DNA of 64,000 bases from Perna viridis. Lineage: Eukaryota. Of the stretch, positions 1 through 64,000 are shown in pieces. Both the position numbers and the translations under genes were made by a program. Position 1 is the first letter of the stretch, and each line of letters opens with the position of its first letter. Below the pieces are notes generated by a model that saw only the letters and a list, made by a program, of their open reading frames with translations, was not told where the DNA came from and did not search any database. The stretch lies in the NCBI GenBank assembly GCA_037379345.1, contig CM074523.1, positions 18,048,551-18,112,550 of the forward strand. Reading direction: 5' to 3'.

Positions 1-23
1 GTGCCACACCCCAAAGAAAATGA

Positions 24-1290
24 TTTTTTGGTTCACCTGGTATAAGAAGCCATGTGAGGTTTTATCATTATAACTTGGCCTGTGTCGTGGTTGTTATTAT
101 TACTATAGATAAATAGGAAGAAAAACTATCACTATTATGTTGTATTTTTATATCATAAATATTTTAATGTAGGAAAAGAAAAGTTTGCATTTTAATCATA
201 AAATAATGGGACTATTTTTTGTTAAGTAAATGTTAAAATGGTAATGTTAAGCTTGTTTTCAGCTATAATCATAATTACAAAGCTTTGAGTGTTTTTTTTC
301 ATAAGCAAATAGTGATACAGATGACTGTGATAATCTTGCTATACAAATTTGTAATAAGTTTGACTTTGCTGCAATATTTAAATCCCCTGCTGTGATAAAT
401 TAACCTGTCATACTGCAAAATTTTAACCCCTTCAGTGATATATTTTAACCCCCTGCTGCAATATTTTAACCCCACTGGTGCAGTATTTTATTCCCTAGCT
501 ATGATAAATTAATCCCCTTGTTGCGATATTTTAACCCCCCCCTGCTGCAATATTTTAACCCCCCTGCTGTGATATTTTAACCTCCCTGCTGCAATATTTT
601 AATACCCTTCTGGGATAAATTAACACCCTGTTATGATATTTTAAGCTCCTCCTGTGATATATTAACCCAGTAATTCAAAATAGAAGATAGGGTTTTCACC
701 ATATATTTTTGTTTATATATCAAAAACCATAACAGATAAAATAATCTGTGACATACTAGGCTCTTTGGCTCAAAGAGATCTGTCTTCCCAGAAAATTTCA
801 AAATAACTGATTGACTGATTTTTGAGTTATTGCCCTTTGTTTTGCAGGTTTTGCCTATTATTTAGAAAACGAAAGCAAGTTGATGATAATTGTAAATTAA
901 TAAAATGTTCAGTAATTCAATATCTATTTTTGGCGCAAATTTCTTGACCCTTCTTGGACTTATGGTTATTGAAAGTATCATTGTTAAAAGTTTTTATCAA
1001 TTTTTGCCTATTATTTAGAAAATGAAGGCAGATTGTTGATTAATGTAAATTTAATAATATGTATGCAACACTATATAATATGCATTTTTAAATTTTTTTT
1101 GTACTTTTAGCATGTTATTCACTTAACATAAGTATAGTGATGATTAATGTTTAAATGTTCAGTATCATGACAAATATCATCTGTGCAACTTTGAACAAAG
1201 GTGTTTGACCATTTTAAGGTTTTGCATGTAGTCAACTTTTTTTAAGCTATTAAACCAGGTGAGCGATTGAGGCTCTTGAGAGCCTTTTGT
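24..1290 (+). mobile_element. Non-autonomous Helentron-associated (HINE-like) element with internal tandem repeats
   Basis: T-run then subterminal TCACCTGG (33-40), matched by CCAGGTGA (1255-1262). Short 3' hairpin AGGCTC-ttga-GAGCCT (1270-1285) followed by TTTGT. Internal ~155-bp duplicated unit (~845 and ~1000). Confidence 0.6.
365..670. repeat. ~23-bp minisatellite (tgctgcaatattttaaccccc), roughly 13 degenerate copies
   Basis: Direct periodicity visible. Confidence 0.85.
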
Positions 1291-1688
1291 TAATTTTTGG
1301 TACAATTTCAAACTTTTTGAAATTTCATATATCTCTGACAGTTTTTGAGTTATGAGGGGTAAAAAAGGCCACACCTTAAAAAAAATTAACTTTTTAATTT
1401 TTAGTCTGATTTTGAAAATTTTTAATTGGATTAAAAATTTGTGCAATACAGTGTCCAAACTATTTGTTGTGTCCATAATAAATTAAAAGTCCTTATGCTG
1501 AAGTGTGTCAAAAACTAATATTGTGTCTACACTTTCCCAAACTGTTCAGAGTTTTACCATTGCAGTCATATCATGTTGCGCTCAGTGAAGCTTTTTATTA
1601 TTTACTGATAATATGGTTTCTTGGGTTAGGAGCAGGGTATCCTGTACAGTGTTTCTAGTTTTCAATATAACTATCCTTCCCTGCACAT

Positions 1689-2823
1689 TTAAGTGCCAGT
1701 CTCTGTAAGAATCAGGCATTGACTGAAAAATAGTATGAAAAAAACATCATTTTGATACGGGTAGATTAATTTGCCTATTTGTACCATCAGAATCAAGAAA
1801 ACAGGCAAGATTTTCCATATCATGCTGGACTATTGAGTTACAATTTTATTGAAATTCACTGAAAATGAACATTTCAAGGGCAGATAACTTTGTCAAAAAC
1901 TTCTTTTTTCTAACATTCTATTGAAAGAGGAATCAAGGGAACCAAGGTTACAGCGGTAACAAAAGAATGTAATCCAGGGAAAAAGACCAGACATGGAAAA
2001 CAGACATACACAACAAAGAACATTAAGTAACTAAAATCATACATACAAAGTAATAAAAGCAAATGAGCAACTCGGATTCCACTAAAAAATGGGAGCGTGG
2101 ACCAGGTGCACCGGTAGGGTAAGTGTCCTCTACTTTTCTATAAACACCTGCCGAGGTGCTCATAAAAAGGAAAGTCAATGGTAGACAAACGAGGAAAGGA
2201 AAACTATGATTCGTTGAATAAATCAGTTTTCATGGTGCAGATGGATACACCAAAACGATCAATGAGCTCATGATGACGACCATAAAACTTCTTTAGTGAT
2301 GACTTCAATCTTGTAGCAACATAACCCTGTTCCAGAAGCCTATTTGTTAGAGTTCTAGTGTGATACAAAAAGTCTGTGTGGTTTCGGCAAGCTCTGGCAT
2401 AACATATGAGTTGTGATATGAACATTCCATAAGCAGGTGCTGAAGGGATGTTGCCACAGATGAAAGGAAAGTTAACAATTCTGAAAATTGTCACGTTTGT
2501 TGTAAAGTTTGGTCAATATTTTTCCTTTACCATCGATTTCTGATTGTAGGTCAAGATATAAGGTTGACTTCACAGTGTCTGTAGTATCCTTTATCTCAAG
2601 TTCTTTAGGGCTGATACGATGTATCAAATCCCTGAAATTAGGATTGTTTAAAGATAATACGTCATCTATAATTTTGAGGAAATCCAGTTACACAGATATC
2701 AAATAATGGTCTTTTCAAATAGAGAAAGTATCCTTGAGTGATTGTCAGATCAGTGGGGTTTTGACATGCATGTTTCTCAGATTTTACCCATTTTGCCTGA
2801 TTCTTACAAACACTTACACTTAA
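1689..2823 (+). mobile_element. TTAA-flanked MITE interrupted by a Penelope-like insertion
   Basis: Ends TAAGTG..GTAAGAATCAGGCA and TGCCTGATTCTTAC..CACTTAA. Both halves (1689-1925, 2673-2823) align by eye to the uninterrupted copy at 62845-63242 on the minus strand. Confidence 0.7.
1922..2672 (-). mobile_element. Penelope-like retroelement (Naiad-type, RT at C-terminus), 5'-truncated and frameshifted RT fragment plus 3' UTR
   Basis: Translates to IIDDVLSLNN..ELEIKDTTD..YLDL..LTKLYNKRDNF, then a frameshift into IVNFPFICGNIPSAPAYGMFISQL..YARAC..LKKFYGRHHEL*. No endonuclease follows the RT. Confidence 0.85.
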
Positions 2824-3184
2824 GAATGATTGCTGCTCTTTGAAGAATAACTTAATGACTAACAGTTTATATACAAATGTCACTATATACTTTCAATGTC
2901 AATATTTGTAATGCTCTATACTACAAACACTCCTCTTAAAAAGAATCTGGTCTTGTTTAATATAGGGCAATATCCAGCAGTGCATTGTAGTACTGGTCTA
3001 ATTTTTCACTTTAATCTTTCAAATCTTGTATGGAGCTTCATTGTTGACTTGACTAAACAGGTCAAAACTAGTATTTACTCAAATAAATAGTGGTTTAAAT
3101 CAAGGACTACCTGGTCATACTTTCATGATTAAAAAAAAAATTATTATTTATAAAAAATGTCATAGCTGTAAGATACTTGTTCAG

Positions 3185-3440
3185 AAGCTAGGTCATGGGA
3201 TAAGATTTTAACGACTGGTTGGTTCAGAGTCCAAATAATATAATTACATAGGATGGCTTGTCCACCTGCAGACTGTTGCTTCTGTGAGCTGAGCACTATC
3301 AAGATCCAATTCAGTGTGTCAGCTTGTACAAAGCAGGGTCTGTTCAATTAGTCATTCGTTCTCATGACGATATGTGTATATGTTATTATGTATCTGCCAT
3401 AAGACATTAAAACATTACAATCAATCAATCAATCAATCAA
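3185..3440 (+). mobile_element. 5'-truncated V-domain-type SINE with (CAAT)n tail
   Basis: GACTGGTTGGTTCAGAGTC..GACTGTTGCTTCTGTGAGCTGAGCACTAT..ATCCAA resembles bivalve V-SINE bodies; ends in (caat)5. Confidence 0.55.
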
Positions 3441-3528
3441 TTTATTCACTTTAGAAAGCCATAAATTAATGTTTGCTTTTGTTAATGATTGTGTAAGCTT
3501 AACATAAATTTAATTAATTGACTGTGTT

Positions 3529-3752
3529 TTAAGGAGGTAGACCTAAGGTAAGGGACACAACTCTTACAAATTATTTAAACATTTGTATTCAGCATTTTAT
3601 ATCAATCTCATGTAAGCATCAAAGTAACTTGGATTGATTTCATTCTGTTTCAAGTGAAAGTTAGGTAGGCTTTGGTGAAATTGAATATAATACAAACATA
3701 TCACTGATTTCAAGAGTAATGTCCTTATCCTAGATCTGCTGTACCTCTTTAA
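3529..3752. mobile_element. ~220-bp TTAA-flanked MITE (GGAGGTAGACC.. family), copy 1
   Basis: TTAA-GGAGGTAGACCTAAGGTAAGGGACAC...GTACCTCT-TTAA. Homologous to copies at 31723, 41124 and 43428. Confidence 0.75.
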
Positions 3753-4571
3753 ACAATTACCTGTACATGTGTCTTAGTGATACCTGTAATACCTTTGCTG
3801 CTAATTTTACTTGCTTCAGTTTGCTTTTCATGTCAAGCCCATAATTAATTTTTGTTTTTAGAACTGCCAATATTTAATTATAGCATTTTTTTCAGTGTGT
3901 CATTTCTCTCTTAAGTAATGCACTGTATATTGAAGTTTAAATTTGATCAATGTTTGAATGTTTACCAAGTTGCTAAGTGTTTACATGTTTTTTTTTTGTG
4001 AAAAAAAAATTATCTTATAAAAATGGCATTTAGAATAATATATCTGCCATTTAGATGTGAAAATCAATTGTTATAGGTGTCATGCATTTAATGTATTAAA
4101 TAATTGTAAATACATGTATTGTAGTTGATGGCTTTCAATACTTGATGCCTGTGGGACTATTCAACATGATGCAATTTTGTTTCTTTTTTTCAATGAAACT
4201 TTCACAGATTATTTATCAAATACTGTATTTAATATGTGCACTTCTTATTTGAGAATTTGATCAGATATATTGATATTTGATTTTTTCAGGGGATGGGATG
4301 AGGGTGGTTGGGTTTCCATACCAACATATGGACTTATCTTTGATTAAAATTGGGTTCCCATTTCTAATCCACAATATTTCCCACACCGGGGGTGTTCTTA
4401 CTTAAAATTTTGACTTGGCACAGCAAAATGTGTTTGAAATGTCCAGGTTACCATGTTAGGTTACCATTTCTAACTGAATGTGAATACATAGGTAATGTCA
4501 ATTTTGCAACCATAAAACAAAATAAATTTTCTTTAGAATGTTAGTGAAATTCTTTTTTTTTTCGTTTCCAG

Positions 4572-5161
4572 AAAATTTATTTACACCAATATTCTCCAAC
4601 ACTCTCTACACTAAGAGGGTATTACCATACTCCAGAGGAGTCTTGAAAGGGATAGCTGCCTTTGACCAAGATCGGGCAGAATGCACATTCAGAAAGACTG
4701 CTGCTTGCCCATGTTCAAAAGTTGTTTACGGAATCATAAAGGGAGAGCACTCTGAAAGATTTCAGATTAATCCTGGTACTGGAGAGTTAGCCTATGCAGC
4801 TGATGACATTGGTTATGAGACGGAGTTCAAAGCTACGATCGTTGCAAGGAATATTGATGAATTTGGTAATCTAAACAGATCTAGCAGGTACACAGGATAT
4901 GCTAATGTTAGAATTATTGTTACCTCAGACGTTGAAGAAAGTGAAACGTTATTAAGAGAAATTTTGCCGTACCCAAATATTTACATTTGGCAACAGCAAG
5001 AGGCAGATGATGAAGAAGAGATTGATCATGTTGGTGTGGGAATTGAAGACAACATTAATAAGATGGGAGAAAAGAAAAGCAGTCTGTCATCCCCTGAAGA
5101 TTGGCTTAAATTAAAGGAAGGACCCATGGATCATGAAAAGCATCATTCAAGAGTGAAAAGG
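4572..5161 (+). CDS. Large secreted-type repeat protein, first visible exon: cadherin-like module, acidic linker, RVKR
   Basis: ttccag acceptor and gtatgt donor. TPIFSNTLY..AFDQD..VVYGII.G..ERFQINPGTGEL..ATIVARN is cadherin-like. Starts in phase 1, so an upstream exon is required. Confidence 0.85.
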
Positions 5162-6261
5162 GTATGTCTCCTCACAGAGATATTGATTATGTGATTATCT
5201 TGTCATTTGCTGAGCAATTATTCGATTTGCTAAGCGGCTATTTGACTAGACCAAATATTTCATGAATATTTGGTTGCCTACAACCATGAAAACCCTTTTA
5301 TGAAAACAAAAAGTTAATTTTTAATGATAATAAAATTTCAAGTACAGGAGCAAAGAAAATTGGGATTATGTAATTACTGGGACACCCTTATTTGAGGGGC
5401 CTCTAGATATACATACTCTATCATATTTTATCTCTATATTGAAGTAGATACAAGAAATTTGGGACTAGTTTGTATGAGAAAAACTAATCCTAGGTACAAA
5501 TCTCTACTTGGAACATTAACACACCAATATGGGGAAATTGCTCATGAATAACTACCATTCTCCAACAGCATACTACTGTATGACATAGCAGCTACAAAGG
5601 AGACAACTCTATCCTTTAATATAAAGTCGGACTAACACTTTATTGGCTAATTACTTTCCAATATTAAGAAGAAGTATAACAAACACTACTGTTCATCTTA
5701 AAATTGATCGGTGCATTAAAATTTTAATGCTCTTGTCTCTTGAAGATCTAGTCATTCTATACTGTTGTCTTCCTATCAATCCACATGGCTATGGCTCACA
5801 TATTGTGTAAAACCTTTTTAACATTTTGAAGGATTTGATAATATTTGGACATAAAGTTTTTTTTCATGGCAGCTGCATGCATAGGAAGTTTTCTTAATTT
5901 TTTTTTTGTTTTCTAATTTTTGCATTTCAGAGTTATTAATACTGAAAAAAAGGCTGTATCATGTGCTTTTAAGAACAGCTGCTTACTTTAATCTGTTTAT
6001 TCCAAAACCTCTAAAATTGTAAAATTCAATTTTTTGCATCATGTTATTTCCCATTTGCTGAATCAGTCAGTTTGTGTGTAAATTTTGCATTCATGTATCT
6101 TAACTACAAGGATATATATTAGTGTTAGGATTATTTTTGTAGAAATTTTATGACTGTAAATGTTGCAAACATTGTGGCATTTAAAGTAGCAAGATTATTT
6201 TGGGTTTCCAAGTTGTGTCAGTTTAGTCAAATAATAAGTTCCAATGAAATTATTTTCACAG

Positions 6262-6525
6262 GCTGTTACTATCAATGACTTCTCAGTCTTACTGAATTTG
6301 AACGGCACAAGTGATGGAACAGTATCTCCAGCTGACCAGTTCCTGTACCAGGCAGTTATCACAGTTCCACCAGGAGTCTCTAATTTGCTGCTTGAGATTA
6401 ACACTACTGTAACTGCCTCAAGGGCTGTGTATAAGATTTTGTATACAACTGTTTCAGATATAGGGTCCAACATTATCGTCAATGCTTCTGATGTCGCAGA
6501 GATCTCAAGTTTTGCAAATAGTGAG
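6262..6525 (+). CDS. + gene exon 2 (repeat 1, N-half)
   Basis: cacag|AVTINDF..SSFANSE|gtact; phase 0/0. Confidence 0.85.
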
Positions 6526-7136
6526 GTACTGTTAACATAGTATTTTTCATAGTACATTAAGCAGGTGTGAATTATTTTTGTGGGTATAAAGACACTAAGA
6601 TACACCTAAGTTAGCACTGTGTGAAAGCCACCTGTTGAATGGTATTTGCACAAATTTTTTAAGAATATTTACAAGAAAGGGGTTCTAACACATTCCGACA
6701 TCTGGAAAACTTCCCCCACCCGTTAGATCCTCCACCAAAATACAATTTTCACCATTTTTGCTGCAGATAAACAAACATGACATCATGTTATTGTGACTTA
6801 ATTCTGACTATGAAAATTTATAAACAGTATCAACTTGTTTTGTTTTAAATCTGGATCATATTGTCTGAAGTTGTTTAAAAATTCTGTTAAAAAACCATTT
6901 TGGACATAACGGAAGATAAAAAAAAGGCATAATAAATTGTGATGGGAATTAAATGAAAATCAACAAAATGCAAGTTGAGAATAAACAAGTGTCCTTTTTT
7001 ACCTATAAAAGCTTAAAATAGTGCAAGAATCAAATTAAACTGCCTTTTTTAACTGGCCTGTTGTATTTTCTAAAGTGAGGCAAATCTCGATTCCTTCTTA
7101 ACATATATATATATGCATTTGTCACATTCTTTTCAG

Positions 7137-7430
7137 TTCGATTCAGTTGTTGTTGGCTTTGGCTTAGTAAACAATACTGGGGTTGACATGGCAACATATG
7201 GTCCAAGTCAGATTCTTGTCACTTTCACAGCTGTTGTTATCGACAATAGTGAAGTGGTGAATGGGAACCAGTATGACATCAATGCTACATTGATTCATGA
7301 TACTGGTACAAAATTGGCTGTTGAGACATTCACAGCAGGTGAAACAACCACTGTAGGTGAAACAACCACTGTAGCTGAAACAACCACTGTAGCTGAAGTA
7401 ACCACGGAAACAGCAACTACAGCTCCTCCT
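7137..7430 (+). CDS. + gene exon 3 (repeat 1, C-half, plus Thr-rich linker)
   Basis: ttcag|FDSVVVGFG..TTAPP|gtgagt; phase 0/0. Confidence 0.88.
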
Positions 7431-8465
7431 GTGAGTTAAACATATACTGAACAAGGATGTGATTCAATTTATTTTTTTCATATACCACCACTGTCTCTGT
7501 GGAGTGGGATAGAATGTAATAACCAGAATCTCTGTCCATGTTCCTATAGGTTTGTCATCATTATACTTTTATATTACCAAGTATTGTTTATATATTTGGC
7601 CTTTTAATGTTGCCAAGGGGTTAAAAATAAACACATATTTTCTTCAGTCTCCTTGACATATACACCATTCCTATTCTGGTTATATACATATTGGTGAAGA
7701 TGCAGAAATTAAATCGCATTGCAAAAAAATTAATTTCAATAAATTGTTTTGAGAAGGAAGTAGTAGAATAATATAATTGTTATTTGTTACTTATTTATAC
7801 CCTCCATTCTTCGAGAGGTACATATAGTAATTTTGTTGAATCCCATCATTTGTCCGGCCCTGCATCTGTCCACAGTATTTTTTCCCAACAGTTTTCTTTG
7901 CCATTTCTTATTTGAGCCACTTGGTATTTTGGCAGAAACTGTATTAAGACTATATTTCAGATTAAAGTGACATCAACTTCTTATTTGGATGAGTGGGTAT
8001 TCTTTAGTAAGCTTTGCTTGTAGTTTTATTTGTGTGTTTTTATGCCCTTGACTTTTTTCCCAATGCATTTGCATTTGTGTATAATATTTTTTTTTTGTAA
8101 AATGAAGCGCAATGTCAATGACCTTGAGATTAATTTTGACCTCTGTCACATTTGAAACTGTCATTTTTAATGTATTTTGCCTTCATTTAGGAATTTATCA
8201 GAAATGTTCCAGTGATTAGGATTAAAAGAGGCCCTGTGGTTTTTTTATCACATTTCTGCTGGAAATATCCCATTGAAATCATAAATTTTTAATTGAAGAT
8301 TATTAAAAAATGACCCATTCTCAAAATTTTAATCCCAATCACTGATGTTTTTACTTTAAACCTCTATAATCACACTTGAAATGCTAGCTATCACAGAAGT
8401 TCTTTGTAAAAATATATCTTGTTTATCATGTGTATGTTATTGTTTGTTTATTGTTGCTTTTCCAG

Positions 8466-8726
8466 ACCTTTACAGTTGACTTCTCCATTGTGGAGGTCAA
8501 TAAAAGAGAAAGCATCACTACGGTTACACCATCACAGGAAGTTAAGCTGGAGGCAGTCATCACAGTGCCTCTGGGACTGTCAAACATTACACTGACCTTG
8601 ACCTCTGGCTTAGATGGTACAGCCATTTACCACTTTTGTACTTTAGGTGATGTAAGCTATGGAGAAAATCTGGTGCCCAGTGGACCATTTATTACAGAGA
8701 AAGTTTCTACATTCGAAAACTTTGAG
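8466..8726 (+). CDS. + gene exon 4 (repeat 2, N-half)
   Basis: tccag|TFTVDF..AVITVPLGLSN..FENFE|gtagat; paralogous to exon 2. Confidence 0.85.
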
Positions 8727-9399
8727 GTAGATTTTAGAAATAAGACACATTACTTTTATTTACCATTTATACCCACAAAACAAAATATTGGAGCAGGGTT
8801 TACATAGGAATCAATGAATCTGTTTGTCTTTCTATCTATTAGTCCATTTTTCTAGCACAATTCTTCCATGAAGTTTGATTGAACATTTTAAATACAAGGT
8901 GCTTGCAAAGAGAGATAATCCAATTAAAAAGGTTTTTCATGTTCAAAGTCAAATCCTTATTGCTAATTATCAACTTCTCAAGCATTTTTCTTCCTGAACT
9001 GAATCATGTTGTGAATTTATATTTCTCAGTTGTTAAGGTATGCCAGGACTTGTAGCCAAAATTCAGACTTTGTTACGCCTCCATTGCCCGAGAGATGGGC
9101 TTTTGGACCACACTTTGCCTGAGAGATGGGCCTTTGGACCACACTTTGCCTGAGAGATGGGCCTTTGGACCACACTTTGAATTGTTAGTGTCATATATAA
9201 TACACTACCTTTGATAAAATGTCTGGCATGAGCTGTCAAAATTCCCAGACCCTTGGTCTAGTTAGAGTACCAAATGTAGATGTGGAGACAAATTTAAATT
9301 TTTAATGATAGTGAGGGGAGATAATCAAACAAGCTTAAGAGCAGGGAAATTTTTTTGCTTGTTTATAGTATTTTTTACATTTTATTTTTATATCTCTAG

Positions 9400-9621
9400 A
9401 TTGACAAGGGTATCATTTACCTTGGTGAGATATCTAATGTTGGTACAGACGTCCTGACATCATATGAGCCAAGCCAGATTAGGGTCAACTTCACTGCCAT
9501 AGTTTTAAATAACATTAACCTTGGGAATGGCGACAGTTGTGGTCTGACAGCTTCAGTGGATCAGGGAGGGACGGAGACAAACTCCTCCTCTTGGTCTCTA
9601 CCTGTAGACCTGCAGTCTTTG
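9400..9621 (+). CDS. + gene exon 5 (repeat 2, C-half)
   Basis: ctctag|IDKGIIYLGEISNVG..PSQIRVNFTAIV..DLQSL|gtaaag; paralogous to exon 3; not in ORF track. Confidence 0.85.
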
Positions 9622-10297
9622 GTAAAGTAATACTTTTAACATACTAATTTTGGCAGTATACTAATTTTTGTTATTTTGGCAGTGGACAGAAAACTGCGAA
9701 GAATTTTACATTTTGAAATTGATTTTTAACACTGTATAACACTAATCATTTTTTAGAAACCATGAAAATTAATACCTGCGAATATGTTCACTTGGCAGAA
9801 TCCATGAAAATTAGCAGCCACAAAAATTAATATGCTTATAGTATTGAGGTAAAAAAAAAATCCGCACTTATATTTCATATATATGTGTTACGATATTGAA
9901 AAAAAAAAAAAAAAACACATAAATTGTGATATTTAGCTTACTCTTTAGTACTCATGAGGAAGAAAAGAGAAAAGAAGGGTAACCACAAAATTACCAAACA
10001 ATAATTTGATCCATAATAAAGTCCAAAATAAATCTTAAAAAATAGATATTAGAAGTTTTGCAACACATTTTCTGGCATTCAATGTTGAATTTTGTGATTG
10101 TTGGTAAAATTAAAATTCTTGCTTGGAGAATGAATTTAACAATAATTTTACTTGTTAAAATGACGTGCAGGATTTATTGCAAAAAAAAAAATGAAAATGT
10201 ACTGGACAACCTTGCCTATTGTCAACATTAAAATAAGATAAACCTGGCATATTTATGTTAAAAAATACTGAAATAAGATAGTATCTTTTTTCCACAG

Positions 10298-10475
10298 GAT
10301 TCTGGTACAGCCCCAGGTATTCAGATCAGTGGTCCAGTCAGTCTGGCCCCAGGACAAGTAGCTGTTTGGGCTATAACCATTGTCCTTTATGATGGGTCCA
10401 ATCCTCTAGCCCTGGATCTGTATGGCTCGGGGTCAAACCCAGTTGAACTGTGTTCTTCTGGTTTCAGAGAAGCAG
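10298..10475 (+). CDS. + gene exon 6 (repeat 3)
   Basis: ccacag|DSGTAPGIQISGPVSLAPGQ..ELCSSGFREA-G|gtgagt; phase 0/1. Confidence 0.82.
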
Positions 10476-11311
10476 GTGAGTTATAATTAAAAGATAGTAG
10501 CAATGCGTGAGCATGTAGGGCTCTAGAATTAGAAAAAAATCCTTGGGTCACCTACAACTGGCAACATCAAAATTTTGAAATTTCTCAAAAATTACTGACT
10601 GAAGTAAATAAACTCCGTAATCCTGAACTGAGGGTGTTTTGCCAAGATTGGCGACTTCAATAATAGGACTGTAGATAGGCGATTAAAAAATATGCAGCAT
10701 TTGTTATGTTGCTATGCCTTGTTTACATTACAAGATGACGGCCATTTTTTTCCGGAAGTCACAAGCAGAAAACCTAAATTACGTCACAATAGTACTCTAG
10801 ATGGTGTTTTTCATACAAAGGGGAGCTACTCCTGCAAACAGATGCTTATCAGCTGATTTTGACAGCGAATAATCTTAAATCATTTTTAGTTACTTCAGGC
10901 CTTTTATCAACAGCTTATTTACTAGATTAAGCTTCTTTTTAGATTGATTGATTGATTGTTGGGGTTTAACGCCAGAGCAGCAGTATTTTATCTATATTCA
11001 GGCGAGAAATGCAGATCAAAACACAATGGAATTTTATTCCAAGGGTTAGAGCCTATATGTTTATAACAATAAGTAAAAAGAGTTTTTCAGCTATCAATGC
11101 TACAATGGGAAATAATCCAACTTCTACTCTCCCCTGATGAAGATTTCAAGCCTTTAGTAAGTTTTTTTTGTAGCTTTGATTAATACTGTTTTATTTAATG
11201 ACAAATCAGTTCAAAAAAAAAAAAATAAAGCGTAATTTTTTTCCCTACATCATGTTCTTATTTCCCATAACAAAAGGTAAAAGATTGACAGTTTTATCAT
11301 ATTTTTGACAG

Positions 11312-11413
11312 GTTCAAACTTCAGATGTTATGATGGGAACCGAATCAAGGTTGACCCAAGTGTTTCTGGACCAACTGGATTTGTTTACACATTTGGAGAA
11401 CTTCTCAATTCAG
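11312..11413 (+). CDS. + gene exon 7 (repeat 3)
   Basis: gacag|(G)SNFRCYDG..YTFGELLNS|gtataa; phase 1/1. Confidence 0.8.
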
Positions 11414-12175
11414 GTATAAAACATTTTATAGGAAAACAAAGATATGTTGGAATTAATCCTGACTGAAAAAAATCTTTCGTTCATTTTCATTTCAGAACAT
11501 TTCAACCTATGTATCCCATCTAAGCACATTCAAGTAAGTTACCTTCCTCATGATGAAGATGGTTCAACTCAACCAAAAGAAAATTGTACTGCAAATCTCT
11601 TAATCATTTTTGAATATTTATATATAGAAGTTTTACATGGAATTTATTGAACTATCTTCTATGATTTAACATGTATTTTCATTGTGATAAATAATTTTAG
11701 TAGAAAAAATGGCAATATCTTACATTAATTGACAGTTGTTTGTTTCACTTGACAGTTGTTTGTTTAAGACTTTGTTGATATATGACAATACACATTTGTG
11801 CATTTGGCAAACTGGATGTAAATTACAGGTGGTCATTCACCTTAGATTGCCTTTTAGGACATGTAGGACCAGCACCTACATGTATATTTTTTACTATAAG
11901 TGGCAATTAATACTATATGTAATAATGGTACAGATTCATATGTTACTATACTGGTGGACCAATGTAGCATTTTGCTGAATAATGCCTTTTTTCTATTTGA
12001 CCATGTTTTCCTCAATATGAATTTTAAGATTTGTCTCCAGGTGGCTTGATTATAAAAACCAAGAAGATTTTTAGAGTACCCTTCAAATACATGTACATGT
12101 ACAATTCTATTCTTTTAAATTAACATTTATTTTTTATCTTTAAATACATATATTAACATGCATTTTTTTTTATAG

Positions 12176-12363
12176 ATTTTCTGCATGGCCTGGTAACAGA
12201 TGCTGTAAACAACTCAGTTGTAGTAGAAGTGATGGGGAGCATCCCGTACTCAGCATCTCTCGGCTCTGACTATACATTTGATGTAGATACTTATCTCAAT
12301 GGTGTAATCAGTACAGTTACCTCCCATACCATAAATATTGTATCTGGTGCATACACGTCTACT
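12176..12363 (+). CDS. + gene exon 8 (repeat 3 end)
   Basis: tatag|(D)FLHGLVTDAVNNSVVVEV..SGAYTST|gtaagt; phase 1/0. Confidence 0.82.
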
Positions 12364-12399
12364 GTAAGTGTTACCAGTACAGTTAGCTCCAATACCATA

Positions 12400-12822
12400 T
12401 GTTTGTTTGTTTGTTTGTTGGGGTTTAACATCTGAGCAGCAATATTTCAGCTATATTCAGACGATGAACATGAAATTGATGATAAAATGAACATGAAATG
12501 ATGAAATGAAAAAGGATGGGACACAAGGACAATGGGGTTGACAAATTTTGATTGCCACAGGAAATAGGGAGAGGTGGGTAGGGTCAGGCAATTTAGCCTC
12601 CTGTGGCGGAGCCCCATGGTTCCTACTCCGGGAGAATACCACAGTAGGGTTCTTTAACGTGCGAGGAACGTGGCATCTTTCCCAACACGGTGCACCATTA
12701 TGGTTTGCGGTCAGGTTTTCCATATTATAGCTTGACAACCCCAGCATTTAACATGCCAGGGGTACCCCATTCAACCACCTGGGGCACACATCCCAGCTGC
12801 TCCGTGGGCAGAGCGCCCTAGC
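12400..12822 (-). mobile_element. 5'-truncated SINE with Deu/Nin-like core and (CAAA)n tail
   Basis: Minus strand reads GCACGTTAAAGAACCC..GGAGTAGG..GGCTAAATTGCC, then ATAGCTGAAATATTGCTG..GTTAAACCCCAACAAACAAAC. Flanked by a near-identical 11-bp duplication (12389-12399 and 12823-12833). A related tail lies at ~10941-11006. Confidence 0.65.
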
Positions 12823-13199
12823 CCCATACCATAGATATTGTGTCTAGTGCATACACATCTACTGTAAGTGTTATCAGTACAGTTAGCTCCCATACCATAA
12901 ATATTATATCCTGTGCATACACATCTACTGTAAGTGTTATCAGTACAGTTAGCTCCCATACCATAAATATTATATCCTGTGCATACACATCTACTGTAAG
13001 TGTTATCAATACAGTTAGCTCCCATACCATAAATAATGTATCTGGTGCATACACATCTACTGTAAGTGTTATCAGTACAGTTAGCTCCCATACCATAAAT
13101 ATTGTATCTGGTGCATACACATCTACTGTAAGTGTTATCAGTACAGTTAGCTCCCATACCATAGATATTGTATCTGGTGCATACACATCTACTGTAAGT
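12823..13199 (+). repeat. 66-bp tandem repeat of the exon-8 3' end including its GTAAGT donor (~5.7 units here)
   Basis: Exact 66-bp period; GTAAGT at 12864, 12930, 12996, 13062, 13128 and 13194. Confidence 0.95.
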
Positions 13200-13239
13200 T
13201 TTATTATGTGTACATAAAAAATGCAATATTTGACACACA

Positions 13240-13470
13240 CCTGTTAATCTTTGGAACAGTTCATGTGGGAGATTCTCCCTAGTTACACTGTTGCTTGTGG
13301 GAGATTTTCACAAGTTTTTTATGTAAAAAGTTAATTTTTAGTATTTTTCACCAAAAATATATTAATTTGAGCCAATAACCTCTCACAAATTTTACATCTT
13401 TATGTAGAAGATTCTAATATTTCCATTAATTTCGTGGGAGTCTCCTGTCTAATGTCAGAAGGTTAACAGG
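13240..13470. mobile_element. Small MITE (GTGGGAGATTCTCC family)
   Basis: TIR CCTGTTAA../..TTAACAGG. Related copy at 20340-20668 contains a 36-bp tandem expansion; a fragment lies at ~21290-21378. Confidence 0.55.
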
Positions 13471-13868
13471 TATAGTTTGATATGTTTTTCATCTGTTTTT
13501 CTCATGATGAAGACAGATCTAAAAACGTATGAGAAATTCCAAACAATGATAAAATGGAGTTACTGTGATTTATTTCTTCACTTTGCTTGCAATTTATTTA
13601 AATTATACCAATCAAAATTAATATATGCCATACTTAGTATCACAACCTGTTGCAAATTTTTTATGCCACAATTTGTTTATTCTGTGATCTGAACTAGTTT
13701 AAAATTAATTTTATGCTATTTTTTTGTGAAATTTTGAGATGACTTGCTTTAAAGATTGTTTTCTGTCACAGAACAGCAACTTATGAAGATTGAGGAAAAA
13801 TGAATACTACTCATATACTTTTTTTAGTTTTAAATGTTTAACCATTTCCTTATAATGTTTATTTGCAG

Positions 13869-14204
13869 GTTTTGCCCTCAGTGAATGTCGATAAACTTCT
13901 CACTTCGACCACCAACATCGCTAAGGGAACCTCCATTGTCGTCATTGTTGATTTTTTCGTTGAACCAAATTCTGTTGATTCCTACTCTGTTGATATAACA
14001 TCCACTACAGGTGATTCAACAATCTGTGACTTTAACATCCTTTCTCAAGGGAGTAATCTCCCCTGTCAGGATTTAGAACAGACAGGTGGCACCACTGTTT
14101 ATACTTCAACAGATAATAACGTAACATTTTCGTCTGTGTCACATGACTTTGGGATGATCAGTAATATTGGGACATCAGCAAATATTATGGACATTGAAAA
14201 TAAG
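13869..14204 (+). CDS. + gene exon 9 (repeat 4)
   Basis: tgcag|VLPSVNV..QGSNLPC..DFGMISNIG..IENK|gtaaga; phase 0/0. Confidence 0.88.
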
Positions 14205-14415
14205 GTAAGACAAATATTGGTGAATAAAAGGAATTTCTTGTCAGAAAAACATGGTTAAAAATAAAAGTAAAAATATTTATTTTCACAGCGTACTAACTTT
14301 CACTATTTGTATGGTGGACAGAAAACCATGAAAAATAGTACTCACAAAATTGATTTTTAACACTATATATATCATTTTTAAGACAAAATCCACGATAAAT
14401 TAATACCTTAAGTGG

Positions 14416-14795
14416 TACAGTCCCTGAACAGATCTATGCAACAATTTGAAGGATTTATGACTGCTGAACGATTGTTTGGTGACAGATCAATAGCTGATGA
14501 CTGGTGACCGATCTGATCACAGTTTTGTTTTGTAAAATGATGAATGATCTGATAAAAATAAAACAATGCAAAATAGAAGTATTCATTGATGTTTAAATCT
14601 ACTGCATTATGGTTATATGTGTAAAATTGACAAATAAAACAATGGAATATGTAAAAATATATTGACCTCTCTGTGGTCATGTGATGCGATCATTGGTTTA
14701 ATGGATCAGTTGACAGATCGATGACTGATAGGAAACTGATCAGTGTTAGATGACCAATCGCAATGTATGTTGCACAGACTAGTTCAGGTACTGTA
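14416..14795. mobile_element. TA-flanked MITE with CAGT termini (Tc1/mariner-like)
   Basis: TA-CAGTCCCTGAAC...GTTCAGGTACTG-TA; inverted homologue at 30047-30428. Confidence 0.7.
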
Positions 14796-15725
14796 GTACT
14801 TAGGGGCAAGACTGTCTGAAACAGGTGCCTATGGTTATGGAGGGTTATATCAATGTCAGTTCTTCACTTTACCCAAAAAATTGTATTTAATGAAACATTT
14901 AAAGAATCTTCATTGCATGTAAATATTGAACACTTCCTACTTTGGTTTTTTTTTTTTTTGCTCAAATCAGTTTGGAGGTCAAAAGGTGGATGTTATCATT
15001 TGGAATAGTTGGGATATCTTAGTTTATTTACAAAGGTGTAAGGGCATTAGACTATGAAAGTTGCCTAAAAATATCAACTTTGCTGTTATATCTTAAAAAT
15101 TGTTCATTACTTATAGTAAGATATATATATATTATAATGAAAAAAAAAGATTTGTGACATCATCTTTAATGGTGCCACAATTATAACTTATTAAACAAAA
15201 ACTGCTGAGAATTGTAAATTTTGTTGCATTTTCTGACATTTTATTTACATATGATAAACTATGCAGCATAATAAATGTATTTGTATTCATTGAATATAAA
15301 TTTGTATCTTGGGTGTTTACACCATTTTCTTGGCAAAAATATGACTAAAAAGTGACCAAAAAATACAAAATTAATAGAATATCTGAATTTTGGTAAACTT
15401 CTATTATTTTGTTGTTATAAATGCAAAAATCTGAAGTTTTTATTATGTTTTTTTCATTTGTGATGGATTTAAGATAATAAATTCACAATTGAATCTTATT
15501 CAACACTTTATGATAGATTTGCAGTCATGTTTTAGACCAATGAGGGCATTTATAACCCCTTCTCCATATTCTCCTTTTTAATAATTCTGATTTATCTATT
15601 TTTTGTACCAATAGATAATTCCTAAATTTGAATAATAATATTTGTGTATTCGGAAATTTGTTGTATTTCCATAGTCATTATAGGTTACTCTAGCTGATTC
15701 TTTGGGATCCGTGTTTTATTTCCAG

Positions 15726-15869
15726 GTTTCTTTGGAAGTGGCCATCAAAGTCCCAATAGCATCAAAAGCTTCTACAATAGATGTCACAGCCAATGTCATC
15801 TCAGCCAATTTAGGAACAGCTACATCTTTACTGACCTTAAATGTTGTAAACTCTTTGATATCTGCTGAG
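15726..15869 (+). CDS. + gene exon 10 (repeat 4 end)
   Basis: tccag|VSLEVAIKVP..NSLISAE|gtataa; phase 0/0; not in ORF track. Confidence 0.8.
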
Positions 15870-16300
15870 GTATAATCGTTGTATATAATTTAAGGCCATT
15901 TAAAGTAATTTCTTGGTTTTCAGGACGTTTTCTGTGATATCTGCTGATGTATGATTGAATTGCACCATATAAGGCCATACAAAGTAATTTCTTATTTTTC
16001 AGGCCATGTTCTATAATATCTGCTGAGGTATAATTGAATTATACCATACGAGGCCATACAAAGTAATTTCTTGGTTTTCAGACCATTTTCTGTGATATCT
16101 GCTGATGTATGATGAAATTGTACCATACAAAGCCATACAAAGTAATTTCTTATTTTTCAGGCCATGTTCTGTAATATCTGCTGAGGTATAATTGAATTGT
16201 ACTATACAAGGCCATACAAAGTCATTCCTTAGTTTTCAGACCATTTTCTGTAATATATGCTGAGGTATAATTGAATTGTACCATATAAGGCCGTACAAAG
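15857..16300 (+). repeat. ~79-bp tandem repeat (about 6 units) starting in the exon-10 end and donor
   Basis: Unit (g/a)atatctgctga(g/t)gtat(a/g)attgaattgtaccata..ggccatacaaagtaatttctt..tttcag; alternating variants give a ~158-bp dimer. Confidence 0.92.
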
Positions 16301-17397
16301 TATTTTTTTTTTTTTTTTCAAGTCTTTTTTCACTGACCCTAAATATTTTCAATTCTCCAATAATTGCTGAGGTATCAGTAGTTGTGGGCGTGGCTTAGAT
16401 AGATCGATAGCTACAAAAGTGTTTTATTGACCCTAAAAACACCATGTCCAAAGCCAGTTAACCAAAGCATAAATGTGTTTTAATTATATGAGCAGTAAAT
16501 ATGATTATTTGAATACATGTATTAATGTTCCTATTGAGAACATTTACAATTGCCTCATGCTGCATGTGTGGTAATATCATCGGCTCTACCACAAGTGTGA
16601 GTAATTCTTACTGAAAAAGGTCTATTCAGAAAAACCAATACCTATAACTGTGTTGACATATTATTATACTGACTGGTAAGCAACAAGACAAAATTTAATA
16701 TTCATATACTCAACATTTTCAGGACTAAATGTAATGATATGACTTAAAGACTAGTGGATAATCTAAGTAATCGGAATGTTAAAGGTTGAAGGGAGATGGG
16801 TTGTTTATGCATGTTCTAGTTTCATTTTCTTTACCAGAATTTACAATGTAGAACGTATTGAAAATCAAAGACCAATCTGCATTGTTTACTTCCGGGTACT
16901 CGAAATGCTGTATAACAATGCAAATTCTTCTATTTTATGTTTTTTCTTACTACCTGTATCATGCAGGAATAGATATTTTTAATTTTTAATAGTATTTTTT
17001 ACACAAAATTTGTTTTGCCCTCAACTCTGGATTCAACGCTTTCTAAATGACAAGTCTCTATGCTTTTGAATGGTAGACTTGAGAAGCCAATCTCATGAAA
17101 TCACGAGGTCACATGACGAGACTTACATACCCTTTTGCATTTACCATGACAATAATTTCTGTTTAAACCAGGCCCTGAATAATCAGAAAACCTTTCTGAA
17201 CCATACACTTTTCAATGCCCCTGTATTTTCAACCTGGGTGTTTCCAACACCTGTCTAAAATAAACACTGTCTAAACCTTAAATTTATCATAAAAAAGTGG
17301 TTGGATTTTGATAGGGTTAAAAGTTTTTTGATAAAAATATTTCTGTATTAAAAAATTACAGAAAAAAAAATCATTAAATACTTTGATTTTTTTATAG

Positions 17398-17710
17398 ACT
17401 GATATCAGTGTAACCCTGAATAGTGTACCTCCAGAGCCACTTCCCGTAATACGGCACATCGCTGACTATGTCTCATGGAGTGTTCAGTTGGTCATGCCAA
17501 TAACCTCTGACAGATATACACTCATGGCTACTGCACCATTCTCTGCCAATGAAGCGCATCTGACAGTCATATCAGCTGAATATACCTATATTGGTATGGA
17601 TCTTAGCTGTAAGGATGATATTGCTATATTGTCTGAGGCAAAGTCGAGTGATGTATCTAATCAACAGTTGACCACTATAACCATAGATCTGGGATTCATA
17701 TCTTATTTAG
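17398..17710 (+). CDS. + gene exon 11 (repeat 5)
   Basis: tatag|TDISVTLNS..IGMDLSC..IDLGFISYL-G|gtatat; phase 0/1. Confidence 0.85.
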
Positions 17711-18003
17711 GTATATTATTGTTAGTTTCTGAATGTTTTATTTATTTGTGTCACACTCAACTTTGTGAATGAAAATATCAGGTTTTTTTTAATATCTGAT
17801 GTGAATTTTTTTTGCAAATTCTTAAGCTGTGTGATAAGTTATATTTGTGCATGTTATTCTGCAGTGGTTAATAAATTAAATCTTATTTTAAATTCTGTTA
17901 GATTCACATCAATGAAAAACTCTTGATAGTACATATCTTTGAATATTTTTCTTCAATTCTTGTATCCATTTTCTTTTGAACTATCATGTGTTTTTTTCTC
18001 AAG

Positions 18004-18241
18004 GATTTTATAATTCAACCAATGGGAACACTGTAGAGGTAGAGTTCGTTTTTAAGGTTACTGACCATCCAGCTCATGTAGGAACAACCATTCAGACCTT
18101 GACCTTTGACCTGACCAGTGATGGTGGAGCAACAGCGACAACAACAGGGGATGTTACAGTTGAGTTACTAGGGTCGGAGGTCACAGAGATGGTTTTGGAC
18201 ACTTGGTGTGAAGACACTTTTGTTAACAAGAAAAATGCAGG
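18004..18241 (+). CDS. + gene exon 12
   Basis: ctcaag|(G)FYNSTNGNTVEVEFVFKV..KKNA-GG|gtttgt; phase 1/2. Confidence 0.8.
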
Positions 18242-19058
18242 GTTTGTATTTAAAACAAGTTTTCATCTAAATTTATGAAAATAAAGTACTTTTTAAGGGT
18301 TAAATTCTTATATTTTAAAAAAAATTATAAAGTGTACAGACTTTCTTCATTGTTGAGGACAAATCAGCCGTCACATTTTACATTAATGCAGTACCCTAAA
18401 ATCAACCTGACTATCTCTACAGTACAAGTGCAACTGAAATCAAGAGTTATCATGGTTGCAGCAAAAGTCAAAGCTTACGATTATAGGGAGACAGATTAAG
18501 GAAAGAATTCTGTGGGCAATACACACTACATTGATACCCCCACTCACCCATTCAATAAAATGCACTTTTTGGCTTTCATACTGTGCAAGTTTCATGAAAT
18601 TAGGAAGAGTAAGGGATAGGTACCCTTCTGTGTAAAGGAAGGTAGGATTAGTACATCTAGAAGGGAGGAAGTATGGATGAAAGAAAGGACAAACTGGCAC
18701 CCCTATCACTATTAACCCCCAAACTTTGCAAGTAGGGGCAGGGTATTTAAAATGAAGAAGAGTGTGCTGAAGCCTAATATAAAATACTTAGAAAATTAAA
18801 ATAACTTGAGACTCCTTATATAATTGGAATCAACAACTAGGTTCATTCATCTGGCTCATTACTAGGTAGTTCAGGGGTTTGCGACAAACCCTCCTCACGA
18901 TATCCCCTTCTCTAATTTTGCCTATTTAATCCTCTCCAAACTCTCTTAAAAATATTTAGCTGACTGGCCTAGTCATCTATTGGGTAAATGTCCTCTGGTA
19001 TCTACATGCTTTAGTTACATGTTCCTGAGTTGTTATGTATATATTGTATTTTTCCCAG

Positions 19059-19230
19059 GGACACAATCACTGTGTATGGAGAAGCCTATCTTCTGAATAC
19101 GTCCACTGCCCATGCTGCTGATGTAAAGTTTGCTTACCTCCTGCCATCTTATGTAGCATATGTCACTTTACTGACCTACACACATGTTCAGCCAACTGTG
19201 ACTGTGGAAGCTAAGGGAGTAACTATTTTG
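19059..19230 (+). CDS. + gene exon 13 (DUF11-like Ig module, N-half)
   Basis: cccag|(G)DTITVYGEAYLLNTSTAHAADVKFAYLLPSYVAYV..GVTIL|gtaaga; phase 2/0. Confidence 0.83.
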
Positions 19231-20034
19231 GTAAGAAATATTCAGGGAGAATTCTGTTTATTTATGCTATTTTGAATTCTTTTATTTTTTGTTTTTAAAT
19301 CTGCTATATTTGACATTATGAAAAAAAATGAAAAACTTACAAGATATTTTGATATTCTGTTTGTCCATTTGCCATTTGTGAAAACTAAATTGAAGAGCAG
19401 TTGACTGAAGAGAAGTATTTCAATATTTTTTCTCAAAGCTATTGCACTCATGATTTTTTGACTGTGTTTAAAATCACATGGTTGACAGAAAATCAAAATT
19501 TAATATCCTAGATCAGAAAAATGCATGGAATTCTCATTCGTGACTTATTCACCAAATATTTTAAATTTAAGTACAGGTTAATCATAAAATCATGCTACTG
19601 ATAAATAAGGTGATAGGTCAAAAATCGTAGTCAATTTTCTAAATGATGTAAAATCTGCAAGAAGGTTATTTGTTGAAAAATATCAATAACAGATATTGCT
19701 ACATCTGACTTGTAATCAAAATGTCAAGCATGCAAAATCACAAAATATGGATGTTTGTCAGAAATGCATTGTTTAAATGGGAAATATTAAATATGAAATA
19801 TTATAATTGAAAATATTATTTGCCATTTCTGTTACCGCATATCATACTTACCAAATCTTTCTTTTGGTTTTCCAAATACTATTTGGACATAATCATATTA
19901 CTTTCTGCATGATAGCTATGTGAACTTGTGCTTAAACAATATTATGTGGGGGTTAAATAGAGGAAAGGGAATAATGATAGATTTGTATAAAGGTGCCTTT
20001 TCCAAATATTTTAACTGAATTTGTTTCATTACAG

Positions 20035-20245
20035 TTTCCAGTCATTACTTTTGAAGACCATGTCAATTTTACGTTCAATGTTGAACTAGATCCTTCTGGA
20101 CATTTTGAACCCGGCATAGAAGACATTCACACAGTTATACCAGTAGATGTGACATACATGTCACTCCAGAAGGCAGGCCGTACAGATACAGCTGTTCATT
20201 ACTTCCCTGAACCTTTTATACTGGAGGTCACATTTGATGTCCCTA
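20035..20245 (+). CDS. + gene exon 14
   Basis: tacag|FPVITFEDHVNFTFNVELD..FDVP|gtaagt; phase 0/1. Confidence 0.85.
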
Positions 20246-20733
20246 GTAAGTAAACAATACCTAAATTAGCTTATTGTTTAATGAGAATGGATATGGTGGA
20301 TATGAAAAAGAGACAGCAACCTCACTGGGATGAAACATACCTATTAACCTTTGGAAGAGTTCCTGTAGGAGATTCTCCTCCATTGACAATATTGTCTCAT
20401 GTGGGGGATTCTCCTACATTGACAATATTGTCTCATGTGGGGGATTCTCCTGCATTGACAATATTGTCTCATGTGGGAGATTCACATCCATTGACAATAT
20501 TGTCTTATGTGGGAGATTGTTACGTAAAAGCAGTTTTTCGACGTGAAGAAGTTTTTTTTATTATATGGATTTTAACAAAAAAAACACAAATTTTCCATTT
20601 TATTTGGGAGATTCTAAATTTTTCATTGATTTTGTTGGAGTCTCCCCTGATGTGGAAGGGTTTACATGTATGGTCTATACTTAAGGCATAAAATCAGTTA
20701 AAAGTAAATAGGGAAGCAAATACTACACAGAAA

Positions 20734-21146
20734 TTAAGTAGTCGTCTTTGTAAGAATCATGCAAAATCTGAAAAATGTGATACACCCCAAAAAAGGCTAC
20801 ATATTTTTATTTTTGTAATTAAGTTGTTTTATGGGTCTATACTATGAAATGTGTAATTAGTGTAATTATTCATTCAAATCTGCCTGCTCTTAGGAGATAA
20901 TCGACATTGAAAATACAGTAGATTCTATTGTATTTGAGAGCCATTTACAGAGTTATCTCCCTTAATTTTGAACTCTACAGTGCATTCTATATAATTTTTG
21001 TCTCCTAAGAGCACGGGTTATATTAAAAACCACATGTTAATTTCTGTTTACTATGACATTTTAAACAAAATATCAAAAATAAAAATATGTAGGCTTTTTA
21101 CCCATGAATCACATTTTGCATGATCCTTAGCTGGAGTGCTACTTAA
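20734..21146. mobile_element. ~400-bp TTAA-flanked MITE (GTAG..CTAC family), copy 1
   Basis: TTAA-GTAG..TAAGAATCATGCAAAAT / ATTTTGCATGAT..CTAC-TTAA; at least 7 copies in the window. Confidence 0.8.
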
Positions 21147-21998
21147 TAACAGGCAAAAACTATATATAATATATGAAACTAAAAGAGAAAAACTCAAAAC
21201 TAGATATATTTCCAATTATGGAGCATAGGTTAGGTGCATAGTTAACATACATCTCCTGAAATATATAATGTTTCCATTCATGTGCACACAAATCACAAAT
21301 CTTACATTTTTATGTCGCAGATTCTTAATTTTTCATTGATTTTTTTGGAGTTGCCCCCTGATGTGGCAGGGTTAACAATGTATGGCTTATACTCGAGACA
21401 AAAAATCACAAATCACAAGATGAATTTAGAATCCATATATTATTTACGTATTTTACAAAAAAAAGAGATAGGTCGCATGACCTTACACATATGGTAAGTG
21501 TCAATTTTTTAGATGTATTAATTTCACTCTTTTCTCATCTCAACAGACAACTGCGAAAAAAAGTACCTCCAAATTTGCATGATTTGAATTTTAACACTTT
21601 ATAATGCTAATCATATTTTGAAACTGCGAAAATTTGATACCCATGAATATGTTCACTTGACAGAATCCTCGAAAATTAACAACTACCAAAATGTTTACAG
21701 TATTTCTGTATTGAGGAATACACACATGATGCAGAGGAATTTTGCATACACTTTACACATGACATTGGAAACCTGAACACAATATTCATGAATGTATTTC
21801 AGAATTTTTGCACACACTTGACACAAAGCATGAACAGAATTTGCCAAATTTTGGATGTATTTCAGAATTTGTATAACTACTTTGATACAATGTCTATGGA
21901 AGTACTTTCTAGTTACAGAACATTTTGAAAAAAAGAATTAATCTTTATTATTTGTCTGAAATATTACAATATTTATATGAACACATTTTATCTTGTAG

Positions 21999-22156
21999 AT
22001 GCATTCGTATCAGTGACGTCCCAGCTGCAGGCATGCCAGTTTGTTAGTTCATCAGAAGAAACACCTAATGCTGCCAGTACAGCCGTCTCTACATCTAACC
22101 TGGGCTGGAAACCTAGTATCAGAGGCTCCCCATTCTGTGGACAGGAATACCTACAA
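21999..22156 (+). CDS. + gene exon 15 (start of F5/8 type C-like domain)
   Basis: tgtag|..QLQACQFVSSS..LGWKPS..QEYLQ|gtaaga; phase 1/0. Confidence 0.82.
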
Positions 22157-23895
22157 GTAAGAATCAATAACAAAAATAGTTTTGACATAGAACAATTTTT
22201 AAGTCAATTATTGTATTACCTTATCGATGATGGACAAAGGGGTAAATTCACTAACAGTAGTTTCAGGCCTACTAATTTGCCAAAGTTTCAACTTACTATT
22301 TGAAAGTTTCCATTTGCCTATTTTAAAGCTAAAGTACTAATACACAGAAAATACCAAACTGTTTTATAATTTAGTCAAAAGGAGGGCACAAAACTCCACT
22401 TCTACACAGTTTTGAAAGGATTTTCACAAAAATGAGAGCATTCAGGGTCGGTTTTTTTTTTTTAATCCAAAAATATAGAGCACAAGCTATGACCATGGAA
22501 ATCTTTTGTCAGGATTTGTGGTGGTACAGAAGGCTGTTTTTGTATAAAAAACCACAGAGTTCGACAAATGCGCTCTATATTTTCTACATAAAAATGTCTC
22601 ATGAAATAAGCTATTTTTACACAATTCTGCTAAATTTTCTTATTTGGCTTTGTTTTCTTCTACAATTTTAAAGCAACACATATCTGAACAGCAATGAAAC
22701 TTTGTTTTTAAAGAAGGCGCATATTCAATGAGTTAGTTAAGCAATTTTCAAATTTATTTGAAACTCTTAAGTTTTTGGGGCTGATTTTGATACTTTCTGA
22801 ACCTACTCCTTGGGTTTTATGCTGCCTGGATGTCCCAAAACATCTTTTGAAAATAAAATATGTTGTATGGAGTTTTGATAATTGTCTTTTGTTCAAATAT
22901 TTGTCTTAAAAGGTGGAATCATTATTTTTTTTGTTTTAGTTGTTTTCAATGAGGCTTTAAATGTAAAAAAAAGTTTGCAGTGCAATATTATGTGGTTTTT
23001 TTTAATCCCTAGGCAAAAATTTTTAATTGTATACAACTTTTTATGACCTATCAATAATCAGTGAGTGAGCTAAATTGTTTAACCTGACTAGAATAATTAT
23101 GAACATGAAACTCAGTTTAATAACTATTATTGTTGTGCAAAATGCAAACCATGAAAAGTTTTAGAATTTTTATTTCCAGGAGTCTCTGATATTCAAAGAT
23201 GATTTTTTTAATCACTTTAAGGTGGATCTTTGTTAAATTTTGTCTATCATTTATTCAAAGAGATGATGTTGTATGAACATACTTATAAATATCTCAAATT
23301 TAGATTAGTAGTGAAAAGGGTATGATTCCACCCTAAAAATTCAAATTTGTATGGAAATTAAATAATAATTAGTAAAATGTGTACTTACTTACTTAGCCAA
23401 TAAAACCTTACAGTTTAAACATGCATTACTTGGAATAGAGCTAAAATGTGTAAGTTTTTGGAAATGTAGGAAAACTCTTGATTTCAATACAGTTTTCTTT
23501 GCTTCAACAACTTGAATATTCCAACTAAAGAAGCCTTCTGTATCATGAAGTAAACTTTAGAAAAACAATATTTAATCAGTTGTAACATGTGACCAGGTGT
23601 CAGGATTGAAGAACCACCTGCAATTCTCTTAATTTTGTGTCATTGTTTTGATGCACAAACAAAAATAGGCAACTCTGTTTTAGTCATCTTTTAAACACAA
23701 AAAGAAGTCAATTAGCCTTTTTTTGTACAGAGTAAGCTAAAATTTCCAGTTCAAAACAGAGCTGTTAACTGATATTAACATATACCCCTTCGAATATTAT
23801 GGTTTAGGTTCTATTTTCATTGTTTACTTTCACTTTTGATTTAACCGAGTTGTTCCCCACAAAGCAAGTTATTCATTAATTTTTCTCCATTATAG

Positions 23896-24048
23896 CTCAA
23901 TCTTGGAAATGTGTGGCAGATAGTTGGCTTTTCAATCTATTCCCATGGTAGCAGCAATTTGGACTACATCACTACGTTTGTAGTGCAGTACAGCAATACA
24001 GGGCATGACTGGACCTCACTGATGGACAATGTCACCAATACAGAAAAG
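23896..24048 (+). CDS. + gene exon 16 (F5/8 type C-like core)
   Basis: tatag|LNLGNVWQIVGFSIY..YITTFVVQYSNTGHDWT..EK|gtaatg; matches the discoidin pattern LQ(V)DLG..V(T)G..YV(T)SF..YS.DG..W. Confidence 0.88.
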
Positions 24049-24532
24049 GTAATGTGTCCCTCCATGAACATGGTCGGTCTGGTTGTCCGTTTGTCTATAA
24101 CTTTTACCCTTGCTCCTAAGCCCAGATTTTGTTCTGTTCAGAGACAAGGATATTCCTATTACTGTTACCTGATATTCTTTACTTATAAAAAAAAAATTGC
24201 AGATTAACTTGATACAGTGATTACTGTATACCAACTAATTTTCTTGCTCAATTTATTTTCACAAGGACCGAAAAATCGTGGAAATATATTGTCATAAATA
24301 ATTTCTATTTGATGAAAATTAAATTTAAATGTGAACCCAATTTGTGTGTTCTAGAACCTGCTTATACCCATGGATTTCACCTTTTGATACTCTCCTTTGT
24401 TGAAATAGTGTTGTTTTCATTTTATCTACTTCCTGGTTGTTCCTCATAAAGTCATCCATGCTTTTAGAATTCCTTGTAAAATCTCAAAGTGAAGAAAAGA
24501 AAACACATCAATTTTTTTTTTTTTTTTTACAG

Positions 24533-24719
24533 ATTTTCACAGTTTCTTTTGATAATGGTGTAAAGCAGGTCAATGATGGATTCAATGTCACCCTGATGGA
24601 ACATGAGTTCTTCAGAAAACGTTATATCAGAATTATCCCTAAGACAGCCTTAATCAATGACTGCCTCCCTGGGATCAGACTTGATGTATTTGGAATAAAG
24701 AAAAGCAATGACTATGCAG
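24533..24719 (+). CDS. + gene exon 17 (end of F5/8 type C-like domain)
   Basis: tacag|IFTVSF..RYIRIIP..GIRLDVFG..DYA-G|gtaatg; phase 0/1. Confidence 0.88.
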
Positions 24720-24888
24720 GTAATGTTGTCCACAGCTCTTGGCAAAAGCAGAAAGATGAAGGGAGATAACTCAGCTTTAGATTGTCACATTTCATTCCAC
24801 TTGAAACAGGAGCTATTACTCGTTAACATTTTCAGCAATGCCTTCTGATTATTATGATTCTGTGCATTATCGGTTTCTTGGAAAATGA

Positions 24889-25279
24889 GTAGTACTCCAG
24901 CTAAGAATCATGCAAATTCTTTATGTCATACACCCTTAAAAAGGCTACACATTTTTATTTTGTTTTTAACTTGATTTATAGGTCTATATATTGAAATGTG
25001 TAATCATTCATTACAATCTGTCTGCTCTTAGGAGGTAATTCACATTGAAAATCAAATGGTTTCTACTGTATTTTAATGTCATTTAGAGAGTTATCTCCCT
25101 TTAGTTTGAACTGTATAATACATTCTGTATAAATTATATCTCTTATAAACAGGGGATATATGAAGACCCACATGTTGATTTCTGTTTACTATAACATTTT
25201 AAAATATTAAAAATGAAAATATGTAGGCTTTCGAACCATAAATCATGTCTTCATGATTCTTAGCTGGACTACTACTTAA
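24889..25279. mobile_element. GTAG..CTAC MITE copy
   Basis: Homologous to 20734-21146. Confidence 0.78.
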
Positions 25280-25953
25280 GTTTATGTTTATTAGAACAAC
25301 TTTCAGTTCCAACATGTAATTTATATTATCCAGAATGGCTTTAAGTGATATCAATGCTCAGAATTCATATTGACCATCAAAGAGCTCTCCTGGTAATTCA
25401 TTTCAAGATTTAGGCAAACAATCCATGAACTTAAAACATGTTACAATTTACTGCTATTGTTTTTTTTGTTTTTTTTTTCAAAACTAAAACTCTTTTTTGA
25501 AGAATTGTAATATTATTCAATTAGTAGGTATATATGTTGAATTCTGGTAAATTATAGAAACCTCTCATTTTTTTTCACTTCTTGACAGAACATTAACAAA
25601 TGATTAACACAGCTCAGTGGAAGCTTCAAGTCTATGACTCATGATTTTAATGAAATCCATATATGCAATGGAATTTTGATTACATACAATGGAGGAGAAG
25701 TTTCTTTAGAGCTATTCCATTAAAAAGTGTGTCCTGGGGGTAGAAAGCCCATGATATTTAGGGGTACCACCAGCACATGTACATTACTACTAAGATTCAA
25801 TACATTTGTCTGATAAATAAAATTCAAAATTTCACCCCTCCCCCACCACATTAGTAAATCAACTGTGTTCTGACCCCACAGACTTGGATTAGCCCTTTGA
25901 TTTTGAGATAATGTACTTTTCAGTAAAAAGCATAGATTTCTTATTTCACCCAG

Positions 25954-26056
25954 GTTGTGAATCTACCTCTGCTGGTCCAATCACATTGCATGACAGGACT
26001 CTACTAGTGGAACCAGTCAGTGGTATTATGTTTGTCTGTATGGTCACTGAAGTCAA
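25954..26056 (+). CDS. + gene exon 18
   Basis: cccag|(G)CESTSAGPITLHDRTLLVEPVSGIMFVCMVTEV|gtaagt; phase 1/2. Confidence 0.78.
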
Positions 26057-26694
26057 GTAAGTTATGTACACCCAGAAAGTGGTATGGCTATACAAAATAT
26101 ATCACATCCATTCCTAGGTAGAAATAGATACTGCACTCCATAAACTGTATAACCACCCAATGTTACAGTGGATGAACCAATTTTCCTGGTATACTAATTG
26201 GCTTAGTTTTCATGATTAAATGCGTTAATGTGGCATTCTCTTCTGAATTTCATTATACCCATATGTGTTTGCCTATCCCCTGTTCTAATCAGCAGCTCCC
26301 CTGAAACCGCTGAATAAAATTTGATGAAATTTTCACAGAACCTTTATACAATGATGCCATTGTGCACCTCCTATTTTGTTCTTCCATCTTAAAGCTGAAA
26401 TCACTTATTGGGTATCTTGAATGGTTTCTGGGGAGGGCATTGGGGGTATCACCAAATGGGCTTTACTCACATTATTTCTAATTTTTACTGTTGTGATTCT
26501 ATTGTTTATAAAATTGAAAAATATTTTCCAAAAAATTAGGGTTCCAACCAATGTTGTGACTTGACTTTTCAATATTGGAGTTTATAATATAAAACTCACA
26601 AAATGTTTGTAAGTAGAGGTAAGTAGACTACATTGATGATAAGATAAAATTCATCAGATTGTGTTCAATTGAATATCATCTTTTTTATTTTCAG

Positions 26695-26744
26695 AAACCA
26701 AGTCCAGTGTTCAAGGTCTGAAGATTTAGGAAGCTTATGGGAAG
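26695..26744 (+). CDS. + gene exon 19 (50-nt exon, Asp-box SEDLGSLW)
   Basis: ttcag|(K)NQVQCSRSEDLGSLWE|gtaaag; phase 2/1 bridges the neighbouring exons. Confidence 0.75.
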
Positions 26745-27242
26745 GTAAAGGTATCAAATTTTACTTATTGACAATTTTGTGATTATTTTTTTTTTCAAAG
26801 TTTTAAGTGTAAAATTTAACTTGAATAATGATGATACTTTTTATTATGGCATCCTAATTTATGACCTTACATAAGGTAGACTGCTGTGTTTGATTTAAAG
26901 GTGGAAGTATTTCATTTTTGTTATAAAATATATAAGGTGTTTAGAAAGCAGTTGAATGTGAATGCTGTTACAATAAAAGGGGAGGTGGTATTTGAAGACA
27001 CTTTTTCAACTCCAGTTATTACCAATACACAGAAATATTGTAACATTTGTTTTAAACCATATGGCAGCATATTTGAAAGGCCACTTTGAAAGCATGTGTT
27101 TTCCTGCATTTAAAAATCCCATAAGAACATTTGTTTTAACTTGAAATGTTATTCATGGTTTTATTTTCAGAACACAATAATTACTAGTATGGTACATCTC
27201 AAAAATTAACCTCATCACAATAATTCTTGTAAAATATTTTAG

Positions 27243-27509
27243 CTATTGATGACTATGTGTCCAATGTCATTGGAGTAATATCAAACACCTCCACTGTTCT
27301 TGGGGTATCAGCTGATGGCATCTCCTACACCTGCAGTTATGATGGTGGATTTGAATGGGACCTTTGTGTAGGTGAAGAGGTGAATAGCATTCAAACGGAC
27401 CCCAACTTTATCAGTGCTAAAAATATACCCATAACTGATCTCTCTGGCCTGAGCTATGCTGCTTTGAAGACAAACTATGGATTCACATTTGGAAGTATTG
27501 ACATTAGTG
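27243..27509 (+). CDS. + gene exon 20 (Asp-box SYDGGFEW)
   Basis: tttag|(A)IDDYVSNVIGV..SYDGGFEW..IDIS-G|gtaagc; phase 1/1. Confidence 0.83.
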
Positions 27510-27614
27510 GTAAGCTTACTTGAAACTTTTGTTTTGATACATCCATCTTGCCATGAACACATTGGTCCTTACAATTCTGCTTTTGTTGAGGTAATTTTAA
27601 AGTGTTTGAAAAAA

Positions 27615-28920
27615 AGATCAAACATTGCATTGTCATAGCATGTGACATCATAATTAATCATCACTTTGTCATATTTGGTGACATCATAATCAAACATTAC
27701 ATGGTCATATCTGGTGATTCATAATCAAACATCACCTTGTCATATCTGGTGATTCGTAATCAAACATCACATTGTCATAGCTGGTGACATCATAATCAAA
27801 CATCACATTGTCATATCTTGTGACATTATAGTCAAACATGACAATGTCATATTTGGAGACATAATCAAACATCACAGTGTCATATCTGGTGACATAATAA
27901 TCAAAACATTGCATTGTTATATCTGATGATTTCAAAATCAATCATCACAATGTCGTGTCATGTGACATCATTGACAATCATCACATTGTCATATCTGGTG
28001 ACATCATAATCAAACATCACATTTTCATATTTGGTGATTCATAATTAAACATCACATTGTCATATCTAGTGATTCATAATCAAACATCACATTGTCATAT
28101 CTGGTGACATCATAATCAAACATAACATTCTCATACCTTCTGACATTATAGTCAAAAATGACAATGTCATATTTGGTGACATCATAATCAAACATCACAG
28201 TGTCATATCTGGTAACATTATAATCAAAACATTGCATTGTTATATCTGATGATTTCAAAATCAATCATCACTATGTCATATCAGGTGACATCATAATCAA
28301 TCATCACATTGTCAAATTTGGTGATACCATAGTCAAACAACATTTTTTCATATCTGGAAATTCATAATCAAACATAACATTGTTATGTCTGATTTTTTTT
28401 TCAAAATCAAACATCACATTGTCATATCTGGTGACATCATAATCGAATATAACATTCTCATACCTTGTGATATTATAGTCAAAAATGACAATGTCATATT
28501 TGGTGACATCATAATGAAACATCACAGTATCATATCTGGTGACATTATAATCAAAACATTGCATTGTTATATCTGATGATTTCAAAATCAATCATCACAT
28601 TGTCATATCATGTGACATCATTGACAATCATCACATTGTCAAATCTGGTAATACAGTAGTGAAACAACATTTTTTCATATCTGGTGATTCATAATGAAAC
28701 ATAACATTGTCATACTTGGTAACATCATAATCATACATTACAGTGTCATATCTGATGACATCATAATCAAACATGACATTGTCATACTTGGTGACATCAT
28801 AATCATACATTACAGTGTCATATCTGATGACATCATATTCAAACATTACCTTGTCATATCTGGTGACATCATAATCATCACATTGTCATATCTTTCAACA
28901 TCAAAATCAAATATCACATA
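27615..28920. repeat. ~33-bp minisatellite with a ~325-bp higher-order unit
   Basis: Monomer catcataatcaaacatcacattgtcatatctggtga-like; a diagnostic variant recurs at ~27903, ~28226 and ~28553. Confidence 0.92.
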
Positions 28921-28929
28921 AAAAGTCAA

Positions 28930-29930
28930 AATCTGATGAGGCGATCGGAACGGGTAGGAAATGCGAGGCTCCGCCGAGCTATTTCCTCCGTTCCAAGCCG
29001 AATACACATATCTTCAATAATTTTCGACAATGTACCTATATGGTTTTTATCCTGTTATATTAATAGTTTTGTGCGTGTGTACATTTTTAAAATAAAATTT
29101 TAGAATGCTTATCCCCTGAGGAGCCCCGATCGTTAAACCCGAGGGAAAAAAAATAATACGCATGGCGCATGACTCAGTAAATATTGAAATTCAATCCGCA
29201 CCATATAATCCATCAAAGCTGTTTGAAGAAAATAAACAATGTATCAAAATTTATTTAATTCCAAGAGACAAATAAGTAAAATGAACAATAAATACAAATA
29301 TTTTGAATGTTGTAAAGTTGATTTTAAGAACATTAAAGTTTTGAATTTCACGAGGAAGGTGGAAGCTGACTTGTTTATGTTTGGTATATGGCAGTAGAGT
29401 TCAGGTGTGAAATTTGTGTTTAGGCAGTAATAAATCCAAGACCATAACAGTTTCTTCAGAAGTTTTATCATATTGTAATGCTTCAATTTCTTCAAGTGGG
29501 GACCAGTTTATGTTAAATTGTGACGGACACTCTGGTTCCGAGTCCGACATGACTGAAATGACAGGGGAAGTGGTTTGCAAACTGATAATGAATCAAATCT
29601 GAACGAGATTTGGGATTTGCCATATATATGACAGTGAAAAAAATACAAACAAAATCATTATTTGGTTTACATAAAATCTTTTATTTCATTCAGGTGAAAA
29701 CCAAACAAAACAGCAAAAAAAAGATTAACTTGATACGCAATCGCAATTTGTTTATATCGTATCTATGGTGGTGGCCATGATTAATTTACACATACCAGAA
29801 AAAAGTAGTTCCGCCTATCACGTGAGTGGGAGGAGCTAGAAAGTCGATAACCTGCTAATATACGGATACAGCAAAAAAATAACCGTATACCTTTATTCGT
29901 TTAACAAATTACCTCGTTGCAGGATAAAAT
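28930..29930. mobile_element. Possible non-autonomous Crypton-like DNA element
   Basis: Subterminal GC-rich hairpin GGAACGG..AGGAAAT..GAGGCTCCGCCGAGC..ATTTCCT-CCGTTCC; internal TTTTATCCTG (~29045) inverted to terminal CAGGATAAAA (~29920). Confidence 0.35.
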
Positions 29931-30046
29931 ACAGAAACCCATCCATGATATTGTTATTGCAATCAGTAATAGATAATGGTTTGTTACAGATCAGTCGTTG
30001 ATCCATCAAACTCATTATTAAAACAGGGTTAATCTATGACCAGTTG

Positions 30047-30428
30047 TTACAGTACCTGAACCGGTCCATGCAACAACAAATGTAGTCGGTCATCAGTCAC
30101 TGATCAGTTTCCCATCGGTCATCTATCCATCAATCGGATCTATTAAACCTTTGATCGCATCTTGTGACCAAAGAGCGGTCAATGTATTTTACGGTTTTCG
30201 TTGTTTTCTGTGTCAATTTTACACATATTTATATAATGCAATTGATTAAACATCAATTTATATCTTTATTTCACATTTCTTGTGTTTTAAACATATCATC
30301 CCTCATTTTACATCACAAAACTGCGGTCAGATCGGTCAATGGTCATTGGTTATTGATCCTTCAGAGATAAATCAGTCAGCGGTTATTGATCCGTCAAATT
30401 GTTGTGCAGATTGATTCAAGGACTGTAT
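30047..30428. mobile_element. TA/CAGT MITE, second copy (inverted)
   Basis: Reverse-complement homologue of 14416-14795. Confidence 0.7.
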
Positions 30429-30937
30429 ACCCTACCATATCAAGTGGAAAGGTATGATGTGATACCCTCTGAAAAACTGCTTGTCCATCAATCCATTTTT
30501 CTGCTTGTTCATCCCCTGACGGTTTAAAGATGATTACTTAAAGAAATATTAAAGGATATATTTTCAAACTTTGTATTGTTATTTAGCATCATAAAATTTA
30601 GTTCAAGAATGAACTTGAGTTAAATCAGATTGATAAATACAAAAGTTATGGCCATTTTAGTTGCTTGCCCCCAAAGAGTTGTTTGCACTGTTTAGGGTAT
30701 CATAAAATATTCCATTAGATTTCGAATATTTTTTTACAACACATTATTCTTGATCATGCTGTTCACAGAGTAATGTATTTTGTTTTATGGTGTCACAAAA
30801 AATATGAAAAATATAAACTTTAAAACAAATTGTAAGTAATTTTATTTTTATATAAGCTTTTGCTAATAAAATAATAAACATGAGTTTAATATTTGTAATT
30901 TAGAATTAAATTTTTCCTAAAATGCTTGTATTTGATT

Positions 30938-31075
30938 TGTCTGTTTTCCATGTCTGGTCTTTGTCCCTGGATTACATTCTTTTGATTACCGTTATAACCT
31001 TGGTTCCCATGATTACCGCTATAACCTTGGTTCCTTTGATTACCGCTATAACCTTGGTTCCCTTGATTACTCTTC
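30938..31075 (+). mobile_element. Penelope-like 3' tail with triplicated 28-bp terminal unit
   Basis: GATTACCGCTATAACCTTGGTTCCC x3 ending GATTACTC. Confidence 0.75.
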
Positions 31076-31109
31076 CAAAGACATTTGATGAATCATGAAG
31101 CAAAACAGC

Positions 31110-31622
31110 AATCATTGGTTATCCGTGTGTCAGTAATCAGTTCTTACTGGTCATTGGTTACCTGTGTGTCAGTAATCAGTTCTCACTGGTCGTTGGTTAC
31201 CCGTATCAGTAATCAGTTCTTACTGGTCGTTGGTTACCCATGTGTCAGTAATCAGTTCCCACTGGTCATTGGTTACCCGTGTGTCAGTAATCAGTGTTTA
31301 CTGGTCATTGGTTACCCATGTGTCAGTAATCAGTTTTTTCTTGGCGTTGGTTACCCATATGTCAGTAATCAGTTCTCACTTGTCATTGGTTACCCGTGTC
31401 AGTAATCAGTTCTTACTGGTCATTGCTAACCTGTGTGTTAGTAATCAGTTCTTACTGGTCATTGGTTACCTGTGTGTCAGTAATCAGTTCTTTCCTGGCG
31501 TTGGTTACCCATGTGTCAGTAATCAGTTCTTTCTGGTCCTTGGTTACCTGTGTGTCAGTAATCAGTTATCATTGGTCGTTGGTTACCTGTTTGTCAGTAA
31601 TCAGGCCTTACTGGTCGTTTGT
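31110..31622. repeat. ~39-bp minisatellite (gtcattggttacctgtgtgtcagtaatcagttcttactg), about 13 copies
   Basis: Direct periodicity; generates the spurious VSVISS and SNQFL ORFs. Confidence 0.93.
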
Positions 31623-31722
31623 CTGTCATTAAGTGCTGGAATCTGTAAGAATCAAGTAAAATTGAAATGTAACAAATCATGCTCAGAAAAAGCACAATGT
31701 GGGCACGAAGTTTATTGTCTTT

Positions 31723-31942
31723 TTAAGGAGGTAGACCTAGGGTAAGGGACATAACTCATGAAGTCAGTGATATGTTTGCATCATATACAATGTCACCTAA
31801 GCCTCTCAAGCTTTCATTTGAAGCAAAATAAAATGAATCCAAGTTATTTAGATGCTTTCATAAGTTTGATGTAAAATGCCGAATACAAATGTTCCAATGA
31901 TCTTTATGAGTTGTGTCCCATACCCTAGGTCTACCTCCTGAA
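31723..31942. mobile_element. GGAGGTAGACC MITE, best-preserved copy
   Basis: ~30-bp TIR GGAGGTAGACCTAGGGTAAGGGACATAACTC / GAGTTGTGTCCCATACCCTAGGTCTACCTCC. Confidence 0.82.
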
Positions 31943-32242
31943 GACAAATTAACAGGCTGTTTATCTTAGAAGTTTGAGAAAATGCGGAAAAGTGAACTCA
32001 AAGAATGAACAGGAAAAGGAAAAAAAGTTATCTCCCTTTGATGAGGAAAGTATCATGCAATTTCATATATTTTAGACTTCAAATAACTGACACTTAAAAA
32101 TGTAATGAATTCCATGTCTGCAATAAGATTTCATTGAATATTTTCTACCATGATTCACCTACTGTCTGATCACATGAATAGGTTAAGGGATTATATATCA
32201 ATGATTTAAAGCTATAACATTCAATCAATCAATCATTTTTAG

Positions 32243-32328
32243 GTGGAGTGACAGGAGTTGTTGTTGATAGTGGATCACCCCAGACAGTTGCATGGTGGGG
32301 CACGGCAGACTGGGCTGCACAGATTTAG
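32243..32328 (+). CDS. + gene probable terminal exon 21
   Basis: tttag|(G)GVTGVVVDSGSPQTVAWWGTADWAAQI*; phase 1 matches exon 20; GC-richer than the flanks. Confidence 0.65.
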
Positions 32329-32889
32329 AGTCGGACACTTTTGCTTCTGTGAAGTACTGTGTTACGGATTTGTACCTGCAAAGGCTACTGAAACTTGATA
32401 ACTTGATGTGCCAAAGGGAACTTCTGTTTTATACTGTCTAGTGAATATGATAAAATGTTGATCAATATGTGAACTCTCTTGTAATTTATTCACCTGATGA
32501 ATTATCAGATCCCTCCATATCAGTTTTTTTATACTTTTGATTCGTAATTTGAGAGTTTACCTTGTGTATAGAAATGTCATAATGTTTATACCTTCACTCC
32601 ACACTTTACTGGATTTATATAGTGATCATGATATCTACCCATCCTTCTGTTTGTCTATTAGTCTGTTTTTTCATCCAGAACTTGTTTTTGTTTCAGACCA
32701 AAGCAATATCTTGTATGACCACATTTTTTTTTCAAATTTTGACTGTATCATAACTTGGGTGATGTGCAGGGGGTATCCTTTCATAACCTTAGCACATACT
32801 TAGCTCATACTTTCTGTAGTTAGTGGGTATTTGTTTAAAAAAAAACATTCAGAAGCCTTTCTTCTTTATGATATTTTTCACGTTTCCTC

Positions 32890-33022
32890 GTAACTTTGTA
32901 TGTATGATTTTAATTACTTCATGTTCTTTGTTGTGTATGTCTGTTTTCCATGTCTGGTCTTTGTCCCTGGATTACATTCTTTTGATTACCGCTATAACCT
33001 TGGTTCCCTTGATTACTCTTTC
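32890..33022 (+). mobile_element. Penelope-like 3' tail fragment
   Basis: Same tail sequence, ending GATTACTCTTTCA. Confidence 0.75.
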
Positions 33023-33671
33023 ACATTGAAGACTTTTTTATTGAGTACAATGTAGTAGCCTCATGACTCTTTTTTTTTGTATGAAAATCATTTGAATGCG
33101 CTAATCTTCATAAATTTAGTACATATTTTGAAGCTTTTTTTTAATGGGATTTGATCATTAAAATATATCTTGGTGTGGAAATGGATTAAGGTTTTGATTC
33201 ATTTACAAATATTGCCTTGTATGACTATTATAATGACTATTGTCCTTGCATTTGTCTACGAGTTATGTTTCAGGTACTTTTACTAAGCTTAATTATCCAC
33301 TGCTCACAGAGTTGCCACAAATGTTCAACAGTATTATTCTTGTTAATAATGCTCGTTTTTGGCTGAAAAAAACATCCACAAATAGTGTATGACCTACGCC
33401 TACAAATCCATTATTTTTTACCAGAGACTTACATTTTCTTTTAAATATAACTTTTCTTTTAAATTTATTATAAAGATTTGGTCAGATGTTAATGACACAA
33501 CCAATTTCCTGAACGAAATTACACTCAGCACTGAACTGTATTTTGGTAAAGAGTGTTACATATTTTGGAGAGTGTAACTTGTAAAAAAAATCAAATCTGA
33601 GGGGACAGCGCTTCAGTAAATTGGAATGATACATAGCAAATTATGAAATGGCAGTGATCTATAGAAGAGTT

Positions 33672-34210
33672 TGTGTACTGGTAGGGTAAGCGTCTTCTGC
33701 TTTTCTAGCAAAAAGATCCCCCCAAGTACCTCATAAAATTTGAGGTCTCAGTTAAGGAAAACTGATACGGTGGACAAATTGGTCCTCATATTACAAGATG
33801 GATGCAACATATATACGACGAGTTCATGATAACGACCGTTAAACTATTATAATGATGACTTTAACTCTGAAGCAACATTACCCCTTGTTCCAAAGGCCTG
33901 ATTCTTAAAGTCTTGTACGTACAAAAAGTCCGCGTAGTTTGGTATTCAAAGAGTAAACAAGGGAACCAAGATTCTAGCGGAAATTAAAAGAATGTAATCA
34001 GGGATAAAGACCAGACATGGAAAACAGACAAACACAAAAAAGCGCATACAGTAACTACAATAATGCATACAAAGTAACACAAGTAAAATAAGCAACTCCG
34101 ACTTCACTTAAAACTGGGCGCATGGACCAGATGCATCGGTAGGTTAAGCGTCCTCTGCTTTTCTAGAAATACTTCTAGAAGTTGCTCATAAAAAGTCAAG
34201 TACGGGGCAG
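33672..34210 (-). mobile_element. Two tandem degenerate Penelope-like 3' fragments
   Basis: RT C-terminal remnant (33780-33940) and two GGTAAGCGTC(C/T)TCTGCTTTTCTAG-like motifs. Confidence 0.7.
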
Positions 34211-34783
34211 AAAATTATGAAAAGAATATGCATATTTATAAATTACCTTTATTAACAACAATATATGTCACATTCACATAAAATAAATGTAGAATATACT
34301 GCATATGACAAAAACATTGTAAACTCTGATATTTAATTCATTAAGGCATGCTGCATACTGATAGTTCGTGTAATGATTGCACAACCTTTTTAAAACATAA
34401 ATGTATACTATTGTACAGTACATGTACATGTATAATGGAAAATTCATTATAGCCATTTTTATGTCATATCCAGCTGCAAATGTACAAGTTAAATAACTAT
34501 ATGAAAAAAGTTTCCTGACACCACTATCCTTCATACATCTTTGATCAGAAGATTGAGTTTTACAATATCCCTTTGAAACCAATAATTTCTCATGCAAATT
34601 TTGTTTTACAAAAAAAATACCAATTGCTTCTAACTGAAACGACCCGGTCCCTTCATGTCATGATTCAAACAGAACATTTGATCCTATTCTATGTATTTCA
34701 AAATGTTGTGTCCGAAGTAACATTTCCCCGTCTTCGTATGTAAAACATTAAACATGACACGAGGTGCCACTCTATATTGCATA

Positions 34784-34957
34784 TCAAACCCAAGACACTG
34801 GAACCCAATGTGACTTCATTTCAACATTTTTAGCAATCTTGATCAGGTCTGAGGCAGCCTTCTTTAAATCGTTGTTAACAATGACAGCGTCAAATAAATG
34901 GCCATACCTTTCTTCCAAAGTGACCGAGGTCTTGACAATATTGTCAAAGTCAGTTGA
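34784..34957 (-). CDS. MPP7: MAGUK p55 subfamily (MPP7-like), last exon, GK end
   Basis: STDFDNIVK..YGHLFDAVIVNNDL..SHWVPVSWV*; the WVPVSW terminus is diagnostic of p55 MAGUKs. Confidence 0.9.
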   Translation of the reverse strand, partial: STDFDNIVKTSVTLEERYGHLFDAVIVNNDLKKAASDLIKIAKNVEMKSHWVPVSWV

Positions 34958-35913
34958 CTGAAAGGCAAAATCATCCTTGATTAATTAATACAACTGACAA
35001 TTTAAAAGATGGCATTTAGTTGGGTTTTTATGAAATCCATACTCATAATAACAAAATTGATAAATTTTTCATGCAAAATATACTTTGTAAAATGCACAAG
35101 GCTATGCATAAGAAATTTTTGAAATAAACGCAGATTGCCATCTTGCAGAATTAATCTAACTGAAGGAATCGATGGCGCTGATGATCATCAGACTCCTTCC
35201 GATTAGCCCATGACGTCACTAAGTCGGTTTTGTGCTGAAACTAATACTGCAAATCACACGCAGGCAAAAACAGTCTGTGACACTATCAAGCGAAATAAAT
35301 GAAGATAAATCATATGTTTAACAAAGAACCTTCCATTAATATTCCTACGTTTTGTTTTTTTTTAATTACCAGTGATTACCAAAATTGCAAAAAAAATAAA
35401 AAAAGGTATATGCAAAAAGTTTTCTTCTCATTTGGGAACCTAGCTGCAAATAATACCAAAAAGAACATAATGTAAACAGAAAGGTATATCGATCAAAATA
35501 ATTTTATTCTGAACGGTGGAAAATTGAAATTCGAAAACTATAAGTAGTAAAGTTGTCTGTAAAGATCATTTCACCCGATTTGTTCGAACACAATAGAGTT
35601 AAAGAACCTGTTGACCGGCAAACAAGACATTTTTGGGATAACCATTTCCCCAAATTCATGACATAAACTTTTCTAGGTGCAAATACCGTCGTTCGTCATT
35701 GCCTCCCGACCTTTCCTTTTATGTTGTGCCTTTCTCTCTTTTACTCAGTATTGCGGCTCGAATTTATGAGGAACAAGCCCCAAATTTGCGTTTCTTGCGA
35801 GATAATGGAAACAATTACCTATTTTGTTTCACTTCAAATACGGCTTGTTATGTCACAGCTGAATCGACCATAAAGGCAATTGTTCTCATAAACGAAAGAT
35901 ATATTATTCTTAC

Positions 35914-36051
35914 GGTGAATGGTCTTGCGTTTCCTTCATACACAAATACAGCATTTTGTTTCTGTCTAGTTGATTGGAGATCTGTGAATGGTGGAGATTT
36001 GATGAATATCACATACGGTTTTATTTCAGCAGTTCTTATAAAACGTAAGGC
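35914..36051 (-). CDS. MPP7: MPP7-like exon 15 (GK)
   Basis: ALRFIRTAEIKPYVIFIKSPP..RPFT; AG/GT boundaries, phase 0/0. Confidence 0.9.
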
Positions 36052-37364
36052 CTGAAAAAAAAATGAAATTGACGCATTTTACAGCGTCAAAATATAGATT
36101 ATAGATTGATTGCTGTTTAACCTCACGTGGTAGGCATGCCACCAAACTTTGACACATTTTTCTGAATCAAAGCCAATCAGTCGTCATTATATCCCCTTAA
36201 TTCCTCGGGCTTTTCAGAGAAGCATCGACTAACAATTTTAAAGTCTTGACTAAGTTTTCCGTATGAGTCACATTGTGAAGACCAGCAAAAAATCAATAAA
36301 TTACACATAAACTTCATCATACAAATCATTTGGTTACACAGATTTTACAAAGCGCTTCATTTTTGAAAAGAGTTATTTATATAATATTGGAAGTACATAA
36401 TCTGGGAATATCATTACGGTTCTAAACATACGTTTGACAGCAACTGAGAACGTATGTTTCATATGTCTTGTTCAGTACATGTTCGAACAGTAATTTACTT
36501 TCAACCCAATGTGACAAATATTGAATTATGTACGTAACTATACCATTTCTTGGTTGTATTTCCTGATTAGATTTCAATTTAGTCCACGATTGGATTTGAA
36601 CTATAAATACATTTTTAATTATCGAGCATTGGTAGTGTTACATTAATCAAAGCCACTCATTCTAATTTGTTTTAGTTAGTGTTAGAGCTCAACAATCGAA
36701 AAAATAATTTATTGATTTATGATTGAGCAGAGGATTTTTCAGCAACTGACATTCGACACAGGCTTATATCTTAGTATATAATTGTTACATGAAATTTTAT
36801 GGTAGCATTGTTCTCATGTAAAGGCATCGAATACCGAACGTTAGAAACATTTGCCTTAGTAAATGATGATATACTACGTGAGTCATTGTGAGAAATTTTA
36901 TCTTGTTAACTAGCAGTCTTTCCAAATATCAGACAGAAGGTGATCAATGCATATCAAAAACCCACCGAATTCAGTACCATTTCTTGTTCAAGAACAGTTA
37001 ATGATCACATAAACAGTCTCAATTTTTCATTTGGTTGTTGCGCTTTTGAGATAAAAATCATATAGATTGTACATGAAATTTGCACTTTGCAAGAGCTATC
37101 ATTCTTGATTTGGCTTCATTTGGTTGATTTTATTTGGAGATGAATATATGATTTTCTAATAAGTGCAGATCTGGGTGCAGAAAAGATTGTTGTTATATGA
37201 AAGTATATCATATGTAGACTGAAAAAGCATTGCTTGTTTGGTGGGTGTTTGTTTTTACACCATTAATCACTTGGTAGTGTCTGAATTTTATGTGGACCGG
37301 TACTTGATTAAGTATCAAAACTCAGTTTCATATTTATACAAAATAAGCTGGTATATACATGTAC

Positions 37365-37473
37365 CTGAGCGTTAGGTGTGAGTACACACACTTTTCCTGA
37401 GTTAATCACAGATAGGATCGAATCTTTCCTTGTACCGTATAAGTGACCTTTGAACTCTCCATGCTCTATGAAT
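37365..37473 (-). CDS. MPP7: MPP7-like exon 14 (GK)
   Basis: FIEHGEFKGHLYGT..GKVCVLTPNAQ; phase 2/0. Confidence 0.92.
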
Positions 37474-38077
37474 CTATATTAAAACAGGAGTAACAAAATG
37501 ATTAGCTGTTAAGTACTAAACCACATGGGTGGAGAATCACTATAATGGGTAGTGTTTTTAAGAACCTCCAGCTTATTTGTTCAATGGATTCTCCATCAAC
37601 AAGGAAAATGCATAGAACGACAGGGTTGAAACGACCAATAACATGTAGAGGCTAAATTGAAATAGCATAAAAATATTTAGAAAATAAGAGTGAGATATAA
37701 AGCGTGCTTTATTCCGACAATATGTATGTACCAAGTCAGGAAAATAACTTTTGTGTTTTCAATTTAACAATGTTAAGTTCTTTGCATCTGCTGATGGTTG
37801 GAAATATTTTATCGTTATCTCTCTTCTCATTTTGTAACTAAAATCATCATGTCCTTTACCCACAAAAATATAAAGACCATGTCATCGTTCCAAATGAGGT
37901 TGTATTATTAACGTAAGCTATGACATTATTTAAGGAAATAAGTCATTATGTCAAGACTAATGTCCAATATTAGGATAACGTATTTTTTGTAAACACAACG
38001 ACTGACAGCTTTACTGTGTACGACACAAATCTTACTAACATGGATAAACAAAATATTCCTTAAAATTAAATATGTAC

Positions 38078-38171
38078 CGTTGTGCTACAAGTGCACTCTC
38101 CATTTCATCTCTTGTTATAAAGTGATATTCAACACCTTCCAGCTCTGTCGGTTTCTTTGGACGGGATGTGA
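38078..38171 (-). CDS. MPP7: MPP7-like exon 13 (GK)
   Basis: TSRPKKPTELEGVEYHFITRDEME; phase 1/2. Confidence 0.92.
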
Positions 38172-38671
38172 CTAAAATTGCACAAAAGGACATTTCTGTG
38201 TTACTCACAAATTCAATCATCTTGGCATGTGTATAAACCAAGATATATTCTATTTCCAGCTTACGCTGTGGTACAAAAATATAAGTAATAATTGTTAACG
38301 ACAACATCGCGTTACGTTATATTGTCTGTAATGTAATTTGTATGCCGAACAATTTTGATGCTGAATAGTTTTGACAGATATTATCTCATGGCACACTTCA
38401 AACTAGCAGCACGTCCTCTCAAGAATTGCCAATATTTTGCACTTATTGTAGAACTGGTGTGACCATCTCCAAAGTAGACTCCATGCAATTTTCATATTGT
38501 TATTTTTTTTCATGTAAGGTTATACATTAAGTGTATTCTATAAAACTTGAAAACTTCTGATCAACACTTTTTTGTTATTTTTTTGTTTCGTGGTTGATTA
38601 TTTAGCTGTGATAGTGGATATAGAAGAGATTATGAAAACCACACACTTTTAAAGATCTTAATGGAACTTAC

Positions 38672-38752
38672 ATGGAACTACATCTTCAAAATGATCAATC
38701 GTAGAAACAACCAGCCTTCTTTTCAACTCATTCCTTCCAACTTTAGGGGCAC
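38672..38752 (-). CDS. MPP7: MPP7-like exon 12 (GK start)
   Basis: (G)APKVGRNELKRRL..VVP; cacag acceptor, gtaagt donor; phase 1/1. Confidence 0.9.
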
Positions 38753-38755
38753 CTG

Positions 38756-39275
38756 TGACGAGTAATCAAGGGAACCAAGGTTATAGCGGTAATCAGAATG
38801 AATGTAATCCAGGGACAAAGACCAGACATGGAAAACAGACATACACAACAAAGAACATAAAGTAACTAAAAGAGTATTCAAGGGAACAAAGGTTATAGCG
38901 GAAATCAAAAGAATGTAATCCAGGGACAAAGACCAGACATGGAAAACAGACATACACAACAAAGAACATAAAGTAACTAAAATCATACAAACAAAGTAAA
39001 AAAGTAAATGAGCAACTCGGACTCCACTAAAAACTGGGAGCATGGACCAGGTGCACCGGTAGGGTAAGCGTCCTCTGCTTTTCTAGAAACACAGGCCGAG
39101 TTGCTCATAAAAAGTCAAGTCCGGGGTAGACAAACAAGGGAAGGAAAACTATGACCCGTTGAATAAATCAGTTTTCATGGTGCTGATGGATACACCATAA
39201 CGATCCATCCAAGGAAACACCCGCCGAGTTGCTCATAAAAAAAGTCAAGTCCGGGGTAGACAAACGAGGAAAGGA
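38756..39275 (-). mobile_element. Well-preserved Penelope-like 3' end with internal duplications, abutting the MPP7 exon-12 acceptor
   Basis: RYGVSISTMKTDLFNGS* RT terminus plus full 3' UTR; ~110-bp tail duplicated; partial second copy at 39215-39275. Confidence 0.85.
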
Positions 39276-39584
39276 AATGCATGTCACAATATAGCACAAG
39301 CTGTAAGAACATCTGTTTTTTTTTTCTTAATTTGACACCATGAGGAAAAAGCTTTATCGCCTTGATAACATTGTTGACAATATCAATCAATTTCCAAATG
39401 AGCATGCACACCCTCAAATTTTATAATTATAACATTAGCTCTTAAATCATACATGTTTCAATGATAATTAAACACGGAGAACAAAATCTATTATTCGACC
39501 ACTCTGATAACTCACTTGGCACTAGACTTCGTTGTTCTATTTTGTATTGTAGGGTATGTGAATAATACTTTTGTTCTTTAATTA

Positions 39585-39932
39585 CCCTTCTGTGTAAGAA
39601 TCAGCCAATGGATAGCACAAAATTATTCTCAATTTTGTCTTTTTGCCTTAAGATATTCATGCATCTAGGAACAACCAAAAAGCTATTGAAATTCATCCTG
39701 AAACATCTGTGACATAGAGATATAGAACAAAAGTGTGGAAAATTTTCACACCATTTTGTCATAATGCATTTCAACTAAATTTGGCCTATCCATATCTTAA
39801 AAAGGCGAACTTTACAAACACTTCGATAATTATTTCTGGAGATACTTGGATTGTACAATAAAATCTCTACGTTTTATTCTTCATGTCCACACCTTGCACA
39901 CATTTTGCCTGATTCTTAGAAAAAAGAAGTAC
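39585..39932. mobile_element. GTAC-type MITE, degenerate copy
   Basis: Inverted homologue of 54578-54972. Confidence 0.55.
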
Positions 39933-40163
39933 TCAAAGCATTTGCCAGCTACTGAAACTTGGCTAACATCAGAATTTGAATTCTCAAAAGATATAATGTC
40001 TTTCCATTTTCTCTTGAATCAAGAAGCCCTTAATTTGAAAGTTTTGTGGAAAATAGAATTAAAACACCATTTTCAATATGAATAACATACACATCTGGAA
40101 TGAACTTCAATGATTGAAATAAAGTTTCCTATCAGGACATTTCATCATACAATTAAGGGTTAC

Positions 40164-40337
40164 CTATTAAAACTAGCGGCCGTTTAAACTTTGCATCAGG
40201 TGACAACAACTCTACCTCTTCATAAGTTGGTATATCTTTGAGGTCAAAGTCTGAGTTTAGGACAGCATGATACATCATCTTCCTTACTCTCTTTGACCGC
40301 ACGCTTTTTGGACTTATCCTGCACGGGCTTATCGATC
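40164..40337 (-). CDS. MPP7: MPP7-like exon 11 (HOOK to GK)
   Basis: ..RKMMYHAVLNSDFDLKDIPTYEEV..KRPLVLI-G; phase 1/1. Confidence 0.88.
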
Positions 40338-40914
40338 CTGCAATAAAATAACATACGTCATTGCTTTTACCTCATAATTTGCACAACAAAGGGATGTAAA
40401 TACCCTACAATGTTCGGTTTACAGGGCATTACATGCAACATGGTTTACTGGACATTACATTTAACACTTTTGTTTAAATCAATTAACAAAATCGTTTTTT
40501 GTTTTGTTGTTTTTTTTTTGTTTTTTTTTTACGCAGTCGGTATAGTTTTGTGGTTTACCCTTTGACCTTAAAAATGCTCTTCCATGGAAACGCATGTCAC
40601 CTGATCAAAGTTCTGTTTCCCCGATTGGCCAAATGCTGATAACGTAGTCGCGTTCGATAAAAAACTGGAATTTGAAATTGCGTGCCGTGTGTTATTACCT
40701 GATGAAATGTAGAAAATGATAAGTGAAATGAACAAATTTTACTGCGTCGGCCATCTTTTTTAAAAGATAATACTTTTTTTTTTTAATTTTTTCTTTTTTT
40801 TTTTAATTTTTTAATTTTTTTGGGGGGGTCAAAATGTTATGTTTTGTTATAGCATAGAAATGAGCCTTCCATTCACAGAATTGGAACCAAAAAGTTGGAA
40901 AAATATGTACCTAC

Positions 40915-40973
40915 GTGCTCTGCTCCGACTTGTTTCTTCCTCTGTCACCTCAGCACTCCGTATAACCTCTCGT
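40915..40973 (-). CDS. MPP7: MPP7-like exon 10 (HOOK)
   Basis: (R)REVIRSAEVTEEETSRSRA; donor gtaggt (alternative gtacat 4 nt further). Confidence 0.72.
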
Positions 40974-41123
40974 CTGAAATGCAAATAAATAACAGAAAAA
41001 ATATAGAAATTATTCAGTATAATTATCAAATCATTACCAGTTGAAAACGTTTCTTAAAAGTATAATTGATACAGAGAAACATGTCGAAAGAGAAGCCTTT
41101 TTGAACTGCCAAATTGGTTCGGT

Positions 41124-41336
41124 TTAAGGAGGAAGACCTACGGTAAGGGACACAAATTTTACAAATCATTGGAACGTTTGTATTCAGTATTTTACACAAA
41201 TCTCACGTAAACATCAAAGCAACTGATTTCATTCTGTTTCAAACGAAAGCTTGATAGGCTTTGGTGAACTTGAATATGGTACAAACATATCACTGATTTT
41301 AAGAGTTATGTCCTTACTCTACGTCTACCTCCTAAA
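41124..41336. mobile_element. GGAGGTAGACC MITE copy
   Basis: Homologous to 31723-31942. Confidence 0.75.
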
Positions 41337-41465
41337 GACAGGTGTTCGACTTATCAAAGTTCAAAATTTATTAAAACTGACATATAGGGACTTTCGAGTT
41401 ATTCAGTGTTTCCCGTTTTTTTTTTCTTTGTAGAAAAGCACGAGCAATTGTTCATTTCTATTAAC

Positions 41466-41656
41466 CTTTCCTGCAACAATCTTGCTGGAATCAAACCAGC
41501 TCTGGTTTCCCCAGCTCTTTTCGCTTGCCACCACAGAGGATCTTCCTGAGAGACGATGTACAGAATATCCCCTTTATTGAAAGCAAGTCCGGCATGAGGA
41601 CATGGTATCATAGGATCATCAAACGGGTTGTAGTCAAATAAGGCTCGAACTTTAGT
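41466..41656 (-). CDS. MPP7: MPP7-like exon 9 (SH3)
   Basis: VRALFDYNPFDDPMIPC..GLAFNKGDIL..QEDPLWWQA..AGLIP. Confidence 0.95.
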
Positions 41657-42018
41657 CTGTAAAGATGAGGTTTAAAGAACTGGTGTTTATAAATATATAT
41701 AAAATAGCAAGTGCATAAAACACATAATTAAACGTTTCTCCCCTAATTGTGTTAATTTCTCTTCTACTACACGTACGACACCATACAGAAACATGAACCT
41801 ATTTTTCATCAATATTCTATCGAGGTAGTTGGTGTGCGTATCGGATTACTCTTACACCCTCAATGAAGGTAAAATCCTTTCATGGTGGGTGTCAAAACAA
41901 GCAAGACCAACACATTTATACCATAAACATTCTGAAAACTGAATTAGTACTAGGAAATAGAGCGTCGTCTTACCGAAAGTTGAAAATATATATTGACTGC
42001 ATTGTTTTGAAGACTTAC

Positions 42019-42093
42019 ACTACTAATTCTTTGGTCTTTAAAAACGCAGGTCTTTGTTCCTAGCTTTAAAGATACTGGACCCTGTAGTTCGGA
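42019..42093 (-). CDS. MPP7: MPP7-like exon 8 (PDZ end and linker)
   Basis: tgtag|SELQGPVSLKL..QRISS|gtaagt; phase 0/0. Confidence 0.78.
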
Positions 42094-42506
42094 CTACAAA
42101 CATATAAACAGTAATGAACTTGATGTAAATATGTGTGAAATTAAATGAAATATAAAATGACACTTGTGCTTATGCTGGAATCTTTCGAAAGAGTAACCGA
42201 AATTTAAAACATATCAGTCAAATGCATCATAGTTTGATCTTCCGGAGAACTTTAATAGTATTGTTTGTTTTCAAATCAAGAAAACATTTATGTTGGCAAG
42301 GAATTGTCTGCAATTCACAATCGACATACTTATAGTTAGAATAGTTGGAATGTATCTCCGATGTCTAGCGGTCATACTTTTTTTATTATTTCACCAGTGA
42401 GTCAGAAGTAATTTTCTATCTGCTAAATCATCATCTTTAATTTGCTAATGCTCGTAAAATAATTGATATTAAGAAAATTGGAATATTTGGAGATAGAACA
42501 ACATAC

Positions 42507-42592
42507 AAGGACTTGGGTCATATCTTTAGGATCTTTTCCCTGGAACTGTATGCCATTGATTTCCTTTATTTCATCGCCAACATTGATAAGGC
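42507..42592 (-). CDS. MPP7: MPP7-like exon 7 (PDZ)
   Basis: (G)LINVGDEIKEINGI..QVL; phase 1/0. Confidence 0.92.
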
Positions 42593-42981
42593 CTGTCAAT
42601 GTCAAAAGATCTATTTTACTATATGTGTCGTGGTTACTATTTTTTTTTCAAAATGTTTATGCGTATATGATTCATGTCTTCGATTATGGCGCTTTAAATT
42701 TGTTTTTTAATTTTTTGTTTTTTGATTTTTGATTTTTGATTTAGTGTCTTTTCATAAAAAATGTATCTCATTCTTTTAAACGATATTTAAATACTAGTAG
42801 TATTAAACATTTAGTAATTGTTTAGATCGTGTTATTAGCATGTATTATATGTATATATTTGTGAGTTTTTCAATAGCATTGCATAACCCAAATTAGATAC
42901 AAATCATTAAACATTTGGGTGCAATAATTGGATATTTAATGATTTTTCAATAGCACTAGCTACATGAGTATAACAAGTTAC

Positions 42982-43063
42982 CACTTCTGTGAGCAGCACC
43001 ACCGTGTAATATCCTGGCTATCTCTATACCACCGGTTATGTCGTTTAGTTGAAGTGTTATTCC
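42982..43063 (-). CDS. MPP7: MPP7-like exon 6 (PDZ)
   Basis: GITLQ..IARILHGGAAHRS-G; phase 0/1. Confidence 0.92.
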
Positions 43064-43427
43064 CTGAAACAAAATTGTCCCCAAAGAAATAAAGAACAAT
43101 GAATCGTATATTATTTACAAGATTGGGAACCCTTAAAACAAAGAAGTTTTATTCAAATTACCAAATATAGCAAAACATGCTGCACTTTTGACGCTATCTC
43201 ACAGGATTTGGCTTCTTATTTTTGATTTTGGGTACTTCCTATATATATAAAACTTTTTTTATTCTTTAATTTCCTAAATATTTTGTTCTGATGCTGCTGA
43301 AGTTACTCATTGAAACACGAGCACAGTATACAGAAATAATCAATTTTATAAAATTGACATTTTTGTATTTAGAATTGTCGTATGCCACAGATTTTGGAAC
43401 CATAACAAATTGTAAATATAAGATTCC

Positions 43428-43622
43428 TTAAGGAGGTAGGCCTAGGGTAAGGGACAACACTTAAAATCAGTTATATGTTTATATCATATTCAATTTCACC
43501 AAAGCCTGTCAAGCTTTCATTTGAAGCATAATGAAATCAATCCAAGTTATTTTGATGCATACATGAAATTGATGTAAAATACTGAAGACAAACATTCCAA
43601 TGATCTTAGATCTACCTCTTTA
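43428..43622. mobile_element. GGAGGTAGACC MITE copy
   Basis: Homologous to 31723-31942; small deletion at the right end. Confidence 0.7.
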
Positions 43623-43651
43623 TCATTGTACAATTACAATTAGTCAAACCA

Positions 43652-43862
43652 TGAAAGAGTAATCAAGAGAACCAAGATTCTAACGGAAATCAAAAGAATG
43701 TAATCCAGGGACAAAGACCAGACATTGAAAACAGGCAAATACAACAAAAACATACAATAAATAAAAAAAATTACATACAAAGTAACCAAAGTAAATGAAC
43801 AACTCGCCCTCTACTAAAAACTGGAAGAATGGACCAGGTGCAACGGTAGAGTAAGCGTCCCT
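43652..43862 (-). mobile_element. Penelope-like 3' tail fragment
   Basis: Homologous to the tail at 38756-39070. Confidence 0.75.
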
Positions 43863-44670
43863 TTAAAATCAAACTGGTTTCCAACGAAGAGAACAAATGG
43901 TGTTTTTTCCATTTAGTTGTTCACATTCAATTTTAGCGCAACATATACATTTTAAAGATGCAAAATTACGTATTCGTGTATAGGAATTGTCCCATAATTC
44001 TTAAACGAGATAATTTTTGTTTTACTTAGTCGATATCTTTCCTCCCCTAAAAGTATTAATGTATATATGTTTTCATTATTTTTAGTTCTTTTTTACACAA
44101 AGTATTGAATCAAACCACTACCGGTGCTATTATCCCATGCTTCCAGTGTTCAGTGGAGCCCTGTTTGCTCATTATCTTTTGTTTCTTAGTACGCGTTATT
44201 TTAGTGTTTCCTTTATCTTTGCTGGTACGTGCTCCCGGTGTTCACTGGAGCCCTGTTTGCGCATTCACTTTTGTTTATTAGTACGTGTTCTTTTAGTTAT
44301 TTCCTGATCTTTGCAGATCCATGCTTCTAGTGTTCGATTGAGTTCGGGTTGCTCATTAACATTTGTGTCTTTGTACGTGTTATTTTGGTTTTGTCATTAT
44401 CTTTCTTGTGTGTGGGTCCGTTTTTTCTGTATTGAATTTATCCTTTGAATCTATTATTTATATTTCTTCTCGAATTGTGTTTCCTTTGATCACTCCGTAA
44501 TGTCTTAAGTGTTGCTCAAGTCATATTTGAGAAATAAATCATGAAATACGTCAGGACTTCTACCTTTTAGATAAGTTTTAAATTGAATTTAAGCATTTGT
44601 CACCATTTATTAATTTTCAAAGGTTATCACTTTAGATGCATCAAATATCTCAATTCACATTTATACTTAC

Positions 44671-44805
44671 CAGTGGTTCATTGCTTTTGACTAGCTGAAC
44701 TAGTTTGATTGTTTCTTCTTCTTCTCTGTCAGGAGTACTAACCAGACTGGAGATATCAGGTTCGTACTCTTTCAGAGCAATATTGTCGTGGCAATATAAT
44801 AAAGC
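44671..44805 (-). CDS. MPP7: MPP7-like exon 5 (end of second L27, PDZ start)
   Basis: ALLYCHDNIALKEYEP..IKLVQLVKSNEPL; phase 0/0. Confidence 0.92.
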
Positions 44806-45369
44806 CTAATTGTAAAGTGAAGGCATCAATTTATAATGATTTTTAACAAGCTATTAAAACAATTTAAACATTCGTCCTATGTTTTTACTTCAGAAATATA
44901 CTAACAGCAAAACCAATTGAATTAATATCTGGAAAACAGTTTCTGAGAGTTTAACATTTCGTAGTTAATTGATTAATTGATTGAAATTAAACATTAACAA
45001 TATATTGGGAGTTTAAAGGAAACGAAACTAACACTACTAGATGCTGATAAGCTATTGCTGGAAAATGCAAGACCGTTTTTTCAACCTCTTCCATTGTATA
45101 TTAGTACATATATAGTATATGTCGACTGGGTGGATCATTTTGAATTGTAGTTATTTGTCATTTTATTTGACCTTGCACCAGAAAAAAATGCAATGTACTT
45201 ATGTCTGAGCCTATTGTCAACTTTCACGGTAACTCTAATTAAATTTGTCTAACATAGTTAAACATATTCTCAGACGTATGGGGCAACTAGGCCAGGGATT
45301 TAACCAGATATTTCTTCAGTTATGTCTAACATGGTGTGTTGTAGAAATTCCAAACTCTCACGGTGTCTC

Positions 45370-45559
45370 CATTTGCACCATAAAAACTGATTTATTCAAC
45401 ATGTCATAGTTTTCCTATTATCTTACGGCTACCCAGAACTTCACTTCGTATGTGCAATCCCTCGGGTGTTTCTAGAAAAGCTGAGGACGCTGACACTGGT
45501 GCACATTTCACATTCTTCTGAATTCCGCCAGAAACTTGGTTCCTTTGATTACTCTTTCA
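45370..45559 (+). mobile_element. Degenerate, internally deleted Penelope-like 3' fragment
   Basis: AAAACTGATTTATTCAAC..GGGTGTTTCTAGAAAAG..GATTACTCTTTCA. Confidence 0.65.
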
Positions 45560-45658
45560 TTGTAAGAGTACATGTATACACATTAAATTCTCAGGGGATG
45601 GTTTTTGTGTTTATTTATTGTCTTGCATTATATTAGAATTGGTTTCCTGGTAATATAC

Positions 45659-45739
45659 CTGCATATGAGGTTTTGAAAGAAGCGCTAGCAATTCTTCTGC
45701 CAACACCATCTCTTTGTAATGTCGAAGAACACAATATGT
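45659..45739 (-). CDS. MPP7: MPP7-like exon 4 (L27)
   Basis: ..AEELLALLSKPHMQ, the L27 ELxxLLxxPH motif; phase 0/0. Confidence 0.88.
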
Positions 45740-46278
45740 CTGAAAATTTACATTTGTATAAGTTAAAAGTTATACTCTGATATGAATTTCTATATGAGTG
45801 AATAATGAATAGTAAACATAACCAGATATTTTACAATAATTTATTAGGAGTATTGTTATATTCCAACATCGGTAGAATTTTGTAACAATTATTTAACTTG
45901 CATTAGATCACACAGAGCGACCGTTATTTTTGCACATATCGTAGCCTTTTTTATCTCTAAGACTTCGAAGTGTTGCTAAAACATATCATTTTGCGACGAA
46001 TCTAGGGGTGCAGTGGGGATCTTCCTTTCCTGTTTTGACAAAAATTAGCCAATAATAGCCTCGAGTCTCTATTGTTTCTGTAACCCCATTTTTAAAATTT
46101 CTGAATCTGTCACTAACATACGAAAATCACTGACAAATATTGACCACTCGTTTATAACTACAAAATGTTAACGACCTTTTAAAAAAGTCTTTGATACGTT
46201 AAACACGCATTCATATATGACATTTAAGCAGTCACACAGACTATATAAATTTTGTTCTTATATTTGCGTGGTACTTAC

Positions 46279-46356
46279 ATTAGCAGCAAGAGCTACACTG
46301 GCCTTAGTTATAGGCTTCAACCTCTGTGCAGTTACTGTACAAAGTCTTCGGTATAA
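46279..46356 (-). CDS. MPP7: MPP7-like exon 3
   Basis: ttcag|LYRRL..KPITKASVALAAN|gtaagt; phase 0/0. Confidence 0.8.
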
Positions 46357-46766
46357 CTGAAAAAAAAAAACATATTAACATTCATAATATTTATATCATT
46401 TAGAAAGTCCCCTGTGCAACTCTAAACAACATTGATAATTATGCAAGGCCTCTGCAGAATAACTTCACAAGGTCAATAATTGTTTGACAATATTTTTAAA
46501 AGTATCTTGCATTGTCTCCAGAATGAATGATTAAAAGATAGATAGACAATTCGTACATCTAAACATGTGACCATACAAAATCTCTGGGTTTACTTAAAAC
46601 AAAGGTTAAACCTCTGGGGGGTACATTGTTTTTTTTCTTTAACACGAAGAACGCTAGTAAACTAAATACAAAAGATATAAAATAGCAACTAGTTCATGTT
46701 AATTCTGGTCAAATTGCAATGTTCTTTTGGTCGCTCCCATTGAGTTCAGTTGCGCCTCGGCTAATG

Positions 46767-46797
<31 letters not shown>

Positions 46798-48454
46798 GAT
46801 CAACCGGTTCACATATTGCCATAACACCCTCAGTATCATAAAATTTGTGCTTAATATTGCGCGTTCAATGAAAAATCCAATAATTGTAACTTTTAAGGTG
46901 AAGTTATTATAACATGTCAATTAACAGTTATTCTCTTATATGAGTTTCAAGCTTATACCATACAACAGAACAATACCTATCTTGAATTTCACTAATACCA
47001 TATGAAATGTGAGAAACATGATTGTAAGACTGATGGCAGCTAAATCGATAACTAAAGTTTGTTGAGGCCTTCAAAAACGCACGTCCCCCATTCCAAAGTT
47101 CAAAAGATCATAACTTACTTAATCATAAGTTAGTGGTAATAATCATATCAAGTTCTAGATAACTACATAGTTTCATTTACGTTGATACAGCAGTTTCCGA
47201 AAGTGTTGGGGGTGCTTACAAAACTGTGATGGACAGATATAGAGACGAGACAGACAGACTGTCAGTGAATAAAACTAAGAATGCGTTCTCCGTAAATATA
47301 TGTGTGTGGGTGAGGGGGGGTGAGGGGCACTATAACGGCTGTATCAAATACAACATCTTCAAAAAGGCCGACAAAATGCCCGTCTAGACGTATTGTTCTT
47401 TCAACGTAATTTATTGTATTTGTCTGAATACAAAACCATTGCTATCGTGTCGCTAAAGTTGTCCCTCGACAATAACGATAAATCTTGTATTTTGACGCTA
47501 ATGAATATTGGAAGAAAATTAGGCAATAAAATCTGTCTGTTCATTACTTTCATTGATAGTGGACGATTGTGACAAATCATAAAGATTCGTAATATATACT
47601 CCACTGGGTTCAGTTACGATTTTTTCAATGACACAGTTTCAAACGACATTCTTTACGAGAAATATTGAAATAAAAATTTTTGTATTATTATTTTTTTTAT
47701 TTTTTTTATTTTTTTTTTTGGGGGGGGGGATTGCAACTGAATCCTAAACTTTGTTAAACAAAACAAAGAGTACTATGACCGCTTACCAAGTTCCTAATGA
47801 TTTAAGTCTTATATGGGTACTTCCATAAAAAAAAGAGACGACTCAACCAAACTGCAGGTAGAGATACTAGCATTATCCTGTCAAATAATCTCTGACAACT
47901 TAAAAAAAAACGGTCTTTTAAAAGATGAAATAAACCTGTTACGGACAAGACGGACAACGACCATGCCTAAGTTTAAACATCACCGCGTTCTTATTAGAGT
48001 CAAAACTTTACAATTAAAATATTATTGTTGAATATTGTTATAACGAGTTAACTTATTTTAATGGCTTAGCACAGATGTCAAGTAAATGCATTCGATTGAA
48101 ACGTCATGAAAATGTTTTTTTAACAACAGTAGATAGAAGATACTCTTTTAAAATCATACATACAAGTAACAAAAGCACATAAGCAACTCGACTCCACTAT
48201 AAAAATTGAAACGCCAACACAATTTGCATTCCATTTCATATACGTTTGTATTTAGGTAGAAAATTCTTTTTTACTTTGACCAATAAATGTCAATAGAATC
48301 TGATGCTGATGAGACGAACACAAATCAATGAAGTGGACGTTGTTTATCCTGGTAGTATTTTTAGGCATTGTTTATCCGCAGTAATTAGACATTGTAACGA
48401 AATCTTCAGTAATCATAGAGCAAGCTACAGTGTTAAAAATCAATACATACCCTA

Positions 48455-48648
48455 CTGGTGAACTCGTTCCATGCTCCCAGTTTTTTAGTGGAGTCCAAGT
48501 TGCTCTTTAGCTTTTGTTACTTTGTATGTACGATTTTAGTTACTCTATGTTCTTTGTTGTGTATGTCACTTTTCCATGTCTGGTCTTTGTCCGTGGATTT
48601 CATTCTTTTGATTACTTCTATATCCTTGGTTCCCTTGATTACTCTATC
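48455..48648 (+). mobile_element. Penelope-like 3' tail fragment
   Basis: CCATGCTCCCAGTTTTTTAGTGGAGTCC..GATTACTC. Confidence 0.75.
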
Positions 48649-49226
48649 ATAAACGTCATTGCTATATATACCGCGCTCTTTGAACTACAGAACGTTGCTC
48701 TTGTGAACACAGATACAATTGTGATATATTTTATCTAAGTAAAATAACACTTCAACGACGCAGTTAATTTTCAAAATTGTCATATTTGATCTGCAATGTT
48801 GAAATTTAGGTATAAAGCAAACGTTTTAAAATTCCCTTCTCACGAAAGAAAATTATAACGCTTGTAAAGTTTACTGCATTCTAAACCTTGAAAGATACAG
48901 CTAACTTGCAAAACCGGATCTGCAATGTTTAAGTATTTCTCCCTTTTTCGAAAGAACAGTATAACACATGAAAGGCTAAAGCACACGAGAATAGACCCTT
49001 TTGTGCTAACGGTGGGCTAGTCGATGAGCATGCTCCATAAACACTTCCGCGAGAAAAATTACTTTGTTCTACCCAAGCTCCACCTCGCCGAAGTGTATAT
49101 TGAGCATACTCACCAACTAACCACAAATTACTATTACTAGAAATTCTAGTTAGAGAAAACACTACAAGTTTATTGTTATAAAAATCATACTTTTTTTTAA
49201 AATCCTAGTTAACACAATGTTAGTGC

Positions 49227-49630
49227 GTAAGTAGCACTCCAGCTAAGAATCATGCAAAATGTGATTTATGGATAAAAAGTCTACTTATTTTTATTATTGA
49301 TATTTTGTTTAAATTGCCACAGTAAACAGAAATTAACATTCAGTTTGTCATTTAACCCGTGTTCTTAGGAAATACAAATTATATATAATGCACTGTAGAT
49401 TTCAAAATTAATGGAGCTAAATCTGTTAATGACACTCAAATACAATATAATCTATTGTATTTTCAATGTTGATTATCTCCTAAGAGCAGGAAGATTTGAA
49501 TGAATAATTACAGATTTCATAGTATAGACCCATAAACAACTTAATTACAAAAATAAAAATATGCAGCCTTTTTTGGGGATGTATCATATTTTTCAGATTT
49601 TGCATGATTCTTAGAAGGACAGCTACTTAA
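49227..49630. mobile_element. GTAG..CTAC MITE copy (inverted)
   Basis: Reverse-complement homologue of 20734-21146. Confidence 0.8.
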
Positions 49631-50701
49631 TTTGCAATACCGATTTCACTACTTTTCGAATTTTGAAATATTGTAGCTGCATAGAGCAATACAAAACACA
49701 TAAACATTTTAGTACAGCTTAATTTCACGAAAAACGGTTCAATAATATGCATCTTAAGGTTAGAAAAAACAAATCACAGATATACTGTCAATGCAAACAC
49801 CTACATGAAATAACATATTTGTTATTTTGTCATGTTCTTATTGTACCTAGAGCCACGGTGTAAATAGATTCTGTTTCCATTTCTGTTCCAATTATTTCAG
49901 GTCGCCAGTGATAATAATCGGTCTAAGCATCCTTATCCAAAAGAGTCGTAAAATTGTCTGGTAAAATGATAGAGAACTGATTTATCGTGCGTGTCTTAAA
50001 ATGGCACAGTATTTCAAAGTAAGAAACATCCAATAATATGGTTTATGGTGTTAAGAGAAAAGAAAACAGTAGCAATATAATCGAACAGTATAATTTATTA
50101 AAAACAATGTTGGAAACAACTAAAGTACAATTCCTAAAGAACAGGTAGCACAACAAGATATGAAAATACCATAACAAAAACGACACGAACAACGCATGAC
50201 ACGTTTAGGCTCACCTTCTTACTCAAACTAAACATTTACAACAGATTAATGGTGATTAATTAGAGCCACTACGGACCCAATCCTCCACACAAAAAAATGG
50301 CTCACAAAATCACTCAAATACATGATGTGAAATTACTGCATATGAAACGGTCAACCAGAACAGATATCTTGCCATTTTATGAACATAGCCTCATCGTTCT
50401 ACAATGTGAACTTTGAAATTTTATCAAAATCGAAATGATTTTACATCAGTAGAATAAAAACTATTTGTAAAAATGATTGCAATACAGCCAGGCTTGGTCC
50501 CTATTCCATCCTACCATTTTGGATCAACCCAAATTAATTCTTCAAAATAAATACAAGCAGTTAATTAATTATCTTAGCATTTCTTCCAGTATAAGCTAAG
50601 AATTATGTTACAGAAACGTAAAGCGGACGGACGAACTCACAAAGTGATTGAAGCATAGTCCCACTCTTATGAGTAAGAGTATAATGAAAGGGCAAACTAA
50701 C

Positions 50702-50820
50702 CTTCATCATAACCTGTAAATCTCGTCCTCGGAACAATGTCCTCAAAAAGACAGCATCCTGGTGACTCTTACAAAACTGAGTTTGAAGTTGTGGAAGATA
50801 TTGTATTATTTCTTGAGCAT
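50702..50820 (-). CDS. MPP7: MPP7-like exon 2 (first L27)
   Basis: (D)AQEIIQYLPQLQ..QDAVFLRTLFRGRDLQVMMK; phase 1/0. Confidence 0.8.
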
Positions 50821-51023
50821 CTATAAATAAATTATCAATTCAGACCTTATACTTGTATCTGAGAAGTTTTAAGTATCAGTCAATATGAAATTCAGACACT
50901 GTCTACATATCTACATGTCTACATATTTTATATTTTTAGTCATTTCTGTATTTTGATCTGCAGTTTTGGACAAAAAGATATATTCACATCTAACTAAAAT
51001 CAATGAGTCAAACCAAATAAAAA

Positions 51024-51429
51024 TTAAGAAGCACTACAGCTAAGAATTATGCAAAATTTGATTCATGGATTAAAAGCCTACATATTTTTATTTTTGATAT
51101 TTTGATTGAATTACCATAGCAAACAGAAATTATCATTAAATTTTTCATATAACCTGTGTTCTTAAAGAATAAAAATTATATATAATGCACTGTAGATTTC
51201 AAACTTAAGGGAGATAACTCTGTAAATGTCACTCAAATGCAATAGAATCTATTGGATTTTCAATGTTGATTACCTCCTAAGAGCAGGCAGATTTGAATGA
51301 ATAATTACATATTTCACAGTATAGACCCATAAAACAACTTAATTACAACAATAAAAATATGTAGCCTTTTTGGGGATGTATCACATTTTTTTCAGATTTT
51401 GCATGATTCTTACAAAGACAGTTACTTAA
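51024..51429. mobile_element. GTAG..CTAC MITE copy (inverted)
   Basis: TTAA at both ends; homologous to 49227-49630. Confidence 0.8.
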
Positions 51430-52959
51430 TAACTCATGCAAAGTTCCCATTCCATATACAATCGTTATAATTTTTATCATACCATAACAATGCAAACTAA
51501 TACCGGTATGATAGATGGATAAGATAATGGAAAATGGGAATAAGGTTTGTAAATCTCGTCATGTGACTCCGTGGTTTCACGGGAATGGGTCCTAGTCTAC
51601 CATTCAAATGCATAGAGATTTGTCATTTTCAGAGCGTTGGATTCAGTATATAAAAGAAAAACATATTTTCGTGTGAAATACCAAGAAAAATGACAATTAT
51701 CTATTTCCACATGATTAGAGTGTTAAGAAAAGAGTAAAATAGAAGATTTTGCATTGTAGAACAACGTTTTGAAATCCCGGAAGTAAACAATAAAATGCAG
51801 ACCGGTCCTCGGATTTCAATACGTTCTACATCTGAAATTCCGGTAAGGAAAATGAAACTAGAACGAGACTTACAGACCCTTTAACGATAGGGGATTTCGT
51901 ATGGATAATGGGCTTTTTGCATGAGAAAATCGATATGTAAGTTATCAAGTTAAGAATTCATTTAATTTTTATCATTTCGTGGTTGAAAACTGAAATAAAG
52001 AAAAAAATTAAAAACATAAAATTTCAACTCATGTTTTAATATTATAACAAGAAGTGCAATGTAAATTCTCTATTTAAAATGGAAAGTGTACTTTGGAGGT
52101 AGGGGATTTAGATAGTGCGTAGGAATGGGGATTCTGAATGGGGGATAGGGAAATTAGTTTTTAAAGTGTTTTCTGATATGCTAAATGTATAAAATTAAAT
52201 TAAGATAACATTTTCATTGTCGAGGAATTTAAAAACGTAAATTTGATAAAAAAAAAATTCAATGGGGATGGGAACTCACAATGGGGAATTGAGTCGGACC
52301 AATAGAGAATGGGGATGGGGGTGGGGGGGGGGGCTTGTATACTGTGTAAATGGTAGGTTTATACCATTCAAGAGATGTATACTCATTTATAAGAAGAACT
52401 TGATTAAGATTTTTATAGCTATTTGCTGTTCAATTTGCTCAAAGTTATTAGTAATTTTTATTTAAAACAAAACAACATTGGAAATTTACTCACAACAAAC
52501 TAACAACATCATTGAAAAGACACCATAAACATATAAATCTTATCATCTACGAATGCACTGCAACAACTTCACAGAACATTACAATATGTCTATTACAAAG
52601 CGAATTGAATTAAGGTTTGTGTTTGCCTTCAAAAACGTATGATACCACCCCCACCCCCTCCCAAATTTGAAAACGGCATTATATCCACAAAGTTTATTAT
52701 ATCATAAATTCCTGTTAATATGTATTACAATATTTAATGTCAAAATACTTAGAAAGTTTTTTTTACATTTAGTGTGGTTTTAGTGTATACAAAAGTGTAA
52801 CACATAGACGGATAGATAGACAAAACTGTTTTCTGTTTTCACTATTAATTATTCACGGGAATTTTGATGTCTCTGAAATGTCTATTTGATACTTGAGTAA
52901 TTTATGACCGATTTGGTTAAAGACAAGAAACGTTATATGTATATATAGAAAGAACTTAC

Positions 52960-52999
52960 CTGGATCATTTGAAAGTTTTGATTTCAGTGGGAGATTCAT
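52960..52999 (-). CDS. MPP7: MPP7-like probable first coding segment (exon likely 52960-53042)
   Basis: ATG..MNLPLKSKLSNDP|gtaagt; phase 1 matches the next exon; gives about 571 aa in total. Start codon uncertain. Confidence 0.6.
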
Positions 53000-53132
53000 C
53001 TGCAACTTCTGCCATCGGATACTACACACTAACGCCCGCAACCTAGAACAATAAATACAACTAATAATGTTCATATTCAGTAACAATGGTACTAGTACTC
53101 CTGAACATCGAATACATTCTAACATGTTACAT

Positions 53133-53536
53133 GTAAGTAGCTGGCTTTGTAAGAATCATGCAAAGTCTACAGAAATGTGATACATCCCCACAAATGCTAC
53201 ATATTTTGTTTGTAATTGAGTTGTTTTATGGATGTATAATATGATATGTGTTATTATTTATTTCAATGTGCCCGCTCTTAAGAGATAATCAACATTGAAA
53301 ATCCAATAGATTTTAATGTATTTTAGTGTAATTTACAGAGTTTTTTCCCCCTAATTTTGAAATCTACAGTGAATTTTATATAATTGTTATCTCCTAAGAA
53401 CACTGGTTATATGAAAAACTGAATGTTAATTTCTGTTTACTCTGGCAATTTAAACAAAATATCAATCATAAAACTATATAGGCTTATTTACCCGTAAATC
53501 ACATTTAGCATTATTATAAGCGCAAGTGTTACTTAA
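53133..53536. mobile_element. GTAG..CTAC MITE copy
   Basis: Homologous to 20734-21146; shares its right TTAA with the next MITE. Confidence 0.75.
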
Positions 53537-53900
53537 GTACCGTCCTTCGTAAGAATCAGGCAGGCTTTTTTCTCTCAATTTGGTCTTTTTTGCCTAAAGT
53601 ATACTCAATATATCTAGTTAACAAACGGAATGCTATCTGAATGTATCCTGAAGCATCTGTGACGTAAAGAGATTTACTTGTTATCAAGGGGAAAGTGCGG
53701 AACATTTTTTAAACCATTTCTCCAAAGTGTATGTTAACTAAATTTGACATATCAGTATCAAATGTCAAGCTTTACAATCACTTTTATGATTGTTTCTGGA
53801 GGTAACCAGTTATAAATATTTGAATAATGCAATAAAATCTCTGCATTCTTTTTCTTTGTGTGCCATACTTTATATACATTTTGTCTGATTCTTAAACACA
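53533..53900. mobile_element. GTAC-type MITE (inverted)
   Basis: TTAA-GTAC..TAAGAATCAGGCA; homologous to 54578-54972. Confidence 0.65.
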
Positions 53901-54577
53901 GAAATCGAACTCATAGTAGCAGTAATCCTGTTACACCAGAAATAATCCGTACACATTAATTTCATGTTTAATGCATGTTGAACCTGTATGAACCACACGC
54001 CTGTCTAAACGTAACAAAATTTTCAATTCAAAAGAGGTTCTTATAGAGTTTTACTGAATAACACTGCGGAAAACAAACTTTCGTTTATTTTCTTGCATTT
54101 TTGTATAGTTCTACATTCTTGTAAGTACATAGATATTCAGAGTTTATATAATGCATCATGAGTAACCTCACAGAACATTTTCTGAAGAAAAAAATTACGC
54201 AAATTTTCATAACTTAATATGGGGTATCGTAATCATCATCCACACGTATTTTTTTTAATTGAAACGTGTGAATTTGATATCAGGTCGTAAATAAAAAATA
54301 CACTGCGTGAACTCCTAGTACTTTGAATTGATGATATGTTATGTTCCTATTAGTAACTGTACTGTAACATTATTATCCGTAATCACAAGAAGTAGTAACC
54401 TAATTGTTCCTATTACTCCCCAAGGTGTTCAGATAGAGTGTGATCGATAGTGGTATTTATTCCAATTATTCAAATTAGATTCAGCTGACCTATTTTTTTT
54501 TCTTATTCCCACGTCTGACTTACTGAGTGAAGTCGAGTTTTAATTTATGTAAGTAATGTATCTTATTTATTAACTAA

Positions 54578-54972
54578 TTAAGTACTTCTCCGTCTAAGAA
54601 TCAGGCAAAATGTGTATAAGGTGTGGCACATCAAGAAAAACTACACATATATTTTATTGCATAATCCAGGTATTTATACCTCATAACCTCAAGAAATTAC
54701 TGTCAAAGTGTTTGAAAAGTTTGCCTTTTTAAGAACATTGATAGGTCAAATCTAGTTGAAATGCACTATGGAAAAATGGTGGGAAAATTTTCCCGAACTT
54801 TTTCCTTACATAACCAGTCAAAAAATATCTACATTACCGATGCTTCAGGTTAAATTTAAATAGCTGTTCAGCTGTTTTCTAGATGTGTTGAATGTATTTA
54901 AGGCAAAAAAGACCAAATTGAGAAATATGATGTGCCACCCATTGCCTGATTCTTCTACAGAATGGTACTTAA
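54578..54972. mobile_element. ~390-bp TTAA-flanked MITE (GTAC..GTAC family)
   Basis: TTAA-GTAC..TAAGAATCAGGCAA / TTGCCTGATTCTT..GTAC-TTAA; a further copy lies at 56260-56632. Confidence 0.75.
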
Positions 54973-54985
54973 AGTGTAAACTTAC

Positions 54986-55190
54986 CCAAACCTTAATACA
55001 TTGTAATTAATACATATGTATATACTATATCGATCACGTTCAAATAGTATGAAAATATTTTATTAAAAATGATATTTAATACAGGACTATTTAAATGGTT
55101 GACTTCGGACCAATTAATATTAATGACGTCACAACCCCAAACCAGATCATATAAAATAACGTGATGTGGCTAAAGAAACACAACCAATCA
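54986..55190 (-). promoter_or_regulatory. Candidate MPP7 promoter and short non-coding first exon
   Basis: CCAAT box (55184-55188), palindromic CRE TGACGTCA (55124-55131), TATA-like TTTAAATA (~55088-55095), then a minus-strand G|GTAAGT donor at 54985. Confidence 0.35.
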
Positions 55191-58100
55191 GAAAGGTTGT
55201 TCCAAATCAAATTAAACTATTTTCGACTTTAATGAGTATCGATATATTTGGGACATGTATGGGTAGGTCTAAAACTAAACATTGGTAACAACAATGACAA
55301 AATAATTTCTTTTTCCTTTAATCGAAAATATTGTCTTTTGGTACCTATGCAATTAGGCTGTCTAGTTTTATTTGAAGACTAATGTTCTTATATTATCTGA
55401 TACGCTTGAAGTTGTAAAATTATACACGAATTGCAGTAATGACCAAGATGATTGGAAATTTTATATGATGATTTTAATTGGCTTAAAAGCTTTATTTCAA
55501 TGTTGCATGATATTGCAAATAATAGGACCGGATGAAGAAAGGCTTTTAATGCATAATATCAAATTTGTTGCGTGACTACATGCTATGAATTTGTACAACT
55601 CTCTCTCAGACATGACATTTCGACATTGATACAATGTGTCAAAACCTAATTGGTACCATAATCATCTCATGAAATAAGATATGTTGAAAATGCATATTAC
55701 ATATTTCAACACATACAATCATTACATAAGATTAAAAATGCGAGTTGATTGTCAGATTTTTTAACTTAAGAAAGTTCACTGAAGGAATTTTCAGCATGAG
55801 CTTTAGCAACGACTTGACAAATAATTGTCAACATAAAGTTGGACACGTTGTCGTGATATGCATGTTAAGAAAGAAACTATATATCGGAGAGGAACCAAAC
55901 GTTCTTACAATATATGTCCTAGCTATTTAAACCCACATACCCAATTTGAAATCAATACATCAACAAGAAGTCAATATCGGAGAGCAATAAAAATTGCTTA
56001 CAACATATGCCCAATCTATTCAAAGCCATAAACCAAAGTTATAATTAATCCTCCCATCGGATGTCGTGATAATCATTACGGAATATACAGACGGATGGAC
56101 AAAATGACGAGCGGACTTTATATATGAATCATCGTCACCATAACGCAAGTTATTGATGATTGCTAATTATGACATGACTTAAAGCTTGCATGCTACTATT
56201 AGTATTTACACAAGACATTAGCATTGTTTGTTATTATTTAATTCTTAATCTTACGGACATTTAGGTACTTCTCTGTCTAAGAATCAGTCAACATGTGTAG
56301 AAGGTGTAGCACATTAAAAAACAGATTTTATTGCATTAGTCAGGTATTTATACCTCATAAACTCCAAAAATAACTATCAATGTGTTTGCAAAGTGTGCAT
56401 TTTTGAAATATGGATGGGTCCATTTTTATTGAAATGCAGTATTAAAAAAATGAGGAAAGCAGTTTGCAATTTTACCTATATAAGCAGTGAAACAATATAT
56501 ATGTCACATATACTTCAGGAGCCCAGAGGGTAAACTTCAATTGTTTTATTTGTTTTCAATATGTATTGAATGTATTTGAAACAAAAAAGACCGAATTGAA
56601 AAAAATGATATGCCGCCCATTGATGATTCTCACCGGATCATATAGTTTCTCATTCATTCATGTACTGCTACCTGAATTGTAATATGAGTTGTTTAACAGA
56701 ATCAACCTAAGAGATTAAAAGTTTAAACTTTAAACATTTGTATAATCGATACTCACAGTACGGAATACCTGCATAATGTTTCTGTCAAAATATCAAGTGG
56801 ACGTGTTAACTAGTTGCAAAGAAATATGTATCAATACATTTGTGTACAGACGAACGCACGGACGGAAATCATGATCTCTATGTACCTCCTACAATGCGGG
56901 TTATAATTCATTCATTATCTGTATGCATGTAATAATCGTGCTCTGTTATGTTAAACAAAAGTGTCTGTATTTGGATGGGTTCAAATTATTCTGAATCTTT
57001 TAACAATCTGAGGTCGGGGTCAATAGTAATGTTCCATTCGTCATATTAATTGTATATATAAAGAGAAATTCGCTGCGAAACAAAATGCTATTAGTGTAAT
57101 GTGTCGGATAGAAAGCAAGTAATATGTATGATCTACATCAAATCAAATTGATTATTTTAGAAAAGCCGTCACTTTCAATGTGATATATACTCAATTTAGA
57201 CAAACTAGAATTTAATATTTTCAAATGAAATCGTGTAAATCGGTCAGATTTGTCCGGCGTTATACCGACAAAAATAAATACCCATTTTTCTAAGACATGA
57301 ACAAGATAAGTCATTCGATTCTTATTTCCGTTAAAGAATTTTTAAAAAAAATTCCGAATTATTCATTTTGTAAGTAAATTATATCCAATTTTAATACAGG
57401 TCATAATTAAAAACAACAATTATTCTTGAGAACGACAAAATTACAAATAAAATAGAATATTTGAAAATATCAAAATTTCAAATGAGGAGTAATCCATATA
57501 GAATTAAGCAAGGGTCTGTCACACAGACAATAATGGGAAGAAAGTGGAAGTGGATTGGGCATACATTGAGGAAAATTAACATTAATATGAACCGTCATGC
57601 CTTGTAGCGGAAACCCCAGAGCCACATAAAAAGACTAAAAAGCCGGGAGAAGGGATCTAACATCGCAATTTCTGATGATTTGGGAAGACCAGGGAAAAGT
57701 AAAGACGTTTGCCAAAGGCAGGAAAAGGAAGAGAGCAGCAGTTGGTGCCCTATATCCCCCAAGTCCTCTGAAAGCACTAAAAAATAATTGATGAACTTTC
57801 ACAATTTCGATAAAACATGATGCTATTGCACGTGAACCTCTTGTTCTTTTTTTTCTGAATGACTTATGGGGTCTCATATTTCGTATATGGTTTCAGGGGA
57901 TACACCAAATGAGTTACGTCCATTTTTTTCTAGTTCAACATTACATTGTTCTTGATGTTAGTACATATGTATACAGTTTTATTGGATATTGATTCAACTT
58001 TTTTTAATATAATATTCATCTCAAGAAGAATTTAAGTCTAGACATCAGAACAAAGACTGGTATGTCTTATAGTGCTATATCCAAAAGCAATTCAATAATT

Positions 58101-58603
58101 TTTTTGTTATTTCATGTCTTCAAAACAACATTATTCTTATTACTTTTACAACAAGTGTAATAGTTTTCATTAATTCTATTAATTAATTAATTTAGTCTCC
58201 TACAAGAAGAATGAAATTTACCTATTGGTCTTCCTAAGGTATTTTACGGGGCAGTTGATAAAGATATTTAAAATTTGCATCAGACATATAATGCAATACC
58301 CATTGATAGATTGAGATAAAGTTTACAATCTCTTTATCAATTGTCTACTAGTAAAACTGTCGATCATATTTCATCATGTCATCGTCTTTCATCCGAATGA
58401 CGTCAAACTCCTCCATTCAGTAAACTAATTAATTTGCAGTTATAAATTTGATTCCAATTATTTAATTTATCACACGCAATGTAATGTGATGTAAGAATAG
58501 GCTCTCCTTACTTTTAATCGTGCAAAAAAACGCTTTTTTTTCGACTTTCTAAACAACAATAAATCCTTCAGATAGTCAAATTTATGTTAGAAATTTATAT
58601 ATA

Positions 58604-58840
58604 TCCAAGGTTACAGAGGTAATCAAAAGAATGTAATCCAGGGACCAAGACCAGACATGGAAAATCGACATACACAACAAAGAACATAAAGTAACTAAAA
58701 TAATACATACAAAGTAACAAAAGCAAATGAGCAACTCGGACTCCACTAAAAATAGAGAGCATGGACCAGGTACACCAGTAGGGTAAGCGTCCTCTGCTTT
58801 TCTAGAAACACCCACCGAATTGCTCATAAAAAGTCCAATC
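58604..58840 (-). mobile_element. Penelope-like 3' UTR fragment
   Basis: Highly similar to 38890-39118. Confidence 0.82.
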
Positions 58841-58943
58841 TTTTATTTCACTATCGAGAAATGTGATAAACAATATCTGAACTTATCTGCAGGATTCGGG
58901 GCTACTTTTCTCATGTTTAAAGATAAAAATATGTTTTAAAATT

Positions 58944-59095
58944 AATTTATTAGAATTGGCAATAATTAAAAATTTGTCTGTTGAAGAATAACATTAATTG
59001 TTTATTGCACTTTGCGCAATAAATATATTGCACATGGAAAATTTATGTTATTTTTCAATAGACAAAATTTTTATTATTGCCAATTCTAATAAATT
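58944..59095. repeat. Foldback inverted repeat, ~50-bp arms
   Basis: AATTTATTAGAATTGGCAATAA..GTCTGTTGAAGAATAACAT versus ATGTTATTTTTCAATAGAC..TTATTGCCAATTCTAATAAATT. Confidence 0.85.
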
Positions 59096-59394
59096 CTTAA
59101 TTGGATATGATGTTTTGTCAAGCTCCACGCAGGTGCAGACGTTCGTTCCGTCTCTTACTAACCGCTACAGACGCTGTTTCGGGGCTTGACTTTTTGTGTA
59201 AGTTTTGTTTTGGCGCTTTTGAACGGCTATAAATATTGAAGAATACATTTGTTATGCAAAATATATAATATTCATGTATTATTATCATAGCTGTTCGTGG
59301 GTACACCATTTGGTGTGTAAAAGTTAAATAATTTATAGATTTGTAAATACGTGGAAATTATTTTGTTCAACGCAACAACTAATTACAGTTTCAT

Positions 59395-59779
59395 TTAAGT
59401 AGGTCTCCAGCTAAAAATTATATATAAAACGTAATGCATGGTTGGAAAGCCTGCATAATTTTGTTTTTGAAATTTTGTTTGAAATGTTATAGTAAACAGA
59501 AATTAACAAATAGTTTTTCAAACAACATGGGCTCTTAGGAAATAAAGATGATATAAAAAGCAATGTTGAATTGAGAGAGATAACTCTGTAAATGATACTA
59601 AGATACACTAGATTTAACGTGGATAATCTCCTAAGAGCCGACAGGTTGGTATGAATGATTATACATTTCATCAATTAGAACTATAAAGCAACTTAATAAC
59701 AAAAATAATAATATGTAGTTTATTTTGAGGGGTATCATTTTACAAAATTTGCATGATTTTTACAAAGACTACTACTTAA
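59395..59779. mobile_element. GTAG..CTAC MITE copy (inverted, diverged)
   Basis: TTAA-GTAG...CTAC-TTAA. Confidence 0.7.
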
Positions 59780-59887
59780 TATTTAATATTTCGGAGGAGT
59801 GAGAATTCTTATTTTGTTCAAAACTGAATATATAGGAAAATCGGTATCGAACCTACAACAGAATACTATGTGATGTTTGTATTACTT

Positions 59888-60152
59888 TTAAGTAGCTGTC
59901 TATGTAAGAATCATGCAAAATCTGATAAAAGTGATACACCCCAAAAAAGGCTACATATTTTTATTTTTGTAACTAAGTTGTTTTATGGGTCTATACTATG
60001 GAATGTGTAATTATTCTTTCAAATCTGCCTCCTCTTAGGAGATAATCTACATTGAAAATCCAGTAGATTCTATTGTATTTGAGTGCCATTTACAGAGTTG
60101 TCTCCCTTAATTTTGAAATCTACAGTGCATTCTCTATAATTTTTATCTCCTA
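59888..60152. mobile_element. GTAG..CTAC MITE, truncated copy
   Basis: Left ~260 bp closely match 20734-21005. Confidence 0.78.
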
Positions 60153-62844
60153 CTTACTATCTATATTTACGTCCATTATTAATACAAATATATAACATAT
60201 TAGTATATTACATGTACTTATCTTTCTTATATTTTAATATATGTGTTTATATTTTAATACCTCCAATCAACGAATGGGTGGAATATCGGAACACATTGTC
60301 CGTCCACCCAAATGTCGTTGCAATTCCCACGGCTCCGAAAGGGTGGATTATTTCAAATTTCGTGTTTTGGGCATACGTTTTTGGTGATTTTTGTTGCTAT
60401 CCGGTATCAACTTCCCGTACGTTTTTTTTCTGTCACTATTTGTATCATTATTTTACGAAATTAGATAAAGGCGTTCGAACGAAAGTGGCTGAATGAAACT
60501 GAAACGTAAAAAGAGAACGTTTTGCGGATACCAAAAACAAATTTGCGTCATGGACAGCATTATATAAAACTTCAAATTGTGAAAACGAATATGATCTTAA
60601 TAACTCCAGATTCAAAGAAAATTTCAAATAACCCAGTCGTACATAAGGACAATGAATGTATTCTTACTGATCAAGAAAACCATGAATGACAACATTTCTG
60701 TCATGTCAAAATTTGTTTATAATTTTCCTTCACAAGTTATCTCTATATGGCATTTCTGATTCCACTAATCAGCAATACCTCTTCCCACAATGCATCCGAT
60801 TATTTTATCCCCTTGAATTAGCAGTGCAGTAGTGCAGATAACAAATCAAATTATCTGACAAATTAGAAATAATTGAGTTTATTGTCCTTGTTTGTGATGT
60901 CATATCTTACTTTAGTGCTTTGGAGTCGATTTGTTTATAGTTTGGAGTAATTGCCAATATCTTAATTTACGGTTCAAGTACCGGTCTTGGTACGGATCAG
61001 ACATGAGGACTAAACTTTCAACCTAATGGTCTTTTTAACTAATAAATTCGCTCCTAAAATATAACTTATCAATAGTTGGTCGATGTCTTCCTCGAGACAT
61101 TTAGGAATCGATCAATAAAATGTATGAGTGTTTTGCATTTTGACAGTCAGTTGCCACTTAACTACTATATCTGACACAATAACTTAATTTTCCTAACCTT
61201 TATACCTTTGTTCTAACATCGCGTGTAGTTATATATATGACAAATATATGTTTTATGACTATACTTCCTCAAATATGCCTGTTAGTTACAAATAGTGATG
61301 CTTAATGCCTCCATTCAGTTAAACTTGACTTTCTCATCTTGAAATGACAGTTCAATTATTCATATTAATGTATTATTTGTCAGAGACATCTAATAGAACT
61401 TCAATCTAGTCAAAGCAAATCTATTCTAAAGCATGAAACTGTTTTAACAGTTATGCTGTCAAAAGAGAGGAAGCACTAACGATGCATGATCATTTTCTCT
61501 TGGTGCACATACATGCAATCTATATCATTGTGAAAGACTGTCGGTCCCTATGCAGTATCATGCTGTAACATGATAAATAAAATTTAGATTGTAATTAAAA
61601 TTGGGATTATTTATAATTTACAACAGTTGGCTGTTTTGCTTCACCAAGTGGACATAGATATTGTGCTCTCAAATGTTTATCAGACATAAAATTAGCATCT
61701 GAACGAGATATCTAAAATACAATTAAAATAATTAAGTTATGGTTTCAATATTGTACTACAAAACTTGGGCATGAATATAAAAATTGTAACTATATATTTT
61801 GAACAGTAATTAAAATATCTGTTCGTGTTAACTGTAGGATAGTCGATAAGGACGTGTGAGATGTACTGTAGTGGGTTTATTTTCCTTCGTTTTCGATTTG
61901 TTAAACTTTTTATATATATTTTCTACGTAACTCTATATAACGTGAACATTGCAAAATAAAATGAAATTCGTCCTCATAGAATAGTTCTAGATCCAGCTAC
62001 AGGTAGCAGTTCTGACAAATCTACATGTAGCAGTGGTGGCACGAACAGTTATACAAGTAGAGCCGGTTCTACTGCGTGAACTGTCAGAAGAGCTGGCTAT
62101 AGAACTGTTCTACATCTGCCATGGATTGTTTTCTGACAGTTCTAGGACAGTTTTGTGAGAGGTTAGAACTAATCTCATCTAAGTTAAGTATAATATGGTA
62201 TTCTAGAATTCATTTTATCTATCTATGCGGCTATCAAAGCTATATACAGTTCAGTGGTTTATCACTGTTTTGTAGACATTTAATGACAGTGTTGTGGTAA
62301 GCCTGTTGATAATGTTTTCTGAAACTATTCTCCCGAGGTCTGTAACTTGATGAACAATAATAATTTGCTGTAACTCAATCATACGATGGAATAATAAGAA
62401 TATATATTATATGGCCGAAAACAGAATTGTATGAAATTGTCCGTGAATACCCAGGCGAGAGGTGGCACGTGCCAAATTTTGTGTCCAGAAAACCTTCATC
62501 CATTTGAGATCATAAACTCAAGTTTTCTAAAAAAAAATATAATAAAATGAATATTGGTTGGTAATTTACTGAAAATGAAAGACTGAAATGAGTTACATAG
62601 AAAATACTAAAATATCTAAAATATAGGGAAATAAACATTTGATCTGCTTACCATTAAGTTGACTTGTTTTGGAACTTTGAACATATATTTAGAATCATCC
62701 TCTAAATCCATGATCAATCTGTCATAATGAATTTAACATCACATTGATTGGGACACAATATTTACCATGTGCCACCCATGATATAAGATCTATCTGGTTT
62801 CTATATGGACAGTGTGTTAACATTAATCAACATGAATTTACGTA

Positions 62845-63242
62845 TGAGTGAGTCTTTGTAAGATTCAGGTAATATGGGAAAAAGCAGAAACATGCATGTC
62901 AAAATCCCGCCCATCTAACAATATGTTTTCACTCATATATGAGTTCTCTGTTTTATAATACCACTATTTGATCTCTGTATCATTGGATTTGCGGAGGAAT
63001 TTTTCAATAGTATTTTAGAAAAAAATGAGGTTTTTGCCAGAGAGTTATCTGCCCATTGAAATGTACATTATCAGTGTGTATCAATGATATTATCACTTAA
63101 TTTACTCGAATGATATGGAAAACCTTGTCTTTCTTTCTTGATCTGATGGTACAAATCGTCAAAATATGCTTTCAAAATGATGTTTTATTTTCATACCATG
63201 TTTCTCCCACTGTCTGATTCTAACAGAGACTGACATTTAACT
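62845..63242 (-). mobile_element. Uninterrupted relative of the MITE at 1689-2823
   Basis: Colinear similarity across the point where the other copy is interrupted. Confidence 0.65.
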
Positions 63243-64000
63243 TATGAACATTAAATCACTAAGTATCTTTCTATCTGAGAGAAAAAGAAATGTTATATCT
63301 CCACCGCATATGGGAGAATGGCTAGACTGGTAGTATGGGAATCCGTGTTTTTTTAGCAAATAAATTCTAGCAAGAGTACCAAAAAAGGGTGTGGTTACAA
63401 GGAAACTACGTCATATGTCCACTTTTGAATCAGAATAACGTTCATGAAATTTTCCGCGCGTTATAAATGAAGGAACGATAAAGGACATGTTGAATGTGAA
63501 TGACGAATATCAAACAACCATTTCGCGACACTGTTAGTAGTTACAATGTAGTATGCTCTTGAATATGTACATTTGGTTTTGCAAAAAAAAATTAAGTTCT
63601 TCAAAAATATGGCTAAATGCATTGTTTGCATACTAGTAGTTAATTTTTAATGCATTTTTTTTTAAATTGGTAGTATAAAGTCTTCAAACATGGAAAATGA
63701 ACCAAGTATTAAAATAGTGTGAAAGCTCAATTATAATGACAAAGATACAAAATAATATGAAGGCTGAATTGCGACTATTTACAGGGAGCAACCTGAATAA
63801 AATAAGAGAGAATACGATACAGCATACTTTTTTCCGAAAGATTTCAATTGGGATTATTTTATTGCGCATTTCCGCTCAACAATTTGTCCTCTTTAACCTA
63901 ACATTTATGGATATTGTCATGATTCGTCAGTTTTGTTGGAAGGCAGTTTATAGATACCATCATGCAATGCTTTACTTGCTTCCGGTATCAGTGATCATAT

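What the first reader, a model, noticed from the sequence alone, without database searches (positions are those of the whole stretch)
4572..32328. Unnamed ~1,500-aa extracellular protein: cadherin-like pro-piece, five beta-rich repeats, DUF11-like module, discoidin and Asp-box tail
Seen: 21 exons join in consistent phase into 4,517 nt with no internal stop. The order is one cadherin-like module, acidic linker, RVKR, repeats, a DUF11-like Ig module (GDTITVY..N.STAHAADVKF..LLPSYVAYV), an F5/8C-like domain, then two S-x-D-x-G-x-x-W Asp-boxes. There is no hydrophobic C-terminal anchor. Established: F5/8C domains bind glycans, lipids or collagen; DUF11 modules are mostly known from prokaryotic surface proteins; Asp-boxes mark beta-propeller or hairpin folds. 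Inference: a secreted, rod-like adhesin or matrix protein (shell, glue, mucus or egg coat) with a tip binding module. I do not recognise this architecture as a named family. It is the best candidate for an undescribed system in this window.
Basis: partly seen in the sequence, partly recalled or inferred. Interest (0 to 1): 0.8.

Follow-up and report, generated by a model that had tools for sequence, protein, structure and literature searches.

The report
Unnamed secreted bivalve adhesion-type glycoprotein gene
This is a real, single-copy, transcribed bivalve gene for a large acidic extracellular protein that is probably secreted and cut once by a furin-type protease; its domain order is unusual and its function unknown, and its only full-length relatives are two unnamed database entries.

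Summary
Twenty-one AG/GT exons between 4572 and 32328 join in phase into exactly 4,517 nt with no internal stop. The module order is as described: cadherin-like module, linker, RVKR, five ~155-aa beta-rich repeats, a separate ~128-aa module, an F5/8C domain, and a tail with two exact Asp-boxes.

A spliced RNA contig joins the last exons and runs about 610 nt past the stop, so no downstream membrane-anchor exon is joined in that transcript.

The gene starts about 11.9 kb upstream of the window, with three more exons. Their phases, and the length of the third, match the Pecten maximus orthologue.

The full-length relatives are an uncharacterised Pecten protein and a hypothetical Pinctada protein. 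Exon fragments add about five to six further lineages of unknown taxon. The furin-type site ends the cadherin-like exon in all nine homologues.

The repeats match no Pfam family or solved structure. The 'DUF11-like' label rests only on protein-language-model features. Pfam, profile-profile and reverse-profile tests did not support it.

Best reading: a secreted, convertase-processed, acidic, glycosylated rod with a discoidin/Asp-box head, acting in adhesion, matrix or recognition. Function is inferred, not shown.

The scan had separately noted the five-fold repeat on this same stretch.

The parts
4572..5161 (+). Window exon 1. It holds the solitary cadherin-like module (about 4574-5000), then a conserved hP..(I/V).(S/Y)W motif, an acidic linker and a His-rich stretch.
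   Evidence: Strong acceptor. Pfam Cadherin gives 17.8 bits, below the 28.8 cut-off. phmmer reaches multi-cadherin proteins at E 1e-18 to 1e-10 and orthologues at 1.7e-18 and 2.7e-13. Alignment of nine homologues.
5150..5161 (+). RVKR proprotein-convertase (furin-type) site, the last four codons of exon 1.
   Evidence: Translation. An R-x-[KR]-R motif sits at the same exon end in all nine homologues, including the Pinctada genomic frame.
6262..6525 (+). Exon 2: repeat R1, first part.
   Evidence: Phase 0 at both ends. R1 against R2 gives E 4e-21. Alignment A7.
7137..7430 (+). Exon 3: repeat R1, second part, plus a Thr-rich mucin-like linker (about 7338-7430; an 18-nt tandem repeat at 7340-7405).
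   Evidence: tblastn to Pecten residues 341-406.
8466..8726 (+). Exon 4: repeat R2, first part.
   Evidence: Only a self-match in the organism's own genome.
9400..9621 (+). Exon 5: repeat R2, second part.
10298..10475 (+). Exon 6: repeat R3, part 1.
   Evidence: Strong GTAAGT-type donor. tblastn to both orthologues.
11312..11413 (+). Exon 7: repeat R3, part 2.
   Evidence: Phase-consistent junctions.
12176..12363 (+). Exon 8: repeat R3, part 3.
   Evidence: I chose this acceptor because it gives a length match to Pecten (31 residues from the FG motif to the IGSIP motif). tblastn. Model.
13869..14204 (+). Exon 9: repeat R4, first part.
   Evidence: tblastn E 3e-11 and 6e-10. AlphaFold2 model with mean pLDDT 70. 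The G-x-N...C signature is invariant or nearly so in alignment A7.
15726..15869 (+). Exon 10: repeat R4, second part.
17398..17710 (+). Exon 11: repeat R5, first part.
   Evidence: tblastn E 3e-11 and 6e-14.
18004..18241 (+). Exon 12: repeat R5, second part.
   Evidence: tblastn E 2e-9 to Pinctada. Model.
19059..19230 (+).
   Evidence: Conserved in three species. hhalign against a DUF11 alignment gives probability 0.4%. A profile of the repeats does not detect it above shuffled controls.
20035..20245 (+). Exon 14: second half of that module.
   Evidence: tblastn E 3e-10 and 9e-9. Perfect GTAAGT donor.
21999..22156 (+). Exon 15: start of the F5/8C (discoidin) domain.
   Evidence: tblastn E 1e-6 and 2e-8. 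Acceptor chosen.
23896..24048 (+). Exon 16: core of the F5/8C domain.
   Evidence: Pfam PF00754 gives 26.2-27.6 bits for this exon alone. Orthologues score 46 and 33 bits, above the cut-off.
24533..24719 (+). Exon 17: end of the F5/8C domain.
   Evidence: tblastn. Junction score.
25954..26056 (+). Exon 18: start of the tail (first strands of putative blade 1).
26695..26744 (+). Exon 19: a 50-nt mini-exon carrying Asp-box 1 (SEDLGSLW, 26717-26740).
   Evidence: I found it by phase search. It matches the Pecten and Pinctada motifs. Its last two bases, AG, explain why the RNA contig piece starts at 27241.
27243..27509 (+). Exon 20: tail, with Asp-box 2 (SYDGGFEW, 27335-27358).
   Evidence: RNA contig record 1 of run X1 covers 27241-27508. 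tblastn E 2e-11 to Pecten. Single copy in the genome.
32243..32328 (+). Exon 21, coding part: a third, degenerate Asp-box-like blade and the stop codon at 32326-32328.
   Evidence: The same RNA contig joins 27508 directly to 32242. Translation. The C-terminus resembles the Pecten C-terminus.
32329..32941 (+). 3' untranslated region, at least this long.
   Evidence: The RNA contig continues to 32941, where a highly repeated element begins.

Best explanation
The stretch is most of a single-copy, transcribed gene. With the inferred 5' exons it has 24 coding exons and encodes 1,581 aa, spanning about 44 kb of contig C13.

**The product.** It is a large acidic glycoprotein that probably enters the secretory pathway. 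From the N-terminus it has:
1. a short hydrophobic start;
2. a Cys-rich piece;
3. an EGF-like piece;
4. a solitary cadherin-like domain;
5. a linker ending in a His-rich R-x-[KR]-R site.

**Processing (inferred).** A furin-type convertase cuts at that site late in secretion. This separates an N-terminal pro-piece of about 270 aa from the mature part of about 1,300 aa.

**The mature part.** It has five tandem ~155-aa beta-rich repeats of an unclassified type, with a Thr-rich hinge after the first. A distinct ~128-aa module follows, then a discoidin (F5/8C) domain and a ~170-aa tail. The tail has two Asp-boxes and a third, degenerate one, which I read as three propeller-type blades. There is no membrane anchor.

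**Function (inferred).** The repeats form an extended stalk. The discoidin/Asp-box end binds a glycan, lipid or collagen-like ligand. The protein therefore works as a soluble or matrix-bound adhesion or recognition molecule. The pro-piece may keep it inactive until it is released.
For: **Gene model**
- 21 exons, 4,517 nt, in phase, with no stop.
- It is collinear with Pecten P0003 and Pinctada P0009.
- A spliced RNA contig in run X1 (depth about 12) joins exon 20 to exon 21 across 4.7 kb with GT..AG ends, and continues about 610 nt beyond the stop.
- The exons searched (exons 1, 4 and 20) have no second copy in the 723-Mb genome.

**5' end**
- The EGF-like exon is at L003:7388-7479 (E 9e-5 to Pecten, all Cys aligned).
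- A Cys-rich exon and an ATG exon lie at L002:8233-8338 and L002:8130-8160.
- The intron phases (1, 2, 1) and the 92-nt EGF exon are identical to Pecten.
- The Pecten orthologue starts with a hydrophobic signal-like sequence.

**Processing**
- The basic site is at the exon end in nine of nine homologues, usually preceded by His.

**Domains**
- Cadherin similarity.
- F5/8C.
- Asp-boxes are exact and conserved across species.
- ESM features of the tail are nearest to BNR, DUF6242 and Sortilin clusters, but weakly, at 0.85-0.88.

**Extracellular character**
- The mature parts have pI 4.1-4.3 in the window protein and Pecten, and the Pinctada protein (residues 120-1480) has pI 4.2. S+T is about 20%, and there are 16-28 N-glycosylation sequons.
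- No 19-residue window is convincingly transmembrane. The best scores 1.63 and is a charged, non-conserved strand region.
Against: - The function is entirely inferred. No tissue, proteome or binding data were available.
- The three raw RNA-seq runs laid on the stretch were almost silent on the last two exons.
- The three 5' exons, and so the signal peptide, have no RNA support here. The hydrophobic start is short (about 13 residues).
- Only R1 and R2 are clearly homologous to each other. R3 to R5 are marginal, though collinear.
- Three blades cannot close a propeller alone, so the tail's fold is a guess.
Confidence: 0.6

Rival explanations
1. It is a soluble humoral recognition protein: an immune lectin or opsonin that uses the discoidin/Asp-box end to bind microbial glycans, rather than a structural adhesion or matrix component.
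For: - Discoidin-type domains can be lectins (established knowledge).
- Pfam also gives a weak NedA-like galactose-binding match (E 9e-4 in Pecten).
- The protein is secreted and has no anchor.
- Expression was low in three RNA runs, which would fit an inducible or cell-type-restricted gene.
Against: - It is single copy, and the same architecture is kept in distant bivalves at about 30% identity. Bivalve immune lectin families are typically expanded and fast-turning.
- A pro-piece removed by a convertase, and a long stalk, are more typical of adhesion and matrix proteins.
Confidence: 0.2
2. The repeat, discoidin and Asp-box part descends from a prokaryotic surface-protein cassette (DUF11-type repeats with a BNR and galactose-binding end). 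It was acquired by gene transfer and fused to animal EGF, cadherin and furin-site exons.
For: - The ESM Atlas neighbours of Pecten residues 1197-1500 are almost all bacterial DUF11 clusters (0.93-0.94).
- The tail's neighbours are bacterial BNR and DUF6242 clusters.
- hhalign puts the first 24 columns of the repeat on the start of DUF11, in register (probability 12%).
- Bacterial sialidases combine BNR, Ig-like and discoidin-like domains (established knowledge).
Against: - The Pfam DUF11 model finds nothing in the exons, in the orthologues or in the whole genome.
- The repeat profile finds nothing in a DUF11-rich bacterium.
- Shared-feature counts are 150-160, below the 170 typical of true members.
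- The best solved relatives of the discoidin domain are animal proteins: neuropilin, lactadherin and factor V.
- The gene is intron-rich, with base composition like its host.
Confidence: 0.07
3. It is an ordinary membrane-bound cadherin-type receptor whose transmembrane exon lies downstream.
For: The N-terminal module is cadherin-like.
Against: - There is only one cadherin-like module, and it lies upstream of the cleavage site.
- The transcript contig reads a stop at 32326-32328 and then about 610 nt of untranslated sequence.
- The Pecten protein ends at the same conserved motif.
- There is no hydrophobic C-terminus.
Confidence: 0.03
4. It is a decaying or mis-assembled gene, that is, a chance chain of open frames.
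For: Expression is very low in three RNA-seq runs, and the introns are full of satellites and repeats.
Against: - 4,517 nt are open across 21 canonical junctions.
- Similarity to orthologues reaches E 1e-120.
- A spliced RNA contig exists.
- Motifs are conserved.
Confidence: 0.02

Closest known systems
Pecten maximus LOC117331700 (P0003, 1,843 aa, 'uncharacterized protein') and Pinctada imbricata KAK3101081 (P0009, 'hypothetical protein / F5/8 type C domain-containing protein')
   Same: They have the same module order from the EGF-like piece to the C-terminal W-W-G-x-x-D-W end. Identity is 30-32% over about 900 residues. The intron phases at the 5' end are the same, and so are the furin-type site and the Asp-boxes.
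   Different: Pecten has two or three more repeats, one of them in a single exon. The Pinctada gene model skips the furin site and has a spurious N-terminus and C-terminus. Neither protein has been studied; no paper cites either identifier.
Classical cadherin proproteins (a prodomain with a cadherin-like fold, removed by furin)
   Same: A cadherin-like module lies directly upstream of a conserved R-x-[KR]-R site, so it is probably removed before the mature protein acts.
   Different: The mature part has no cadherin repeats, no transmembrane segment and no catenin-binding tail. The module has three conserved Cys and lacks the DxNDN and LDRE calcium-linker motifs.
Secreted EGF-discoidin adhesion proteins (MFGE8/lactadherin, EDIL3/Del-1) and neuropilin b domains
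   Same: It is a secreted protein with an N-terminal EGF-like piece and a C-terminal animal-type F5/8C domain. Its best solved relatives are neuropilin-1 b1 (E 2e-7) and lactadherin C2.
   Different: It has a single discoidin domain, about 1,000 residues of unclassified repeats in between, a convertase-removed pro-piece and an Asp-box tail.
Prokaryotic DUF11 ('conserved repeat domain') surface proteins, and BNR/discoidin-type glycosidases such as NedA
   Same: Both are tandem acidic beta-rich modules of 110-160 aa. The language-model features are nearest to DUF11. The end combines Asp-boxes with a discoidin-type domain.
   Different: No significant sequence or profile similarity was found. This is an intron-rich animal gene with an animal-type discoidin domain.

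Membership tests
Cadherin repeat (Pfam PF00028) | A match to the family profile above the curated cut-off. | tested here: not met
   17.8 bits against a cut-off of 28.8 for the window exon, and 19.1 bits for the nearest relative, P0001.
Cadherin repeat (Pfam PF00028) | Significant sequence similarity to bona fide cadherin repeats. | tested here: met
   phmmer of exon 1 finds dozens of multi-cadherin proteins at E 1e-18 to 1e-10. One example is P0002, which carries eight Pfam Cadherin repeats.
Cadherin repeat (Pfam PF00028) | Inter-repeat calcium-binding motifs (LDRE, DxNDN) and tandem arrangement. | tested here: not met
   There is a single module. The alignment of nine homologues keeps only the A-x-D-x-D motif, and the module ends in V-T-S-D-V-E rather than DxNDN.
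F5/8 type C (discoidin) domain (PF00754) | A profile match above the cut-off. | tested here: inconclusive
   The window could be scanned only exon by exon. Exon 16 alone gives 26.2-27.6 bits against 28.2. The orthologous domains score 46 and 33 bits and match neuropilin and lactadherin structures. The joined domain was not scanned.
DUF11 / conserved repeat domain (PF01345) | A profile match to PF01345. | tested here: not met
   There is no hit at E up to 10 in the two whole orthologues, none at E up to 1 in the exon frames, and none at E up to 10 in the whole genome searched in six frames. The control genomes did give hits.
DUF11 / conserved repeat domain (PF01345) | Profile-profile or reverse-profile similarity to real DUF11 domains. 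| tested here: inconclusive
   hhalign against ten DUF11 domains from a planctomycete and a Dehalococcoidia genome gives probability 0.4% for the 'DUF11-like' exon and 12% for the repeat. The repeat profile finds nothing in those genomes. ESM features are nearest to DUF11 clusters at 0.93-0.94, with low shared-feature counts.
BNR / Asp-box repeat | The S-x-D-x-G-x-x-W motif recurring at blade-like spacing. | tested here: met
   Two exact motifs lie 40 residues apart, and a third is degenerate. Both exact motifs are conserved in Pecten, and the first also in Pinctada.
BNR / Asp-box repeat | A beta-propeller (or Asp-box hairpin) fold. | not testable with these tools
   The tail is split over four exons, and the joined sequence was not handed to any tool. 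There are only weak ESM leads (0.85-0.88).
Proprotein-convertase substrates | A conserved R-x-[KR]-R site in a secretory protein. | tested here: met
   Nine of nine homologues have it at the same exon end. Cleavage itself was not tested.

The most novel reading that the evidence does not exclude
The ~155-aa repeats would be a previously unrecognised animal branch of the prokaryotic DUF11/CARDB-type surface-repeat superfamily. The three-blade Asp-box tail would complete a propeller only by pairing with other chains. The mature protein would then be a tail-to-tail multimeric, bacterial-adhesin-like rod that is unmasked by removal of a cadherin-like pro-piece.
Probability: 0.12. Interest if true: 0.6.

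Novelty: new variant of a known kind. Interest (0 to 1): 0.4.

Why it matters
Bivalves build shells, byssus, mucus and egg coats from secreted modular proteins, many of them restricted to the lineage. This gene defines a conserved, single-copy family. Two members are confirmed bivalves, and exon fragments of unknown taxon suggest about eight divergent lineages in all. The family has an architecture not described before:
- an EGF-like piece and a cadherin-like pro-piece;
- a conserved His-rich convertase site;
- an unclassified repeat with a G-x-N...C signature;
- a discoidin domain;
- an incomplete Asp-box array.

If its place of action were found, it would add a new building block to molluscan extracellular biology. 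It would also give Pfam-type libraries at least one new domain family. For now it is an orphan with good annotation and no known function, so its importance is moderate.

Tried and rejected
**Rejected exon and module readings**
- An open frame at 29411-29599 looked like an exon. I rejected it because the RNA contig skips it and the reads there come from a repeated element.
- An acceptor at 27241 was rejected because the dinucleotide before it is TT. The real acceptor gives 27243, and a 50-nt mini-exon supplies the missing bases.
- A first repeat profile that included the 'DUF11-like' module scored that module highly. This was circular. A profile built without it does not detect the module.
- A candidate start ORF at L003:6838 was rejected because it has no usable donor.

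**Structure attempts that led nowhere**
- The only whole repeat that lies in one exon (Pecten, L004:13363-13824) was folded with a half-covering alignment. Mean pLDDT was 51, so the model is unusable.
- MAFFT stacked first and second half-exons on the same columns, so no full-unit alignment could be built by reference.
- Reading through the 144-nt in-frame Pecten intron failed because it contains stop codons.

**Searches that led nowhere**
- Profiles of the half-repeats against PDB sequences gave nothing significant.
- Word-based protein searches with Pecten (whole, and residues 1190-1510) and with exon 20 returned only the query or the window's own fragment.
- The search for related loci could not use the repeat alignment because it has no conserved stretch.
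- Paper searches on both orthologue identifiers found nothing. Searches on discoidin with shell-matrix proteomes, and on DUF11 with molluscs, also found nothing relevant.

- The joined (spliced) protein was assembled only inside scripts. There it was used to check phase and stops, for composition and internal-repeat comparisons, and for local alignment with the two orthologues. It was not sent to any family, structure or database search. Those searches were run exon by exon by reference, or on the whole orthologues.

Full report
**Setting.** The window is G000:C13:18048551-18112550 of a 723-Mb, 46-contig, AT-rich (about 32% G+C) genome. The nearest full-length relatives of the gene studied here are from a scallop and a pearl oyster, so the organism is very probably a bivalve. 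Its name is withheld and I did not try to establish it.

**Check of the observation.**
- Stop-to-stop open frames on the + strand gave about twenty candidate exons.
- tblastn of two full-length relatives onto the window was collinear from 4574 to 27487.
- I chose junctions by splice-site score, phase and agreement with the relatives.
- My first model had 20 exons and 4,469 nt, with a non-AG acceptor at 27241.
- The sequence showed that the true acceptor gives 27243. That shifted the phase and predicted a missing 50-nt exon.
- A phase-constrained search found the exon at 26695-26744. It has a strong polypyrimidine tract and ends AG|GTAAAG. It encodes the first Asp-box, which matches the Pecten and Pinctada motifs.
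- The final model has 21 exons, all AG/GT, and 4,517 nt. It reads 1,505 codons plus a stop at 32326-32328 with no internal stop.
- Local blastp of the model gives E 1.6e-120 to Pecten and 5.9e-114 to Pinctada.

**Transcript evidence.**
- One reads call was allowed, and I spent it on 27001-33000.
- In run X1 (Logan contigs), a 1,510-nt contig of depth 12 covers 27241-27508 and then, without a break, 32242-32941.
- That is exon 20 spliced to exon 21 over a 4.7-kb GT..AG intron. The two extra letters at 27241-27242 are the AG that ends the mini-exon.
- The contig reads the stop and about 610 nt of 3' UTR. About 540 nt more of it lie upstream of the laid stretch.
- The frame across this junction ends in a W-W-G-x-x-D-W motif, as the Pecten protein does.
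- The open frame at 29411-29599 is not part of this transcript. Reads there are 95-99% alike and carry their own joints, as expected of a repeated element.
- Three raw RNA-seq runs (X8-X10) were nearly silent on exons 20 and 21 (depth 0-1.4). Expression is therefore low or restricted in those samples.

**The 5' end lies outside the window.** The acceptor at 4572 needs one base from an upstream exon.
- In 20 kb fetched upstream, tblastn with the Pecten N-terminus found an EGF-like exon at L003:7388-7479. It scores E 9e-5 with all Cys aligned, has AG/GT ends and is 92 nt long. Its phase-1 donor fits 4572.
- A scan for Cys-rich phase-2 exons found L002:8233-8338, with a GTAAGT donor. Its C-x3-Y-x3-C-x-Q-x1-2-C pattern matches Pecten exon 2.
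- That exon is preceded, across a 72-nt intron, by an ATG exon at L002:8130-8160 that ends in phase 1.
- Pecten has the same three intron phases (1, 2, 1) and an EGF exon of the same 92 nt.
- On this basis the CDS has 24 exons, 4,746 nt and 1,581 aa. The gene spans C13:18036680-18080878.
- The start is short and hydrophobic (about 13 residues). The Pecten start is a clearer signal-like sequence.
- These three exons have no RNA support here.
- Pfam gives only sub-threshold EGF-type hits for the EGF exon.

**Relatives.**
- phmmer of exon 1 against 1.84 billion representatives gave 97 hits.
- Two are full-length with the same architecture: P0003, Pecten maximus LOC117331700, 'uncharacterized'; and P0009, Pinctada imbricata KAK3101081, 'hypothetical'.
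- Seven further representatives are exon-sized fragments from unannotated assemblies. They are 21-60% identical to one another.
- One fragment lies on a 2.1-Mb contig where the EGF-like piece, the cadherin-like piece and several repeats follow in the same order.
- The remaining hits are multi-cadherin proteins such as P0002.
- Word-based searches found nothing more.
- The exons searched (exons 1, 4 and 20) have no second copy in the organism's own genome.
- No paper mentions either orthologue identifier.

**Modules: what was shown.**
1. *Cadherin-like module.* It is below Pfam's cut-off but clearly similar to cadherin repeats. It is solitary, has three conserved Cys, and lacks the calcium-linker motifs.
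2. *Convertase site.* An R-x-[KR]-R motif ends this exon in all nine homologues and is mostly preceded by His. The Pinctada annotation misses it only because it uses an earlier donor. This is the strongest functional clue.
3. *Repeats.*
   - R1 and R2 are clearly homologous (E 4e-21).
   - R3 to R5 match one another only marginally (E 0.004-0.02), but over their whole length and in register.
   - A 15-row alignment of first halves from four genomes has an invariant Gly and a near-invariant Asn in a G-x-N..C signature.
   - Repeat boundaries fall on phase-0 introns.
   - No Pfam family and no PDB sequence matches.
4. *The 'DUF11-like' module.* It is conserved in three species. It is not detectably a copy of the repeats and fails every DUF11 sequence test. 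Only the ESM Atlas features of Pecten 1197-1500 point to DUF11 clusters, at 0.93-0.94 with shared-feature counts below the usual level for members. hhalign also aligns the repeat's first strands to the start of DUF11, at 12% probability. I treat this as a lead, not as membership.
5. *F5/8C domain.* It is met in the orthologues (46 and 33 bits) and is animal-type by its solved relatives. In the window it could only be scanned exon by exon.
6. *Tail.* It has two exact Asp-boxes and a third, degenerate one, conserved across species. ESM neighbours are BNR, DUF6242 and Sortilin clusters at weak scores.
7. *Composition.* The mature parts have pI 4.1-4.3 in the window protein and Pecten, and the Pinctada protein (residues 120-1480) has pI 4.2. 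About 20% of residues are Ser or Thr, and there are 16-28 N-glycosylation sequons. A Thr-rich hinge follows R1.

**Structure.**
- The one repeat that lies in a single exon (in Pecten) gave a useless model with pLDDT 51.
- Window exon 9, about 70% of a repeat, gave pLDDT 70 with four long strands.
- The fold therefore remains open. 'Beta-rich, probably sandwich-like' is all that can be said.

**Mechanism.**
- *Shown:* a spliced transcript, no anchor, conserved architecture, a conserved basic site, and acidic, glycosylation-rich composition.
- *Inferred:* entry into the secretory pathway; cleavage after RVKR by a furin-type convertase, releasing the EGF/cadherin-like pro-piece; an extended stalk formed by the repeats; and ligand binding by the discoidin/Asp-box end.
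- The pro-piece plus convertase arrangement parallels classical cadherins and other proteins whose adhesive or polymerising activity is masked until secretion.
- The His residues before the site could make exposure of the site depend on pH. This is speculation.
- I put about 0.9 on the gene and its architecture, about 0.75 on secretion with convertase processing, and about 0.45 on an adhesion or matrix role as opposed to a humoral recognition role.

**Novelty and score.**
- The kind of protein, a secreted modular adhesion-type glycoprotein, is well known.
- The architecture, the repeat family and the conserved His-rich cleavage site have not been described.
- The only full-length relatives are unnamed automatic annotations.
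- I rate it a new variant of a known kind, with moderate interest (0.4). It is solidly real and unusual, but it has no functional handle yet.
- The scan had already noted the five-fold repeat (s1-759858) and the amplified exon-end array (s1-759849) on this same DNA.

Noticed in passing
window 12819-13204 and 15858-16306: There are two intronic tandem arrays, with 66-bp and 79-bp units of about six copies each. Each begins at or near the 3' end of a coding exon (exons 8 and 10), and each repeats the exon end together with its GT donor. The second array starts 12 nt before the donor of exon 10. Such arrays could offer alternative donors.
   Followed up: partly
window 27617-28919: A 36-bp satellite (about 36 copies, with a higher-order unit of 327 bp) fills much of the intron between exons 20 and 21. 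It is open in several frames and so mimics coding sequence.
   Followed up: no
window 28800-30000: RNA reads and contigs that are 95-99% alike cover this intronic stretch in all four runs. They include a joint at 28973>29554 that carries 19 foreign letters. This looks like a transcribed repeated element from other copies, not an exon of this gene.
   Followed up: partly
window 30800-31200, 31600-31800 and 32800-33000: A short repeated element has extremely high representation in RNA (summed contig depth of 1e4 to 1e5). Many 'goes back about 1,946' joints link the copy at about 32980 to the copy at about 31035. It bounds the 3' UTR of the gene.
   Followed up: no
window 2327-2558, minus strand: The first 82 residues of the Pinctada protein model P0009 match this stretch on the opposite strand (51% identity). 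They are unrelated to the gene. They are probably a repeat-derived ORF wrongly fused into the Pinctada annotation, which also skips the furin site and ends in low-complexity Gly/Ser sequence.
   Followed up: partly
L006 (ENA ERZ24900295, contig ctg6728l, 1115715-1136242): A 2.1-Mb contig from an unnamed assembly carries a distant homologue (about 31% identity). It has the same order: EGF-like piece, cadherin-like piece, basic site, then repeats. The organism is unknown.
   Followed up: partly
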